Below are positions 1 to 64,000 of a DNA stretch of 64,000 nucleotides, piece by piece. The DNA is taken from contig JBNRSN020000024.1 of the NCBI GenBank assembly GCA_051313645.2, positions 59,644,001 through 59,708,000 on the forward strand. The letters run 5' to 3'. This stretch comes from Centroscyllium fabricii (taxonomy: Eukaryota). Position numbers and translations under genes: made by a program. Under the pieces are notes generated by a model. That model was not told the origin of the DNA. It was given only the letters and a program-made list of their open reading frames with translations, and ran no database searches. Every line of letters starts with the position of its first letter. Positions within the stretch are counted from its first letter, which is position 1.

Positions 1-206
1 AAGAGCATCAGGTGGAAATGTATATGAGGAAATCGATTATGGGCTGTGTGGCACTACTCTGCCCAAACTCTCCTTCGGTGCATAAAATGCTTTTAAAATA
101 AACGTTGATCAGCAAAAGGGTGGCTGTGTTCAGCACGAAGATGCCTCATTATTGGGCCATTGTAACTAAGTTCACTGTCAATGAATGACTATAAAAAAAG
201 AAAAAA

Positions 207-485
207 GGCTTGCATTTATATAGCGCCTTTCATGACCTCAGGACATCGCAAAGTGCTTTACAGTCAATTAAGTACTTTTAAAATGTAATCACTGTTGTAA
301 TGTAGGAAACGTGGCAGCCAATTTGCGCACAGCAAGCTCCCACAAACAGCAATGTGACAATGACCAAATAATCTGCTTGAGTGATGTTGGTTGAGGGATA
401 AATATTGGCCAGGACACCGGGGATAACTCCCCTGCTCTTCTTCAAAGTGGTGCCGTGGGATCTTTTACATCCACCTGAGAGGGTG
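207..485 (-). mobile_element. Deu-domain SINE (SacSINE1/AmnSINE-like), partial
   Basis: The reverse complement reads ...AAAAGATCCCACGGCAC...GAGCAGGGGAGTTATCCCCGGTGTCCTGGCCAATATTTATCCCTCAACCAACATCAC...GCGCTATATAAATGCAAG, the recalled Deu-SINE core and tail. Homologous copies lie at 13.7k, 44k and 46.6k. Confidence 0.8.
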
Positions 486-1063
486 CTCAGTAAGTTATGT
501 TAAATAAAGGGATGAGACTCACTATTAGGCAGTTGCACCTGGCAAGAAGATGACTTTACTCAGTATAGTGTCGATTTTGCTCAGCACAGATCATCGGATG
601 GCAAACACTGGTCAGCGGAAAGATTTCTTCTGTGCACGACGTGGAACAAAATGGTAAAATTGGTTTTTTTGACTGTCACCATGGCTGAGATCACCTATGA
701 CGTCAAAGACCAGGAATATAACCTGGAATTCTCCTGGTCCATTTGGCTCAGTTCCACACTAAAACATGCACTAACATGCTGAGCCAATGGGGGAGTCTGT
801 CTGCCATTGTTGCATGAAGTTGTGAACAAAATATTAAAGATGGGAGAAGGTGACTCCGTGTGTCTGCAAGGAAAAGTAATGGTTTATTGATGGAGACTGT
901 TAAAAATGACCATCATACTGGGAGGTAGACATTAATAGAAATTCCACTGGAGAATAATGAAGGGGTGGACAGAAGCAAGGGAAGGCACAGACCTATATAA
1001 GCAGAGCTGGTGTATTAGTTAGTATATTCTCCTGCAGAGATATTTATAATTGTCAGTTTATCC

Positions 1064-2168
1064 ATAGTCCCCTCCAAGCTCGGCACCAAGCTCAGGGACT
1101 GGGACTGCACAGCTCCCTGTGTAACTGGATCCTCGACTTCATGACGGGCAGACCCCAGGTGGTAAGGGTAGGCAGCTACACCTCATCGACCATGATCCTC
1201 AATATGGGGGCCCCCCAAGGTTGTGTTCTGAGTCCCCTCCTGTACTCCCTGTACACACATGACTGTGTGGCCACGCATGACTCCAATACTATCGTCAAGT
1301 TTGCTGATGATACAGTTGTCGTGGGCCTGATCCCCAACAATGACGAGAAGGCCTACCTGAAGGAAGTGGAGAACCTGTCACTGTGGTGCCAGGACAACAA
1401 CCATTTCCTGAACGTCAGCAAGACAAAGGAGCTGATAGTGGACTTTGGGAGGAAGCAGGAGAGGTACTATAACTCTCTCAAGATCGATGGGACCCCAGTA
1501 GAGAGGGTGAGTAATTTCAGATACCTCGGGGGCCATCTTTCCGATGACCTGACATGGTCCCTTCACATAGACACATTGGTGAAGAAGGCGCGGCAGCGTC
1601 TTTATCATCTCAGAAGCCTGAGGAAATTTAGAATGTCCCCCCAAACACTAAACAACTTTTATAAATGTACTATTGAGAGTATCCTGTTGGGGAGCATCAC
1701 CGCCTAGTATGGTAACAGCATTAAACAAGACCGTAGGGCCCTGCAGAGTGTAGTACGGTTGGCAGAACGTACCACCTGGGGTGCACTCCCTAAGCTGCAG
1801 GATATCTACACCAGGCGGTGCATGACTAAGGCTAAGAAGGTCATTAAGGATCCTAGTCACCCGAACAATGGCCTCTTCTCACTGCTGCGGTCAGGAAAAT
1901 GCTACCACAGCATTAAGACCAACACAGAGAGGCTTAGGAGAAGTTATTATCCCCAAGCCATCCGGATCCTAAATGAAGACGCTGCCAAGGGTCGGTCTAC
2001 TGCTCCCTGATGATTGAATGCTTTTTTCTTCTTGTAATTATTAATTATTATTTGTATTTATTGTTATCCAGAGAGCACAGACATGGAGCTTGCAATTAAG
2101 CATTTCACTACACTTTGTACATGTATAATGATGTATGTGACAAATAAAGTAAACTTGAACTTGAACTT
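1064..2168 (+). mobile_element. Rex1/Babar-type non-LTR retrotransposon, 5'-truncated (RT fragment plus 3' end)
   Basis: RT motifs [20 protein letters not shown] and KFADD. An in-frame TAG at 1705-1707 interrupts the ORF, which continues as DPSHPNNGLFSLLRSG...YPQAIRILN. The 3' end has AATAAA and a (CTTGAA)n tail. Confidence 0.88.
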
Positions 2169-3545
2169 TATCCAGAAATAATCCCAAACATCGGCAGTAT
2201 TTCCCAATAGTTTCAAAGATTTTCTGACATTGCATATTCGCAAGATGTTTGTTTATATGTATAAAAATGCATGGAGTGTCTAATATACACATTACTCAAA
2301 CTATACCCATAGCTTCTTTGGCTGTGTGCTTCTGTTACATTATACGGGATTGATGTTAAAACCATACAAGATCCAGTGAGCAGAATCCATCCAATTAAGA
2401 CAGTTTCAAATTCAGATATTGAACTACTTATTCTATATTGGGCTCTATAATATGGGTTTACAGAACACAGTTATATCATTGTCACTGATAACTTGTACTT
2501 TCTTATGCTTTAATGTTAACATGCAGTAGTGAATATGCTAGTTTGGTTATATGCCAAGGCACTGTGCCATGGAACAGTAAGATGTGGGTTTATCCCTATG
2601 GTTCTCCACACCAGGAAATCAAGGAGGTGCCAAATAGAAGAAAGTGATTCCCCTATGAGAAAGAAAAATCAAAGGATGAGTCATCCCAGCCTGTGCCTTG
2701 CACCTCCTAGCTGCTCTTTACAGAGCAGCTTTTAGCAAAGAACGTGGAGCAGGTTGCCTGATCTTCCTTTCTCAGCTGGAGCGTTGTGTGGCATGAAGGA
2801 GAGGGTAACCCCGAAAGGAATGGAAAAAATGAACGCAAAAGGTAGAAAATAATCAGTGAATGTGTCAAACCCATGTCGCTTGATGTTTGAAATATGCAAT
2901 GTGTCTCAAGATTATCTTTCTAGCTGAATATGTATTTCAAAAACACATGTCATTCACCAATTCACCAGTGTATGCTGCAGCCTTCAGGAAAAGTTCCCTG
3001 CAATGTTGAAAATAGTGTGAATGATATCATTGCTTCAAATATGGAATCTCATGGTATCACTGTAAATACCGAGTGATCACACATATAAACATTATCTAAA
3101 TATAGCTGCAGCCATTACTTTGTGGGTCAGCTGCAAAGGCTTTAGCCAATTCCACAACCTAACTCATAAAACTTTTCACCCCTGCCCCCCACCACCACCC
3201 CCACCCCCACACCCCCATCCAACATAATCCATTCGTTTATGAAATCCAATGTGTTATACTGAACAGTGAATGGTTAGAATGCTGTAAAGATTTCAAAAGA
3301 AAAGGGTTTCAATAAGATGCTGAGCAAAAAGAGTGAGTCCAATTTCATATATCATTCCCTGATTGTACTGTTCCACCGTGATATTTTTCTCATCAAAAAA
3401 CATGAATGCTCTCTGTAAATTGTTTAAACTTAAACAGACTTAAGGATTTTGGTTAAATTAAAAGATATAACCCTATTGAGTACTGAATATTCTAATATGC
3501 ATTAAATACAAGTCTTCTGGCATGTTGAATCAGCAAACAACAACA

Positions 3546-3650
3546 TTTTGCATTTATATAGCACCTTTAACATAGTAAAACTTCCCAAGGTGCTTCACAG
3601 GAGTGTTATAAAACACATTTTTGACACCGAGCCAGATAAGGAGATATTAG
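3546..3650 (-). mobile_element. L2-like LINE 3' end fragment
   Basis: TTGCATTTATATAGCACC terminus shared with the Deu-SINE tail; homologous to 41178-41272 and 63680-63895. Confidence 0.55.
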
Positions 3651-3743
3651 CAAAAATGTGTTTCTTTAAAGTCTTGAATGCAATATGGAGAAATGCATAT
3701 AATTGTATAACATCTCTTGAATCACAATAATATTCCAACATTA

Positions 3744-4085
3744 TAGAATCATAGAATCTCCACAGTGCAGATAGAGGCCATTTCGGCCCATCGAGCCTGC
3801 ACCGACACACATCCCACCCTATCCCCGTAACCCCACATATTCCCACCCTATCCCCGTAACCCCACACATTCAATCCCCCTAACACTAAGGGTCAATTTAT
3901 CCTGGCCAATCAACCTAACCCGCACATCTTTGGACTGTGGGAAGAAACCGGAGCACCCGGAGGAAACCCACGCAGACACGGGGAGAATGTGCAAACTCCA
4001 CACAGATAGTACCCGAGGCCGGATTTGAACCCGGGCCCCTGGCTCTGTTAGGCAACAGTGCTAACCACTATGCCACCGTGCCACC
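3744..4085 (-). mobile_element. HE1-type tRNA-derived V-SINE, tail type A
   Basis: tRNA-like head (GGCACGGTGGCATAGTGGTTAGCAC, B-box GGTTCAAATCC), V-domain TGTGTGGAGTTTGCACATTCTCCCCGTGTCTGCGTGGG, and a CR1-like tail ending (ATTCTATG)n. Confidence 0.88.
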
Positions 4086-4495
4086 TATAAGCTAATGAGT
4101 ATATAATTTATATACTTATTAGCTTATTAACAAGAGTCACTTCAAAGCAGTTCATTGGCAGTTCAGTGCTATAAGATGCTTTGGAAAGGGATGATAAAGC
4201 GATATATTGATCCAAGTGTTTTTTGTGGCCCTCCCACAACATTGTTTGTGGTGAGTCAGATGATGTGCTGTTTTATAACACTACACTCAATAGTAGCCCT
4301 TCCTCCTGCTCTAGGAGCCAGAGATGTCTCTTTCTATGTAAAAAAGTTTTGCTCCCTCCCTCTTTCCACCTCTCAACAGGTGTTCTCCCTCCTCAGCAGG
4401 TTTGTTATCCCTATCCTGAGGACCATATATCTCCAACTCTCTTCTACCCATCCTCAACAGAATTGTATTTCCCCTTTTTAATAATCCAAACAGTA

Positions 4496-4907
4496 CATAG
4501 AAACATAGAAGATAGGAGCAGGAGCAGGCCATTCGGCCCTTCGAGCCTGCTCCGCCATTCAATGAGATCATGGCTGATCATCCAACCCCAGTACCCCGCC
4601 CCTGCCTTGTCCCCATATCCCTCGATCCCTATCCAGCCCGCACCGACACCAATCCCACCCTATCCCCGTAACCCCACACATTCAATCCCCCTAACACTAA
4701 GGGTCAATTTATCATGGCCAATCAACCTAACCCGCACATCTTTGGACTGTGGGAGGAAACCGGAGCACCCGGAGGAAACCCACGCAGACACGGGGAGAAT
4801 GTGCAAACTCCACACAGATAGTACCCGAGGCTGGATTTGAACCCGTGTCTCCAGTGCTGTGAGGCAACAGTGCTAACCGCTATGCTAACCACTATGCCAC
4901 CGTGCCG
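4496..4907 (-). mobile_element. HE1-type V-SINE, tail type B
   Basis: Same head and V-domain; tail GATCAGCCATGATCTCATTGAATGGCGGAGCAGGCTCGAAGGGCCGAATGGCC...(TTTCTATG)n. Confidence 0.88.
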
Positions 4908-4919
4908 TACATAACATAA

Positions 4920-5420
4920 ATGCACATTCTCCTTCTGATTTCTGTATTCTATGTGTGGTTTCGATATTTTCTATTTGCTCTATCTCCACAGTTTCTGTAA
5001 TATTTTCTCCCTCTTTCCCTGGGTATCTGTTTTGTTGCCTATTTGCAATTTCTGAAATATTTTCTCTTTTCCTCGTCTGTCTGTATCTCCCTTGCTCTGC
5101 AGTTTCTGCAAAATTGGGTTGCTCCCTTGTTCTGCCGCTACCTGAGGTTAATGTAATATTTTCTCTGATCCTTCTCTGTGTCAGTTTGTCTCTTTTTCTC
5201 TGCATTGTCTATACTTTGTTCTCGCTCCCCTCTGTGATTCCCTCTTTCTATGTTTTTTTTTGTGATCTTCTCCTCCTTTTCTCTAGATGGCACTTTTTAT
5301 TCCACTCTCTTTGAGTTCTGTCGCTCTTTCTTTGCTGTTCTCTAATTCCTACTATCGTTTGCGTCCAGTCTCTATCTCTCCTTATCCCTTCAAATGTCTC
5401 CCTCCCTCTCAGACTCTCTG
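4920..5420. repeat. CT-rich low-complexity tract
   Basis: The + strand is strongly pyrimidine-biased with many TCTC/TTTC runs. Confidence 0.6.
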
Positions 5421-5620
5421 GGCTGTCCCAGGCACTCAAGTGCAATTAAATTAAAAAACTGAAGAGAAAAATCTCTGAGTGTCCCCTGCAGCCACCTGCT
5501 ATTTCTTCCTCACTTGCCAAAAGCATGGATGTTCAGTCAGCTGCTCCCATCTCTCTGCCTCCTCCCAATTTCTATCTGAAATAAAGTTCAGAGACAGGCT
5601 CCTGTACATGTGCACATTAT

Positions 5621-6620
5621 CATAGAAGAATCATAGAATCTTTACAGTGCAGATAGAGGCCATTTTAGCACTGTTGCCTTACAGCACTAGAGACCCGGGT
5701 ACAAATCCAGCCTCAGGTACTATCATAGAATCATAGAATGCCTACATTGCAGATAGAGGCCATTTCGGCCCATCGAGCCTGCACCGACACATATCCCACC
5801 CTATCCCTGTAAGCCCACATATTTAATCCCCCTAACACTAAGGGTCAATTTATCCCGGCCAATCAACCTAACCCGCACATCTTTGGACTGTGGGAGGAAA
5901 CCGGAGCACCCGGAGGAAGCCCATGCAGACACGGGGAGAATGTGCAAACTCCACACAGATAGTACCCGAGGCTGGATTTGAACCCGGGTCTCTAGCGCTG
6001 TAAGGCAACAGTGCTAACCACTATGCCACCATGCCGCCCTAACTCTGTGTGGAGTTTGCACATTCTCCCCGTGTCTGCGTGGGTTTCCTCCGGGTGCTCC
6101 GGTTTCCTCCCACAGTCCAAAGATGTGCAGGTTAGGTTGATTGGCCATGATAAATTGACCCTTAGTGCTGGTGGGATTAAATATGTGGGGTTGCGGGGAT
6201 AGGGTGGGATATGTGTCGGTGTAAGCTCGATAGAGATCGAGGGATATGGGGAGAGGGCAGGGATGGGGTACTGGGTTTGGATGATCAGCCATGATCTCAT
6301 TGAATGGCGGAGCAGGCTCGAAGGGCCGAATGGCCTACTCCTGCTCCTATCTTCTATGTTTCTATGTTTCTATTTCAGCCCATCGAGCCTGCACCGACAC
6401 ATATCCCACCCTATCCCTGTAACCCCCACATATTTAATCGCCTTAACACTAAGGGTCAATTTATCCTGGCTAATCAACCTAACCCGCACATCTTTGGACT
6501 GTAGGAGGAAACCGGAGCACCCGGAGGAAACCCACGCAGACACGGGGAGAATGTGCAAACTCCACACAGTCACCCGAGGCTGGATTTGAAACCGGGCCCC
6601 TGGCGCTGTGAGGCAAGGTT
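5621..6620. mobile_element. Cluster of V-SINE copies in alternating orientation (-,-,+,-)
   Basis: A fragment at 5621-5722, a full minus copy at 5724-6040, a headless plus copy at 6044-6372, and a minus copy at 6373-6620. Confidence 0.85.
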
Positions 6621-7073
6621 GTCTTAAAGCGGTGGTTCTTAAACATTTTACAACGAGGTCCCACCTTTTCAATTCTTCAGAAGACTGAGCTCCACTGAAG
6701 AGTTCTCATGGTTCCTCGCACTCCTGAAGCAAAGGATATTAGTTCTGCTAAGTCTGCAAAAAAAATCCTCACTCTCTTCACTGTTGTTTCTCTCTCTGTC
6801 TGTCAATCTTCCTTTACTATTGTTTCTGTGTACCTCTCTCTCTCACACTCCTCTTTTCCTCTCTGTGCACCTTGACTTGTCTCTCCTTTCTCTTAATTGT
6901 TTTTACTTTCCCCCTCTTCTCCCCAGGAAACAGGCCAATCAATAAGACTCCCAGTCAGTGGGCCATTCAACAATGCGATAGCAAAATACTGCGGATGCTG
7001 GAAATCAGAAATAACAGCAGAAAACGCTGGAGAAACTCAGCAGGCCAGGCAGCATCGGTGGAGAGAGAAACAG

Positions 7074-7110
7074 AGTTAACGTTTCAGGTCGATGACCTTT
7101 CTTCAGAACT
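7074..7110 (-). ncRNA. Minimal type I hammerhead ribozyme motif (PLE family A)
   Basis: Minus strand: AGTT-CTGAAGA-A-AGGTC ATC GACCT-GAAACGTT-AACT. Stem I AGTT/AACT, stem II AGGTC/GACCT, palindromic stem III ACGT. Confidence 0.75.
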
Positions 7111-7261
7111 GGAGAAACGAGGAGGGGGGATAGATCCACACCTATCCAGAGCCATCCTGTGTTCCTTTAATTTCTGATCTTTCCTTTGTTCTTTCAGCCT
7201 CCCCCTCACCCTTTCCCCAGCCCCTACTTGCTTTAAAATCTATCCCCCCCTCGGCTGCTCC

Positions 7262-7298
7262 AGTCCTGACGAAAGGTCATCGACCTGAAACGTTAACT
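7262..7298 (+). ncRNA. Minimal type I hammerhead ribozyme motif (PLE family A)
   Basis: AGTC-CTGACGA-A-AGGTC ATC GACCT-GAAACGTT-AACT; one mismatch in stem I. Confidence 0.7.
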
Positions 7299-8524
7299 CT
7301 CTCTCTCTCCGCCGATGCTGCCTGGCCTGCTGAGTGTCTCCAGCATTCTCTGTTGTTATTTCGGCCATTCAACAATGATGCTGGAAGAGTGGGATGCTGA
7401 ACAATGATCCTGGAGACCAGGAAAGAGCATCACGTGGTGACTCTTGAGAATTACAATCTTAAAGATGGTAGGCTGATTCCTGCACCGGGCACTTTGTGTA
7501 CATTCAGGCCTCTTTGCATTGTTCCAGAGAAAGTAAGGGTTCAGCTGCCCAGGTGAGGATTGCAAAGTATGGGAGGAGGATGTGCCCGACTGTTCAGCAG
7601 CTTTGGGGGGGGGGGGGGGGAGCATTATGCTGTTTGTGAAAGGAGAGGGGGGTTGTTGGGAGTTACGTAAGTGAGTACATTTGTAATCTGGTTCTGAATG
7701 TTGTGATACATTTAATTTGCAAGCCTGCACAGAACTATCCTCTGTGTCAGAGAGCGTTTTCTTTGCCGAAAGATAGGTGGGTTTTTTAGGGAGGGGTGTG
7801 ATTGGAGTAAAAAAATATATTGAACGAGGAGGCCGAGGTATTGTATAAAGGTTAGTAACGAAAGTAGAAAATAAACAATTATAAATGAGAAAAGCACCGA
7901 GATTAAAAGATGTTATCAGGAAGAAGAACGGCACCATGGTGCTATATGTCAGACATAAGAAATATGTTATTGTAAAGCTAGAGATGCAAGGTTCATATTG
8001 AAGACTTGAGGAGGGTTAAAGTGGATGTTGCCCACATGATATTTGAATTTATGATGGACTCTTGGGTCTCCGGGATACCGAGTGCCCCTCTGGCTATTGG
8101 GGAGCTGTGTGGTTTGCGAGAGTCAGCCTATGGTGCTGTTTACCCTTGCAGCTATTGAGTGATTTTAGCTTTGGAAAGATCATCCTGAGATGCGATTTAA
8201 CTCCACGGTTACTGGCTCCGTGGGGCTGCCCCGCGGTCCATTACCGAAGCAGCGAGTGAATCCTGTCGTGTTGTGTCGTGTACACCCTTGAAGGCACTGA
8301 CTGACCCTGAGGCAGGCATTGGGATTAGGCCTCGTCTCTGTGCTGCTTGGGCGAGTGAGAGCGCCCAGTGACTGGCACACGGCGTGTATGGAGTGATAAA
8401 CTCAAAACCTTCGGTTTGAACTCCACAAGCTCAAAGCACTGTCATCAGGAAACTGTGTGTGCTGCACGAAGGCAAAAGAGGATAGGCAACTGAGCACATA
8501 GAGGCACAAAGCCAGTGAGTGGGA

Positions 8525-8890
8525 CTGGAGAAACTCAGCAGGCCAGGCAGCATCAGAGTTAACGTTTCAGGTCAATGACCTTTCTTCAGAACTGGAGAAG
8601 CCAGGAAGGGGGGGGGGGGGGGGTAGATTTTAAAGCTTGTAGGGGCTGGGGAAAGGGGGAGGGGGAGGCTGAAAGAACAAATGAAAGATCAGAAATTCAA
8701 GGAACACAGGATGGCTCTAGATAGGTGTGGATTTATCCCCCCTCCTGGTTTCTCCAGTTCTGACGAAGGGTCATCGACCTGAAACGTTAACACTGTTTCT
8801 CTCTCCACCGATGCTGCCTGGCCTGCTGTGGTTTTCCAGCGTTTTCTGGTGTTATTTCGGATTTCCAGCATCCGCAGTATTTTGCTATCG
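8525..8890. mobile_element. Penelope-like element family A, inverted pLTR pair
   Basis: Same family as 6976-7362 but in the opposite overall orientation, ending CAGTATTTTGCTATCG. Hammerhead cores at 8557-8593 (-) and 8756-8791 (+). Confidence 0.8.
8756..8791 (+). ncRNA. Minimal hammerhead ribozyme motif (PLE family A)
   Basis: AGTT-CTGACGA-A-GGGTC ATC GACCT-GAAACGTT-AAC. Confidence 0.72.
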
Positions 8891-10916
8891 CAGTCGGATT
8901 GGGTTCTTCACTTGCACATTTTTGTCCCCAGCCACCACCGTCCTTCAGAATTAACTCTCGATTACGCTTAATGGCAACTTTAATGACAATGAAATTCGAC
9001 AATGCCGTTCAGGCCTGATTTCCAGAAGCATCGTAACCCAGTTCGCGCAAAAAGCCAATGTACAGCTGACAATGTGATATTTCTGAGCAGATACCGAGTT
9101 CCGTGTTAGAATTCGCGCCTGTGGCCGAGGTGCCATTGCCCCTGTGGGACTAGGTGTTGTAGCAGCGTGAATGAGCCTGCAGGGGTTGTCGCTGGTGATG
9201 CAGAGCACACCTCAGGAACTGATGGCTGAATAATTACATGCTAAAAGAATTAAATCATTGTAATGATATCCAATCTAAAGATGCCTCCGTTATATAAAAA
9301 AATAAAATTAATTCACAAAATCCATACTTTATTACCAATAATTAAATACTATACAAATATATTTACACCAAAATATGAAGACTTATTGTAGCATGCTGCG
9401 AATCAGTTGTTTATAATTATTATTCAATATATGAATTGATAATTGCATTTTTGGTCTTTTCAGCATTTTCAGTTTGACCGTTCGCATATTGCTCTGTTTA
9501 TAGTTGTTTATATTTACACATTGATTGCATCTTGATTCAGTTTATACTTTTCCTTCTCATTTCTCCTCTTCTCTCGTGGTCCTTCATACCCGCCTAAAAT
9601 CTGTTCACCTGTTAATATCCTTCCTCTGTTTTTTTTTCATAAGGCACTTTGTTTTGTTTCTGTCGTTTTGTGAGTTATTCGTTTTTTTTAAATAGGAGAC
9701 TGCAAGGTGAATAAATTAAGAACGTCTTTTTTCTTTTAAGCTCTGAAGGTCTCTGTGTCAACACCGCTTCTCATAAACCGTTCAGTACATCAAAGATGTT
9801 GTACCTTTAGCAGATTATTATCCAAGGCCAGATTCGAGGCAAAGGCCAGATAAAGGTTAACCTGACGCCTGACCCCCCCAAGTTTGGAATGTCATGTTCC
9901 ACCTCAACACTCTTTTCCTCAACATGACACTCCTCCAAGTTTGACCAATTGGCCACACATCCAGTTCCTCTGTGACCTCGTCATCCAACATTTGGGCCAG
10001 GCTTTGCAGTCAAGGTGAGAACTATTACCCACCCCAGAGTCCAGTGGACAGCCTTTATTTACAACCTTTCCTGAAGAGGTGTCTGCAGAACCAGTCATAA
10101 CAAACAACATGGTTTATTACTAGGCGATGAGACTGAGTAACCCCTTTTAACTGCACCAATGTGATCGCTGTAAATAACTTTTGCAATTAAAGCGACAAAA
10201 TCTCGAACGACGTATATTTCAAACCAACATAGACAGAAACGGTGCATTTAAATCTCCTAAAATCCACGCCTACGTCAATACTTTTGTTGCCGAAGAAAGC
10301 CTATACAAATCAAGTCCCTCTTAAAATGAGCTTCGGATTAATAATGTTGTCTCATTCACGACGTGTTAATTTTGTTTAAATCGGCGCTGTCTCTAGCAGT
10401 ATGTGAAGTTAGACACTGTTTTGAAACTATGATACTTAAATACTACTTTACCCATCGTGTTTCCTAGACTGTACGAACCCTGGAAAAGAGGTTGTAATGG
10501 CAGAATTCATTTTACAACAGTATAAAAAAACATTGCTAGATAGATGCGCTCTTTTAGGGGGTTGCTGATTAGATTTTTTAAAGGTCTCATACAGTCTTTT
10601 AGGACAACCACTGCAAATGTCATGCCTATTTGTATGCAGTCATTGAGGTGTGCAGTAAATTCAAATTACCCCTACAGCTCCTTATTTTACACATATGAAA
10701 TATGAGATAGAAGCCTTAACAGTTTCAGAGCCATTTGTATGCCTGTAATATTTGGGACACAAATGACATCATAAGCATAAAATATCACCGGTGCCTGAAG
10801 TTTCTTTGCAAAGGAAGCTCCCGGGCTCCAGCTGTGTACGTGCTGAAGTTGAAAGAAGGACTCCCGCGTAAATAAGCTGTTTACAGTTTTCAGCAATCAA
10901 ATTAAACAACATAACT

Positions 10917-11306
10917 TAGAAACATAGAAACTAGGAGCAGGAGTAGGCCATTCGGCCCTTCGAGCCTGCTCCGCCATTCAATGAGATCATGGCTGATCAT
11001 CCAAACCCAGTACCCTATCCCTGCCTTGTACCCATATCCCTATCGAGCCTGCATCGACACACATCCCACCCTATCCCCGTAACCCCACATATTCAATCCC
11101 CATAACACTAAGGGTCAATTTATTATGGCCAATCAACCTAACCCGCACATCTTTGGACTGTGGGAGGAAACCGGAGCACCCGGAGGAAACCCACGCAGAC
11201 ACGGGGAGAATGTGCAAACTCCACACAGTCACCCGAGGCTGGATTTGAACCCGGGTCTCCAGTGCTGTGAGACAACAGTGCTAACCACTGTGCCACCGTG
11301 CCGCCC
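10917..11306 (-). mobile_element. HE1-type V-SINE, tail type B, full length
   Basis: Head GGGCGGCACGGTGGCACAGTGGTTAGC, V-domain and tail B. Confidence 0.88.
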
Positions 11307-11329
11307 TCCACACAGAGTTTCTATGTTTC

Positions 11330-11620
11330 TATACTGGAACCATATCCACACAGAGTATACTGGAACCATATACACACAGAGTATACTGGAACCATATACA
11401 CACAGAGTATACTGGAACCATATCCACACAGAGTATACTGGAACCATATCCGCACAGAGTATACTGGAACCATATACACACAGAGTATACTGGAACCATA
11501 TCCACACAGAGTATACTGGAACCATATCCACACAGAGTATACTGGAACCATATCCACACAGAGTATACTGGAACCATATACACACAGAGTATACTGGAAC
11601 CATAGTATACTGGAACCATA
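11330..11620. repeat. 26-bp minisatellite (TATACTGGAACCATAT[C/A]CACACAGAG), about 11 units
   Basis: Near-perfect head-to-tail units with no spacers. Confidence 0.92.
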
Positions 11621-13458
11621 ACTTGTTTTGGCTCGTGGCTTTCAATGTTGCACACGTGGATTTAAGGTCCCCCTAGTCAATGTAGTCGCCATTTTTAATT
11701 CATTGGTCAGCTGGAATGAATGCATTGTTGGGGGGTCAATCTTCTGCAAACTGATTATTGTTGCTAATATTTGTTAATTTATGACAGCAATCTGAGGTGC
11801 AGTTGTGCTTTGCGATAGTTGACTTGGCTCTGTGCCGAGAGTTGCTCGGCAGCCTTACCTCTTTGAATGCAAGTGCTTAAAACCAACATTGTGTTGTGCT
11901 GCAGTGTCATGTCACGTCTTGAACTTCTGGATGCAGTTTCATATTTTGTAAAAAAAAAAGGCCGTGGTCTTGAATTGTAATTCGCGTGAATATAATGGCT
12001 TTTTTTTTGGAAAAGGATAATTCTTAATAACATAATCAAACCACAGGCAAGGCGAAAGCCAGGAGATATTGGAAAATATCTCTGCTTTGTTTTCAGCGCC
12101 TATTCTATCAAACTGCATCTTCTTACCCGGTGCGTTCTGATTTTTTTAGTACACCAGACCCAGTCTTTTGCCCTAGGACCCGCACTTTCAAATTCAGTCA
12201 GAAAGCCCATCATCGCTCACTGATTTGGTACAGGAGGAGAGAGTAATTTTCAACTTAAATCCCTCAGAGCCTCCCATCCGTTCTAAATCACACATCACCA
12301 CTCCTTCCACGCAGTTCTGACACGCAGCAAGCCGAGGCAGTCGGGGTTTGCTTATGCATTAGCAATTTATTTGGTCTCCCTGACACGTCGCTAACATAAA
12401 ACCGTAAAATAGAAATAAAATATCTCTCCCCCAGCACCCGTTCCCAGCGAGAGAGAGAGAGAAACAAGAGCACTATCTCCCTCCTGATCTAGAGGAAATA
12501 AAATTAAAGCCATGGCTTCGATGGTGCCTTTTTCCCCACGCTGGGGCTGCGTTTGCACACACACAGACAATGAAGATGGATGAGCTGGGATTGGGATCAG
12601 ACTCTTGGTGTCTCCGTCCTCCTCTCCAATATACTCCCTCTCTCTCTCTCTCTTCGCCCACTCTCTGTGCAGCGCCCAGGCTGATTGCAATTTATCAGCC
12701 GCTCGCATCAGTTTGTAGCAAGTGTTCTTTTTTTTTCTCTTCGACATTACACTGATAGTATCGCCTGCTGCAACCGAATCACTCCGAGGAACTCAATATT
12801 GGGTGGTCAATTTGCCACTTTCCCCTCACGTTTTCCTAAAACATGTATTTTAAGCGTTTCAATGATATCTGTTGGCGGAGATGATTAATTGGAGCGTTTG
12901 CTCAACGTTGCAGAAGTAGCATAAGGTTCCTCGGGGTAAAATGAAGTTGATCGATGCCATGACCGATTTAAAAGTTTTTTTTTCCCCAACTGAAGTTTTG
13001 ACGCTGGATGTGGGGGGTCAATGAGGGAAACAACAACAACAACAAAAAAAAAGAAATGACATTTGTTGTGCCTGTAGATTATTGGTTTTGGAGCGAAAAT
13101 AGCAGCTGTCCCAATGACATGGCTGCAGGAAGATCTATAGACTTCATCGAATTTCTAACCCAGGCTGTCAGTGAGTTTTCTAGTCGGGCAAAATGTTGTG
13201 CTGCTTTTGGTCAATATCTCGACCCGACTGGCAGATGTTGTGAGTTCCACAGTTCGTGGCCCGAGAAGAGGCGAGTTGCTCCGCTGAATCCTGAAGCGCG
13301 GGGAAAGTTCATGTTCTCTGTCGCCCCAACTCCGAATGCACGCGAAACAGCGCAATTAGCATGTGGCACGAATGTCGAATAATGCTGTTTCTACAATGGT
13401 TCGTATTATATTTAGGCTAGGCGCAGTAATTAAAAAAGAATGTGCAATATAAGGAACA

Positions 13459-13677
13459 TTAGGTTGATTGGCCATGATAAATTGACCCTTAGTGTTAGGG
13501 GGAGTGAATGTGTGGGGTTACGGGGATAGGGTGGGGTATGTGTCCGTGCAGGCTCGATAGCGATATGGGGAGGGGGTGGGGTGCTGGGTTTAGATGATCA
13601 GCCATGATCTCATTGAATGGCGGGGCAGGCTCGAAGGGCCGAATGGCCTACTCCTGCTCCTATCTTCTTCTTCTATG
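13459..13677 (+). mobile_element. V-SINE, 5'-truncated, tail B
   Basis: TTAGGTTGATTGGCCATGATAAATTGACCCTTAG...GGCCGAATGGCCTACTCCTGCTCC. Confidence 0.82.
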
Positions 13678-13706
13678 AACAGCAATTTCTTGTTGATTTT
13701 TTTGGT

Positions 13707-14792
13707 GTCAGCTGTGGATAAAGGGCAGCACCCTCGTCTCTGAGTCAGAAGGTTCTGGGATCAAGGCCCCACTCCAGGGACTCGAGCACATAAAAATCCA
13801 GGCTGACACTCCAGTGCAGTGCAGTGCCGAGGGAGTGCTGCACTGTCGGAGGTGCCGTCTTTGGGATGAGATTTTACACCGAGGCCCGCCTGCTCTCTCA
13901 AGTGAAAGTAAATTGACCCTTAGTGTTAGGGGGTTGAATATGTGGGGTTACGGGGATAGGGTTGGATATGTGTCGATAGGGATCGAGGGATATGAGGACA
14001 AGGCAGGGGCGGGGTACTGGGTTTGGATGATCAGCCATGATCTCATTGAATGGCGGAGCAGGCTCGAAGGGCCGAATGGCCTACTCCTGCTCCTATCTTC
14101 TATGTTTCTAAAAGATCCCATGACACTTTTCGAAGAGCAGGGGAGTTCTCCCTGGTGTCCTGGCCGATATTTATCCCTCAATCAACATCACTAAAACAGA
14201 TTGTCTGGCCATTATCACATTGCTGTTTGTGGGAGCTTGCTGTGCGCAAATTGACTGCTGCGTTTCCTACATTATAACAGTGAGTGGTGGAGACAGAGCT
14301 GCATTTCCTCACAACTTGTGAAAACTACCAGGACATAAGGAGGAATTTCTACCCAAAATTCATAAAAACATGCCCTCAATTCAAAAATTTGAATGACCAC
14401 CAAAAACTCCCATATCTATTGGGGGAACAGAGGAACTGTGTGAAATTAACGGCCAACTACGTCACAGCTTGCCATAAGCAGAGGGACAACCAGTGACCAT
14501 TGAATCTAAGAAAAGATTATATGTTTATTATAAAATATTATATATACCCATATATGTATACATGGGTATATTTCTCTATACACTGTATGTCTAGATCTGC
14601 GTTTGTGTGTTCAATTGTATATATGTCCTTTTTCTGTGCTTTGACAACATAAGATGTATCTTGTCATGCCAATAAAGCAATTTGAATTGAATTGAATTGA
14701 ATTGACTACATTTCAAAAAGTACCCCACTGGCTGTAAAGCGCTTTGGGACGTCCGGTGGTCGTGAACGGCGCTATAGAAATGCAAGTCTTTA
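13707..14792 (+). mobile_element. Deu-SINE (SacSINE1-like) interrupted by a V-SINE (13909-14110) and a LINE 3' end (14284-14705)
   Basis: The Deu-SINE sequence resumes after each insert (TAAAAGATCCCATG after the first, ACAGTGA|CTACA across the second) and ends GCGCTATAGAAATGCAAGTCTTT. Confidence 0.82.
14284..14705 (+). mobile_element. RTE-X (RSg-1-like) LINE 3' end
   Basis: C-terminal peptide VETELHFLTTC...KLPYLLGE...ACHKQR, then a 3'UTR ending CATGCCAATAAAGC and a (TTGAA)n tail. Resembles the recalled salmonid RSg-1. Confidence 0.65.
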
Positions 14793-15999
14793 TTTTCTAA
14801 TGCTATAGATTACAAACAAAACACTGACACAATAGTTCTGCTAACAAAATCTGACTGTATACATATATAAACGTAAAATATCCTCAGATAACTCAAGGTT
14901 CCTTCCAAAAGTTTGAAAACCATTGGATATTTAGAACATTGTTGCAGGATGTGCTTATCATGTTATCCTCCCATTACTCACCATTTGACTTGGCCTCGTT
15001 AAACTTTATTTCTGCCACCCCCCCCCCCCCCCCCCACTGAGAAAAATAATGTTTCATGTCAACCAAAAGTTTGACTGATTTGCATCCCTGGTACGTGTTT
15101 TCTGTCTCTGCTTCTGGCACCACATTCTGTAAGTCCCGAGAGTAACTGTATCATTTCAGTGTTGATATACTGGAGTAAACAAGAGCAAAATCTTTCGAAC
15201 TAGGCTGTGACGCCCCGCTGCAGTTTTGGGATCGCTATCTCGGGCTTCTCTTCTTTGAGAAGAGCGGCTTGATTTAACTCGCTCATTTTCTATATATACC
15301 TGCAAGGATTATAATTCTATTTAAATCTATAATTTGATCGACTCTTGCAAACTGTAATTGCAATTTCACGTGCAAGCTCATTAATAATGCACTGTTTTGT
15401 TCTATATACCGTTAGGATTGCTATAATGACAGAGGGACGCGTTATTATCAGGATTAGTCTGCAGGATCCCACATTGCAAGTTCTAGTAATATGTATTATT
15501 GACGTATAATTGGGAGTGCCAACTAATGGGTTACTGCTGCTATTAAGAAAATAAAAATGCGTTTCAAAAATGTCGGCAGGTCCATAAGTGTCTGAAAAGC
15601 AGTAATATGTATGTGGCAGAATTTTGCTTCAACGCCGGCTTACTTCCTGTTTGGAACTTAGTCTAAAGCCAAATCAGACCTGCTCCGATATATAGTTATG
15701 CAGTATTTTCAATCTCACTTATATTTTTCAGGTTGCTATTGCAATTACACACATGTCTGTTAAGCCAAGTGATAGTGTTCCTAGGATCCACATCCATAAC
15801 TACTTACAGGTCCCGCCTGTGTATAAATCATACTTCCAGACGCACGCTCTTATCCAATAGGTTAACAGAGTTCCTCCTGCGTGTCCCAAGTTTTCGGTAC
15901 TCCGTTTATATAATGCGTTAATGGTGCGCGTTTGTGTACCTCGGCACATTGTCTTCCTGACTTACTAGACCTATTCGTGCTCATTGGAATCAAGGTACG

Positions 16000-16491
16000 T
16001 AGAGTCATAGAGTTATACAGCACGGAAAGAGGCCCTTCGGCCCATCGTGTCCGTGCCGGCCATCAAGCCCAGTCTATTCTAATCCCATTTTCCTGCGTTA
16101 GGTCCGCAGTCTTGTATGCTATGGCATTTCAAGTGCTCATCTAAATGCTTCTTGAATGTTAGAAGTCACACAACACCAGGTTATAGTCCAACAGTTTTAT
16201 TTGAAATCCTGGTGTTGTCTGACTTCTTGCATTTGTCCACCCCAGTCCAACACCGGCACCTCCACTTCTTGAATGTTGTGAGGGTTCCCGCCTCTACCAC
16301 CCTTTCAGGCAGTGAGTTCCAGATTCCAACCACCCTCTGGGTGAAAAAGTTCCTCCTCAAATCCCCTCTAAACCTCCCGCCCCTTACCTTGAAACTATGC
16401 CCCCTGGTTATTGACCCCTCTACTAAGGGGAAAAGTTCCTTTCTATCTACCCTATCTATGCCCCTCATAATTTTGTACACCTCAATCAGGT
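16000..16491 (-). mobile_element. CR1 LINE 3' fragment with PLE insertion at 16161-16265
   Basis: ORF2 C-terminus YKIMRGIDRVDRKELFP...RRNFFTQRVVGIWNSLP and tail (ACTCTATG)n. Confidence 0.88.
16161..16265. mobile_element. Penelope-like element family B short fold-back insertion
   Basis: Inverted pieces of ...GACTTCTTGCATTTGTCCACCCCAGTCCAACACCGGCACCTCCAC. TSD TTCTTGAATGTT at 16149-16160 and 16266-16277. Confidence 0.8.
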
Positions 16492-18232
16492 ACAGAAAGA
16501 AAGCAGAGTCGAAAAAAGCAAAATAGAGCCGTTAGAACATGTTAGCCAAAGGCTGGGAGTAAAAGCATGCGTGGGTACTATTTCACGCCGTTTAGAAGTA
16601 TCTAGCTCAGGGTCTGTGTGATTTGCATCAATCGCGCTAATTCTAACCATGGTGTTGACTGCTGGAGTAACTCTTGTAGTCATTTACTCAAATGTATTGA
16701 TCGAAGTATAATCGCAAGCAAATTCCAACAATAAAGTTGCCATATATATTTCAAACGTGTTCCTTAAACCGTGCAGTTAAACTACTTAATCCACTGATCC
16801 AGTGAATGTAAACTTTCCTAAGTTGTACTCATGTCAGGAGAAACCTGCTTGCCTTGTACAGGATGGATGTTAATGTGTTATTGGAGGTGAATGTTATTAT
16901 GTGCCCTGAAGGTTTGGATTGACAGTCTAGAGAGAGAGAAAAGGTCCTGAGAACATTCTGCGTCTTGTCGGTATTTTCTGCCTGGCCTGCCGAAGTTCAC
17001 AGCAGCGCAAAATGGATCAGCCTCGTGGTCCAGCAGATGCGGAGCTGTTGCTATTCTACTCAAGTCACGGGAAGATCTTTCACAGTTGTTTGCAATCCGG
17101 TTGCACTTGGCCGACCGCAGCCCCGTAGCTAGCGCTATATATTTCTCAGTTTATCACAAGTGTCACCCACATCTTCCTCCAGAGAGGTCAAGGGGAGTCT
17201 GGGGTGTCTACGGATCTTGACAAGCGAAGCAACCAGTCTGATCGCGACGGATAAAGTCACGTGTGCTGTGGGGTGGGGGGGGAGGAGAAGGAGTCGATGG
17301 TTAAAAAACATGACAAAAAACGATCTGCCTGTAAACCTGAACTTGACAAACACCCCTTCTACTTCATTTCAACCCTCCTGGCGTATTTAAAGTTGCAGGC
17401 TCCGGCCCTCGGGGTGGCCGATATTCAAATCCCAGTCTGGGTTTCTGTAATTATGCCCTCTAATCATTTATTGAAGCAACTTTACGTTCATTCCAATAAT
17501 CTATTTATTGATGGCCCAAGCCCAAACGAAACCAAGTAAAGCAAAAAGACTCTTGTTGATTTTAAATGTATGTGGTATTGTCAAGTTAATGGGGAAAACA
17601 TGTCTCTGGAAAGCAGATAGTAAGATGAACTTTTGAAATGGAGTACAATTGCCGATTCACCTCCTTCAAAGCCCTGAAGTGGTAACTGCTAATAATAGAA
17701 GGACAGAGATTGTTTTATTTTTATTGAATGTTGATCATAGTTATTGTTTTTAAACAGAGTGCAATCTTCCATTGTACTGTCCCTTTTATGGTAATTAGGT
17801 GCAAATATCGTCATAGAACATCAAATTAGGATTATAACTCACCCTAACCTTTCATTGCATGTGTTCTACACAGATTATTGATGAGGGGATAATTAACAGA
17901 TTGAAACTTTGGAAATCAAGATTTACGTACATGGCCCTCCTAGTCGCCATTTAATTACAACCTTCCTTACTGAGAGATGTATCACAACTTTTAAAATCGA
18001 CTCGTCTATGAAGAGAAATTCAATGTATGTCTAGCATTACAAGGGCAACGTGTTACTTAGAAAATAACATAACTTTAATAAACGTGATAAAATATATTAA
18101 CGATTTCCCGATACTCTTTCATCTGATAACTAGCAGTCGTATAATTGTTCCGTATACAACAGTTTTCAGTATGTTGTAGTCATTAGCTAGCTATACTAAC
18201 TGTAGGTTCACAAAGATACCTTCAAGCACATA

Positions 18233-18652
18233 ATGCAAGAAGTCACACAACACCAGGGCGGCACGGTGGCACAGTGGTTAGCACTGTTGCCTCACAGCTC
18301 TGGAGACCCGGGTTCAAATCCAGCCTCGGGTACTATCTGTGTGGAGTTTGCACATTCTCCCCGTGTCTGCGTGGGTTTCCTCCGGGTGCTCCGGTTTCCT
18401 CCCACAGTCCAAAGATGTGCGGGTTAGGTTGATTGGCCAGGATAAATTGACGCTTAGTGTTAGGGGGATTGAATGTGTGGGGTTACGGGGATAGGGTGGG
18501 ATATGTGTCGGTGCACAAGGCAGGGGCGGGGTGTTGGGTTTGGATGATCAGCCATGATCTCATTGAATGGCGGTGCAGGCTCGAAGGGCCGAATGGCCTA
18601 CTCCTGCTCCTATCTTCTATGTTTCTATGTTATAGTCCAACAGTTTTATTTT
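18233..18652 (+). mobile_element. V-SINE (18256-18629, tail B) nested in a PLE family B fragment
   Basis: The PLE sequence ATGCAAGAAGTCACACAACACCAGG|TTATAGTCCAACAGTTTTATTT is split by a full-length SINE. Confidence 0.82.
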
Positions 18653-21600
18653 AAACAATCATGGCTACTATCGACATTCAAGCACATAAAAGTGACCACA
18701 AATATTGTGTGTGTGTGTGTATAGATATAGATATATTGTATGCATAATTGGATGCACTATGCATTGTACGGGTATTAGTAATATGTTAGACACAAACATA
18801 GAATATAACAAAAATGTGTTAGAGAGCTGGAGAGTGATAGCATATATTTTGTGTGGACAAGGACGAAAAACTCGTGTCTGTTGTGCTGTGCAAAGGAAAA
18901 GGCTGAGTTTGTGACTTGTGTTTGGACCCGTTAACATTCATACACACTGACTGGGTGCTCACTTTCAATCGATATCTCCCTCCATTCCGCGTTGACGGCC
19001 ACTGGCTGTGACTCTGGCTGCTTGCTGTCTTGTGATGAAGCGAAGGAGATTCCGGACCTGTTAATACCGCCAGCCTCTGAGCCTTCTGCTGATAATCTTC
19101 CCCCTCCGAGCCATGGTCATTCCTCAGATGAAGTGATGTAAAAATCGCGCCCGAACTTTGATTCTCGGCCTATGGATTTTTGTGAACGGAAAGGGTTAAG
19201 ACAGAATTCACGCGGCCGTGGTTGTAAGTTTAAGTGTCAAAAGAATGATTATTTGTATCAACATGCAAACGCTTCATCTCTGGGCAGTGGATTGCTATGA
19301 TGTTTCCTATTTCTCATCTCAACTGGTTAATTTCAAATAAATAATGAAATGTGCCAGTACATGAACATCTTTTGCAGTAAATTAGGGCAGACTATTTTGT
19401 CGACATACATATTCTATTTTGCAAGCTGTTTGAATTCAAATCCACCCAACGTGTCCAATGCTCATTTTACACAATCTACTTTGCGAACTGAAAGTGGATA
19501 CTTAACATCGGAAAGTTCGTTTACAATGCCGGGTCAAACAGTGCACACTATTTGCAGTACTGTCATGCTCAGTTGATTACATTTCACTTCAGTAATTCGA
19601 AGGCAGGGTGAAAGGATGTTGCCTGTGATCGCCGCTCCTGTCGACACTGATTGAGTGTACTTTATGTAGAACTGGCAAACGGGGGGTGGATACATTCATT
19701 CCCCTCCCCCAAATAATATTTGCAATCGCCTTTTCCACGCGTTCGTAAATATCTTTGCGCCGAAGTGTTGCACAAATTTCAGCGTTACACCCAATCACGT
19801 GATTCGAACGTACTTTCCAATTGAAGAATTAAACCCCGCGTATCCGATGGAACTGTCTGCAAAAGGAGCAATTTCTCTCTCTCTGGCACTTTTACTTTCC
19901 ATCAGCTGTTTTTTGCCTGATCGGTAAACCTGCGGCGAGGCCTCGGTGCAACTGCCCTGCTTGTTAATTTCAAGTCAATTTCACTTATGCAGGCGGACCC
20001 AGGATGTTGAACTTCAATTGTGATTAGTTGCCCAACACTATTAAATGCACAAACCAGGCGATTTTAGGTTAACTCCTTGTACACAGCGCGCGAGTGTGTG
20101 CCTACAGGATGCTATGTGGCCTGTTTGAGGTGTCCCGGTGAATGACTTTTTGTCATCAGACTGCAAACTCTTTGCTGTCTGAGAGACGCCTGTGTTGCAA
20201 TAACATAACCAGATGCTTTGCAGCTGAATAAAATATTGGAGTAGAGATAGACATGATGGCCGCAGAGATGTTGCTCATCCCTTATCTCTATTCATTCCTG
20301 ACCAACACATGTCATCTGGGAGAGAGTCAATGGGAAAGGGTCCCTAGATAGAAGACTGCAGCTGTCACTGTGAAGTCTGGAGGGCCCCGTCTCCACCAGC
20401 CACGCTTCTCCCTTTTTGCATGAGAAGAACCCCATATGCAGAGAGGGCCTATTGATTATTTTCTTTGCGTCTTCACAACGGTTGTGCGAAGGACATAAAC
20501 AGGGAAGAGGTCTGTTTGAGGGAATTGTGTGCTGTATGCGGAGGGGCAGCGGACGTGGGATTGCAAAAACAAACTGTGTAACAAAGAGGGCAAAATAAAA
20601 AAGTTGGCGCTTACGAAACGTTGCACCTTTATTGCGAACAGGACGAGTTTCTTCTGGTAACTGTGGACATTTTCACCGGGATGGTCGCCTGCCTGCAGGG
20701 AGCAGGCCTATTTTGCTTTCCACTTTTTTCTGCCGTGAACCATTAATTTCTCAGAAACAATACAACTACTGCTATCTATTTAGTTTGCCGATTAAAAAAA
20801 AATATTCACATTAAGACGATTTGGAGTGTTAGATATATGTCACGGTAATAGTAACAAAACCATAATTGTACGAAAAATTGCTCTGTTCGCTATTTGCAGC
20901 GAAAATCATAAAGATGCTGTTGTTGAATTACTTGACGGTGTCGGGGCACACAGCGACAGAGCAATTGTTTCCCCCCAATGTCAAGGGGCTGATATTTTGT
21001 CCAAAGGGCTCAAATAAGACAGGTTCAACATGCGGAATCTAGAAAGTTGTGTGAGATCGGATGGTAACGCATCGGACGCCGCTGACAGACCACAACCCCG
21101 GCAGAAACTAGTAAATATAAAGAATACGCGCGAAGATTTGTTCGGCGCCTGTTAAAAAGCATGGCGATGTTAAAAGTTCAAACGCTGTCCAGCAATCGAG
21201 TTGATTCGCTAATTGAAGTGTTAAGACACTGCAGCAGACGAGTTCACAGTGTTTTATAATAATAGCCAAATAAATGCACACAAACAGATTGTGTTTCCAA
21301 GCACTCTGCATCCTGGATTAGCTCCAGTTCAGGCTGTCAGCACCCACTCCAATAAAACTGGCAGTGGTGAAAGTGCTGTTTTCGGTGCAGTGTTAACAGT
21401 CTTAGGATCCTCTCTGTAAAGACCTACAGCCTGCCTATATACCCGGACAGACATAAAAATGCATGGATATCCCCCCCCCCCCCCACCCCACTTTACACCT
21501 ACTCTAGTTGCCGCAACACAAGATTTATCTCAAGCGGACTATAGTGCTGCAGACATTTTTTGTTTTGTTTTGAAAAGTATGGGAAATGTCTGAACTGAAT

Positions 21601-22589
21601 GCAAATGTTCAACTTTCACGGCGCCCACGCTTTGGCAGCTGAGATCTGTCAACTGCTGGAGATGCTGACTGCAGGGTGAGCCTTTCTTGTCTTGTTTTCA
21701 TCCGCGTTGACGCGAGACGCAATACACACACACACACACAGAGCAAAAAAAATCAAAACTTTCATTGCAACAGTAAGTATGCAAATATATTTAGCCACTA
21801 TTGGGTGTCGAATTTAAAGATTAATCGGCAAAGACGTCCATTAAACATCGCAAGTAAGCATTTCCCCCTTGGGTAGGGCATTCATCAACAAGTGCAGAGG
21901 TGATAAAATGACTTCTTAGGTCTTTTCCTATCGTCTCTCACGTTTTCAGCGGATACCACTTCAAAGGTTAAAACGCATTTGCAGGCAGGGGGAAAAAACG
22001 CTCATGCATATGCAAGTTATTTTATTGACTCACCCCACCGTTGAGATTGCATCAAACGTCATATACTCCTCCTTTTCAATTTTCACCTGATGATGGGCAT
22101 GTACACAGCACCTCCCCACACCCCCAAATGATATGTTTGTTATTTCACGTCTGATTAAGGCATCACCTTGGTATCTTTAGCAAATTATTACGGCTAACAG
22201 ACGGAGCAATCATGGTGCAACAATTTGGACTTCTTGCAGAATGACCGAAACAGGAGCAACAACAAAAACTTGTGGAAAGAAGCAAGCTACTTGTCTGACA
22301 CACACACACACACACAGACACTCACACACAAACCTGGTCAACAGCAACAACAACAAAACTCCGAAAAGTGCAATAAAAGAGGGTGAAGGCCTGAACATGT
22401 TCCTGGTCTTTGTTTTGAGCCAATCGCTTTTTCTCCCCCCGCCCCCCACCACCACTCACCAAAATGCGCTGAACAAAAGTGCAAAATTGCAAAATGACTA
22501 TTGCAACTGGAACAAAAAAAAATGCAAAAAAAAATAGGAAATGGTAGAAGAAATATTGAGAATTGCAACTGTACCTAACCCTCAGAAAA

Positions 22590-22880
22590 GCGGCCGCGGG
22601 CCTCCCGTTTTATTCTCTGGGCGAGATGTTGCGAGTCGTTCGCAGGCAGGGGGAAGAGCAAAAAAAAAGGCAACACGCTTTTACAAAAAAAAAAGCGGTC
22701 ATAAATTAGCGGTTGCCATGGCGGCGGGGCGGCTGATTGGACGGGGGCGCCGGTGACGCGGCGGGGCGCGTGACGGCGATGTGAATAAGGTGCGCGCGCG
22801 AGCTCCAGGAAACATGCAGTGGAGTGAGCGCGTGCGGCGGGCCAAGCAGCAGCGGCCGGTGATTGGCATGTTTATCCACA
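22590..22880 (+). promoter_or_regulatory. LHX1: LHX1 CpG-island promoter candidate
   Basis: CpG-rich. Contains an X-box-like GTTGCCATGGCGGC (22712-22725), GC boxes, and inverted CCAAT boxes CTGATTGG (22733-22740) and TGATTGG (22860-22866), about 600 bp upstream of the ATG. Confidence 0.7.
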
Positions 22881-23489
22881 CAACTACCATAGCTGTACAG
22901 TAAACACGACTGGGGATATTGCTCTTCCAGATCAGGAAAGTTGAACCATGCAATCAAAATCAATGCTTGCCACAGGCCTGTCACCCATATTTCATTTCTG
23001 GAATATTTAATATATATATATATATATGCGTTATTATTCTTATTTTGCTAATGCAAGCAAACTAAAGTATTTATTATAAAAAAGCCAACCAAAATACTTT
23101 ATGAGACACGGGACAAAGTTAAACGTTGGTATCTCTTTTGCATCATGTTGGAGTAAACAATTTGCTCCAATACTCCAGAGTGACAGCCCTGTTGCTTGTT
23201 GGTTAGTATAGCCTCTCTCTTTTTTTAAATTATTTTATTTTAGAGTTATTCCTTTAAGAGGGCGATTGTTGCTGTAGGAGTACACCTGCATCGGGTTTCC
23301 TTTTCACTCATATATCAGCTACCTCAAAAAAGAAAGAACGCTGGCCACTTCATCCGCTGGAACCGTCGCCCTTTCCACAAGGAGCCATTCTAAGGATCAG
23401 CCCTGCCTGGACGATCGAGGACCTCATTATTACCAGCCAAATATCTAACCGTCAGCTATCTCATTAATCTGGGGAACAATCCAAAGACT

Positions 23490-23659
23490 ATGGTGCACTG
23501 TGCGGGGTGCGAGAGGCCTATTCTCGATAGGTTTCTATTAAACGTCTTGGACCGAGCCTGGCATGTGAAATGTGTACAATGCTGCGAATGTAAATGCAAT
23601 TTAACAGAAAAGTGTTTTTCACGAGAAGGAAAGCTCTACTGCAAAAACGACTTCTTTCG
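23490..23659 (+). CDS. LHX1: LIM homeobox protein 1, coding exon 1 (LIM1 domain)
   Basis: [57 protein letters not shown]; donor GTAAGT at 23660; 170 nt. Confidence 0.96.
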
Positions 23660-25896
23660 GTAAGTGGAATGGGTAACGTTTTCTTTAAGGCAACATGAGT
23701 TTTTCCAGCATTTTCGGTTGTTTTGTTGTTATCATCAGAATGATGGTGCCTTGCTTGTCATATTGGTATTGTGTAAACTTCAAGTTTGTTTCACATTAGT
23801 CCGAGGCTGAGATTTTGCTGATTTAATTTATTCGCGCGATATTGGGACATGATTTCGTGAATATAACAACACACGATTAGTGCCAAACAGGACTGTCGGA
23901 TAACTTTCATATGTCCCGTTCAGTTGCTCGAAGAAATTGAGACCTAAATCATTTAGCATCAGTCCCTCAAATGACTATGTACTGCTTCGCAATTCGATAA
24001 AAAACAAACTGAATTGCATGAACATAAAACACTTTCGTTCAGCCCTCGTCCAGCAACTTTGCTGATCTGAAATGCGGGAAAAATGTGTATTCAGCGGGAG
24101 GCAACACGATGGGAGATGGCACCTTTCTTTAGCTGAGGCAAATTAAAGGCAAGATCAATAACCGCGAGTCCGAGAGGAAATCCATTGGCTCTGTCTGCCT
24201 CCTTGGTGTTTTTACTTTATTGTAACGATGTGATAAGTGGCTTTGAATAACAAAGTGTTTGAAGAGGAAATCATAGACAAAAGACATCTGGGCAGACCCT
24301 TGTCAGCAATCACCTAAATGAACTGCACACATACCTGCAATTCCCCATCCCACGAACTAAATCCATAACCAAGTGTACAATGTGAGTCTGATAGTAGATT
24401 TAGAGATATATTGCCTGCTATAGGGTAGTTATTTTTCTCATGCTTGTTAAACAAGTCATTCCTATCTAACTTTTCCTTAACTTTCATTTGCAACGATACG
24501 ACACGTATACAGTATTTACTGATCTTTATCAATCAATAACTTTTACTTGCTTTCACCATCTAGAAAACGTTTTTTTTTTACCATTTTAAATTAGATTGTC
24601 TCTGCCCTTAAAAAGTCTGTTTTAAGTTGCAAAGCAAATGTGACAGCAAAATATCCTTTGCCTATTGCTTATATACCGGAACCATTGATTGAAGCAGCCA
24701 CCCCCTCAGTTATTATTAATGAATGGTTTAATGTCAAGTTTGAAGACCTTTCTAATCAGGCTCTCCTGAAATCTCTTTCCTCCTCCGGGATCATGCGCCG
24801 TCATCACTTCAATCTGCCGTCACCTGTAAATGACGTAATATTTATTAATCCAACTATTTTTTTACGCCCAGCATGGATATGAGAGTCTTTTAAAATTGAG
24901 TTTTATTTTATTTTATACGCAGCGAAATTTTAGGCCAACGTTTTTAAAAACAAATTGCCGCCTTTGGAGCATTTTAACGACCTTTTCCCGAATATATTGG
25001 TGAGCCTTTCTCCTTGTTTTTTTTTAAAAGAAAAACTACAGGTAAACTTCGGCAGTGTCAAATAGTTTGTGCTCACCTGTTATACGATTTCGTTAAGCGT
25101 CATCTTAGTTAGAAGTACACTGACACTAAATATTGTACCGAAATACCTTCATATTTTAATATGAAAACTTAAAAATACCTTGATGTTTCAAGATGCAAAC
25201 TTTTTGTAAGTCTGGATCAAGATAGAGCCTTGGTGATCCTTACAAATACATTAATTAGCCTTCCACTTTTGATAGGTATTGTAACCGCGACTATTTTTTT
25301 TATAATTTTACCGATACTGCAAAACATATTTTACCTAAGTGGCTAAGGAAGCTTTCATATCCGTCCTGCACTTTAAATTGAAATGAGGAAGACACATAAA
25401 TAATCGGCTTAATGCAAATAATAAGTGAAGTCAGTTGCATTAAGAGGGGCAGATTCTGAGCTGACCATCAATGTTAATTCTGGTCCAATGCAAATCGTTC
25501 CCCACAACATTCGGACACTTTTGGTCAGTTTGCTGCTACAGATCTCTCGTTTGCACTGATTTCCAGGCCTTCCCCCCCAAAAAAAGAAACAGCCCAGTGA
25601 CCGATCTGTTCCACGCCGGTGTGTCGGTCCCGATTGATGGCAGTGGTTGATCTGTCCAATTATAAACGGCGTTTCTTCCGTTTGTGTGCTGGGAGACACA
25701 TTCGGGCAACATAAGTGGAATATTAACATTAATCTGTCCACTGGAAATGTAAATCAATGCCCGCGCTTTGCTCTTCTGGCGGGCTGCTATTAAGTTTGTT
25801 AACTGTACAACTGTACCGAATCACATTGAACATTTCTGTGATTATTTTTTGTTTCCCCCCCCCCGCCCCCCCTCCCCGTACGGTGCTGCTTTTCAG

Positions 25897-26120
25897 TCGT
25901 TTTGGTACCAAGTGTGCCGGCTGCTATCAGGGTATCTCCCCGAGCGATCTGGTGAGGCGAGCGAGGAGCAAAGTCTTTCATCTGAACTGTTTTACTTGTA
26001 TGATATGCAACAAACAGCTTTCCACCGGAGAAGAGCTCTACATCATAGACGAAAACAAATTTGTTTGCAAGGACGATTTTTTAAACAGCAATAATTCGAA
26101 AGAAAACGGCGCGCTCTCAG
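25897..26120 (+). CDS. LHX1: LHX1 exon 2 (LIM2 domain)
   Basis: Acceptor TTTCAG; [60 protein letters not shown]...; donor GTAAGG; phase consistent with exon 1. Confidence 0.96.
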
Positions 26121-26846
26121 GTAAGGGCAAATCCTCATAGTAAATATATATATATGTATATGTGTGTGTGTGTGTGCTTAATGGGAATCTGGGCGACAGT
26201 GTGGCCCAGTAATGTTACAGTAGCAATCGGCTGCAGCATTACTATAATCTCGCACGTGTTTTTCTCAATTAAATACTTTCACTACAACACACAGTGTGTA
26301 TTGCCATCGTAAAATGAAGAGGAATGTAAAATAATCGGGATTGGGGCTGCACGGGAATGACAAACGCGGGTGTAACAGGCTCAGGCTTTGAGCCTCCCGT
26401 TTCGCATCCACCCCATTTTAACAGTTATTTGCTGTTAATTTAATTAAATTCCATTTGCTTACTTGATCTATTACAGCGAGTAGCAGAATGTACGATTTTC
26501 GTGTAGCTTTTGTGTGACACATCTCCTGTTTGTCCATTGTACCATTTTATTCCGATTTAGATGTATGTTAACTTTTTTTTCCCGTTTCACATTTTTTTTT
26601 TACATTTTCATGTTAATATGAGAATGATTTGTTTTGAGTAGGAATATTTAGAGCATCCATAATTGTATCATTTTGGTGTGTTTGGCTTATCTCTTATTCT
26701 AAAACGTAAAAGTACTGTAATTCGGCTTTCCAGAGGGGCTATATTATCAATTACTAATACAGTCTCGGTAATTATCATCGTTTCAATGGGTTATTTATGT
26801 GATGTGAACTCATACATCATCCCATTACATTTTGTGTGTTGTACAG

Positions 26847-27124
26847 TAACGGCATGTAGTGATCAAAGTTTGTCACCGGATTCTCAAGATCATTTACAAG
26901 ATGACACAAAAGATTCAGAAAGCGCCAATGTTTCAGATAAAGAGACCGCCAATAACGAGAACGAGGAACAGAACCTGGGAGCCAAGCGCCGGGGTCCCCG
27001 CACAACCATCAAAGCGAAACAGCTGGAAACTCTCAAAGCGGCGTTTGCAGCCACTCCGAAACCCACCAGGCACATCCGAGAACAGCTCGCTCAGGAAACC
27101 GGGCTCAACATGAGGGTCATACAG
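26847..27124 (+). CDS. LHX1: LHX1 exon 3 (linker plus N-terminal homeodomain)
   Basis: [15 protein letters not shown]...[47 protein letters not shown]; donor GTAAGC. Confidence 0.96.
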
Positions 27125-27172
27125 GTAAGCGAGACATTCAGAACCGGGGGCTCCACTGTGGCTAAACATGGG

Positions 27173-27318
27173 GTGGAGGTGCCGGTGTTGGACTGGGGTG
27201 GACAAATGCAAGAAGGCACACAACAAACACCAGGTTACAGTCCAACAACAAGCTTGTGATTTCTAATAAAGCTGTTGGACTATAACCTGGTGTTGTGTGA
27301 CTTCTTGCATTTGTGACA
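27173..27318. mobile_element. PLE family B fold-back insertion in LHX1 intron 3
   Basis: Terminus GTGGAGGTGCCGG; the inversion occurs at ACAAGCTTGTG. TSD AAACATGGG at 27164-27172 and 27319-27327. Confidence 0.8.
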
Positions 27319-27387
27319 AAACATGGGAGACACGGAGGCAGGGAATTAAACCTGCTCTGAGTGTGGGGGGGGGGGGGGGGGGGGGTT

Positions 27388-27653
27388 CAGGGTGGGCCTG
27401 AGGCCAATTGAACCTATTTGACCCAATGGGGCCCCATTTGCAGAACAGAAAGCAAGAAAGATTTTTTTAAATATAGTTTTGTTTTGACACGCTTTATGTC
27501 AAAATATAAGCTAATAAATATAGATATTGCTTTTGTTTTTAATACAACGTAATAGCATATATTTCTGATACTTAATTTGAAATAATCTTAAATCCAGGGG
27601 GGGGGGCACCAAAATGGTCCAAATTGGGCCCCCAATTGCTAAGGCCGGCCCTG
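27388..27653. mobile_element. Non-autonomous DNA transposon (hAT-like MITE)
   Basis: Imperfect TIRs CAGGGTGGGCCTGAG / CTAAGGCCGGCCCTG. Confidence 0.5.
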
Positions 27654-29075
27654 GGGGGAATTAAATGAAGATGAATACTTCAGGAAACCGAGCAAAAGAG
27701 GGTTGTATAAGTGAGAGATTTAGAAACTGGGACAGAGTATTTTTTTTAAAACACAGTTAACTCGGGGAGGGCAGACTGAAGGTGGCAGTGGGGGAGGGGG
27801 GTCGTGCCCACGGGCACAGGTAATGGATAGCGTTGACCCGGGATAACCCCTCAGAGCGCTTTATCGCACAAAGAGCTGGATTCTCGGGACGGCTACACCT
27901 CAGCGGGGAAAAGTTTAAGCCGGGAGAAAGCCAAACAAGAAGAGGTGGGTAAACAAATCCGTTTTAATCGGGTCAAATGTGCGAGTAATGAAGGTAGGAA
28001 AACCCAGAAGACTGCAGCCAAGAGGTCAAGCCGCGTCCAAGCAAATATAAGTAGAGACAAATAACGCAGAGCAAATGATATGGGCAGAGCGGCACAAGCC
28101 ACCGTCAATCCAGAAACAAGTGTAAAGACAATAGCTGCACCAGCAAATCCGGTTAATCACAATGATTGTACAGAGGAGGGTTCAACTTGCCCGAGAGCAC
28201 CCTGCTTAGGGAAACAACCCGAGGTGTAAACAGCTCAGAGAAAATGAACAGGAATACCCGGGTTAAATGTTAGGGCAGCTGATTAAAAAAACAACCGACC
28301 GCAAGAGCGGGAGGAGAGAGCCGCCCCGAATTAAACTGGCAGTTGTGTGAGATAAGAGATTATTGCTGAACATTACATGCGCGATACCTCCAGCCCTGGG
28401 TGGGTGCAGAGAACCCCAGCTCTGAGGCAACGAAGGTCGAAAGACGATTATGTTGCAATGGGAACAATAACACCACATAGGGCATGTAAAAAAGGCAACC
28501 TTGTCTACGTGCATTCTAATTGTGGAATAGAGGGGCCGAGAATGCTGAGGTGGGTTACTGAAAGCGTAAGGCCGTCACTTTCGTCGACCCAGGTTAAATA
28601 TAGAACACCCCAGCCCCAGAGGATAATAATTACTGATAATCTTGCAGGGCAACTGGAATTAGCCTCAGAACCCTTCACCTGTCTTACAAAGCAAATTGTA
28701 TTCATGCAGATATGTTTCAATTTGTCGGCACTTCTGTGCAAACTGATTTGAAACATTAATTTCACTTCATTCAGTGCAATTTTGCGATTATTAAATGTCT
28801 GACTTTATTTCAATAACAAACTTAAGAATTGCACGATGTTGTTCAATGCGCCCATTACCTTGTTCAAAATGAAAAAGTGTGTTTTCAAAGGTAAACTGGA
28901 GAAAAAACGCTTACTTGCTTTTTCATTTAAGAGCCACCCTTTCCAGGATGTGACATTTCAAGCATATTTGCCACCATACAACAAATAACGGGACCATTCT
29001 GCATGTGAATATAGATTCAAAGAAGGAAGTCGAGTTTTAATTCAACTTGCAATTTGCATTTTTTAAATATAGCAG

Positions 29076-29245
29076 GTCCAAAGATGTGCGGGGTTAGGTT
29101 GATTGGCCAGGATAAATTGACCCTTAGTGTTAGGGGGATTAAATATGTGGGGTTACAGGGATAGGGTGGGAATATGTGTCGGTGCAGGCTCGATGGGCCG
29201 AAATGGCCTCTATCTGCACTGTAGGGATTCTATGATTCTATGATT
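29076..29245 (+). mobile_element. V-SINE, 5'-truncated, tail A
   Basis: GTCCAAAGATGTGCGG...GGGCCGAAATGGCCTCTATCTGCACTGTAGGGATTCTATGATTCTATG. Confidence 0.82.
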
Positions 29246-29593
29246 GGCTGCGTGCTAACCTAAGAGTCTGGGAATCAAGAGGATATCGTTGAAATGCTTG
29301 GCGTGACTGTTGTAAATTGGGTTCAGCGTTTAATTCTGGGGAAGCCTTCCGGTTTTCTTTCAGTTTATGAAACAGGGAGGTGTCAATATTAGCATTCTGT
29401 GTTTCAAGACTGGTTTGAGATTAATGTTGCAGTGTAGAATTAAACCAAGCTTTTTTTTTAAGAGGTGCTGCAGGTTTACCTTAGCTCTGAATGATGGGGC
29501 TGGGGAGGGTATTGTTTCGCCTTGTATGTATGGTTTAATATTAACTCAGGATTGTCGAAATAAAAGGAATGTTGCGGCTGCTTTGTGTCCCAG

Positions 29594-29759
29594 GTCTGGT
29601 TCCAGAACAGGAGGTCTAAAGAGAGGCGGATGAAGCAGCTGAGTGCTTTAGGGGCTCGTAGACACGCGTTTTTCCGCAGCCCCAGACGGATGAGACCCCT
29701 GGGAGATCGCCTCGACGGGGCTGACATGATGGGAAACGGCCCTTTCAATTACTACGGGG
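29594..29759 (+). CDS. LHX1: LHX1 exon 4 (homeodomain helix 3)
   Basis: Acceptor CCCAG; [41 protein letters not shown]...YYG; donor GTAAGT. Confidence 0.96.
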
Positions 29760-30630
29760 GTAAGTCCCAATTCATTTCTGTTAAACACTCCCCAGGATGT
29801 GCTTAAAAACTGATTACTTATTTAATGAGAAGGACGCTGCAAATTCAGTTTTACAGTCATGTATTGACGGACAATTGAAATACTGTATGAAGTTAGCCAT
29901 TTATTGACTTATTATTGACTTATTCAATCACTGATTACAGGAAGAGAGTCTCCGTGCTATTTTAAGGCTAAAGTATCTCTTTTCCCTCAACGATCTGCTT
30001 GTCAATGTCAGATCAGTTTCATATGCAGAATCAACTGAGCAGAGTTTCCCGCTGACAAGAACCGACTGAGGAACAGGGAACCCCAATAAGCAGCGTCCAA
30101 AATAAATGGCCCGCCTAAAATTACCATAGGAATATACAAAAGGAACTGAAATAATACAACATCTGTGTATATACGCCGGTATAAAAAGACCCAGGGAATG
30201 GCATACCCAGGTGCATTGCCATAGGGTTGTGTTTACCCCTGACATCTACACTGGGTTCTTAAAACGATACTTAGATGTAGATTAAAAGTCTTCTATTAAA
30301 ACAAACTATCGTTAACGTTGCTTACAATTGTGGGTTTTATTTTCCGATTTGCAGTTTAACAGAATACAATTAAACCAGGTTTCAAGCCTAAATAGGGAGT
30401 GCCATAAAGTTAAGGATTGTTGGGTAATATTTTAAAACTTTTATTTCCCCAAAGAAAAGTATATGGGTCGGCTTTACTTGATTATATTGCTGTGCATTAT
30501 GTATTCAACGTTTACCCGTTTTGACTTCGTATTACGAACATTTCACTATATTTGTGTAACGTGGACACTGTGATGTGAAACACGTGCTTCCGTTATATTT
30601 ACTTATAATTATGAATAATAAAATGCTTAC

Positions 30631-31043
30631 TTGGGTTGTTTTCCTTGGAGCAGAGAAGGCTGAGGGGGGACCTGATTGAGGTGTACAACATTATGAGATT
30701 ATTATAGGGTAGATAGAAAGGAACTTTTCCCCTTAGTAGAGGGGTCAATAACCAGGGGGCATAGTTTCAAGGTAAGGGGCGGGAGGTTTAGAGGGGATTT
30801 GAGGAAGAACTTTTTCACCCAGAGGGTGGTTGGAATCTGGAACTCGCTGCCTGAAAGGGTGGTAGAGGCAGGAACCCTCACAACATTCAAGAAGCATTTG
30901 GATGAGCACTTGAAATGTCATAGCATACAAGGCTACGGACCAAGTGCTGGAAAATGGGATTAGAGTAGACTGGGCTTGATGGCTGGCTCGGGGTCGATGG
31001 ACCGAAGGGCCTCTTTCTGTGCTGTATAACTCTATGACTCTAC
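30631..31043 (+). mobile_element. CR1 LINE 3' fragment with an empty PLE target site (30881-30893)
   Basis: LFSLEQRRLRGDLIEVY...FFTQRVVGIWNSLPERVVEAGTLTTFKKHLDEHL with no interruption at TTFKK; tail AACTCTATGACTCTA. Confidence 0.88.
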
Positions 31044-31858
31044 TTGATGCAACAGGAATGTTTTAGCTCCACTAGCACATATCTATTCAGACCAGCACGC
31101 AATTAGAAGAGTGCCTGGGATTGTTTAGTTTATATCTGGATCAATGTTATCTTGTAATTTATACCATTGACTTAATTTTTTTTAATGTCCTAGAATGAGT
31201 GTAGCGCGTTATAGATTTTTATTATTTTTCTATAATCCATACCGAGATATCGGAAAGGTCTATCCGGTACAATTCCACTGTACAATCCACTGGGTTAACA
31301 TGTGTGAACTTTTTTTTGTGTAATAAAGTTTCCCTGTGTCTGTTTAGTGACAGGCTGGCGGAGCTTCCAGTGAATTGTAAACAGCAGACTGGCTGTTATT
31401 TGATGGCGAGGACACGGGGAGGACAATAAGCACACAGGAGGGGATGGGGTTAATTCATATGGCGTGAATGTACAGCATTAAGTGGGAGGCTCTTAACAAA
31501 ACCATAGCACGAAGCTTAAACTTCAGCAACCCTTGAAGGCTCGAACCACCCCCCCCCCCCCCCCCCCCCAATAAAAACTTTTGGCTTTAAATCGGAGTTT
31601 AGCATCGTTCCCATGCATTTGGAAAGAAAGTTGTGATGTATGTGTCAAAATAAAAAGAGAATGCCCGCGCTCAAATTGCTGCATTATTGATTAATTATGA
31701 ACCATAAGCGGAGGAAGTTTATTTTTTTAACTTCATTTACATTGGAATGTGCTGGAAAGTTAATTGCTGATCCAACGTCTCCCAAGTACCTTTTAAAAGA
31801 AAACATTTTTTACAAGATATTTTACACGCGGCGTTAAGCTGGCAGGGATTTCCCCTTA

Positions 31859-32011
31859 CGATAGCGGATGCTGGAAATCCGAAATAACGCTGGGGGGAAA
31901 ACTCCGCAGGCCCAGGCAGCATCGGTGGAGAGAGAAACCGAGAGAAAGTGTTCCTCGCTCCACCGATGCTGGCTGGCCTGCTGAGTTTATCCCGCGTTTT
32001 CTGTTGTTATT
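31859..32011. mobile_element. PLE family A short fold-back insertion
   Basis: Terminus CGATAGC followed by an inverted arm. TSD GGGATTTCCCC at 31845-31855 and 32013-32023. Confidence 0.72.
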
Positions 32012-32249
32012 GGGGATTTCCCCAGATTCGATCTTACATTGAACCAGGACAAATTTGAAATTAAAACGAGGTCGGATATGATCGCATTTATTGACGTTTT
32101 CTATACAACTATTGCATGACTGGAAAGTGCCAGCCATCATCTTCATCCGTGCTCAGCTTAACCGCGGCGGCCAGTTCTAGGATGCAGGTTCTCCATTTAA
32201 TTTACTTATGTAAATTAGCATGCATTCAGGCTGAATCGAAAAAATAATT

Positions 32250-32460
32250 CGATAGCAAAATACTGCGGATGCTGGGAATCCGAAATAACAACAGAAAATG
32301 CTGGGAAAAAACTCAGCAGGCTAGGCAGCATCGGTGGAGAGAGAAACAGAGTCAACGTTTCAGGTCAATGACCTTTCGTCAGAACTGGAGCAGCCAGGGG
32401 GGGCGGGGGGGATAGATTTTAAAGTTTGTGGGGGCTGGGGAAAGGGGGGGTCTGAAAGAA
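32250..32460 (-). mobile_element. PLE family A pLTR fragment with hammerhead (32350-32386, minus strand)
   Basis: Terminus CGATAGCAAAATACTG; minus strand AGTT-CTGACGA-A-AGGTC ATT GACCT-GAAACGTT-GACT. Confidence 0.75.
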
Positions 32461-33821
32461 TAACTCGTCAGATACAGAGTACTGCAACGGCGTTTAAATT
32501 GAAATATATTCTAGCAGGGAATTTCAGAAAAGCCTTCAAAAGAATTGACTGCACATTTAACACTTTTAAAATATATATATAGATCCCATTAAGATTTTGG
32601 GGGTGTAAATGATGTTGGTGCGTGAACCATTGGTTTTCATGCTCGGATTTTTAAATAATGCGTATTGGGAGTAATTTGCATGAATACCTGTGGATCATTT
32701 AGGTAGCAGGCTGCTTTCAGAACACTTCACTGAATTTGGTAACTAGGTAACTAAGTGCGAGTGCACGACTTAAACCTCGGCTCCGAATAATCAACTATTT
32801 TTACAAGATCTTTCAGCCCACGGTTGTGGGATGATGGCAGGCTGTTATTTGGCGTGTGCTCGACAATGACTAGTGGAGTGGTGGTTTTGTGAGAGCGGTT
32901 GCGTTTGTGTAAAATGAGTGAGCATTATTCAAAAAGTGGGACCCTGCTGGGCCAGACCTTGTGTGTGATAGGGATTAATAACACCGAATAGTTTCCCAAG
33001 CGTTTGTTTGCAATCACATCTGCTTCATTTTTCACTTACAGAGATGAAATCTTGAGCAAAAAAAAAACCCCAAGACATCAGTCTGATTTGCAAATGGGAC
33101 ATAAATTAAGCACAAAAAAAAAAACATTTGATTGCTGTTTGCCTTGCCCGTTGCGCGTCACACTGTGAATTCACAGAGTAATTCTGAGCAATGGAGTTTG
33201 GGGCTGCTCAAATGTAAGGCTCATTAGCCAAAAGAGAAAATAATTCACTGTGTCACAAAAATGTTCTGATTTTATATTCTCTGAAAGAATTTCATACATG
33301 TTTGTTTTAGCCACTAAAAAAAATTAAAACGCCTAGAATGGTGTAAATGGTTTATTTTGTCTTAAACCTGGCACCAGAGACATGCCCTATGATTGGGTCT
33401 CATTTGATCAGAAAGCAATATTACCACTTTGTCTCACCGCCCTAGGTACAACAACCCCGTTTTATTTCACATTGCTACAGAGCAGCATGTCGGCCTCCAT
33501 CCATGGTTCCCAGAGATATGGGAAGGTTTCCTTTCTGATCACAGATTTCAGAATGACAGCAGATCAACTCGAGTACCTTAAGAGTCACAGAGTTATACAG
33601 CACGGAAAGAGGCCCTTTGGCCCATCGTGTCCACGCCGGCCATCAAGCCCTGTCTATTCTAATCGCACTTTTCTGCAGTTGGTCCATAGCCTTGTATGCT
33701 ATGGTGTTTCAAGTGCTCATCTAAATGTTTCTTGAATGTTGATGTGCCGGTGTTGGACTGGGGTGGGCAAATTTAAGAAGTCACACAACACCAGGTTATA
33801 GTCCAACAGTTTTATTAGAAA

Positions 33822-33858
33822 TCACAAGCTTTCAGAGCGCTGCTCCTTCCTCAGGTGA
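33822..33858 (-). ncRNA. Minimal hammerhead ribozyme motif (PLE family B)
   Basis: Minus strand: TCAC-CTGAGGA-A-GGAGC AGC GCTCT-GAAAGCTT-GTGA. Stem I TCAC/GTGA, palindromic stem III AGCT. Confidence 0.75.
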
Positions 33859-33958
33859 AGTGAAGAGATGCATATAGGCACAGCATATATAGTCAGAAAA
33901 CAATGCCAGATGATTATTCTCTGACTATATATGCTGTGCCTATGTGCATCTCTTCACT

Positions 33959-33995
33959 CCACCTGATGAAGGAGCAGCGCTCCGAAAGCTTATGA
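33959..33995 (+). ncRNA. Minimal hammerhead ribozyme motif (PLE family B), sense in LHX1 intron 4
   Basis: CCAC-CTGATGA-A-GGAGC AGC GCTCC-GAAAGCTT-ATGA. Core intact, stem I mismatched. Confidence 0.65.
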
Positions 33996-34525
33996 TTTCT
34001 AATAAAACTGTTGGACCATAACCTGGTGTTGTGTGACTTCTTATATTCTTGAATGTTGTGAGGGTTCCTGCCTCTACCACCCTTTCAGGCAGTGAGTTCC
34101 AGATTCCAATCACCCTCTGGGTGAAAAAGTTCCTCCTCAAATCCCCTCTAAACCTCCTGCCCCTTTATAAAGACCAACAATAAATGCAATAATCTGGGAA
34201 CCAATGCGCCTGGCTTTATGTTGAAGGTTGAATCTAGAGACCACATTGTAACTGTGTGTGTGTGTGTCTTGGGAGGGGAATAAGCAGGTTGATGCCTTTA
34301 AAGGCCAATTCATGTTTAGGAGGTGCCTACCCCATTATCAGTTCTGCAACGTGCAAGGGAGATAAACGAAAGTCACCGATTTCAATTCTGAAGTTTTCAG
34401 AGTGCAAGGCCAGGTTAGGAATTAAGTGCAAACGTTGTTACTGTGAGTTTTGAATTCGTTGTGTTCCTATTATGATTTCACCTGGCTCGCGTTTTGGCTT
34501 TGAACAATGCGTTGCTGAAGCACCA

Positions 34526-34559
34526 CGATAGCAAAATACTGCAGCATGTTCTGCTGTTA
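34526..34559. mobile_element. Ultra-short PLE family A fold-back insertion
   Basis: CGATAGCAAAATACTG followed by CAGCATGTTCTGCTGTTA from the opposite strand, flanked by TTGCTGAA(G/A)CA at 34512-34522 and 34560-34570. Confidence 0.55.
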
Positions 34560-34656
34560 TTGCTGAAACATTAGTTTATCGGCTTGCAAAGTTCATTCGT
34601 CCCTACTCTTCTTTGTATTTGACTTCTTGAAACTGCAATGTGGGTGCACCAATAAT

Positions 34657-34808
34657 GTGGAGGTGCCGGTGTTGGACTGGGGTGGACAAATGCAATAAGT
34701 CACACAACACCAGGTTATAGTCCAACAGTTTTATTTGAAATCACAAGCTTGTGATTTCAAATAAAACTGTTGGACTATAACCTGGTGTTGTGTGACTTCT
34801 TGCATCTA
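34657..34808. mobile_element. PLE family B fold-back insertion forming a 116-bp palindrome
   Basis: Palindrome 34690-34805 centred on AAGCTT (34745-34750) with one mismatch; flanking duplication TGCACCAA at 34645-34652 and 34809-34816. Confidence 0.82.
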
Positions 34809-34883
34809 TGCACCAAATGTGTAGGGCTGCATAAGGATAACGTATATTTATATTTATTTGCTCCCTTTTTTTTTCATTCCCAG

Positions 34884-35272
34884 ATTATCAGACTGAATAT
34901 TACGGTCCTGGAAGCAATTATGATTTCTTTCCTCAAGGGCCCCCCTCGTCTCAGGCGCAGACTCCAGTGGATCTGGGTTTTGTGCCCTCCTCCGGGCCTG
35001 GGGCGACCCCACTCGGCGGGCTGGAGCACCCGCTGCCCGGCCACCACCCCAGCAACCTGCCGGGCCCAGGCGACAGCCAGAGGTTCACCGACATGATCTC
35101 TCACGGGGACTCTCCGAGCCCAGAGCCGGGTCTGACAGGACCGTCCATGCACTCGATGGCGGCGGATGTGTTCGGGCCGGGTCCCAGCCCGTCGTTCTCC
35201 CTCACCAACGGGGGATACACCAGCCATTTGTCACATCCGCCTCCGGAAATGAACGAGGCGGCCGTTTGGTAA
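34884..35272 (+). CDS. LHX1: LHX1 exon 5 (C-terminal domain, to stop)
   Basis: Acceptor TTCCCAG; [31 protein letters not shown]...[10 protein letters not shown]. The spliced CDS is 1227 nt, 408 aa. Confidence 0.96.
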
Positions 35273-35708
35273 CGACTTCCGACTTGGCGGAAATTGCCGA
35301 AGCTCACGTCAAGGGACAATATTGACAAATGTATCCCCCCCCACCCCCTCTCTCTCTCTCTCCCTCTCTCTGCTCCATCTCAACCCCAAAGACAATTAGC
35401 GTTGCCCGGACAGCAAGAACAAGAAAGCGAGATCTTCAACAAAACCCGTCGCGAAAAAAAAAATGAAAATAACAATTTTTTTAAAAACTTCAAACAAGAA
35501 GAAAGTTGCACCGAACTAACACAACAACAATGTTTTAAGCAGGGCAACTAAAAGCTGGGATCCTAAAACCCAAAAGGAACACATTTCAGAATGACCTCGA
35601 AAAGACAAAGGCGTTTGGGAGCCCTCCAAGACTTCAACGCCAACTACTCTACCTACACAAAGCTGAACAACAAAAAAAAAAGCTCATGAATGAACTGAAA
35701 GAGTCTAC

Positions 35709-35949
35709 TGTTTACGTATTATATTTAATTCAGGAGTTTAATGTTTCAGAAAACATTTTAGAACCTCTTGATCTGAATTGAACAAACGGGCATCAAGTAA
35801 CCAAACTTTTTTGTTTTGTTTTTTTTCCCAAAAAAAAATGTACAAAAGATTTGCTGGAGTTGTGGGTCACAGCTCCAGTTTGTACAAAGTGTTTTTTTTT
35901 TTTTGCGTATGTTTACAAAAGTGGAGAAACAACCTAGAAAGGTGCCAAA
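35709..35949 (+). promoter_or_regulatory. LHX1: LHX1 3'UTR microRNA seed sites (miR-30 x2, miR-96)
   Basis: TGTTTAC at 35709-35715, TGTTTACA at 35910-35917, GTGCCAAA at 35942-35949. Confidence 0.6.
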
Positions 35950-36318
35950 TAGATAAGTCATAGCACAATTACTGTAGGTGCACTGCACCATCCACTGGAG
36001 AAAGTATTCAGAAAGAGAGTGTTAAAAATATACTTTCTGCTAATTTTTAGCTCTCTCATAGAAATCATCCATATTGTTAATAATGCCCATATAGATTCAT
36101 ACAGGATTTTATTTTTGTGTCTTACAGAAACGAAAGGTCAGATATTTAAACAATTTTACTACATGGTCAAATATGCAGTCCCTAGCTGCTACTTTGTTTC
36201 TTTATACAGTATAGAATTCCTCATGGTATCATTTTTTTGTTGTCATAATAATAGGCCTAAGCTTCTGTGACCTCCGTTGCATATTAGACCATTCACTGTA
36301 TAAATGAAAAACATGTTG

Positions 36319-36343
36319 AATAAATTTGTGACTTTTTAATAAA
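36319..36343 (+). terminator. LHX1: LHX1 polyadenylation signals (tandem AATAAA)
   Basis: AATAAA at 36319-36324 and 36338-36343, followed by U/GU-rich sequence, about 1.05 kb after the stop. Confidence 0.6.
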
Positions 36344-38609
36344 AAATTGATGTTTTAATGTCTTTAAATGTCAGTGCTTTGTTTATGAACAAGGTATCGT
36401 GGCAGAATGAACTGGGAGTATCTTGCTCACTCTTCCTTTCACTTATCTGCACATTAAATGTCAATTTCACCTCCCGAGGCAAGATCTGTTTAACTATCAG
36501 CATCTATAAATTAACTACCCCAAATTATGTATTAAAAACTTCCGAGCATGCATTTCTTTTACTTTTTTGCATTAAAATTGATACCTACTGCTCGTTCCAA
36601 ATGGAATATCGTGTTAATTAAAATAAGTTAAAAAGTAAATGTCGAACTTGCGGATAGAATCCAATTCCTGTGTATTCGATTTTCATTCAAGCGCATAAGA
36701 GTTGGATTTTATCGCAGCTTACTTTGTTTTTTAATGGAACATCATTTTAAAATGAGCCGTTGCAATTGCATCAAGTTCAAAATAATTAAATCACATCGAA
36801 TAAGTGATTGATCGTACACATTTGAGCAACGCGTCACAACAGTTTAAATAAAAAATTTAACCAATATTTATTTTTATTACCTAGTGATTAATAATGCACA
36901 GCCTTGCTTTTAATGTTAATTACTATTATTTACATGCAATAATGGGCTCAAAACAGTTTTAGCGATTTGTCAATGTGGTATTTCAGGTGAATAGTAACAT
37001 GACAAACTGTTGCACTTTGAGAAAAAGTTGCATTTTGAGAAAAAGTAATTCCTCAGAAATTCGTTTTTTATTGGGGGGCAGAAAATTATGACTGGAAGAC
37101 CAACATATTTGTTTTTTTCTATGTTGCTTAAAAGCATTTATGAATGTGGCACACACAATATGTAAGAGAGGTCAGCAACATCATAGATGGAACTTAAGTG
37201 CATCACCTAAACCGTCCTCTGAAATAAATCATCACCGTTCATTTTCTGTATCAATTTTTAACCACTGAAGTACATTTCAGTGTTTTTCTTCTTTCAGATA
37301 GCATCTGTAAAACGTTTTCTACATAGGTTCCTAAAGGAGTTAGAAACTGAGATGTAAGAAATGTACAAATACACAGAATAGTCCTTAAAGTATGACATTC
37401 ATAATCCACTTCCCTGGAGTTGTTGAATTTTTAATTTTGGCACAGAAATGTGATTTGAAAATATTAATGAATGCCGATTTGAAATAAATCTTAGCAGTAA
37501 TTTAAGTTCCAACACCGTATTAGGAAATAATTTCATTCATAACTCCATAGGGGTCCAGTCGATTTCACTTTTTCGGACGCCAGATTCCACTGTTGTAGTT
37601 TATTGTACTTTTTCCATATACCTGAATTGCAAAATGCCATTTAATCCTCCCAAATACAATTTTGATACAAGTGAATTTCTTATTTCTTCATGAAAGGTTT
37701 CGCACCAAATAGAACAAGCTACATATACTATCTTTGCCTCTGTGTGTCCTAAGTATTCTGTACATTTTATTAGAATTCCATTGTATTTTGCACATCCTCC
37801 AATCGCTCTCCATATGGCCTATTATAAAGCTGAATTTATATTTCCTGTGAGTACAATATGACTACTTTATGCATTTTAAAATAATTTTATTAAACAACAT
37901 AAATTGTATTTCATAGTTTAACATTCATTTAATCCAATTGGTTAAATTAATTAAAAGGTGTATTAAAATAAATATATGTAACGTCAAAAGATGCCGCTAT
38001 AGATTTTCAATCATATTTATTCACCGATTATGAATATTTTAATATAATATTAACCATGATTCATACAATATATATGACGTTATGGCGCATAATAACTCAA
38101 AGCACAAATACAATATTATATTTGTTTAGTTTTCACTTTATGCATCACATGTATGTATTGAAATAATCGCTGTTAATATTTTCCTTGACATAATTCTATT
38201 GTGGTTTCACTGTGATTGAGTATTAATAAAGTCTCCTTGGTTGTCTATACGCCAAAAGTCTCAACATCAGGAAAACTTAAAACTAAGACCCGTGAGAGTG
38301 GAGAAATCGGGGCAATATGATTGCCCGCCAGTTTTATTTAGAGTCCTAAACAGATTTCGTTGCCGTATTTTACAGAAATAAGATATTATTCAATATTTTA
38401 AGGCTAGGCTTCTTCAATGCAATGGAATTCGAAAAACGTAACATCCTACAAAACCTTGTAAAAATTATGATCACAATTCTGCAGTTTCTTATTCAGAAAG
38501 AAAGCAAAAAAAATGTATTTTTTTCCAAAAAGATTACTGCAATGAGAAGGATCTTGAGCAAGCTGAAGATTGCAAAATAGGATGAACAGTGATCAGCACT
38601 GTGTGTCAG

Positions 38610-38712
38610 GCAGAGCCGGAAGTCGGGGTGGTAAATCGGGACCGGAAGCTGGGGTACGTCATCCTGAATAGGCTCCATTGGTGCTGAAGGTCCGGACTAA
38701 GATGGCGGCGCC
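38610..38712 (+). promoter_or_regulatory. AATF: AATF TATA-less housekeeping promoter
   Basis: ETS/GABP motifs CCGGAAGT (38616-38623) and ACCGGAAG (38641-38648), ATTGG, a YY1 motif AAGATGGCGGC overlapping the ATG, and CpG richness. Confidence 0.7.
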
Positions 38713-38786
38713 CATCTCGCAGCAGTTGGAGGACTTGTTAAATCCGTTACCGATCTTTAAAGACCCGGAGGACGAGCAGGATGAAG
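38702..38786 (+). CDS. AATF: AATF (apoptosis-antagonizing transcription factor / Bfr2 homologue) exon 1
   Basis: MAAPISQQLEDLLNPLPIFKDPEDEQDE; donor GTAACG; phase 1 matches exon 2; LHX1-AATF synteny. Confidence 0.88.
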
Positions 38787-39164
38787 GTAACGGGAGAGGG
38801 GGGGACGGCCTGCCGGCCTTCGATCGAAGCGTGGTCTCTCGCAATAAGTAGACGAGCCGGTTTGTGAGAGCCTGGAGGCTGCTTCTGTGAGCGAGCGGTA
38901 CCGGGCCCGGATTAACAAGTGGGACCTCAGTCGCTGATTGTGGCTTCTGTTCGGTTCTGAGCTCTTTGGGGTGTTTTTTTTTTGTGTGTTTGTTATTTAA
39001 ATGCACGTTCCTTTATTACCTGCTGCCCGCTGAAAGTTTTGGGGCCGTAAAGCAGAGTTTTTCAGTCTGCGCCCTGCTGGTTTGAAGCAGTCACTCAGTC
39101 AGTCAGCCCCGGCTGGATCACCGCTCCGGCCTCGGGCAGCATTTACAATCCAGCCCCTCAGCTT

Positions 39165-40590
39165 ATAGAGTCATGGAGCCATAGTCACAGAGTTATACAG
39201 CACAGAAAGAGGCCCTTCGGCCCATCGCGTCCGTGCCGGCCATCAATTACATTTTCCTGCATTTGGTCCGTAGCCTTGTATGCTATGGCGTTTCAATTCA
39301 ATTCAATTCAAGTTTTATTGTCATTGCAGAGTACCAGTACAATACAACGAGACGAAGACTCGACTCTCCCAAGAGTAGTGCAAATAAAATAAATAAATTA
39401 CATGCAAATTGCATACAGTAAAGTACATTATCAGGCGTGCAGGTACCAGAGTTTATTTTTAGAGTTCAGGAGGCTGACAGCCCTGGGGAAGAAGCTGTTC
39501 TGAAATCTAGTCGTGCGGGTGCAAATTGCTCTGTAGCGTCTCCCGGAGGGCAGGGGGGCGAACAGACTGTGGCTGGGGTGTGTGGGGTCTTTAATAATGT
39601 TCAGAGACCTCCGTAAGCAGCGTTTGAGGTAGATGCTTTCCATTGACGGTAGCTGGGTACCGGTGATTCGTTGGGCAGTTTTGACTACCCGCTGCAGGGT
39701 TTTCCGGTCCGAGATAGTGCAATTACCATACCAGACTCATCTAAATGCTTCTTGAATGTTGTGAGGGTTCCTGCCTCTACCACCCTTTCAGGCAGTGAGT
39801 TCCAGATTCCAACCACCCTCTGGGTGAAAAGGTTCTTCCTCTAATCCCCTCTAAACCTCCCGCCCCTTACCTTGAAACTATGCCCCCTGGTTATTGACCC
39901 CTCTACTAAGAGAAAAAGTTCCTTTCTATCTACCCCCCTCATAATTTTGTACACCTCAATCAGGTCCCCCCTCAGCCTTCTCTTCTCCAAGGAAAAAACC
40001 CCAGCCTGTCCAGTCTTTCTTCATAGCTGAAGCACGCCAGCAGGTAACATCCTGGCGAATCACCTCTGCACCCTCTCCAAAGCAATCACATTCTTCCTAT
40101 AGTGTAGCGACCAGAACTGCACACAGTACTCCAGCTGTGGCCTTACCAGTGTTCTGTACAGCTCCATCATAACCTCCCTGCTCTTATATTCTATGCCTCG
40201 GCTAATGAGGGCAAGTATCCCATATGCCTTTTAACCACCTTATCCACCTGTCCTGCTGCCTTCAGGGATCTATGTACATGCACACCAAGGTCCCTCTGAT
40301 CCTCTGTCTTTCCTAGGGTCTTACCATTGCCTTGTATTCCCTTGCCTTGTTAGTCCTTCCAAAATGCATCACCTCACACTTTTCAGGGTTAAATTCCATT
40401 TAAGAACAGGAGCAGACCATACGGCCCCTCGTGCCTGCTCCCCCATTCAGTAGGATCATGGCTGAACCGAACTTAGATTCAAGTCCACTTCCCTGCCCGT
40501 TCCCTGTAACCCCTTATTCCCTTATTTGCCACTGCTCCGCCCATCTGACCAACCCATCTATATCGTCTTGCAGACTGAGGCTTCCCTTGG
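39165..40590 (-). mobile_element. CR1 LINE 3' part, interrupted by Rex/Babar (39293-39733) and another CR1 tail (40402-40520); empty PLE site 39749-39760
   Basis: CR1 ORF2 motifs on the minus strand (LVRPQLEYCVQFWS, LQDDIDGLVRWAEQWQ). Confidence 0.85.
39293..39733 (-). mobile_element. Rex1/Babar LINE 3' fragment
   Basis: IIKDPTHPSHSLFAPLPSGRRYRAICTRTTRFQNSFFPRAVSLLN; tail (TTGAA)n abutting a host TTCAA. Confidence 0.82.
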
Positions 40591-40854
40591 GCTCCAGCCA
40601 AGCAGAACAGCATTTGCATGCGCCTGGCTGGAATTGTGTAACAATCTTAACCATGAGAGAGAGACATACAGGCGTGGGCACAACTCTCTCCCAACAGTGA
40701 AAACATTTTGCATGGAATGGAATGCACAGTACAGGAACAGGCCATTCGGCCCAGTTGTCTATGCCAGTGTTTATAAGCCACACCAGCATCCTCAATCGCT
40801 ACTTCATTTAAATATTTACAACAGCATCTTGCATTTATATAGCGCCTATAATGT

Positions 40855-41179
40855 ACAGATGGGTGAGACTAGAACTAGGGGGTATAATCTTAGAATAAGG
40901 GGCTGCCCTTTCAAAACTGAGATGAGGAGAAACTTCTTCACTCGGAGGGTAGTAAATCTATGTAATTTGCTGCCTCGGAGAGCTGTGGAAGCTGCAACAT
41001 TAAATAAATTTAAAACTGAGATAGACAGTTTCCTAACTGATCGGGGAATAAGGGGTTACGGGGAGCGGACAGGGAAGTGGACGTGAGTCTAAGTTCGGAT
41101 CAGCCATGATCCTATTGAATGGCGGAGCAGGCCCGAGGGGCCGTATGGCCTACTCCTGCTCCTACAACTTATGTTCTTA
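40855..41179 (+). mobile_element. CR1 LINE (second family) 3' fragment nested in an L2-like end
   Basis: ETRTRGYNLRIRGCPFKTEMRRNFFTRRVVNL; its tail is homologous to V-SINE tail B. Confidence 0.82.
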
Positions 41180-41360
41180 AAAATCGTTCCAAGGCGCTTC
41201 ACTGCAACGTTATCAAACAAAATTTGACTCAAAGCCACATAAGGAGTTAATAGGACAGGTGACCAAAAACCTGAAGCAAATACGGAGAGTACCCTCTTTC
41301 AAAATGTTTAAATTGGATTTAGAATGTGCTCCGCCCTCTTGAGTGCTTTGTAACATAGTA

Positions 41361-42008
41361 CAGGTTGTGCACCATTAATCCGCCCCATGCCGGGAAACTG
41401 AAAAAAACGGGAGAACGAAGTTGGACACTGCGCATGCGCACCATGCAAAATGGCCGCGCGCATGCGCACAACATTGGGATTGGCTGACGCACGCATGCGC
41501 AGATCAACCAATAATGGCCGCCGCGAAGTTTTTTGAGGGGCTCAGGCTTGTGTGGCGTTCCGTTTGCCTTTTAGGGCTGTCGGGCAGCAGTGAAAGGCCG
41601 GTCTTGCAGGGGGGGAAGGAGGGTTGTGCGGGCGCGGGTCGGGCCCAGTAGGTCCGCCTTCCCTCTCCATCGCCTTTCGGGTTGCTGCTGCCGCCGAGCC
41701 AGACTCAGGCTGACAGCTGTTGCCTAGTGACTGTCCGCCTCAGTCACGGGGCTCAGCTGTCGAGAAAATAACCGGCGGCCGTATTGAATTATCTGCGCAT
41801 GCGCTAGCCGTCCGGCGACGCATGCGCAGATCATTCAAAACACCCGGCAGCCGTTTTGAATGATCTGCGCATGCGCTCGGCGCATGCGCAGATCATTCGC
41901 CGAAGCCGCGATGGCGGCTGCCATCTTGCGCAGTGCAGTCGGGGCAATTTGTGCCGGCAGACTGAAGCTGCCGGCTTTTCGGGACACGGATTTTCGGTGC
42001 ACAACCTG
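41361..42008. mobile_element. pogo/Tigger-like MITE
   Basis: TIRs CAGGTTGTGCACC / GGTGCACAACCTG with TA TSD; inverted homologue at 56318-56870. Confidence 0.8.
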
Positions 42009-42599
42009 TAGCAGTTTCATGTAGAGGGGTCCATCTAGCTCACCTATTCTCAGTGTTCCCTCGGTGCAGTTCCAATAACTCGTGCATCTAGGTTTGACCT
42101 CCACCCCCCTGATTGACATTTTGTGGTGCTAAACCAAAGCGGTGTGACACCAGCACTTCCAGGCAATCTCACTTTGCTTTGCTGTGGAGCTGGGTTGGAC
42201 CTTGGATTCACAGTGCTAGTTTAGCATTGGTGCGAAGGTAAAATTATAGCACAGCTCGCCCCTCTCCAGTACCACTCAGATACGCATTGTTTGTTTGAAG
42301 TGTCACCCTTGGCTCAATACGAGCACAACAATGACGGGCAGGGAAAGACCCACTGGTCCATCCAGATTGTCTCTCAAAACTGTAATTCCTTGTGCGTGAC
42401 AATGCATACACTCCCCACCCGACTCCAAAGCCATGTAATCTCCTAGGATCAGTGAAAAAACCCAGGCCAATTAGGGGGGGGGGGCGGGAAATCTGGAAAA
42501 TTCTTCAGACGATCAAAAACTAGTCCAGGCTTTGCATAACTTGATTGTGACCCACCCCCCACCCCCCGGTCCTCCCTAGCCTATTTAGTTAAAATAAGC

Positions 42600-44000
42600 T
42601 ATCTACACAAACTCAATCCATTCCCTTCATCATCTTCTTAATCTTGACCAAATTGCCTGTTTCTTTAAAGTGTGGAATCCCTGCTCTTTGAGCCTATCTT
42701 GGTAACTAAGATGCTTTAAACTGGTTATTAATCTTGTGATCCTCCTGTGCACCCTTTCGAAAGCCTCAACTTCACTCACCATTTGAGGAAGCCAAAACTG
42801 GACACAGTATTGTAACTGAGGCCAAATCAAAGTCTTGTACAAGGACAACATTGGATGCTTTGTATTGTACTCAATTGTCCTATAAATACATCCTATTTGT
42901 TCTAGCTCTCACTTCACGGCATTGGGCCTGAACCTTACAGATCTATGCATTAGAGTTTGTATGTTCAGCATTAGAAGTAGGAGCAGGAGTAGGCCATACG
43001 GCCCCTCGGGCCTGCTCCGCCATTCAATAGGATCACGGCAGATCCGAACTTAGACTCACGTCCACTTCCCTGCCCTCCTTATTCCCTTATCAGCTAGGAA
43101 ATTGTCTACAGGTACACAATCCGTTATCCGAAACCCTTGGGACCGGACGGGTCTCGGATTTCTTCGGTTTTCGCAATGGTGCCCAGTGCGCATGCGCAGA
43201 TCACATGCGCATTGCCGTGTTGGCTGCCCAGTGCGCAGGCTGAAACGGTAGGAGATTGTGGGCTCGGGGAGAAATTGGACCCGTGGGTCCATTTTTTTTA
43301 CATTGGTAAGCTCTACTTTCTTGTTAATTTTACTTTTATCACTGGATTAAATTGAATTGGCTTTCAAAACGGGTCAGTTTTGGCGCAACTCGGGTTTTCA
43401 GAGCTTTTCGGTTTTTGGATGTGTGGTTAAGGGATTGTGTACCTGTATCTCCGTTTTAAATTTATTTACACAGCTCTCTAAGGCAGGAAATTCCATAGAT
43501 TTACTACCCTCTGAGTGAAGAAGTTTCTTCTCATCTCAGTTTTGAAAGAGCAGCCCCTTATTCTAAGATTATGCCCCCTCGTTCCAGTCTCACCCATCAG
43601 TGGAAACATCCTCACCGCATCCACCCGATCAAGCCCCCTCAATCTTGCGTGTTTCGATAAGATCGCCTCTCATTCTTCTGAATTCCAGTGAGTAGAGGCC
43701 CAACCTACTCAACCTTTCCTCATAAGTCAACCCCCTCATTTCCGGAATCAACCGACTGAACCTTCTCTGAACTGCCTTGAGAGCAAGTATATCCTTTCTT
43801 AAATATGGAAACCAAAACTGTATGCAGTATTCCAGGTGTGGCCTCACCAGTAACCTGTATAACTGCAGCAAGACCGCCCTGCTTTTATACTCCACCCCCC
43901 TTGCAATAAAAGCCAAGATTCCATTGGAGTTTGTATGTTCAGCATTCGACCTACCCACATTCATAACACTGCACTTTTCTAAGTTAATTATCATTTGTCA
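42600..44000 (-). mobile_element. Old CR1 fragment carrying a nested CR1 (42973-43921), which itself carries a MITE (43109-43445)
   Basis: CR1 peptides LYKTLIWPQLQYCVQFW and LYRLLVRPHLEYCIQFW; 25-bp duplication at 42948-42972 / 43922-43946. Confidence 0.78.
43109..43445. mobile_element. Tc1/mariner-pogo MITE
   Basis: TIRs CAGGTACACAATCC / GGATTGTGTACCTG with TA TSD. Confidence 0.78.
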
Positions 44001-44029
44001 GTCACAAGCTCAAACTCCCAGAACATCAG

Positions 44030-45165
44030 TGATGGTGCTCTTTTCCCTGAGTTCAAGCCCCCCTACACCAGGGACCTGAGTACATAATCTAAGTTTGACA
44101 CCTCAATGTCATACAGGTTGAGCTCCATTAATCCGTTACCTGAAAAATCGGCAACTTCGAACGTCCGGCAATAGTTTCCCCGACTGCCCCGCGCATACGC
44201 AAAATGGCAGCCGCGCTTAATGCTTCAGCGAATGATCTGCGCATGCGCCGCTGAAGGGCGAGCGCATGCGCAGATCATTCACAATGGTCTCCGAGCCAAT
44301 AGCAGGCTGGGCCGGGACTCCCCGAACGCGGGCTGGGCCGTGACTCCCCGAACGCGGGCTGGGCCGTGACTCCCCGAACGCGGGCTGGGCCGTGACTCCC
44401 CGAACGCGGGCTGGGCCGTGACTCCCCGAACGCGGGCTGGGCCGTGACTCCCCAAACGCGGGCTCGGCCGGGACTCCCCAAACGATGCTGGGCCGGGACT
44501 CCCCGATCGCGGGCCGGGACTCCCCAAACGATAAGCGCATGTGCAGACCACTCAAAATTCTAAGATTATGCCCCCTCGTTCTAGTCTCACCCATCAGTGG
44601 AAACATCCTCACCGCATCCACCCGATCAAGCCCCCTCACAATCTTATGTGTTTCCATAAGATCGCCTCTCATTCTTCTGAATTCCAATGAGTAGAGGCCC
44701 ATCCACCCGATGCCCCCACACAATCGCGGTGGCCATTTTGAATGGTCTGCGCATGCGCTCGCCGAAGCTTCAATCGTTCGGGATTTTCACTTTCCCGGCA
44801 CGGGCCTGCTCCCGCCCATGCCGGATTAATGGTGCTCAAGCTGTAATGAGGGAGTGCTGCATTGTCGGAGGTGCACGTATTTTGAATCGGACGTTAAGTC
44901 AAGACCGTGTCTTCGTTAACATAAATGATCCCATTGCATTTTTCAAAGAAAAGCTTGGGAATCTTCCTGGTGTCCAACATTTACCCTTCATCGAATATAA
45001 CCAAAACAGATTAACTGGTCAATAATCTCATTGCTACTTGCGGGACTGTGCTGTGCACAAATTAGCTGCTGCGTTTGGCTGTATAACAAGTGACGACACT
45101 TTGGGGGAAAAATTGTCAGGGAAGCACTTTGGGACACCTGAAGATGTGAGAGGTGTGATATAATT
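44030..45165 (+). mobile_element. Diverged Deu-SINE split by a Tigger-like MITE (44114-44843)
   Basis: The SINE resumes TAATGAGGGAGTGCTGCATTGTCGGAGG after the MITE. MITE TIRs are CAGGTTGAGCTCCATTAATCCG / CGGATTAATGGTGCTCAAGCTG with TA TSD. Confidence 0.72.
44304..44530. repeat. 26-bp GC-rich minisatellite (GGGCTGGGCCGTGACTCCCCGAACGC) inside a MITE
   Basis: About 8 tandem units, degenerate at the 3' end. Confidence 0.88.
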
Positions 45166-45418
45166 GTTAGTTGTTTCCTTTAATTGAAATGATTGGATAA
45201 TTTTTCTTTCGTGCCACCTTCCAGCACACTCAGTATCAGTTGTCTCGAAGGTGAACTAATCTTATCTGAATTTCTGTATAAAAAAAAAAACACGTTGGAA
45301 CTGTATCTTTGTGCCAGTACTAGACATGTCAGTGGATTGTTTGCAGTTAAACCCTAACAGAGGTGCAAAATTATAGTTTTATTTTAGTGTTCATTCAAGA
45401 AGATAGTTTCCTAATACA

Positions 45419-46464
45419 CAGGTTGAGCACCGTTAATCCGGCACCCTCGGGACCAGGCCGGTGCCGGATTACTGAAAATTCCGAACCACTGAAGGTTCGG
45501 GGGGGAGCGCATTGTAGAACACTCCCCGGGGCCCGGAGCGCGCAGGTAGAACACTCCCCGGGGCCCGGAGCGCGCAGATAGAACACTCCCCGGGGCCCGG
45601 AGCACGCGGTAGAACACTCCCCGGGGCCCGGAGCGCGCAGGTAGAACACTCCCCGGGGCCCGGAGCACGCGGTAGAACACTCCCCGGGGCCCGGAGCACG
45701 TGGTAGAACACTCCCCGGGGCCCGGAGCGCGCAGGTAGGACACTCCCCGAGGTCCGGAGAACGCGGTAGAACACTCCCCGGGTCCCGGAGCGCGCGGGTA
45801 GAACACTCCCCGGGTCCCGGAGCGCACGGATAGAACACTCCCCGGGGCCAGGAACGCGTGGGTAGAACACTCCCCGGGGCCCGGAGCGCATGGGTAGAAC
45901 ACTCCTCGAGGTCCGGAGAACGCGGTAGAACACTTCCCGGAGCGCGTGGGTAGAACACTCCCCGAGGTCCGGAGAACGCGGTAGAACACTCCCCGAGGTC
46001 CGGAGAACACGGTAGAACACTCCCCGGGGCCTGGAGCGCGCGGGTAGCACACTCCCCGGGGCCCGGAGCACGCGGTAGAACACTCCCCGGGGCCCGGAGC
46101 ACGCGGGTAGAACACTCCCCGGGGCCCGGAGCACGCGGGTAGAACACTCCCCGGGGCCCGGAGCACGCGGGTAGAACACTCCCCGGGGCCCGGAGCATGC
46201 GGTAGAACACTCCCCGGGGCCCAGAGCGCGCGGTAGAACACTCCCCGGGGCCCGGAGCGCGCGGTAGAACACTCCCCACGAGGGAGCCCGGGGATAGAAC
46301 ACTGTCCAGCAGCAACCCAAACGCCCGACGCTTGCCCACCCTTCGCGGGAACCGGCGGCGTTGCCGAGCGGCTGCTCCACAAACTGAAGGCCGCAGGTTC
46401 CAATTCGTGCCGAACCACTGAAGTTGCCGGACCATCGGGTGCCGGATTAACGGTGCTCAACCTG
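45419..46464. mobile_element. Tigger-like MITE containing a ~31-bp minisatellite (45513-46300)
   Basis: TIRs CAGGTTGAGCACCGTTAATCCGGCACC / GGTGCCGGATTAACGGTGCTCAACCTG; repeat unit GGTAGAACACTCCCCGGGGCCCGGAGCACGC. Confidence 0.88.
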
Positions 46465-46569
46465 TATTTATAGTTGAGGCGATATATACTGTTAATTTTT
46501 ATTTTATTTCCATGTTTGTATAAAGTTCAGTTTTGGGGTTTTTCCCTATATTCCACTCAGGGAAAGAAC

Positions 46570-47108
46570 TTGAATTTATATATTTCCTTCGCGTCCTCCG
46601 GATGCTCCAAGTGCTTTGTAGCCAATGAGTTACTTTTGGTGTAGTCACTATTGTAATGTGGGGAAACACGGCAGCAAATTTATGCGGCGCAAGGTCCCAC
46701 ACGCAGCAGTGAGAATAAGAATAATGACCAATTTAACTGTTCTAGCTGTGTTGGCCGAGGGATAAATAATTAGCCAGGCCACAGAGAACCTCCCGGCGTT
46801 TCTTCCACTCGTGTCATGCAAAGTTCTCTTGAAGCTGCGCGGCTGCACAGCTGTCTTGAGGTCCCCTGCGCAGACGGTGAGCCGGCTTCACAATGCAAAA
46901 AAAGCGCGCATGCGCGGAAGTTTGAATGGGCCGCGCAGCCCGTTAAAGGGGCCGAGCGGCCCAAAAAAGAATTAGGGGAACATTGGTGCCATGGCATTTT
47001 TTTTACGTCCACCTCGGAGGGCAGACGGAAACGCGGTTTAATGTCCCATCTGAAAGACGGCACCTCCAGCAGTGCCACTGTCCGTCAATATTGCGCAGGC
47101 GTGTCAGT
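46570..47108 (-). mobile_element. Deu-SINE interrupted by a hAT-like MITE (46819-46985)
   Basis: Deu core on the minus strand. The insert ends TTAGGGGAACATTG and has an 8-bp TSD GTGTCATG / GTGCCATG. Confidence 0.7.
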
Positions 47109-47884
47109 CAAAGCTATTTGATTCGATTTGTCAGAGCTCTTGCTTTTTATTGTTCGGAGATTCACCGGCAGTACCACGACGCATCAGAGTATTTCCAAAT
47201 TAGATCTGTGAAGGAGTTAATGTGGGAAGCCTATTTCTGCTTGGCATTAAGGCCATGTGTTTGTAGTTGTTTATCTTATAATATTTATAGTACCAGTGAG
47301 TCACAGCTAAAAATGAAACTAGCTTCAATGCATAATGAAAATATAGGGCAGTTGGGGCTGTGCCAGGTCATAATTGGCAACTGTAATTTGCACTAATGTG
47401 ATTTTCATGATGGTGGACCAAATCCTCTGGAGAGATTTGGAAGGCACTTTCAATAAAGAGATGGGAGGCACTAAAGTGCCCGCTGTGCTAACAATAATGC
47501 TGACAAAATGTAATAAATGAAATTTTTATTCTTCCATAAACAGAATATTTGATTTGTAAGCCTTTTCAATATTAAATGAATCCTAATTGCAACTCATTTT
47601 CACCAGTGATCCTTCTCAGTTTCTCACACTTTTCATATTTAACAGCTTGGCATTAAGTGTTGTCGATTTGTTTCTGCTCCATGATCTGTCCCCTGTTGGT
47701 GAGACGCGCGCTTCTCCTGGTGGTAACATGGGACAGTCAGGGTGTGTTTTGTACTCTGATTTTTTTTGCCCAGTGCTTCATCTGGTGGCTGGAGGAGCAG
47801 TACAAGATGGCCATCTGAAGAAGGTAGTTCACATGATGAGCAGCTCCTTGCTCTTGTGTTCACAACTTTTCCGGTTCAACTTTG

Positions 47885-48665
47885 TCATCGAGTCATACAG
47901 CACAGAAAGAGGCCCTTCGGCCCATCGCGTCCGCACCGGCCATCAAGCCCAGTCTATTCTTAATCCCATTTTCCTGCATTTGGTCCGTAGCCTTGTATGC
48001 TATGGCATTTCAAGTGCTCATCTAAATGCTTCTTGAATGTTGTAAGAAGTCACACAACACCAGGTTATAGTCCAACAGTTTTATTTGAAATCACAAGCTT
48101 TCAGAGCTCTGCTCCTTCGTCAGGTGTTTGTCCACCCCAGTCCAACACCATCACCTCCACTTCTTGAATGTTGTGAGGGTTCCTACCTCGACCACCCTTT
48201 CAGGCAGTGAGTTCCAGATTCCAACCACCCTCTGGGTGAAAAAGTTCTTCCTCAAAACCCCTCTAATCCTCCCGTCCCTTACCTTGAAACTATGCCCCCT
48301 TATTATTGACCCTTCTACTAAGGGAAAAAGTTCCTTTCTATCTACCCTATCTATGCCCCTCATAATTTTGTACACCTCAATCAGGTCCCCCCTCAGCCTT
48401 CTCTGCTCCAAGGAAAACAACCCCAGCCTGTCCAGTCTCTCTTCATAGCTGAAGCGCTCCAGCCCAGGTAACATTCTGGTGAATCTCCTCTGCACCCTCT
48501 CCAAAGCAATCACATCCTTCCTATAGCGTGGCGACCAGAACTGCACACAGTACTCCAGCTGTGGCCTTACCAGCGTTTTGTACAGCTCCATCATAACCTC
48601 CCTGCTCTTGTATTCTATGCCTCAGCTAATGAAGGCAAGTATCCCACATGCTTTTTTAACCACCT
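47885..48665 (-). mobile_element. CR1 LINE 3' fragment with PLE insertion at 48044-48160
   Basis: MELYKTLVRPQLEYCVQFWSP...FFTQRVVGIWNSLPERVVEVGTLTTFKK. Confidence 0.9.
48044..48160. mobile_element. PLE family B insertion with hammerhead (48091-48126, minus strand)
   Basis: TSD TTCTTGAATGTTGT at 48030-48043 and 48161-48174; minus strand CAC-CTGACGA-A-GGAGC AGA GCTCT-GAAAGCTT-GTGA. Confidence 0.82.
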
Positions 48666-49618
48666 CGCTGCTTGAGCTATTGAAACCCCTCACTCTTATC
48701 TTTAATTTCTTCTGGTCTCAATTTTTAAAGCATAGGAACTGCCTTATTTTGAGGATTCATCATTTTAACGCTATTTGGCAGATTTTGGATTTTTCAACTA
48801 AACGGTCATTTTGATGCGAGTGTACCCCACGCAGTTCGGTGATGACCTGTAATCAGGTGCTCATTTTATGGGAAATGTCATCTAACAGTTGTATTGTGGA
48901 ATCTGAGGTAAAGTTACATATATGTATTAGTAGTTCCATTAGGTGATCCGACTAGCTTACAGTTATCACATCTGTGGTCTAAGACACAATATGCTGTGGT
49001 ACTGCCGACTTCATATATACCTGCTGTACAGAAGTGTTTAATGATCCTAGGATGTTGTCGTAAATGAAGGGGAGTCATTAATAATTGACTATAGCCATAA
49101 GCATTTTGCTCTTGTACAGTAGTATCGTGCAAAAGTGGGGCCTTAAATAGGCTTGTGATTCCATGCATGACAGATAACCATATCATGTCGAGAAATTAGA
49201 TTTGAAAGCAGTTTTAACATTAAAATTATAGACATTTTAAAACGTCCTGCATGCACTGCTTGCTTCCTGCCACACACACATTTGCTAAGTTGAACCCTAT
49301 TTCCTAAACTGAGCTCTGGCTAATTATTCCCATGTGACTCACTAGTTCTCCGAGCTGCTGATTTGCACCTCAGAAGCAGGTGGAGCTGTTCTCAGCAGCT
49401 CCAGACGCCGAAACATCAGGCACCTCGACTGCTGGTCTGCTGCCATGTTTCTGACGGGTATGTTTGACTTCCTGTGCTGTGCTACAGCCAACCTGCCTGT
49501 GTCATGGGAATCATGGTGTTCCCATTTGGGATTTAGCTACCAACACCGCTAAGAAAATCACTTTGCCAAACTTTGGGCAGCTGAAATTCAAATAGGACAG
49601 CCTAGCAAGTAAAAAATA

Positions 49619-50377
49619 CATGATGAGCACCGGTAATCCGGCGCCTGATGGTCCGGCAGCTTCAGTGGTCCGGCACGATTGGAAACCGGCGCTCTTCATT
49701 TTGCGGAGCAGCTGTACGGCGGCGCCACCGTTTCCCGCGAAGGGTGAGCGAGCGCCGAAGGTGTCGGGCGTTTAGGTTTCTGTTTTTTTTAGGTTTTGTA
49801 AGTGTTCTGTCCCCGGGCTCCCTCCCAGGGAGTGTTCTACCCGCGCGCTCCGGGCCCAGGGGAGTGGCCTACCCGCGCACTCCAGGCCCAGGGGAGTGTT
49901 CTACCCGCACGCTCTGGGCCCAGGCGTGTGTTCTACCGCACGTTCCAGGCCCAGGGGAGTGTTCTACCCGTGCGCTCCGGGCCCCGGGGAATGTTCTACT
50001 GCGCTCTCCGGGCCCCGGGGAGTGTTCTGCCGTGCTCTCCGGGCCCTGGGGAGTGTTCTACCCGCGCGCTCAGGGCCCAGGGGAGTGTTCTACTGCACGC
50101 TCCGGGCCCAGGGGAGTGCTCTACCCGCACGCTGTGGGCCCCGGGGAGTGTTCTACTGCGTGCTCCGGGCCCTGGGGAGTGTTCTACCACACGTTACGGG
50201 CCCCGGGGAGTGTTCTAGCACGCGCTACAGGCCCCGGGGAGTATTCTACCGCGCGCTCCGGGCCCAGGGGAGTGTCCTACCCGCGCGCTCCCCCCTCGAA
50301 CCTTCATTGATTCGGAATTTTCAGCGGTCCGGCACCGGCCTGGTCCCGAGGGTGCCGGATTAACGGTGCTCAACCTG
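49619..50377. mobile_element. Tigger-like MITE with the same ~31-bp minisatellite, inverted relative to 45419-46464
   Basis: Same TIRs with TA TSD; repeat unit GGGGAGTGTTCTACCCGCGCGCTCCGGGCCC at about 49800-50290. Confidence 0.86.
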
Positions 50378-50980
50378 TATTAGTGCAAAAAGGACCGAGT
50401 TGCCTGGATTTTCTGAGCTGTGTGTGGACCACTGTCTGCAGCTTGCGCGTCCACAGTAATTTCATTGTGCCACAAACCAATCTGCAGCAAACCTTATTTT
50501 ACACACATGTAGAAAATTGAAAGAACCATATGAAAGGTTCATTGTACCATTGAATATAGTATCTCGGGTACCATTAAAGTTTGTTAGAGCAGCGCTAAGC
50601 CTGCTGTTCCCTTCGATTAGCTGGAGTGTCAGACACAGTAGTGAAGCAAGCGTTTCTGTCCCATGGGCAGCTATTGATGGAGAATCAGACTGTGGTCGGA
50701 AGCACCACACAGCTGTAGTCCGCTCAACCCACCCACTCTGAAAATGTCAGTCCTCGCAGGGTGGTAGCAAACTTAAAAAAAAAAAAATCAATAGAAATAA
50801 ATTATAACTGTCACCTGTGCTAATTAAGGAGTATTGCTTCTTTAACAAATGTTATAATGAAGCCGTGTTGTAGCCTTGTTTGAAGTGGATTGATCTGTTT
50901 GCATGCTAGCTGTAGCTATATTGTCTTGCTGTTGAAACCAAGTGCATGCCGGGGCTCACGTTGTTCTCTTTGCTTCACAG

Positions 50981-51163
50981 CAACTATTGCCAAAGTCATT
51001 GACCGGTTTGACGAGGGAGAAGATGACTGCACATTTGACAGTAAACTGCGGAAATATGCTTCCGTGTTGCTGTCCGATACAGACAGGAGGTATGCCGGGC
51101 AGGCAACCTCTCGAAAGGCATTGCAGGAAGAGACTGGAGAGGATTCTTTGTCTGGCGCATCAG
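50981..51163 (+). CDS. AATF: AATF exon 2
   Basis: Acceptor TTCACAG; (A)TIAKVIDRFDEGEDD...LRKYASVLLSDTDRRYAGQATSRKAL; donor GTAAGG; 183 nt. Confidence 0.92.
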
Positions 51164-51601
51164 GTAAGGTGATGTGCCTCAGCGCTTTCACAGTTTCAAG
51201 CAGTCCTAATAACACCATACACCCAGGCCGTGGGAGTCGGATCCATCCCAAGTAATAGCTGTGCAGTTCGTATGCTTTATACTGTCCCACGTTTATGGGT
51301 GGGTAATTGATTTAGTGTTGTCACATGGTTGGGGCTTTCTCCATTTTCTAGCTTCAAAGTGGGAGCAAAAACTTCACAAAAAATAGTCTTTTCGCTTGAA
51401 AATGCATGTGATGAAAAATACAGCAATGTTCCTCCGTTAGCAGGGATTCAGAGGAAATAAGCAGTGACATTAGTCTTTGCACATTTCCCTTTTTTATTTT
51501 TAGCTGCAGTAGAATTATTTCCAAAATGCGGTTTTCTATTTTTAATGGGCTGTATTTGGATTCTGCAAAAATAAATGTTGTGTAATTTATACGGATGGTT
51601 A

Positions 51602-52250
51602 TAACAACAGAAAACGCTGGAGAAACTCAGCAGGCCCGGCAGCAGCGGTGGAGAGAGAGAAGCAGAGTTGACGTTTCAGGTCGATGACCTTTCTTCAGAA
51701 CTGGAGAAACCCGGAGGGGGGGATAGATTTTAAAGCAAGTAGGGGCTGGGGAAAGGGGGGTGGGGGAGCTGAAGGAAGATCAGTGACCGGCTAGAAGGCG
51801 GGGGAGATAGAAACATAGAAACTAGAAGCAGGAGTAGGCCATTCGGCCCTTCGAGCCTGCTCCGCCATTCAATGAGATCATGGCTGATCATCCAAACCCA
51901 GCACCCTGTCCCTGCCCTCTCCCCATATCCCTCGATCCCTATCGAGCCTGCACCGACACATATCCCACCCTATCCCCGTAACCCCACATATTCAATCCCC
52001 CTAACACTAAGGGTCAATTTATCCTGGCCAATCAACCTAACCCGCACATCTTTGGACTGTGGGAGGAAACCGGAGCACCCGGAGGAAACCCACGCAGACA
52101 TGGGGAGAATGTGCAAACTCCACACAGATAGTCACCCGAGGCCGGATTTGAACCCGGGTCTCTAGTGCTGTGAGGCAACAGTGCTAACCACTGTGCCGCC
52201 GTGCTGCCCTGAGAGATAGTGGCAGAAATTCAAGGAACACAGGATGGTAA
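51602..52250 (-). mobile_element. PLE family A fragment (hammerhead 51666-51702) split by a full V-SINE (51808-52209, tail B)
   Basis: Minus-strand core AGTT-CTGAAGA-A-AGGTC ATC GACCT-GAAACGTC-AACT with a GUC triplet. The PLE resumes CAGAAATTCAAGGAACACAGGATGG after the SINE. Confidence 0.8.
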
Positions 52251-53057
52251 CTGTGTGTCGTTTGGGCTTTAAATATAACCTGGAAGCGGGAGTAGTATTC
52301 ACCTGCTGAAGTAAGCAGCTGACATTTAATTGAATAGAAATTATTGTAATGGCTGTAGGTCCCAAATGCCTTGGAATTCTCCACTTTTGAGTCACTTTAA
52401 ATAGAGGTGACTATACTCTGCGCCCCTGTGAATTTATTTTTATTAAATAACTGCCGATCGCAAGGCTGCACAGCACAGCACAGCACATCACTGCTTTTTT
52501 GGAAGTTGCCCGGTATATCTTGCTCTTGGAAATAAAAGAAAACGTATTTCGAGAGAAGGCATTGAATCTCCTTGGATTCCACCCTGCGTACTGTACAGTT
52601 CATACAGCTATTTGTCAATGTTTGAAGTGTTTGCTTTAAACATTTGATCGTGACCGTGAATTCCCTTCATGTTAGCCTATTACATGTTGGAAATATGCAT
52701 ATGCCACATAGCAACTTAACCTGGCAGCAGGGTGCCTACCAAATTGGGCCATCTGGTTAATTTTCTGGTTTCAATTTGTGTAGCTAATGAAAAATTAAGT
52801 TGTGTGAGCACTGCCAGCTTAAGGTGTTGCAGGGTTGTAGTTTCATCTCCAGTTTTAGCAAAACCTTAAAGCTGAAGGGAAATCCAAATAGGTCATGCGG
52901 TATAAGCATTTAGATGGGGAATTCTGAGTTATTTTACATATCCTTTCAATATGTACCTAAAATTTGTGTAAAATGTTTGCTAAGCAAGCAGGCAAAAAGC
53001 ATGATGTCTTAAGAAACCTGTTTTAAACTTTCAACATTTTATGCCCATAATCGTTAG

Positions 53058-53393
53058 ATGATGAGGAAGAAGCAGCTGAGGACATGGAAAGCGCTGAGGA
53101 TGAAGAAGATGACGAGGAAGAGAACGCAGAATCTTTGAGTAATAAGATAAAAGAATGTAATTTTGACTTCCAAAAAATCAAAGACTTTGAGAAATTCACA
53201 GAAGGCATGGATGATGTTGGAGAAAGTGATGATAGTGGCGAAGAGGAGGAGGAGGAGGAGGAGGAGGAGGATGATCAAGATGATGACAGAAGCGATGAAG
53301 ATGCGGAGAAAGACAATGTCACAGTAATGACATTCTCCAAGGAAAAAGTGGCCGAAGAGGTGGAGAAGGGACAGTCAGTAAAAAACCAAATAG
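53058..53393 (+). CDS. AATF: AATF exon 3 (acidic region)
   Basis: DDEEEAAEDMESAEDE...FEKFTEGMDDVG...(GAG)n...VMTFSKEKVAEEVEKGQSVKNQI; donor GTATGT; 336 nt. The acceptor is weaker but in phase. Confidence 0.88.
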
Positions 53394-53552
53394 GTATGTC
53401 AATGTTTCCTTTGTACTGGTGATAAAGTGGTTACTGTGGTCTTGTGTTTACATTAGGAAATAAATGTTTGGTCGTGTTAAAAAAAGCATAATTTCCCTTT
53501 TTCCCCCCCCCCCTTGACCTTTGGTTACATTTTCACTATTCTCACCAATCTA

Positions 53553-53907
53553 CAGGTCGGGCACCGTTAATCCGGCACCCAAAAAACCGGCAGCTTCAGA
53601 CGTCCGGCAAAGATTTCCCCGACTGCCCTGCGCCTGTGCAAAATGGCCGCCGCGCGTGGCTACGCATGCCCGGGCCTCCCCGACTGGTCTGCGCATGCGC
53701 AACATGGCCGCCACACTTGGCTGCGCATGCCCGGGCCTCCCCGAACGATTGATGCTTCGGCGAGCGCCTGCGCAGACCATCCAAAATTTCGCGGTGGCCA
53801 TTTTGAATGATCTGCGCATGCGCCGCCGAAGCTTCAATCATTCGGCCTTTTCAAAAATTCGGCACGGTGCTGGCCCCGACCATGCCGGATTAACGAAGCT
53901 TAACCTG
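53553..53907. mobile_element. Tigger-like MITE
   Basis: TIRs CAGGTCGGGCACCGTTAATCCGG / CCGGATTAACGAAGCTTAACCTG with TA TSD; interior homologous to 44114-44843. Confidence 0.78.
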
Positions 53908-54178
53908 TACATCCTGCAACCTGGTGGAGTGTGGAGTTGATCTGTGATTTTTTACATTCAATCAATGTCATTATGTGATCAGTCGAGGCAGGTTTTCTTC
54001 TGCAGGGCAGGGTTGATTCTGCTCGTCTTCAATTAAAAGTAATATTCTTCAAGAATGTTTCAAAGTGTTAATGGAGTAATGACTGAATTTCACCCCTGTT
54101 ACCTTGCTACATTCCAAAGATACTGCATAAACCTTGTAACAACTTAGCCTGGTGGAAACTGGATGATTTGGTGAATAA

Positions 54179-54560
54179 GGACGACACGGTGGCGCAGTGG
54201 TTAGCACTGCTGCCTCGCAATAAGGAGCTCCTGGGTTCGAATCCTGCTTGGCCCGGGACACCTCTGCGTGGAGTTTGCATGTTCTCCCCGTGTTCGTGTG
54301 GGTTTCCTCCGGGTACTCCAGTTTCCTCCCACCAACCAAAGACATGCAGGTTAGGTGAATTGGAGATACTAAAATAAAAATTGCCCATGAGTGTGTGTGT
54401 GAGATATAGTTCTTGGAGTTGGGGGTGTCGGGCGATATGGGGAGAGGGTAGGAGGGGGGTGCTGGGTTTGGATGATCAGCCATGATCTCATCGAAAATGG
54501 CGGAGCAGGCTCGAAGGGCCGAATGGCCTACTCCTGCTCCTATCTTCTGTGTGTTTCTGT
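54179..54560 (+). mobile_element. Divergent V-SINE with tail B
   Basis: tRNA head ACACGGTGGCGCAGTGGTTAGC...GGTTCGAATCC, V-domain, a different linker, and the same CR1-derived tail. Confidence 0.78.
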
Positions 54561-54925
54561 GTAGGCTGGTGCCCCAATGTGCTGCACTGCTTTATAGGAA
54601 GATGCAGGCTTCTCCCAAAAATTCTGTGCCCTGATCTCAACCTCGGTGTCGGGCAGTAACTAGGTGCCTTTCTGCAGGAAAGACGTAACCTTTGAGTTCT
54701 TGCATGCATTTCTGGTGGCTGACTGTCCCAGGGAAACCTAAAGAGGGAGGAGGGAATAAGATGAAGATCAAAGATAAATGTAAACATTGGAATCTGACAC
54801 AGAACTATATGTTCCAAGTTACCATAATGATTGAATTCACGCTTCCTGGGGTTGTGTGTTTTCGGCTTCCCAGCCCATGAAGAGGGACTTAAGTTTTTTT
54901 TTAAATAAGTGTACCCGATGAGAGT

Positions 54926-56050
54926 AAGAACATAAGAACATAAGAAGTAGGAGCAGGAGTCGGCCATAAGGCCCCTCGGGCCTGCTCCGCCATTCAATAG
55001 GATCATGGCTGATCCGAACTTAGACTCACGTCCACCTCCCTGCCCGCTCGCCGTAAGAGTTGTTGTGTTGATTCATAACTTTATTCTCATCTCCTCTTCT
55101 CCCCATCCCCATCACCCAACTAAAAAAGCCTGACAATCTGTGGACAATGTTGTATTTCTGATGCAGATTTGTGTAGTATTCGAAGGCAGTGGGAAATTCT
55201 GATGCTTGAATCGGGCCTGGCAGTAATTCCTGCTGTGCCAGTTTGGCTTTCTTCTAGCTGAAGCAGCCTTCCTACGTTTAAGTAGGGACTGCCTCTCGTG
55301 GCACTAAAGGGGCATAGCTCTTGCCAGCTATGAACACAAGAATGTTCTAAACTTTCAAAAATGGTTTAAAGCACTTAATTAGTTCCTTTAGTTTGTTGCC
55401 TTCCTCATGTGAGTATTAACCAAATTGCATTTTTCTTCCTGGATTAGATTTAGTAACTGTGTGTCCCTGTATTCGGATAAACTCTGTTTTCTATTTGTCT
55501 GTATGAATTGCTTAGAACATAAGAAATAGGAGCAGGAGTCGGCCAATCGGCTCCTCGAGCCCGCTCCGCCATTCAACAAGATCAAGGCTGATCTGATCCT
55601 AACCTCACATCTACTTTCACTCTCCATCCCGCCCGAACCCATGTGACCTCCCGGGAGAGGCGAAAAACCAGCTAAAAAACCCAGTGGCCAATTTGGGAGA
55701 AAAAATCTGGGAAATTCCTCTTCGACCCATCTAGGCGATCGAAACTCATCCAGGAGATCACTCTGGCCCTGAATTTCATGCAAAACCTACCTTCTGTAAG
55801 AGGTGACCAGGCCACACGGCCCCCGGGCCCGCTCCGCCACCCACAGGGCCATGGCCGATCCGAACCTAGACTCGCGTCCACTTACCTGCCCGCTCACCGT
55901 AACCCCTAATTCCCTTTACTTCCAGGAAACTGTCTATCTCGGTTTTAAATTTATTCAATGTTGTAGTTTCCAGAGCTCTCTGGGGCAGCAAATTCCACAG
56001 ACCCACTACCCTCTGAGCGAAGAAGTTTCTCCTTATCTCAGTTTTGAAAC
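54926..56050 (-). mobile_element. CR1 3'-end fragments (54926-55056, 55514-55620, 55805-56048)
   Basis: (AAGAACAT)n tails and GGAGCAGGAGT...CCGCCATTCAA hairpin ends. Confidence 0.7.
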
Positions 56051-56317
56051 TGTTTTGGTAACTTTTGTGATGGGCCTGTCCTTAAAGTGTGACTGACCTT
56101 CTCAGCAGGCTTTGGGCAGCTTTGCCACTCAGTGACTGACCAAGCAAAAGTATTAGAAAATCCTATCTTTTACTCTTCCAGTTCTTCCTTCCTACTGTCT
56201 TCAGAATGACTGTTTCACCATTTGTTTTAAAAACTCCGTGCTCCTGGGGTACAGTTCCACAGTGGTTTTCATAACTATTTATCACTTATTGAGGCAGTCA
56301 TTTTTGTCTTGCATATA

Positions 56318-56870
56318 CAGGTTGAGCACCGAAAATCCGTGACCCGAAACGCCGGCAGCTTCAGTCTGCCGGAACAAATTGCCCCGACTGCACTGCGCAT
56401 GCGCAAAATGGCAGCCGCGATCGCGGCTTCGGCGAATGATCTGCGCATGCACCGCCGAACGGCGAGCGCATGCGCAGATCATTTAAAACGGCTGCCGGGT
56501 GTTTTGAATGATCTGCACATGCGTCGCCGGACGGCTAGCGCATGCGCAGATCATTCAAAACGGCCGCCGGACGAGCCGGGCCTTTCGTGGCGTCAGGGCG
56601 TGGCGGTTCGCGCCGCGTTTTGAATGTGCGAGTCCCGAGCGCCCGCCAAGGTGAAGCGCGCGGTTTCCCGGAGCAGCCTGCAGGAGGAGGCACAAACCGC
56701 AGCTGAGAGTCCACAAAGACGTTCGGCAGCCATTTCCAATGTTGTGCGCATGCACGCGGCCATTTTGCATGGTGCGCGCATGCGCACTGACCGACTTAAT
56801 TCTGCCGGTTTTTTCACTTTCCCGGCATGGGCCTGGTCCCGCCCATGCCGGATTTCCGGTGCTCAACCTC
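56318..56870. mobile_element. Tigger-like MITE (inverted homologue of 41361-42008)
   Basis: TIRs CAGGTTGAGCACCG / CGGTGCTCAACCTC with TA TSD. Confidence 0.8.
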
Positions 56871-57695
56871 TACTGCTGTTTTGACACTCCCGTTTACATT
56901 CATGTTTTGAAGTAGGATCATCATACTTGGTAATGTAAACTGCATATTTCCTATCTATCGCCTTCCACTTTCTGTGTTGGACTTTGAAAAGAAGGGTGAC
57001 TAACTCCCCAGAAATGCACAATTCGAGAGCCAGGATGTCTGCAGTCTTTCAATTAATGAACTTGCTCAGCATTAAGCGCTTTTAAATTGACTTCTATAAT
57101 CCCAATGCTTACTTAATAGCAAATGGATTTTGTAGCCTTAATGGGACACACACTTGTGTCTGTAATGTTCCAGAGTTTATAAAAGAGTGCATCCTCTCAT
57201 TTGTTATAAACAGCTATTATGAAAAACAGTATGTCTAGTGCACACTTCTGGTCACATCTAGTGCTCAAGCCAAATTTCTGTGTAGCCCTCACTTCAAAAA
57301 AAATCAAGCAATTCTTCAAGAATGCAAAATACCAGAGCCAAAATATTTGTAGTCTCTTAATTAACCTTTGTGCAAACTCTCGCCCAGTAACAGTAATTAT
57401 ACTTTGTCGCCTTAAATAGACACATCATATTAGCAGAGAAATAATAAACAACTGGATATTTGCTAATACATTAAAAGCTGTATTTTGGTGCATGCACACA
57501 TTACTGATGCAAAGTAATCTGTTTTTGGAAGAAAGAAGCGATGGGAGCCATTTTCTTTATCCAGGGTACTTTCACCTGATGCTGAAACGGATAAATACTT
57601 TGCAGTTTGCAAAGTTCCCATACCAACTAACAATTAAACTGTGGCCTGAGTTTGTGTTTACTTAATAACCGCGATTCGACTTTGTTACTTTAAAG

Positions 57696-58434
57696 CAGTG
57701 GTCCCCAACCTTTTTGGGTTCGCGGCCCGTTTTGGGGTTGTCAATTTCTTCGCGGACCGGTGGGGGGGTTCTGACGGAGATTTTTAGCCTCGGCGGGGGC
57801 TGACGGAGATTTTTAGCCTCAGCGGGGGGGGGGGGGGGAGGGGAGGGGAGGGGGGGGGGGTTGAAGGAGCTTTTTAGCCTCAGTTGAGGGGGGGGGTGAC
57901 GAAGATTTTCTAGGCTGGCGGGGTAATTAGACTGACCTGCTGGGCTGCTGCCTTGCGTTTATGAAACGTCTAGCGTCGAAGGTAGGTTTCTAGAATCTGC
58001 GCATGCGCCGATTCACAGACCCTGCCGCTGCAATTCCTTCACTTGCCATCCGGCAGCAGCTGGGTCTGTGAGGCGGCGCATGCGTAGATTCACAGACCCT
58101 GCCGCTGCAATTCCTTCAGTTGCCAGCGGCCAGCGGCTGGGTCTGTGAGGCGGCGCATGCGTAGATTCACAGACCCTGCCGCTGCAATTCCTTCAGTTGC
58201 CAGCGGCTGGGTCTGTGAGGCGGCGCATGCGCAGATTCACAGACCCTGCCGCTGCAATTCCTTCAGTTGCCAGCGGCTGGGTCTGTGAGGCGACGCATGC
58301 GACGATCATTAGCCGACGGTCCGCGGCAAGGTCGTTGATTCGGCGCATGCGCGGATTCTCAGAACCGTCCGCGGACCGGTAAAACTGTCCCGCGGCCTGG
58401 AGCCGGTCCGCGGACCGGCGGTTGGAGACCGCTG
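57696..58434. mobile_element. hAT-Charlie-like MITE with an internal ~70-bp tandem repeat
   Basis: TIRs CAGTGGTCCCCAACC / GGTTGGAGACCGCTG; 8-bp TSD CTTTAAAG at 57688-57695 and 58435-58442. Confidence 0.85.
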
Positions 58435-59811
58435 CTTTAAAGGGATGCAGCTCCAGCTTAGTAGACTAATATATTGGCCCGGATTTTGCGGTAAAACTAA
58501 CGGTGAGGCTATCAACGCTCACGGTTATTAAAGAGTAAATCAGACAGCAGCCACACGTCCGCAGTTAAACACGGAAATCGGGAAGCTGCTGTCTGAGTTG
58601 TCTAGCTCCTCCAGAAGCTTCACTATACCAGTATCTTGGCGAAAGACCCGCCCGTGAAATGTGTGAAGTTGCTAAACTTATCCGCTAGATACCCACTAAA
58701 CTCGCCAGTAAAAGTTAGGGCTTGCCCATTCTAGTGTGAGTGGATTTTTGACTGCCAAATGACCTCTCTGGCCCTGAAAATTAACTTTTACAAAGTGTGG
58801 TGCCTCATTTCCTCAGCTTTTAATTATTGTTGGAGATTTAACAAAAATTCTTTGTCTTTTGTTGCTTTCTCTTAATCCTATCTGTGCAGATGTGCACCCA
58901 CGCACCTTAGGGGGAACATTGATGGTGTATTAAGGACATTGAACACAACTGAATGCTTCTACACATGAATGAACTGGGACTAAGCCTTTTCTCTTTTGTT
59001 GCTTTAAAAAAAAAACGAATTAATTATCTTAAAATTCTACTCCAGCTATTTGCTAAGATTCAAATCTTGCTTTCACTGGTTTAGAAATGTCTGGTTGATT
59101 GAAGCTCCAGATAGGCTTCTAAACGTTCCACATGGGCTTTGAAATGAAGCTGGTTTGACTGTCTCGCATTCTGCTCCTGAAAGCTTTTTTTGCATGCACT
59201 GTATCTTTCAGCTGACGAGCACTGATTTTGAACCATTTTCACGGAATAGTTTTTATTTCCTGGATGTTCTTCACCAGATGGTCTTTTCCCCCCCCAAACT
59301 TTTTTTCTGCCTCTCGTAAAGCACTAACTGATGCTGGGTAGGATTCAATAGTTGCTGACAGGCCTTCGATACTTTGCTGATTCTTCATGCATCAGTCTAG
59401 ACGGCGTATCTCGGCAGGACATTCCACCATGGGGATATCCTAGCCCAACCTGAGTGTGTTCTCGGTGGAAATCCACACATGCGCACTTTCTAGCCAGGAT
59501 CAGTTGATACAAGTCAGGAGGTGCACTGCCCACACCCCCTGATGGTAGCCCACAATGCTGAGATCGCTGCTGATGATTCAGCTAGCTCAATTTGGGCTAG
59601 GGAATTAAACCAATCCCTTCCTGATCGATATAATTGGGTGCCTTTCTTAAGTTATGATTGGTTTTGCTGCTAGCCTCCAATTTAGGTTGAGGGACAGAGT
59701 GGAGCCTGAGACAGTAGTGTCTAAGGTCTTAGCAGATTTATAGACCGTGCTAATAACAGTACCTCTAACCTTGCTGAGCTGTGTAAAACACAAAAGAAAT
59801 TGGCTCACAAT

Positions 59812-60567
59812 GGCCCAGAAATTAGCCTTGGAGCCTTCCTGCGAGTGCAAGGCTCCAAGGTACACTTACCCTGCACTTTTGCCGTTTTGAAATTCTACGA
59901 TGTGAACTCCCGAGTTGTACAGCTGCCGAAAGTTCCAAGCGACCTACTGGTGCAACTGAACGGCGCAGTTAGTGGGAGATATCGTACGAGACCACGTGGT
60001 CGGCAGGGAGCCAATCAATGGAAGCAATCCTCCATTCATAACTTACACGGAGAAATCTGTCTAAGTTTTGAAAAGGAAGAGCTTCAAAAACACATCTAAA
60101 CACAAAAATAAAATTTAAAAAACACTTTTTTTAACAATACTCTAACATAAATTACCTATTTTAAAGAAAAAATAAAAATTTAGAAAAAAAATGTAACGTC
60201 TTTAACTGGCCTAAAAGAATACTTACCTGTCTTTAAAGTTTAAAAAAATAAAAACCTGTAAAAACAATACTTAAGTTCTATAAAATAAAGACTTACCTGC
60301 TAAAAACGGGTGCTTACGTCTGATATTTTTAAGTGTAAAATCTTCAATACTTACCCCAATAAAAAATTCGGGAAAAAATCGGAAGTGCACTGCGCACCTC
60401 CTGGTGCGCAGGCGAACGCAATCCAGCTCGCAGCAGCTCGCGACCCCCTGCTGGCTGCCATCGGAATTGCAGGTAGCAGCTGGAAACAGCTGCTCCCTGC
60501 GATTCGGAGCTCGGGTGCGCTTACACCCGGCTCCAAAACCTCCCGCGCTCATCGGGAGTTCTGGCTC
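59812..60567. mobile_element. Possible degenerate PIF/Harbinger-like non-autonomous element
   Basis: Imperfect termini GGCCCAGAAATT / AGTTCTGGCTC, CpG-rich arms and an AT-rich centre. Similar starts occur near 58477 and 63903. Confidence 0.35.
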
Positions 60568-60765
60568 GTTAACTTGCAAGCATACTGTAGTTTGCAGTTG
60601 AAGACCGGCAATTTGATAAACTGCCTGTTGTCTCCCCCTTTAATCTATATTCCCTCAATTACAACTGATGGCGCTTGTGTACGCCCATTTATTGCTTCAA
60701 TATTGTCAAGGCAAGCAGTCTGAAGTAGCAGAAACTAAAACCATTTGCATCATGTGTTTTTAAAG

Positions 60766-60903
60766 TGTTGTGGGATCAATTACTCGAAGGACGAATCCGC
60801 CTACAGAAAGCTCTTGTGACTGCCAATCAGCTTCCACAGCCAGACTCTTTGCCTACTTTCAAAAAGAAAGGCGGACCAGAATTTGCAACTGCTTTGAAGG
60901 ACA
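60766..60903 (+). CDS. AATF: AATF exon 4 (gene continues beyond the window)
   Basis: (V)[45 protein letters not shown]; donor GTAAGT; 138 nt. Confidence 0.93.
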
Positions 60904-61094
60904 GTAAGTTGTATTTAATTGTATGTTTTATGTGGATAATCATTTATCATGTTTGACCACTCCCAGATGGAGATTTTCATTACCTGTTGATACTGATTCC
61001 ATTTCTGACTCTGAGGATTTGCTGATTCCCCCGACAGATTTCACAGTCAAAAACCAGAACCAGGTTGGAATCCTCCCGAACGTATTGCTTGCGC

Positions 61095-61487
61095 TGCACG
61101 GTGGCACAGTGATTAGCACTGTTGTCTCACAGCACTGGAGACCCGGGTTCAAATCCGGCCTCGGGTGACTATCTGTGTGGAGTTTGCACATTCTCCCCGT
61201 GTCTGCGTGGGTTTCCTCCGGGTGCTCCGGTTTCCTCCCACAGTCCAAAGATGTGCGGGTTAGGTTGATTGGCCATGATAAATTGACCCTTAGTGTTGGG
61301 ATTGAATATGTGGGGTTACGGGGATAGGGTGGGATATGTGTCGGTGCAGGCTCGATAGGGATCGAGGGATATGGGAAGAGGGCAGGGCCGGGGTACTGGG
61401 TTCGGATGATCAGCCATGATCTCATTGAATGGCGGAGCAGGCTCGAAGGGCCGAATGGCCTACTCCTGCTCCTATCTTCTATGTTTC
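61095..61487 (+). mobile_element. HE1-type V-SINE, tail B
   Basis: Head, V-domain and tail as in the other copies. Confidence 0.86.
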
Positions 61488-62849
61488 CTTTCTTATTCTG
61501 TTGCTTGCCATTGATTCTTGAAACAATGTGGTCCTTGGAGTGTTGCAGCACTTCATCCTTTTATCAAGTGCCAACTCTTCCACTCATCAGTTGTGATGTT
61601 ACACTTGAGATTCTGGTTTAAGATGTATTTTATAATATTGCGCCCGTTGATATTTTATATTGTCTTCACCATGTCAGACACATTCCCCAGCTGAGCAGAC
61701 AAGATGAAGATCCAATAGATAGCCACTAAAGGTGCATAAGACAGGCAAGGTGAAAGAAAAAGGTTTGAGCTCGTAGTAAGGGACTCAAAGTGTAAGGATA
61801 TGTAAAAAAATCCAAATTTAAATAATTGCATGTAATATAGTGGCTTTGATTAATCTGGGCTTGAAGCAATAATTGATTTTGCAAATAAAATCTTTCGAGC
61901 GCATTAGTCAGTCTGCCTAGTCAGCAAAGTAGCCAAAAACATGCTAACCTTTAAAGGGTTCCGAATAATCTTGTGTTGATAAACCATATTTACTATGTAC
62001 TGCTTGCACAGTAAACGCACTGTATTTTTGGTGGTTTTATTTCAAGTGTGCAAATTCCTTTGGATTGAGCCCCTCAGCCACAGCTGAATGATGAAGCAGA
62101 GCGGAGCTTTTGAGTTTCAGCTTTACCATGTGTTGGATAAATGTGAAAGTCGGACTTTTGTAACCTGGCATTTTGATTGATGCACGCATTGTGTTGAAAG
62201 AAGGTGATTGGAAGGGTCAAACTGCATAATAATTATTTGACCTTGTTTGCAAAATGCATGTTGTTAACTTATTTAATGAGTTACATTACAAGCTGTGGAA
62301 AGTGCCATGTTTCATTACCGGCCAGCAATGCAATATCATTACAGAGGTATGGCAGAATAAACAGTTGGTGCTTTGACTCGTCAAATTAGTCAACTGTGTC
62401 CAATAATAAAAACAGCATGCACTGCAACTGAAAGTGTATTGTGAGGTAAACTGTTGTTGTATAATTGACAGCTTAGTGACTAAATTGCCAAATGGTGATA
62501 TGAAAAACCATTTCTGTAACAATATCATTTGACATGCTATAAACGGGCCTATTTTACACCTGGGGCCACCTTTAATGCCTTTCTATATGTCTTTATGACT
62601 CATTTTTCAAATTGTGTTTTGCTATTCAAACTGGTTTTGTATTTGTATGCAATACACGTATATTCAGAATGGACCTAGAAAATCCGGAGATGCTTTGATC
62701 AGGTGAGCGAGATTTGCAATTATATAGGCAGGAGAGTGAATTGCATAGTATCGTGCCGCAAAAAGTAACCCTCTAGTTACACAAGTCAACCTGGTCAATT
62801 GTCATGAATTTGTATACGTTCTATAGTCCCATTCCGTTGGACTGCAAAA

Positions 62850-63312
62850 GCCAGTGGCGTCACTGTGTGGTCTGGCAACACCACTGCTCAGGACAGGAAA
62901 GCCATCCAGAGGGTCGTGAGGACGGCAGAAAAATCATCGGGTGTGCACTTCCATCCATCGAGGAGATCTTCCAGACCAGGTGTCGGAACAAGGCCCGCTC
63001 CATCATCAAGGACCCCAATCACCCTGGGCACGATCTGTTCTCCCTCCTGCGGTCCGGCTGTCGGTACTGCAGCATCCGAACCAGGGCCAGCAGGTTCAAA
63101 AACAGTTTCTACCCACAGGCAGTGCGCCTACTGAACTGCTAACTGCACTCGTTACTTATTTGTTTATTTGATTATTATTTTTTCTCTATTTATACTTGTT
63201 TTTTTTTCACTTTTTACTTTTTGCTTTTCTACATTTATAATTGTGGGAGTGAATTGTAAGCATTCCATTGTACGAGTTACGCATGGCAATAAAATTATCT
63301 TGAATCTTGAAT
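62850..63312 (+). mobile_element. Rex1/Babar LINE 3' fragment
   Basis: IIKDPNHPGHDLFSLLRSG...FKNSFYPQAVRLLN, then AATAAA and a (TCTTGAA)n tail. Confidence 0.82.
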
Positions 63313-63679
63313 ACTCATCCAGTTTATGAAGAATTCCAGTTCCACAAATGAAAGTGGAAACTGTTATATACTTTGGAGTTTAAAGGGATCATGCATTGTC
63401 CGGGTTCAAACAACATTTCTAGTTTCTGAAACTGTCAATTATCTTGTGATTCTGGCAGTAATTCTGCCGGTCTCTGTATCTGCAAAGTGCAATGTTGTGT
63501 TCGGTACACTGACGTCCGCACCAAAGGAGCTCTGTGCACGTGTGTGTGGACGGGAGTGTCGCGCTCTGCATCCCAGATGGCTAATTTTAAATGTAAGAGA
63601 GAACGCACGGGAATGTAGACTTTCTACCAGTATTGAGAAGTATGTTTCTGTATAGATTTCAATTTGATTAGTATGATTT

Positions 63680-63895
63680 TAATCGCTCCACCATTGGTGG
63701 CTGTGTCTTCAGCTGCCAAGGCTCTAAACTCTGGTGTTCCCTCGCTAAACCTCTTCCTCTCTTTCTTCGTGAAGGCGCCCCTTAAAACCGACCTCTTTGA
63801 CCAAGCTTTTGGTCATCTGTCCTAATATCTCCTTATGAGGCACAATGTCAAATTTTGTTTTATAATGCTGCTGTGAAGCTCCTTTAGGATGTTTA
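63680..63895 (+). mobile_element. L2-like LINE 3' fragment
   Basis: TTCAGCTGCCAAGG...CTTAAAACCGACCTCTTTGACCAAGCTTTTGGTCA; homologous to the reverse copies at 3546 and 41178. Confidence 0.6.
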
Positions 63896-64000
63896 ATACA
63901 TTGGGCCAGAATTTCGGGTTTGCCGGTTGGTGGGGAACTAGGACCATGCGGATCCCTAACGAACCGCACCAACAAAGCACTTTTTTTACTCCCAGCATTT

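Follow-up and report, generated by a model that had tools for sequence, protein, structure and literature searches.

CR1 copies in the window carry Penelope-like inserts at one site

The window (the whole stretch of 64,000 nucleotides from Centroscyllium fabricii analyzed here) contains copies of a LINE that we take to be CR1, in which the C-terminal frame of ORF2 and the tail can be seen. The CR1 piece from the window has no Pfam match; a related piece matches PF00078. Three 3′ fragments of this LINE are interrupted by a Penelope-like element (PLE), each insert being flanked by an identical 12-bp duplication of TTCTTGAATGTT, and the sites and termini reported in a sequence-only reading of this DNA were found again. 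The target corresponds, as that reading had it, to the TTFKK codons, and lies about 26 codons ahead of the ORF2 stop. Exact copies of TTCTTGAATGTT start at 16149, 16266, 33729, 34046, 48030, 48161, and 39749 (plus strand) and at 30882 (minus strand); with at most one mismatch, the window search gave 9 matches, with 0.76 expected. PLE termini lie at 16242-16265 and 48137-48160 (minus strand) and at 27173, 33738, and 34657 (plus strand).

The first filled copy (16004..16491, minus strand; 90.7% in a BLAST comparison with the 48k copy) carries the duplication, located by exact match on the plus strand, at 16149..16160 and 16266-16277, enclosing a 105-bp insert in orientation A (16161..16265, plus strand) that consists of an inverted, tail-less pLTR end and a tailed pLTR end. 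The second (33584..34165, minus strand; duplication at 33729-33740 and 34046-34057) holds a 305-bp insert in orientation B (33741..34045, minus strand), which is a long palindrome with minimal hammerhead cores in both arms (33821-33859, minus strand, and 33958-33996, plus strand). The third (47884..48690, minus strand; duplication at 48030-48041 and 48161-48172), which carries the ORF2 C-terminal frame, holds a 119-bp insert in orientation A (48042..48160, plus strand) with a hammerhead core in its inverted arm (48090-48128, minus strand). The orientations, one B and two A, are those given earlier, as is the length of 105 bp; the other two inserts had been given as 304 and 117 bp because one or two bases of microhomology were counted as duplication. 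All three inserts had been described as hammerhead bearing, which applies to the 33.7k and 48k inserts, but a pattern search found no hammerhead in the 105-bp insert.

Two further CR1 copies have the site empty, as had been noted: one at 30630..31038 (plus strand; site at 30882-30893, exact match and BLAST) and one at 39184..40240 (minus strand; site at 39749-39760, BLAST). The latter copy is not intact, however: a 440-bp element of another kind (approximately 39297-39735) interrupts it some 13 bp away from the target. Copies of the PLE family also lie outside CR1, in keeping with a site preference that is not absolute: at 27173..27310 and 34657..34805 (both minus strand; terminus search and BLAST) and at 18233..18676 (plus strand; read from the sequence). 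The last has a clean 12-bp duplication (18221-18232 and 18677-18688) and is broken up by other repeats.

The CR1 site is a genome-wide insertion hotspot

The CR1 families concerned have some 60,000 to 100,000 copies each. Genome-wide, we counted 78,259 PLE tail ends, 26,686 empty CR1 target sites, and 437 inverted-end junctions at the CR1 site. The 30-bp window around the site holds 340 tail junctions in one orientation and 255 in the other; among the matches listed, 99 of 100 in the first set are at the site and 100 of 100 in the second are at the same boundary. The neighboring 30-bp windows hold 8 and 11 tail junctions, with minor matches read at about −41, −38, −28, +36, and +50. Relative to the genome mean, the site is enriched 940- to 1,480-fold (∼1,000-fold), and an upstream control window 0.95- to 1.2-fold. 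Insertions hit the homologous position in three CR1 families (82, 10, and 7 per 100 among the matches listed), two of which differ from the focal family at 3 or 4 of the 12 target bases. The CR1 site is thus a real hotspot for PLE insertion, with a single-position excess along CR1 made up of likely independent events, and the uniform spread along CR1 that would speak against such a preference was looked for in the genome-wide junction counts and not seen.

The site is a hotspot rather than the safe harbor that the sequence-only reading had proposed, because 98 to 99% of PLE copies lie elsewhere. It takes 1 to 2% of insertions (∼1% of tail ends; 2 of 100 unselected complete inserts), and about 3 to 5% of CR1 sites are filled; a retroelement with most of its copies at one target this is not, and the safe-harbor reading was overstated. 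That reading had also considered three filled copies out of five hard to ascribe to chance. The excess at the site is real, but the local ratio is atypical: the flanking 200 kb contain five further CR1 sites, none of them filled, which gives 3 of 10 over 264 kb. Since PLE density is locally high (10 exact tails versus 2.9 expected), this proportion is unremarkable, and no special feature of the local cluster needs to be invoked.

The insertions at the site are likely independent

Hundreds of copies at the site likely arose by separate insertions, as had been proposed for the three in the window. Both orientations occur at the same 12 bp, three CR1 families are hit, and in 4 of 15 orientation-B inserts a CR1 variant private to that copy is duplicated on both sides. 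Among 51 rows compared there were 49 insert lengths and 45 combinations of junctions and markers. In a tree of filled and empty CR1 copies (87 rows kept, both CR1 flanks being required), filled copies are scattered among empty ones, the 30 A-filled copies requiring 25 changes (24.9 on average after shuffling) and the 12 B-filled copies 12. The single clade of filled copies that a common origin would produce was looked for and never appeared in the bootstrap trees, in which 6 of 84 branches were well supported and the bootstrap was unconverged. Palindromic inserts are prone to deletion, which makes lengths alone weak proof of independence, composites do exist in this genome (among the matches listed, 9 of 100 PLE ends are one scrap borne by another repeat, and the loci L015 and L026 form a pair that arose by duplication), and one CR1 subclade has 7 filled and 2 empty copies; even so, the two orientations, the duplicated private variants, the three CR1 families, and the tree make it very improbable that the filled copies descend, through retrotransposition or gene conversion followed by rearrangement, from a single CR1-PLE composite or a handful of them, and we reject a single composite origin as largely refuted.

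The element resembles endonuclease-bearing PLEs

The autonomous partner with reverse transcriptase (RT) and GIY-YIG domains, whose existence had been anticipated, is present, though as copies with degraded ORFs. A single ORF lies between pLTRs (L286 has the layout pLTR-ORF-pLTR, with a frameshift and stops), and no intact ORF was found among the copies examined. The RT has a DKG motif (KPADKGG in L059 and L286), and P0002, which comes from one of the inserts in the CR1 target, matches PF00078 (E = 3e-9). Read copy by copy, the C terminus shows a GIY-YIG domain with CCHH (VVYLIRC..C..WYIGET, followed by R, H, H, E, and N); Pfam itself gave no match to this region, while Atlas clusters in which 31% of the members carry PF01541 scored 0.96 for it. 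The linker before the endonuclease has a CX4CXXC motif, a Neptune/Nematis trait, in most copies that cover it. The pLTR contains a predicted minimal type I hammerhead, with 359 pattern matches in the examined DNA (overlapping loci may repeat copies), stem II being fully paired in 317 of 359 and stem I having 3 or 4 of 4 pairs in 339 of 359. Rfam returned only hairpin look-alikes below their cutoffs, the monomer fold was no better than shuffles, and a PDB search gave nothing useful for the hammerhead or endonuclease. The pLTR is inverted, and most inserts have a tail of 34 to 42 nucleotides (nt) at one end. The inverted end starts one base late in 0 of 17 AATTG-type versus 5 of 13 ATTTG-type inserts, the start moving with the template base that adjoins the primer end. 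By its layout, DKG-bearing RT, GIY-YIG domain, and tail, the element is probably an endonuclease-bearing (EN+) PLE. Several PLE subfamilies use the CR1 site, and each also inserts elsewhere.

The target is palindromic and the duplication fixed at 12 bp

Targets were compared in an unselected sample of 131 inserts, all taken from a single contig (its first 110 Mb) and required to have both ends intact; 9 of 99 loci in one batch yielded no duplication call. A fixed 12-bp duplication is compatible with 121 of the 131, the longest shared stretch being exactly 12 in 38 inserts and under 12 in only 7. The target preference is symmetric, palindromic, and low in information (CTGCC, an A/T-rich 12, GGCAG). 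The symmetry is unforced: at sites with a unique register, position 0 is a pyrimidine in 54 of 60 and position 13 a purine in 54 of 60. No distal motif up to 20 bp away from the target exceeded about 0.15 bit.

A first weight matrix built from 48 sites ranked the CR1 site first (5.4 bits). In a larger one (119 sites, leaving out 5 of 131 inserts, 2 at the focal site and 3 nested in the element, and the 7 with a stretch under 12), it came second at 4.7 bits, behind a neighbor at −38 that scores 5.0 bits yet has received about one insertion. By this matrix, 22% of the insertions in the neighborhood should fall at the CR1 site, which in fact takes more than 90% of them; the matrix also forecasts an enrichment of only 13- to 26-fold, leaving 40-fold or more unexplained. 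A class rule (C..G flanks, A/T-rich core, T5/A8) gave 42-fold on 6 sites and left over 25-fold or more. Because the cold site outscores the hot one, we rejected an additive matrix as the full explanation.

Explanations of the hotspot

We favor, at a probability of about 0.7, a reading in which the predicted GIY-YIG endonuclease of the PLE cuts a degenerate palindromic target and the multicopy CR1 site is probably among its best substrates. The fixed 12-bp duplication and the palindromic target make a two-fold symmetric cut that primes from both ends likely. A two-fold symmetric, perhaps dimeric, complex would nick both strands 12 bp apart and leave two 3′ overhangs, one priming reverse transcription at the tail end of the RNA, while synthesis from its partner would begin at a second position 34 to 42 nt upstream; joining of the two cDNAs would yield inserts with inverted parts and variable deletions. 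The preference would be nonadditive, combining sequence with DNA shape, and a few sites in high-copy CR1 families would take 1 to 2% of all insertions, CR1 itself being incidental and serving only to raise the copy number of a good site. Speaking against this reading, the hits at the homologous position in two CR1 families with 3 or 4 changed target bases may point to a CR1-linked determinant.

Context rather than the enzyme could create the hotspot if the CR1 3′ end positioned a nucleosome or bound factor that exposes one turn of DNA, which we consider unlikely. The 25- to 40-fold excess beyond the sequence models fits this account, as does use of the same position in three CR1 families that share flanks and differ inside the target. 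A 3′ stagger of 12 nt fits it as well, since this is 2 nt more than a full helical turn, the spacing of cuts made from the same side of the double helix. However, neighboring windows are at the genome mean, no clear 10-bp satellites are seen, and the C..G, T5/A8, and A/T-core features seen in targets generally are present at the CR1 site too.

An improbable variant would have concerted, transposase-like integration, in which a dimeric GIY-YIG makes the 12-bp staggered cut, both ends prime cDNA, and a zinc finger in the linker recognizes a conserved feature that CR1 families share where ORF2 ends, the lineage having moved some of the way from dispersed insertion toward site specificity within a LINE. 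There is a small chance that the element has specialized on CR1 as a safe harbor, its enzyme having been selected to read such a feature. The ∼1,000-fold enrichment and the use of the homologous site in three families would suit this, as would the CX4CXXC linker, a motif that Craig et al., in the passages drawn on here, connect as a hypothesis with targeting (PMC8557442). Against it stand the small share of insertions at the site, the use of the site by several subfamilies that all insert elsewhere too, and the unselected points, 113 of 131 of which lie outside CR1 ORF2-like DNA, near background: 18 of 131 insertion points, versus 26 of 262 control points 300 bp away, fell in such DNA as represented by a library of 7 ORF2 pieces that misses 3′ untranslated regions and distant families. 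General CR1 targeting is unsupported on these numbers. Other CR1 positions, moreover, appear to recur about as often as the focal site in this small sample (one 3 times in 119), with 1 to 3 events each and rough copy numbers behind these rivals.

Recognition by the element's RNA or protein of a target that resembles its own pLTR segment is highly unlikely. The noted resemblance to CTTCTTGCAT is correct at 9 of 12 bases, above all 119 unselected targets (maximum, 8), whose mean identity is 4.74 versus 4.30 ± 0.12 for shuffles that do not preserve the positional A/T preference, and 1 of 15 B inserts (L225) is joined in that register. As a sufficient cause it fails: the element's own site, present in more than 78,000 copies, has 100 strand matches over a 30-bp window with no in-register peak, in contrast to 437 at 26,686 CR1 sites, and other recurrent sites are unlike the pLTR segment.

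Significance and comparison with known systems

PLE duplications have been described as variable in length; the tens of thousands of copies in this genome suggest a symmetric cut with a constant 12-bp spacing and priming from both ends, which bears on how PLEs pick targets and build inverted, tailed inserts. The CR1 site offers a natural substrate ∼1,000 times above average with a matched cold neighbor 38 bp away, and cleavage geometry and specificity are therefore directly testable. A shared PLE-in-CR1 insertion at this site is an unsafe marker of common descent.

In L1 twin priming, a second nick primes a second cDNA, giving an inverted 5′ part; here, in contrast, the second start is a fixed pLTR position and the duplication length is fixed. 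R2 is site specific in 28S rDNA, whereas the insertions described here lie almost entirely away from the CR1 site. Spike-moss PLE-X in 28S likewise uses a precise multicopy site, but is targeted and lacks an endonuclease, according to the portion of the account cited (PMC8557442). Levy, Schwartz, and Ast describe nested-insertion hotspots at single positions of human repeats, with MER1 entering MIR3 in either orientation, and the match of these hotspots to the known integration motif is not constant, as here; the parts cited cover Alu, L1, hAT, and LTR elements, PLEs not being among them (PMC2836564), and the literature search found no such hotspot for PLEs in CR1.

Among the systems most like this one are the Neptune/Nematis PLEs, which, in the sections consulted, share the pLTR-ORF-pLTR layout, the RT with DKG, a CX2-5CXXC linker, a C-terminal GIY-YIG with CCHH, the hammerhead, and an inverted pLTR with an optional tail; that account gives duplications of variable length and a bias to microsatellites or AT-rich DNA, whereas here the duplication is fixed at 12 bp, the target is palindromic, and the hotspot is a nonrepetitive site within a LINE (PMC8557442). 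Recent in vitro results for a PLE of a different clade, the anole Poseidon element PAc, agree with the symmetric-cut picture; for PAc, the excerpts cited report cleavage and extension of both strands, two RT starts that set the tail, a predicted dimer, and an AT-rich preference (PMC11167929). Poseidon as described there has no linker finger and an ATT motif, whereas the present element has a fixed stagger, a palindromic target, and insert junctions with 1 to 4 nt of microhomology (PMC11167929).

Hot-site insertions are strong, recurrent and independent

The same 12 bases, the hot site, flank all three Penelope-like element (PLE) inserts in CR1 copies of the window (G000:C756:59644001-59708000). 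A sequence check confirmed the positions of the five CR1 sites that the sequence-only reading had recognized, three filled and two empty, and its assignment of the hot site to TTFKK codons, which lie about 26 codons upstream of the end of the LINE ORF2 frame. The tailed insert end is, as it had claimed, on the right (orientation A) in two inserts and on the left (orientation B) in one; its length of 105 bp stands, and its 304 and 117 bp become 305 and 119 bp given 12-base flanks. The window also contains LIM-homeobox gene exons (26900-27127 and 34876-35270), which we take to resemble LHX1; between these exons lie three inserts of the PLE and two copies of CR1. Another element, whose tail is of the (CAATT)n type (39297-39735), splits an "empty" CR1 copy ∼13 bp from the hot site.

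Exact patterns identified 78,259 tailed PLE ends, 26,686 empty CR1 hot sites (21,719 using two outside anchors), and 437 inverted-end (tail-less) junctions at the hot site in the whole assembly (7.21 Gb). A 30-bp free-junction pattern had 340 matches, and 99 of the 100 listed fall at the hot site (as read by eye, 82 belong to the window's CR1 family and 10 and 7 to two further CR1 families, at the homologous position). The opposite orientation gave 255 matches, with an identical boundary in all 100 listed, versus 11 and 8 matches in the adjoining windows on either side, which argues against a uniform spread along CR1. With anchor frequencies taken from 30 loci, insertion at the hot site, per site and orientation, is an estimated 940 to 1,480 times as frequent as the genome-wide mean, and that in an upstream control window 0.95 to 1.2 times, both values coming from small calibration samples. 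The signal is real and strong, a hotspot of a dispersed element.

The insertions at the hot site are independent events, as had been proposed. The 51 rows in which both junctions are present (50 loci, one being a duplicated pair) include 49 lengths and, for orientation, junction, and subfamily marker taken together, 45 combinations. Both duplication copies carry a variant private to the CR1 copy in 4 of 15 B inserts, indicating that this copy had already diverged when hit. In a tree built from 87 CR1 flanks (30 A, 12 B, and 45 empty), the 25 and 12 label changes were not below those of shuffled labels, and at its low resolution no bootstrap tree joined the filled copies in one clade. One well-supported, short-branched CR1 subclade (L006, L015, L026, L028, L109, L212, L221, L073, and L260; seven filled, two empty) may have a higher insertion frequency. 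A genuine composite looks unlike the hot-site inserts: 9 of 100 listed tail-less ends have one common junction inside another repeat, and are accounted for by a high-copy MITE-like element of ∼830 bp with G-run/C-run inverted ends that carries a scrap of PLE end (L121, L131, and L136, ∼1170-2000).

The inserted repeat is a PLE pseudo-LTR

The repeat inserted in CR1 is a PLE pseudo-LTR (pLTR). A search for a partner with reverse transcriptase (RT) and GIY-YIG endonuclease, suggested by the sequence-only reading, recovered a naturally occurring pLTR-ORF-pLTR copy that contains a frameshift and stop codons (L286) and an insert at the CR1 hot site itself (L299) that encodes an RT (PF00078, E=3e-9) and a GIY-YIG-type endonuclease region with CCHH and CX4CXXC motifs. 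This region had no match in Pfam or PDB and was placed by Atlas beside clusters in which 31% of members carry PF01541. The consulted part of PMC8557442 gives a CX4CXXC-type linker as a mark of Neptune and Nematis. The pattern of a minimal hammerhead core with stems I and II paired was matched 359 times, including three times in the window; the description "hammerhead-bearing" holds for two of the window's three CR1 inserts and fails for the third. Minimal hammerheads in PLEs are on record (PMC6155905, in part).

A symmetric 12-bp target

A 12-bp duplication is compatible with 121 of 131 unselected inserts. The lengths of the longest shared stretch cut off sharply below 12, and those of the stretch that remains once microhomology is removed cut off sharply above 12 (the duplication finder required a score of ≥9 and made no call for 9 of 99 loci). 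The preference seen across the 119 aligned targets is mirror symmetric, with CTGCC, an A/T-rich 12 (T5, A8), and GGCAG (∼4.3 bits), and the symmetry appears without forcing, also in the 60 sites with a single possible register. A two-fold symmetric complex thus probably nicks both strands 12 bp apart, and both 3' overhangs would prime cDNA, one at the tail and the other at a second start. The inverted end at the hot site starts one base late only in one subfamily (5 of 13 inserts, versus 0 of 17), in which the following template base is unable to pair with the terminal base of the primer; priming of the inverted end by the nick itself would give this pattern. One insert (L376) has tails on both arms, implying that each of its ends had been primed where the tail starts. 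Facing PLE ends 10 to 30 bp apart, some with a common short A/T-rich spacer (e.g., L418 and L423), are pairs of insertions that hit one target or the DNA next to it.

In a weight matrix built from these targets, the hot site scores 4.7 bits (13- to 26-fold, by choice of background), and its sequence class has a mean enrichment of only 42-fold, leaving at least 25- to 40-fold due to something else. A site 38 bp away scores 5.0 bits yet has ∼1 match; this cold neighbor is explained by its G/C-rich core (class enrichment, 1.6-fold). For the residual excess we favor a non-additive readout of sequence or shape; the alternatives are a chromatin state imposed by CR1 and selection for this position. 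Self-resemblance does not suffice as a cause, as the element's own look-alike site has 100 strand-matches over 30 bp and no in-register peak.

The hot site is not a safe harbor

The proposed safe harbor is contradicted by the hot site's share of insertions, ∼1% of all tailed ends and, among 100 complete inserts taken without selection, 2. For a single junction type in one orientation, 1.6% of sites are filled, suggesting ∼3 to 5% filled overall. Unselected insertion points lie in CR1 ORF2-like DNA in 18 of 131 cases, versus 26 of 262 at points 300 bp off; the share of such DNA is 11% in the region nearby and 4.5% in flanks farther out. Three of five filled sites, called hard to attribute to chance, are so at the mean rate (P = 3e-4 to 1e-3); with the five further sites of the flanking 200 kb, all empty, and a PLE density in this region of 3.5 times the mean, 3 of 10 becomes unremarkable (P = 0.08 to 0.25). 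This is not site-specific targeting.

Other CR1 positions repeat among unselected inserts, one three times and another twice to within one base, and a further one is shared by L360, L144, and two of the listed tail-less ends. Recurrent positions in CR1 ORF2 sequence are represented by L037, L325, and L365; L360 and L144; L124 and L371; and L367 and L374. Their copy numbers are roughly similar (counts of 2 to 8), and they are probably hotspots of a strength like that of the hot site.

Comparison with known systems

Searched titles and abstract beginnings contained neither a PLE hotspot in CR1 nor a fixed palindromic 12-bp PLE target, which may still be in print, and the portions consulted of PMC12910113 and bioRxiv 10.64898/2026.07.22.740005 contain nothing on either. 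The main value of these data lies in the fixed symmetric cut and a testable pair of hot and cold sites. In human, hotspots at which one repeat enters another at a single position are described as common, some used in either orientation and not matching the known motif (PMC2836564, in part). For an anole PLE, cutting and extension of both strands are described, along with two RT starts and a predicted dimer (PMC11167929, in excerpt), and a rotifer has inverted pLTRs with tails and 8- to 10-bp duplications (PMC3846280, likewise). For PLEs, the available sections of PMC8557442 report a microsatellite bias, one 28S-targeted group, and duplications of variable length, whereas the present inserts fit 12 bp in 121 of 131 cases.

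Follow-up and report, generated by a model that had tools for sequence, protein, structure and literature searches.

The palindrome of a predicted hammerhead joins the arms of an inverted Penelope-like insertion in Centroscyllium fabricii, probably after priming on both target strands

The near-perfect palindrome at positions 34690-34805 of the 64,000-nucleotide stretch of Centroscyllium fabricii DNA analysed here (the window) is part of a 156-bp, TSD-flanked, head-to-head inverted stub of a Neptune/Nematis-type Penelope-like retroelement (PLE). We consider it probable that the stub arose by priming on two strands, with the cDNA ends joined through microhomology. The architecture of such insertions is already published and the focal copy is an ordinary example of this known product. 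Both of its arms stop on one hexamer, so that the focal sequence by itself does not discriminate between the mechanisms, and the argument is taken from its siblings.

The palindrome comprises 116 bp with its centre at 34747/34748, inside AAGCTT (34745-34750). Outward from the centre, 51 perfect pairs are followed by one mismatch and six further pairs (58 positions), in agreement with an earlier note made from the sequence. The hexamer is common to both arms. The tailed arm (34690-34750, minus strand) is element sequence from about +55 to -6 in reversed orientation, and the untailed arm (34745-34805, plus strand) runs from -6 to about +55, positions being relative to the predicted hammerhead cut. 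A one-sided tail of 37 bp (34653-34689, minus strand, about +55 to +93) is found on the left arm only. The 8-bp TSD copies, TGCACCAA, occupy 34645-34652 and 34809-34816 on the plus strand, and three bases before the right copy (34806-34808) lie outside any part. These two arms, the one-sided tail and the TSD confirm that we are dealing with a PLE insertion of the inverted-pLTR type, as the earlier note had proposed. Furthermore, a contig search identified the empty site in another species, where the sequence runs from 34650 straight to 34816 and the element is absent.

Chance does not account for the palindrome, because the exact 16-mer of the AAGCTT junction occurs at 606 sites of the 7.2-Gb genome that was searched while the control gave 0. 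An assembly fold-back, the artefact against which the earlier note had warned, deserves practically no credence as its source. No contig was found to cross the entire palindrome in contig-level data, which would suit such an artefact. However, the TSD, the tail on one side only, the mismatch between the arms, the 606 sibling junctions and the empty orthologous site all argue against it, as do 14 of the 15 sibling loci fetched, which show the two-armed layout of the focal copy between differing flanks. In addition, 99-100% of the words sampled from the stretch are present in four public runs, all from a single study that may have supplied the reads for the assembly.

In longer copies of the same family (family B), the stub sequence is continuous with an ORF carrying RT (Pfam RVT_1, E 1.4e-08 and 1.2e-06). 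Between RT and EN, three copies (L153, L143 and L156) have a C-x4-C-x2-C linker, which fits the CX2-5CxxC linker located between these domains in the clades Neptune and Nematis (PMC8557442, excerpt). A GIY-YIG-like end (VVY..C-x3-C..YIG and a downstream H..H, CCHH-type) was recognised by eye; Pfam returned no GIY-YIG domain match in the linked copies. The nearest database proteins of the ORF are unnamed shark proteins. The near-full-length copy L143 consists, in this order, of an inverted tailed arm, a pLTR, an ATG at about +91 into which the tail leads, the ORF and a second pLTR. Its long arm crosses two hammerheads, and comparison of its three hammerhead copies does not distinguish the source pLTR of the inverted arm. 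The partial pLTR tandem with an inverted truncated copy in L143, the one-sided tail and the TSDs correspond to the layout of EN+ PLEs, and the element fits a Neptune/Nematis-type EN+ PLE.

The core of the predicted family B hammerhead (CUGAnGA / GAAA / UH) and its helix II were located by motif search, with intact copies at window positions 33860, 33957 and 48129. Numbering follows the hammerhead consensus (see also PMC4209133, excerpt). The predicted self-cleavage point of this minimal hammerhead is after GAAAGCUU; we count the final T in GAAAGCTT as -1 and the G that comes after it as +1. AAGCTT constitutes the helix III palindrome, as the earlier note had recognised in calling it a self-complementary stem III beside the predicted cut. 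It ends at the predicted scissile bond (after 34750 on the plus strand of the focal copy) and lies wholly 5′ of it. With minimal type I PLE hammerheads (PMC4209133, excerpt), the motif shares the CUGAnGA core, helix II, GAAA and a 1-bp helix III with a palindromic loop that would need a dimer; in contrast, the predicted family B motif has a U at the cleavage position. A single-strand fold forms helix II alone (z -0.99), and an Rfam scan gave no match to a hammerhead family. The microRNA hairpin mir-2513, which the same resource offered, was rejected since its 64.2 bits are below the gathering threshold of 89 and the match is that of a generic long stem.

A second, independent stub is present at 27173-27318 with its own 9-bp TSD, AAACATGGG (27164-27172 and 27319-27327). 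It is composed of a tailed arm (27173-27247, minus strand), the dinucleotide AC and an untailed arm (27250-27314, plus strand) starting with AAGCTT (27250-27255). The earlier note had reported a second strand switch at this place. That it is a separate insertion with a TSD of its own and a plus arm beginning at AAGCTT holds, but the left arm has lost 15 nt beside the centre and the parse as a fold-back rests on the two bases (AC) beyond the hexamer. The contig search found no empty-site contig for this copy. The exons of a LIM-homeobox gene, which we take to be Lhx1/Lhx5, span 25733-35272 of the window. Both focal stubs are intronic, about 45 bp past a splice donor and about 75 bp ahead of an acceptor.

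Three further family B insertions in the window (within 16143-16280, 33730-34060 and 48030-48175) share one site, TTCTTGAATGTTG, of a CR1/L2-like repeat, and the internal junction is different in each. The arms of the first (16155-16265) are joined downstream of the hammerhead (+3/+31). Those of the second (33739-34047) both pass through the whole hammerhead and are joined at about -91/-79. The third (48041-48160) is a tail-only inversion, in which an untailed arm from +54 to -33 is followed by the reversed tail (+55 to +91). The word that combines the tail with the TTCTTGAATGTTG site occurs 265 times in the genome, and the 12 fetched copies at this site (L266-L277) include five short complete ones with five different junctions. 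Judged by these sequences, TTCTTGAATGTTG is a recurrent target that was hit independently.

Tight fold-backs, whose arms meet at most 17 nt from the cut, occupy 1,523 sites in the genome (control 58). Among the 50 listed, counted by hand, exactly AAGCTT lies between the arms in 23 and none has zero spacer, that is, a blunt junction at the cut. Taken over the family, the 606 AAGCTT junctions amount to 0.33% of at least 183,955 intact hammerhead 16-mers. Moreover, AAGCTT did not serve as the junction in any of 52 inverted pairs drawn from plain blocks or with the help of an anchor lying downstream. Three other self-complementary joins are as common or commoner, namely the stem II loop (643 exact sites), a GAAG/TGAAG overlap at about -35/-25 (1,019 exact sites) and a TGA overlap at -33/-28 (1,436 exact sites), each on a short inverted overlap. 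All self-complementary places of the hammerhead are used repeatedly as junctions. The classes were counted singly with patterns that differ in length and CpG, so that the counts are only roughly comparable, and the AAGCTT pattern is favoured in them as the shortest and the one without CpG. AAGCTT is a local junction hot spot and globally only one of several minor join points. The breakpoint enrichment at stem III envisaged in the earlier note is thus present among the listed tight fold-backs and absent from the unbiased pairs; with other junctions commoner, stem III is not supported as the birthplace of the inverted pLTRs.

Family A, with 33,531 intact 20-mers, yielded 61 tight fold-backs. Among the 50 of these that were listed, seven fall on AACGTT, seven on GTTAAC and about eight on a third overlap. 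They are split evenly over the palindromes of the family, and AACGTT, to which the earlier note had wished to relate the breakpoints, receives only its share. The hammerheads of family A are also interrupted, at or near the predicted cut and in both orientations, by an element of about 800 bp with G-run/C-run ends (block at 59.07 Mb, L108, L119, L124 and L189; an apparent 3-bp duplication in three cases), possibly a DNA transposon preferring the family A hammerhead palindrome.

Arm ends were mapped against long arms gathered into a library; for short pairs, comparing the 5′ ends of all arms with one another was dropped, as it ran through the junctions of other copies. Of the 41 junctions that could be mapped cleanly, about 18 lack an overlap or contain a small number of additional bases, and therefore microhomology is not obligatory. 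Two long pairs with an equal spacing of 2,854 bp were considered as related, but the coincidence is fortuitous as each carries different nested insertions.

The 3′ ends of the arms form two groups, at about +55 (untailed) and at about +88 to +93 (tailed). Among 75 inverted pairs, 69 have one tailed arm, four have both arms untailed and two have both tailed; single-arm copies are untailed in 40 cases and tailed in 38. The TSD has a median of 12 bp (58 pairs), compared with mostly 5-8 in 300 mismatched-flank controls. In the clean tailed/untailed pairs (40, leaving aside both focal copies and any pair in which over 12 nt were unassigned), the untailed arm extends further upstream in 24, the tailed arm in 12, and four are ties. 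In those 24, neither arm can have been copied from the other, since the untailed arm has no tail and yet reaches beyond the tailed one. Tail-only inversions (window 48041, L082 and L087) end where the other arm begins, as would be expected if two primers had used a single RNA. A family A copy around position 3434 of L264 resembles, by eye, a tail-only inversion.

A comparison of alleles is possible in 44 pairs with two whole hammerheads. The arms are identical at all diagnostic sites in 29 of them (10% expected at random). In 14 the arms differ at shared family alleles inside the hammerhead, seven of these at two or more sites; one, L118, is possibly two insertions. Arms that differ within the hammerhead need two templates. 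Variants mirrored between the arms of L002, L007 and L012 look private, but they are subfamily alleles and hence no proof of self-copying.

Based on these features, the following sequence of events can be proposed. The target would be cut in a staggered manner and offer two priming ends. Both target strands would then prime reverse transcription at the two fixed starts of the element, either by twin priming on one RNA or by dual priming on two. In the focal copy, the two cDNA ends would anneal via the self-complementary AAGCTT in a microhomology joining, and host repair would fill in the joined product. A cDNA ending in AAGCTT scarcely folds on itself (its last base is paired in 5%), and two such ends pair at -5.8 kcal/mol.

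One alternative is a snap-back, in which a single cDNA (or an antisense template) folds at the palindrome and copies itself. It has been proposed for palindromes at the inverted junctions of Adineta PLEs (PMC3846280, excerpt) and would account for the shared haplotype of most arms (29 of 44) and for the correlation of the arm ends (rho 0.45). It is also compatible with the 12 of 40 pairs in which the tailed arm is longer and with a few arms that end unusually on their 3′ side (L148 and L109), and the stem II and -35/-25 junctions are able to form real hairpins. However, AAGCTT leaves no space for a loop, and stem II, which makes the best hairpin, does not outnumber the others as a junction. 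The longer untailed arms in 24 of 40 pairs, the tail-only inversions and the arms with different hammerhead alleles (7-14 of 44 pairs) also stand against self-copying. In such pairs the second arm does not simply reproduce part of the first without change, a comparison that the focal copy does not decide; within the AAGCTT class, two of 23 differ at the +8 site. As a general route, and hence as the general mechanism suggested in the earlier note, the snap-back is excluded, while self-priming may apply to a minority of copies; for the focal stub we regard it as improbable. About equally doubtful is a later collapse, whereby the centre of an originally longer inverted insertion was removed through microhomology-mediated repair between two AAGCTT, which are direct repeats of each other. 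Two-armed copies spanning the hammerhead do contain AAGCTT twice, the 27173 copy has lost 15 nt beside its centre, and microhomology deletions are known in PLEs (PMC3846280, excerpt). Yet the outcome would be a perfect palindrome. Perfect palindromes are usually the less stable state. The loci of the AAGCTT class also look young, with 7 of 14 aligned pairs showing no difference between the arms, though these loci were picked by exact match.

The earlier note had further suggested a link between self-cleavage and integration, and a related scenario would have the ribozyme cut the RNA and the enzyme run off or switch template at the cut, with the fold-back arising there. AAGCTT does abut the predicted cut and is the junction in 23 of the 50 listed tight fold-backs, and breaks at +1 are more numerous (942 sites) than at the control position +5 (819), an excess of at most about 1.5-fold; on inspection by eye, 28 of 30 breaks at +1 (some of them internal deletions) and 22 of 30 at +5 were real, and several +1 breaks use a GTG(A) overlap of helix I. 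In two cases the 3′ end of the second arm comes as close as 4 nt or less to the cut, at +4 (L130:5030-5075) and -3 (L148:5057-5086), as would happen if priming had occurred at the end of a 5′ cleavage product, and discordance between arms is skewed to the hammerhead side. However, the junction retains six nucleotides 5′ of the cut. The 3′ fragment of a cut RNA has no AAGCTT, and since the hexamer is 5′ of the predicted bond, the template of a cDNA containing it was RNA that either had not been cut or had been joined again. None of the 50 listed tight fold-backs is blunt at the cut, 136 of 152 arms reach past -10, the end rate at -1 to -10 is the lowest measured, and one L143 arm runs through two hammerheads. 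Neither inverted junctions nor cDNA ends peak at the scissile bond in the junctions and arm ends surveyed. In vitro, hammerhead mutants leave insertion by the anole PLE Poseidon (PAc) unchanged and no reads end at the cut (PMC11167929, excerpt), and minimal PLE hammerheads are weak cleavers (PMC4209133, excerpt). A junction set by cleavage is not supported, and as the origin of the focal copy it is highly unlikely. Rather than making a junction-setting cut, the hammerhead would supply inverted microhomologies and mark where the RNA has its 5′ end.

A more speculative role concerns the template. The helix III palindrome could dimerise two element RNAs, each priming one target strand, with the enzyme jumping between the RNAs at a cleaved dimeric hammerhead; we give this idea only a small chance. 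Discordant pairs match downstream of the cut in 11 of 14 cases (25% expected, p 4e-5), as do four of the seven pairs with at least two hammerhead differences (p 0.01). One-sided discordance could also arise if the variable position in the core had mutated repeatedly, or if the arms came from sister source genes or from unlike pLTRs of a single source. If true, an RNA dimer with a template jump would explain how arms often differ inside the hammerhead and still match downstream, and it would give PLE hammerheads a direct part in integration. Single insertions whose arms differ in stem II or core alleles and agree downstream of the cut are L112, L273, L274, L076, L265 and L277.

The arm ends also bear on the start of the RNA. 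Among 152 arms not chosen by an intact hammerhead (window arms, L157-L165 and L226-L260 left out), the rate of ends per nucleotide at risk is 0.44% at +18 to +1, 0.29% at -1 to -10, 0.60% at -11 to -21, 1.97% at -22 to -41, an interval picked after seeing the data, and 0.45% at -42 to -81. Among the 42 clean pairs, the longer arm stops at -27 to -41 in 26, and a stop at -28 to -41 is seen in 12 of 78 single arms. TATAWW starts at -69 to -62 in 45 of 103 long arms and is absent from the other 58; this zone is about 30 nt ahead of the pile-up of arm ends. Family A has TTTAAAA near -64 (by eye), and a TATA with an initiator-like element is known in a PLE pLTR (PMC3846280, excerpt). Many cDNAs may thus stop because they reach the 5′ end of an RNA initiated in the pLTR. 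The template probably begins just before the hammerhead, at about -32 to -40, which would explain why most short copies end there. Subfamilies diverge just upstream of -33, which may inflate the pile-up; a library of 61 arms and the clean junctions lessen this bias without abolishing it.

The family B insertions share with the insertion units of EN+ PLEs (PMC8557442 and PMC3846280, excerpts) the head-to-head arms, one tail of 30-40 bp, a TSD of about 8-16 bp, a pLTR that contains the hammerhead, an inverted junction with palindromes or overlaps and, in L143, a partial tandem plus an inverted copy. What differs here is that the junction counts cover a family whose intact hammerhead 16-mers number at least 183,955, and that the arm geometry of family B argues against the self-priming reading in the excerpt of PMC3846280. 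The manner in which PLEs form inverted-plus-tail insertions is described as undefined in the excerpt of PMC8557442. For Poseidon PAc, both target strands are cut and extended in vitro (PMC11167929, excerpt). Two RT starts bounding the tail, extension of both strands and, according to the PAc data, the dispensability of hammerhead cleavage are common to both systems; PAc belongs to a different clade and its hammerhead overlaps the ORF start, whereas the ATG here follows the tail at about +91. L1 twin or dual priming (PMC2837659, excerpt) likewise involves priming on both strands and opposed cDNAs joined within one TSD, often by microhomology. However, in L1 twin priming the second start is a random internal site and an inversion with deletion results, while here that start is fixed and most often leads to an inverted duplication. 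In the literature searched, mostly non-subscription, no title or abstract opening on twin priming of PLE junctions was found.

Family B is large enough for junctions to be mapped by the thousand. On the resulting map, self-priming is a poorer account than priming on two strands followed by microhomology joining, and the front edge of the hammerhead is indicated as the RNA start.
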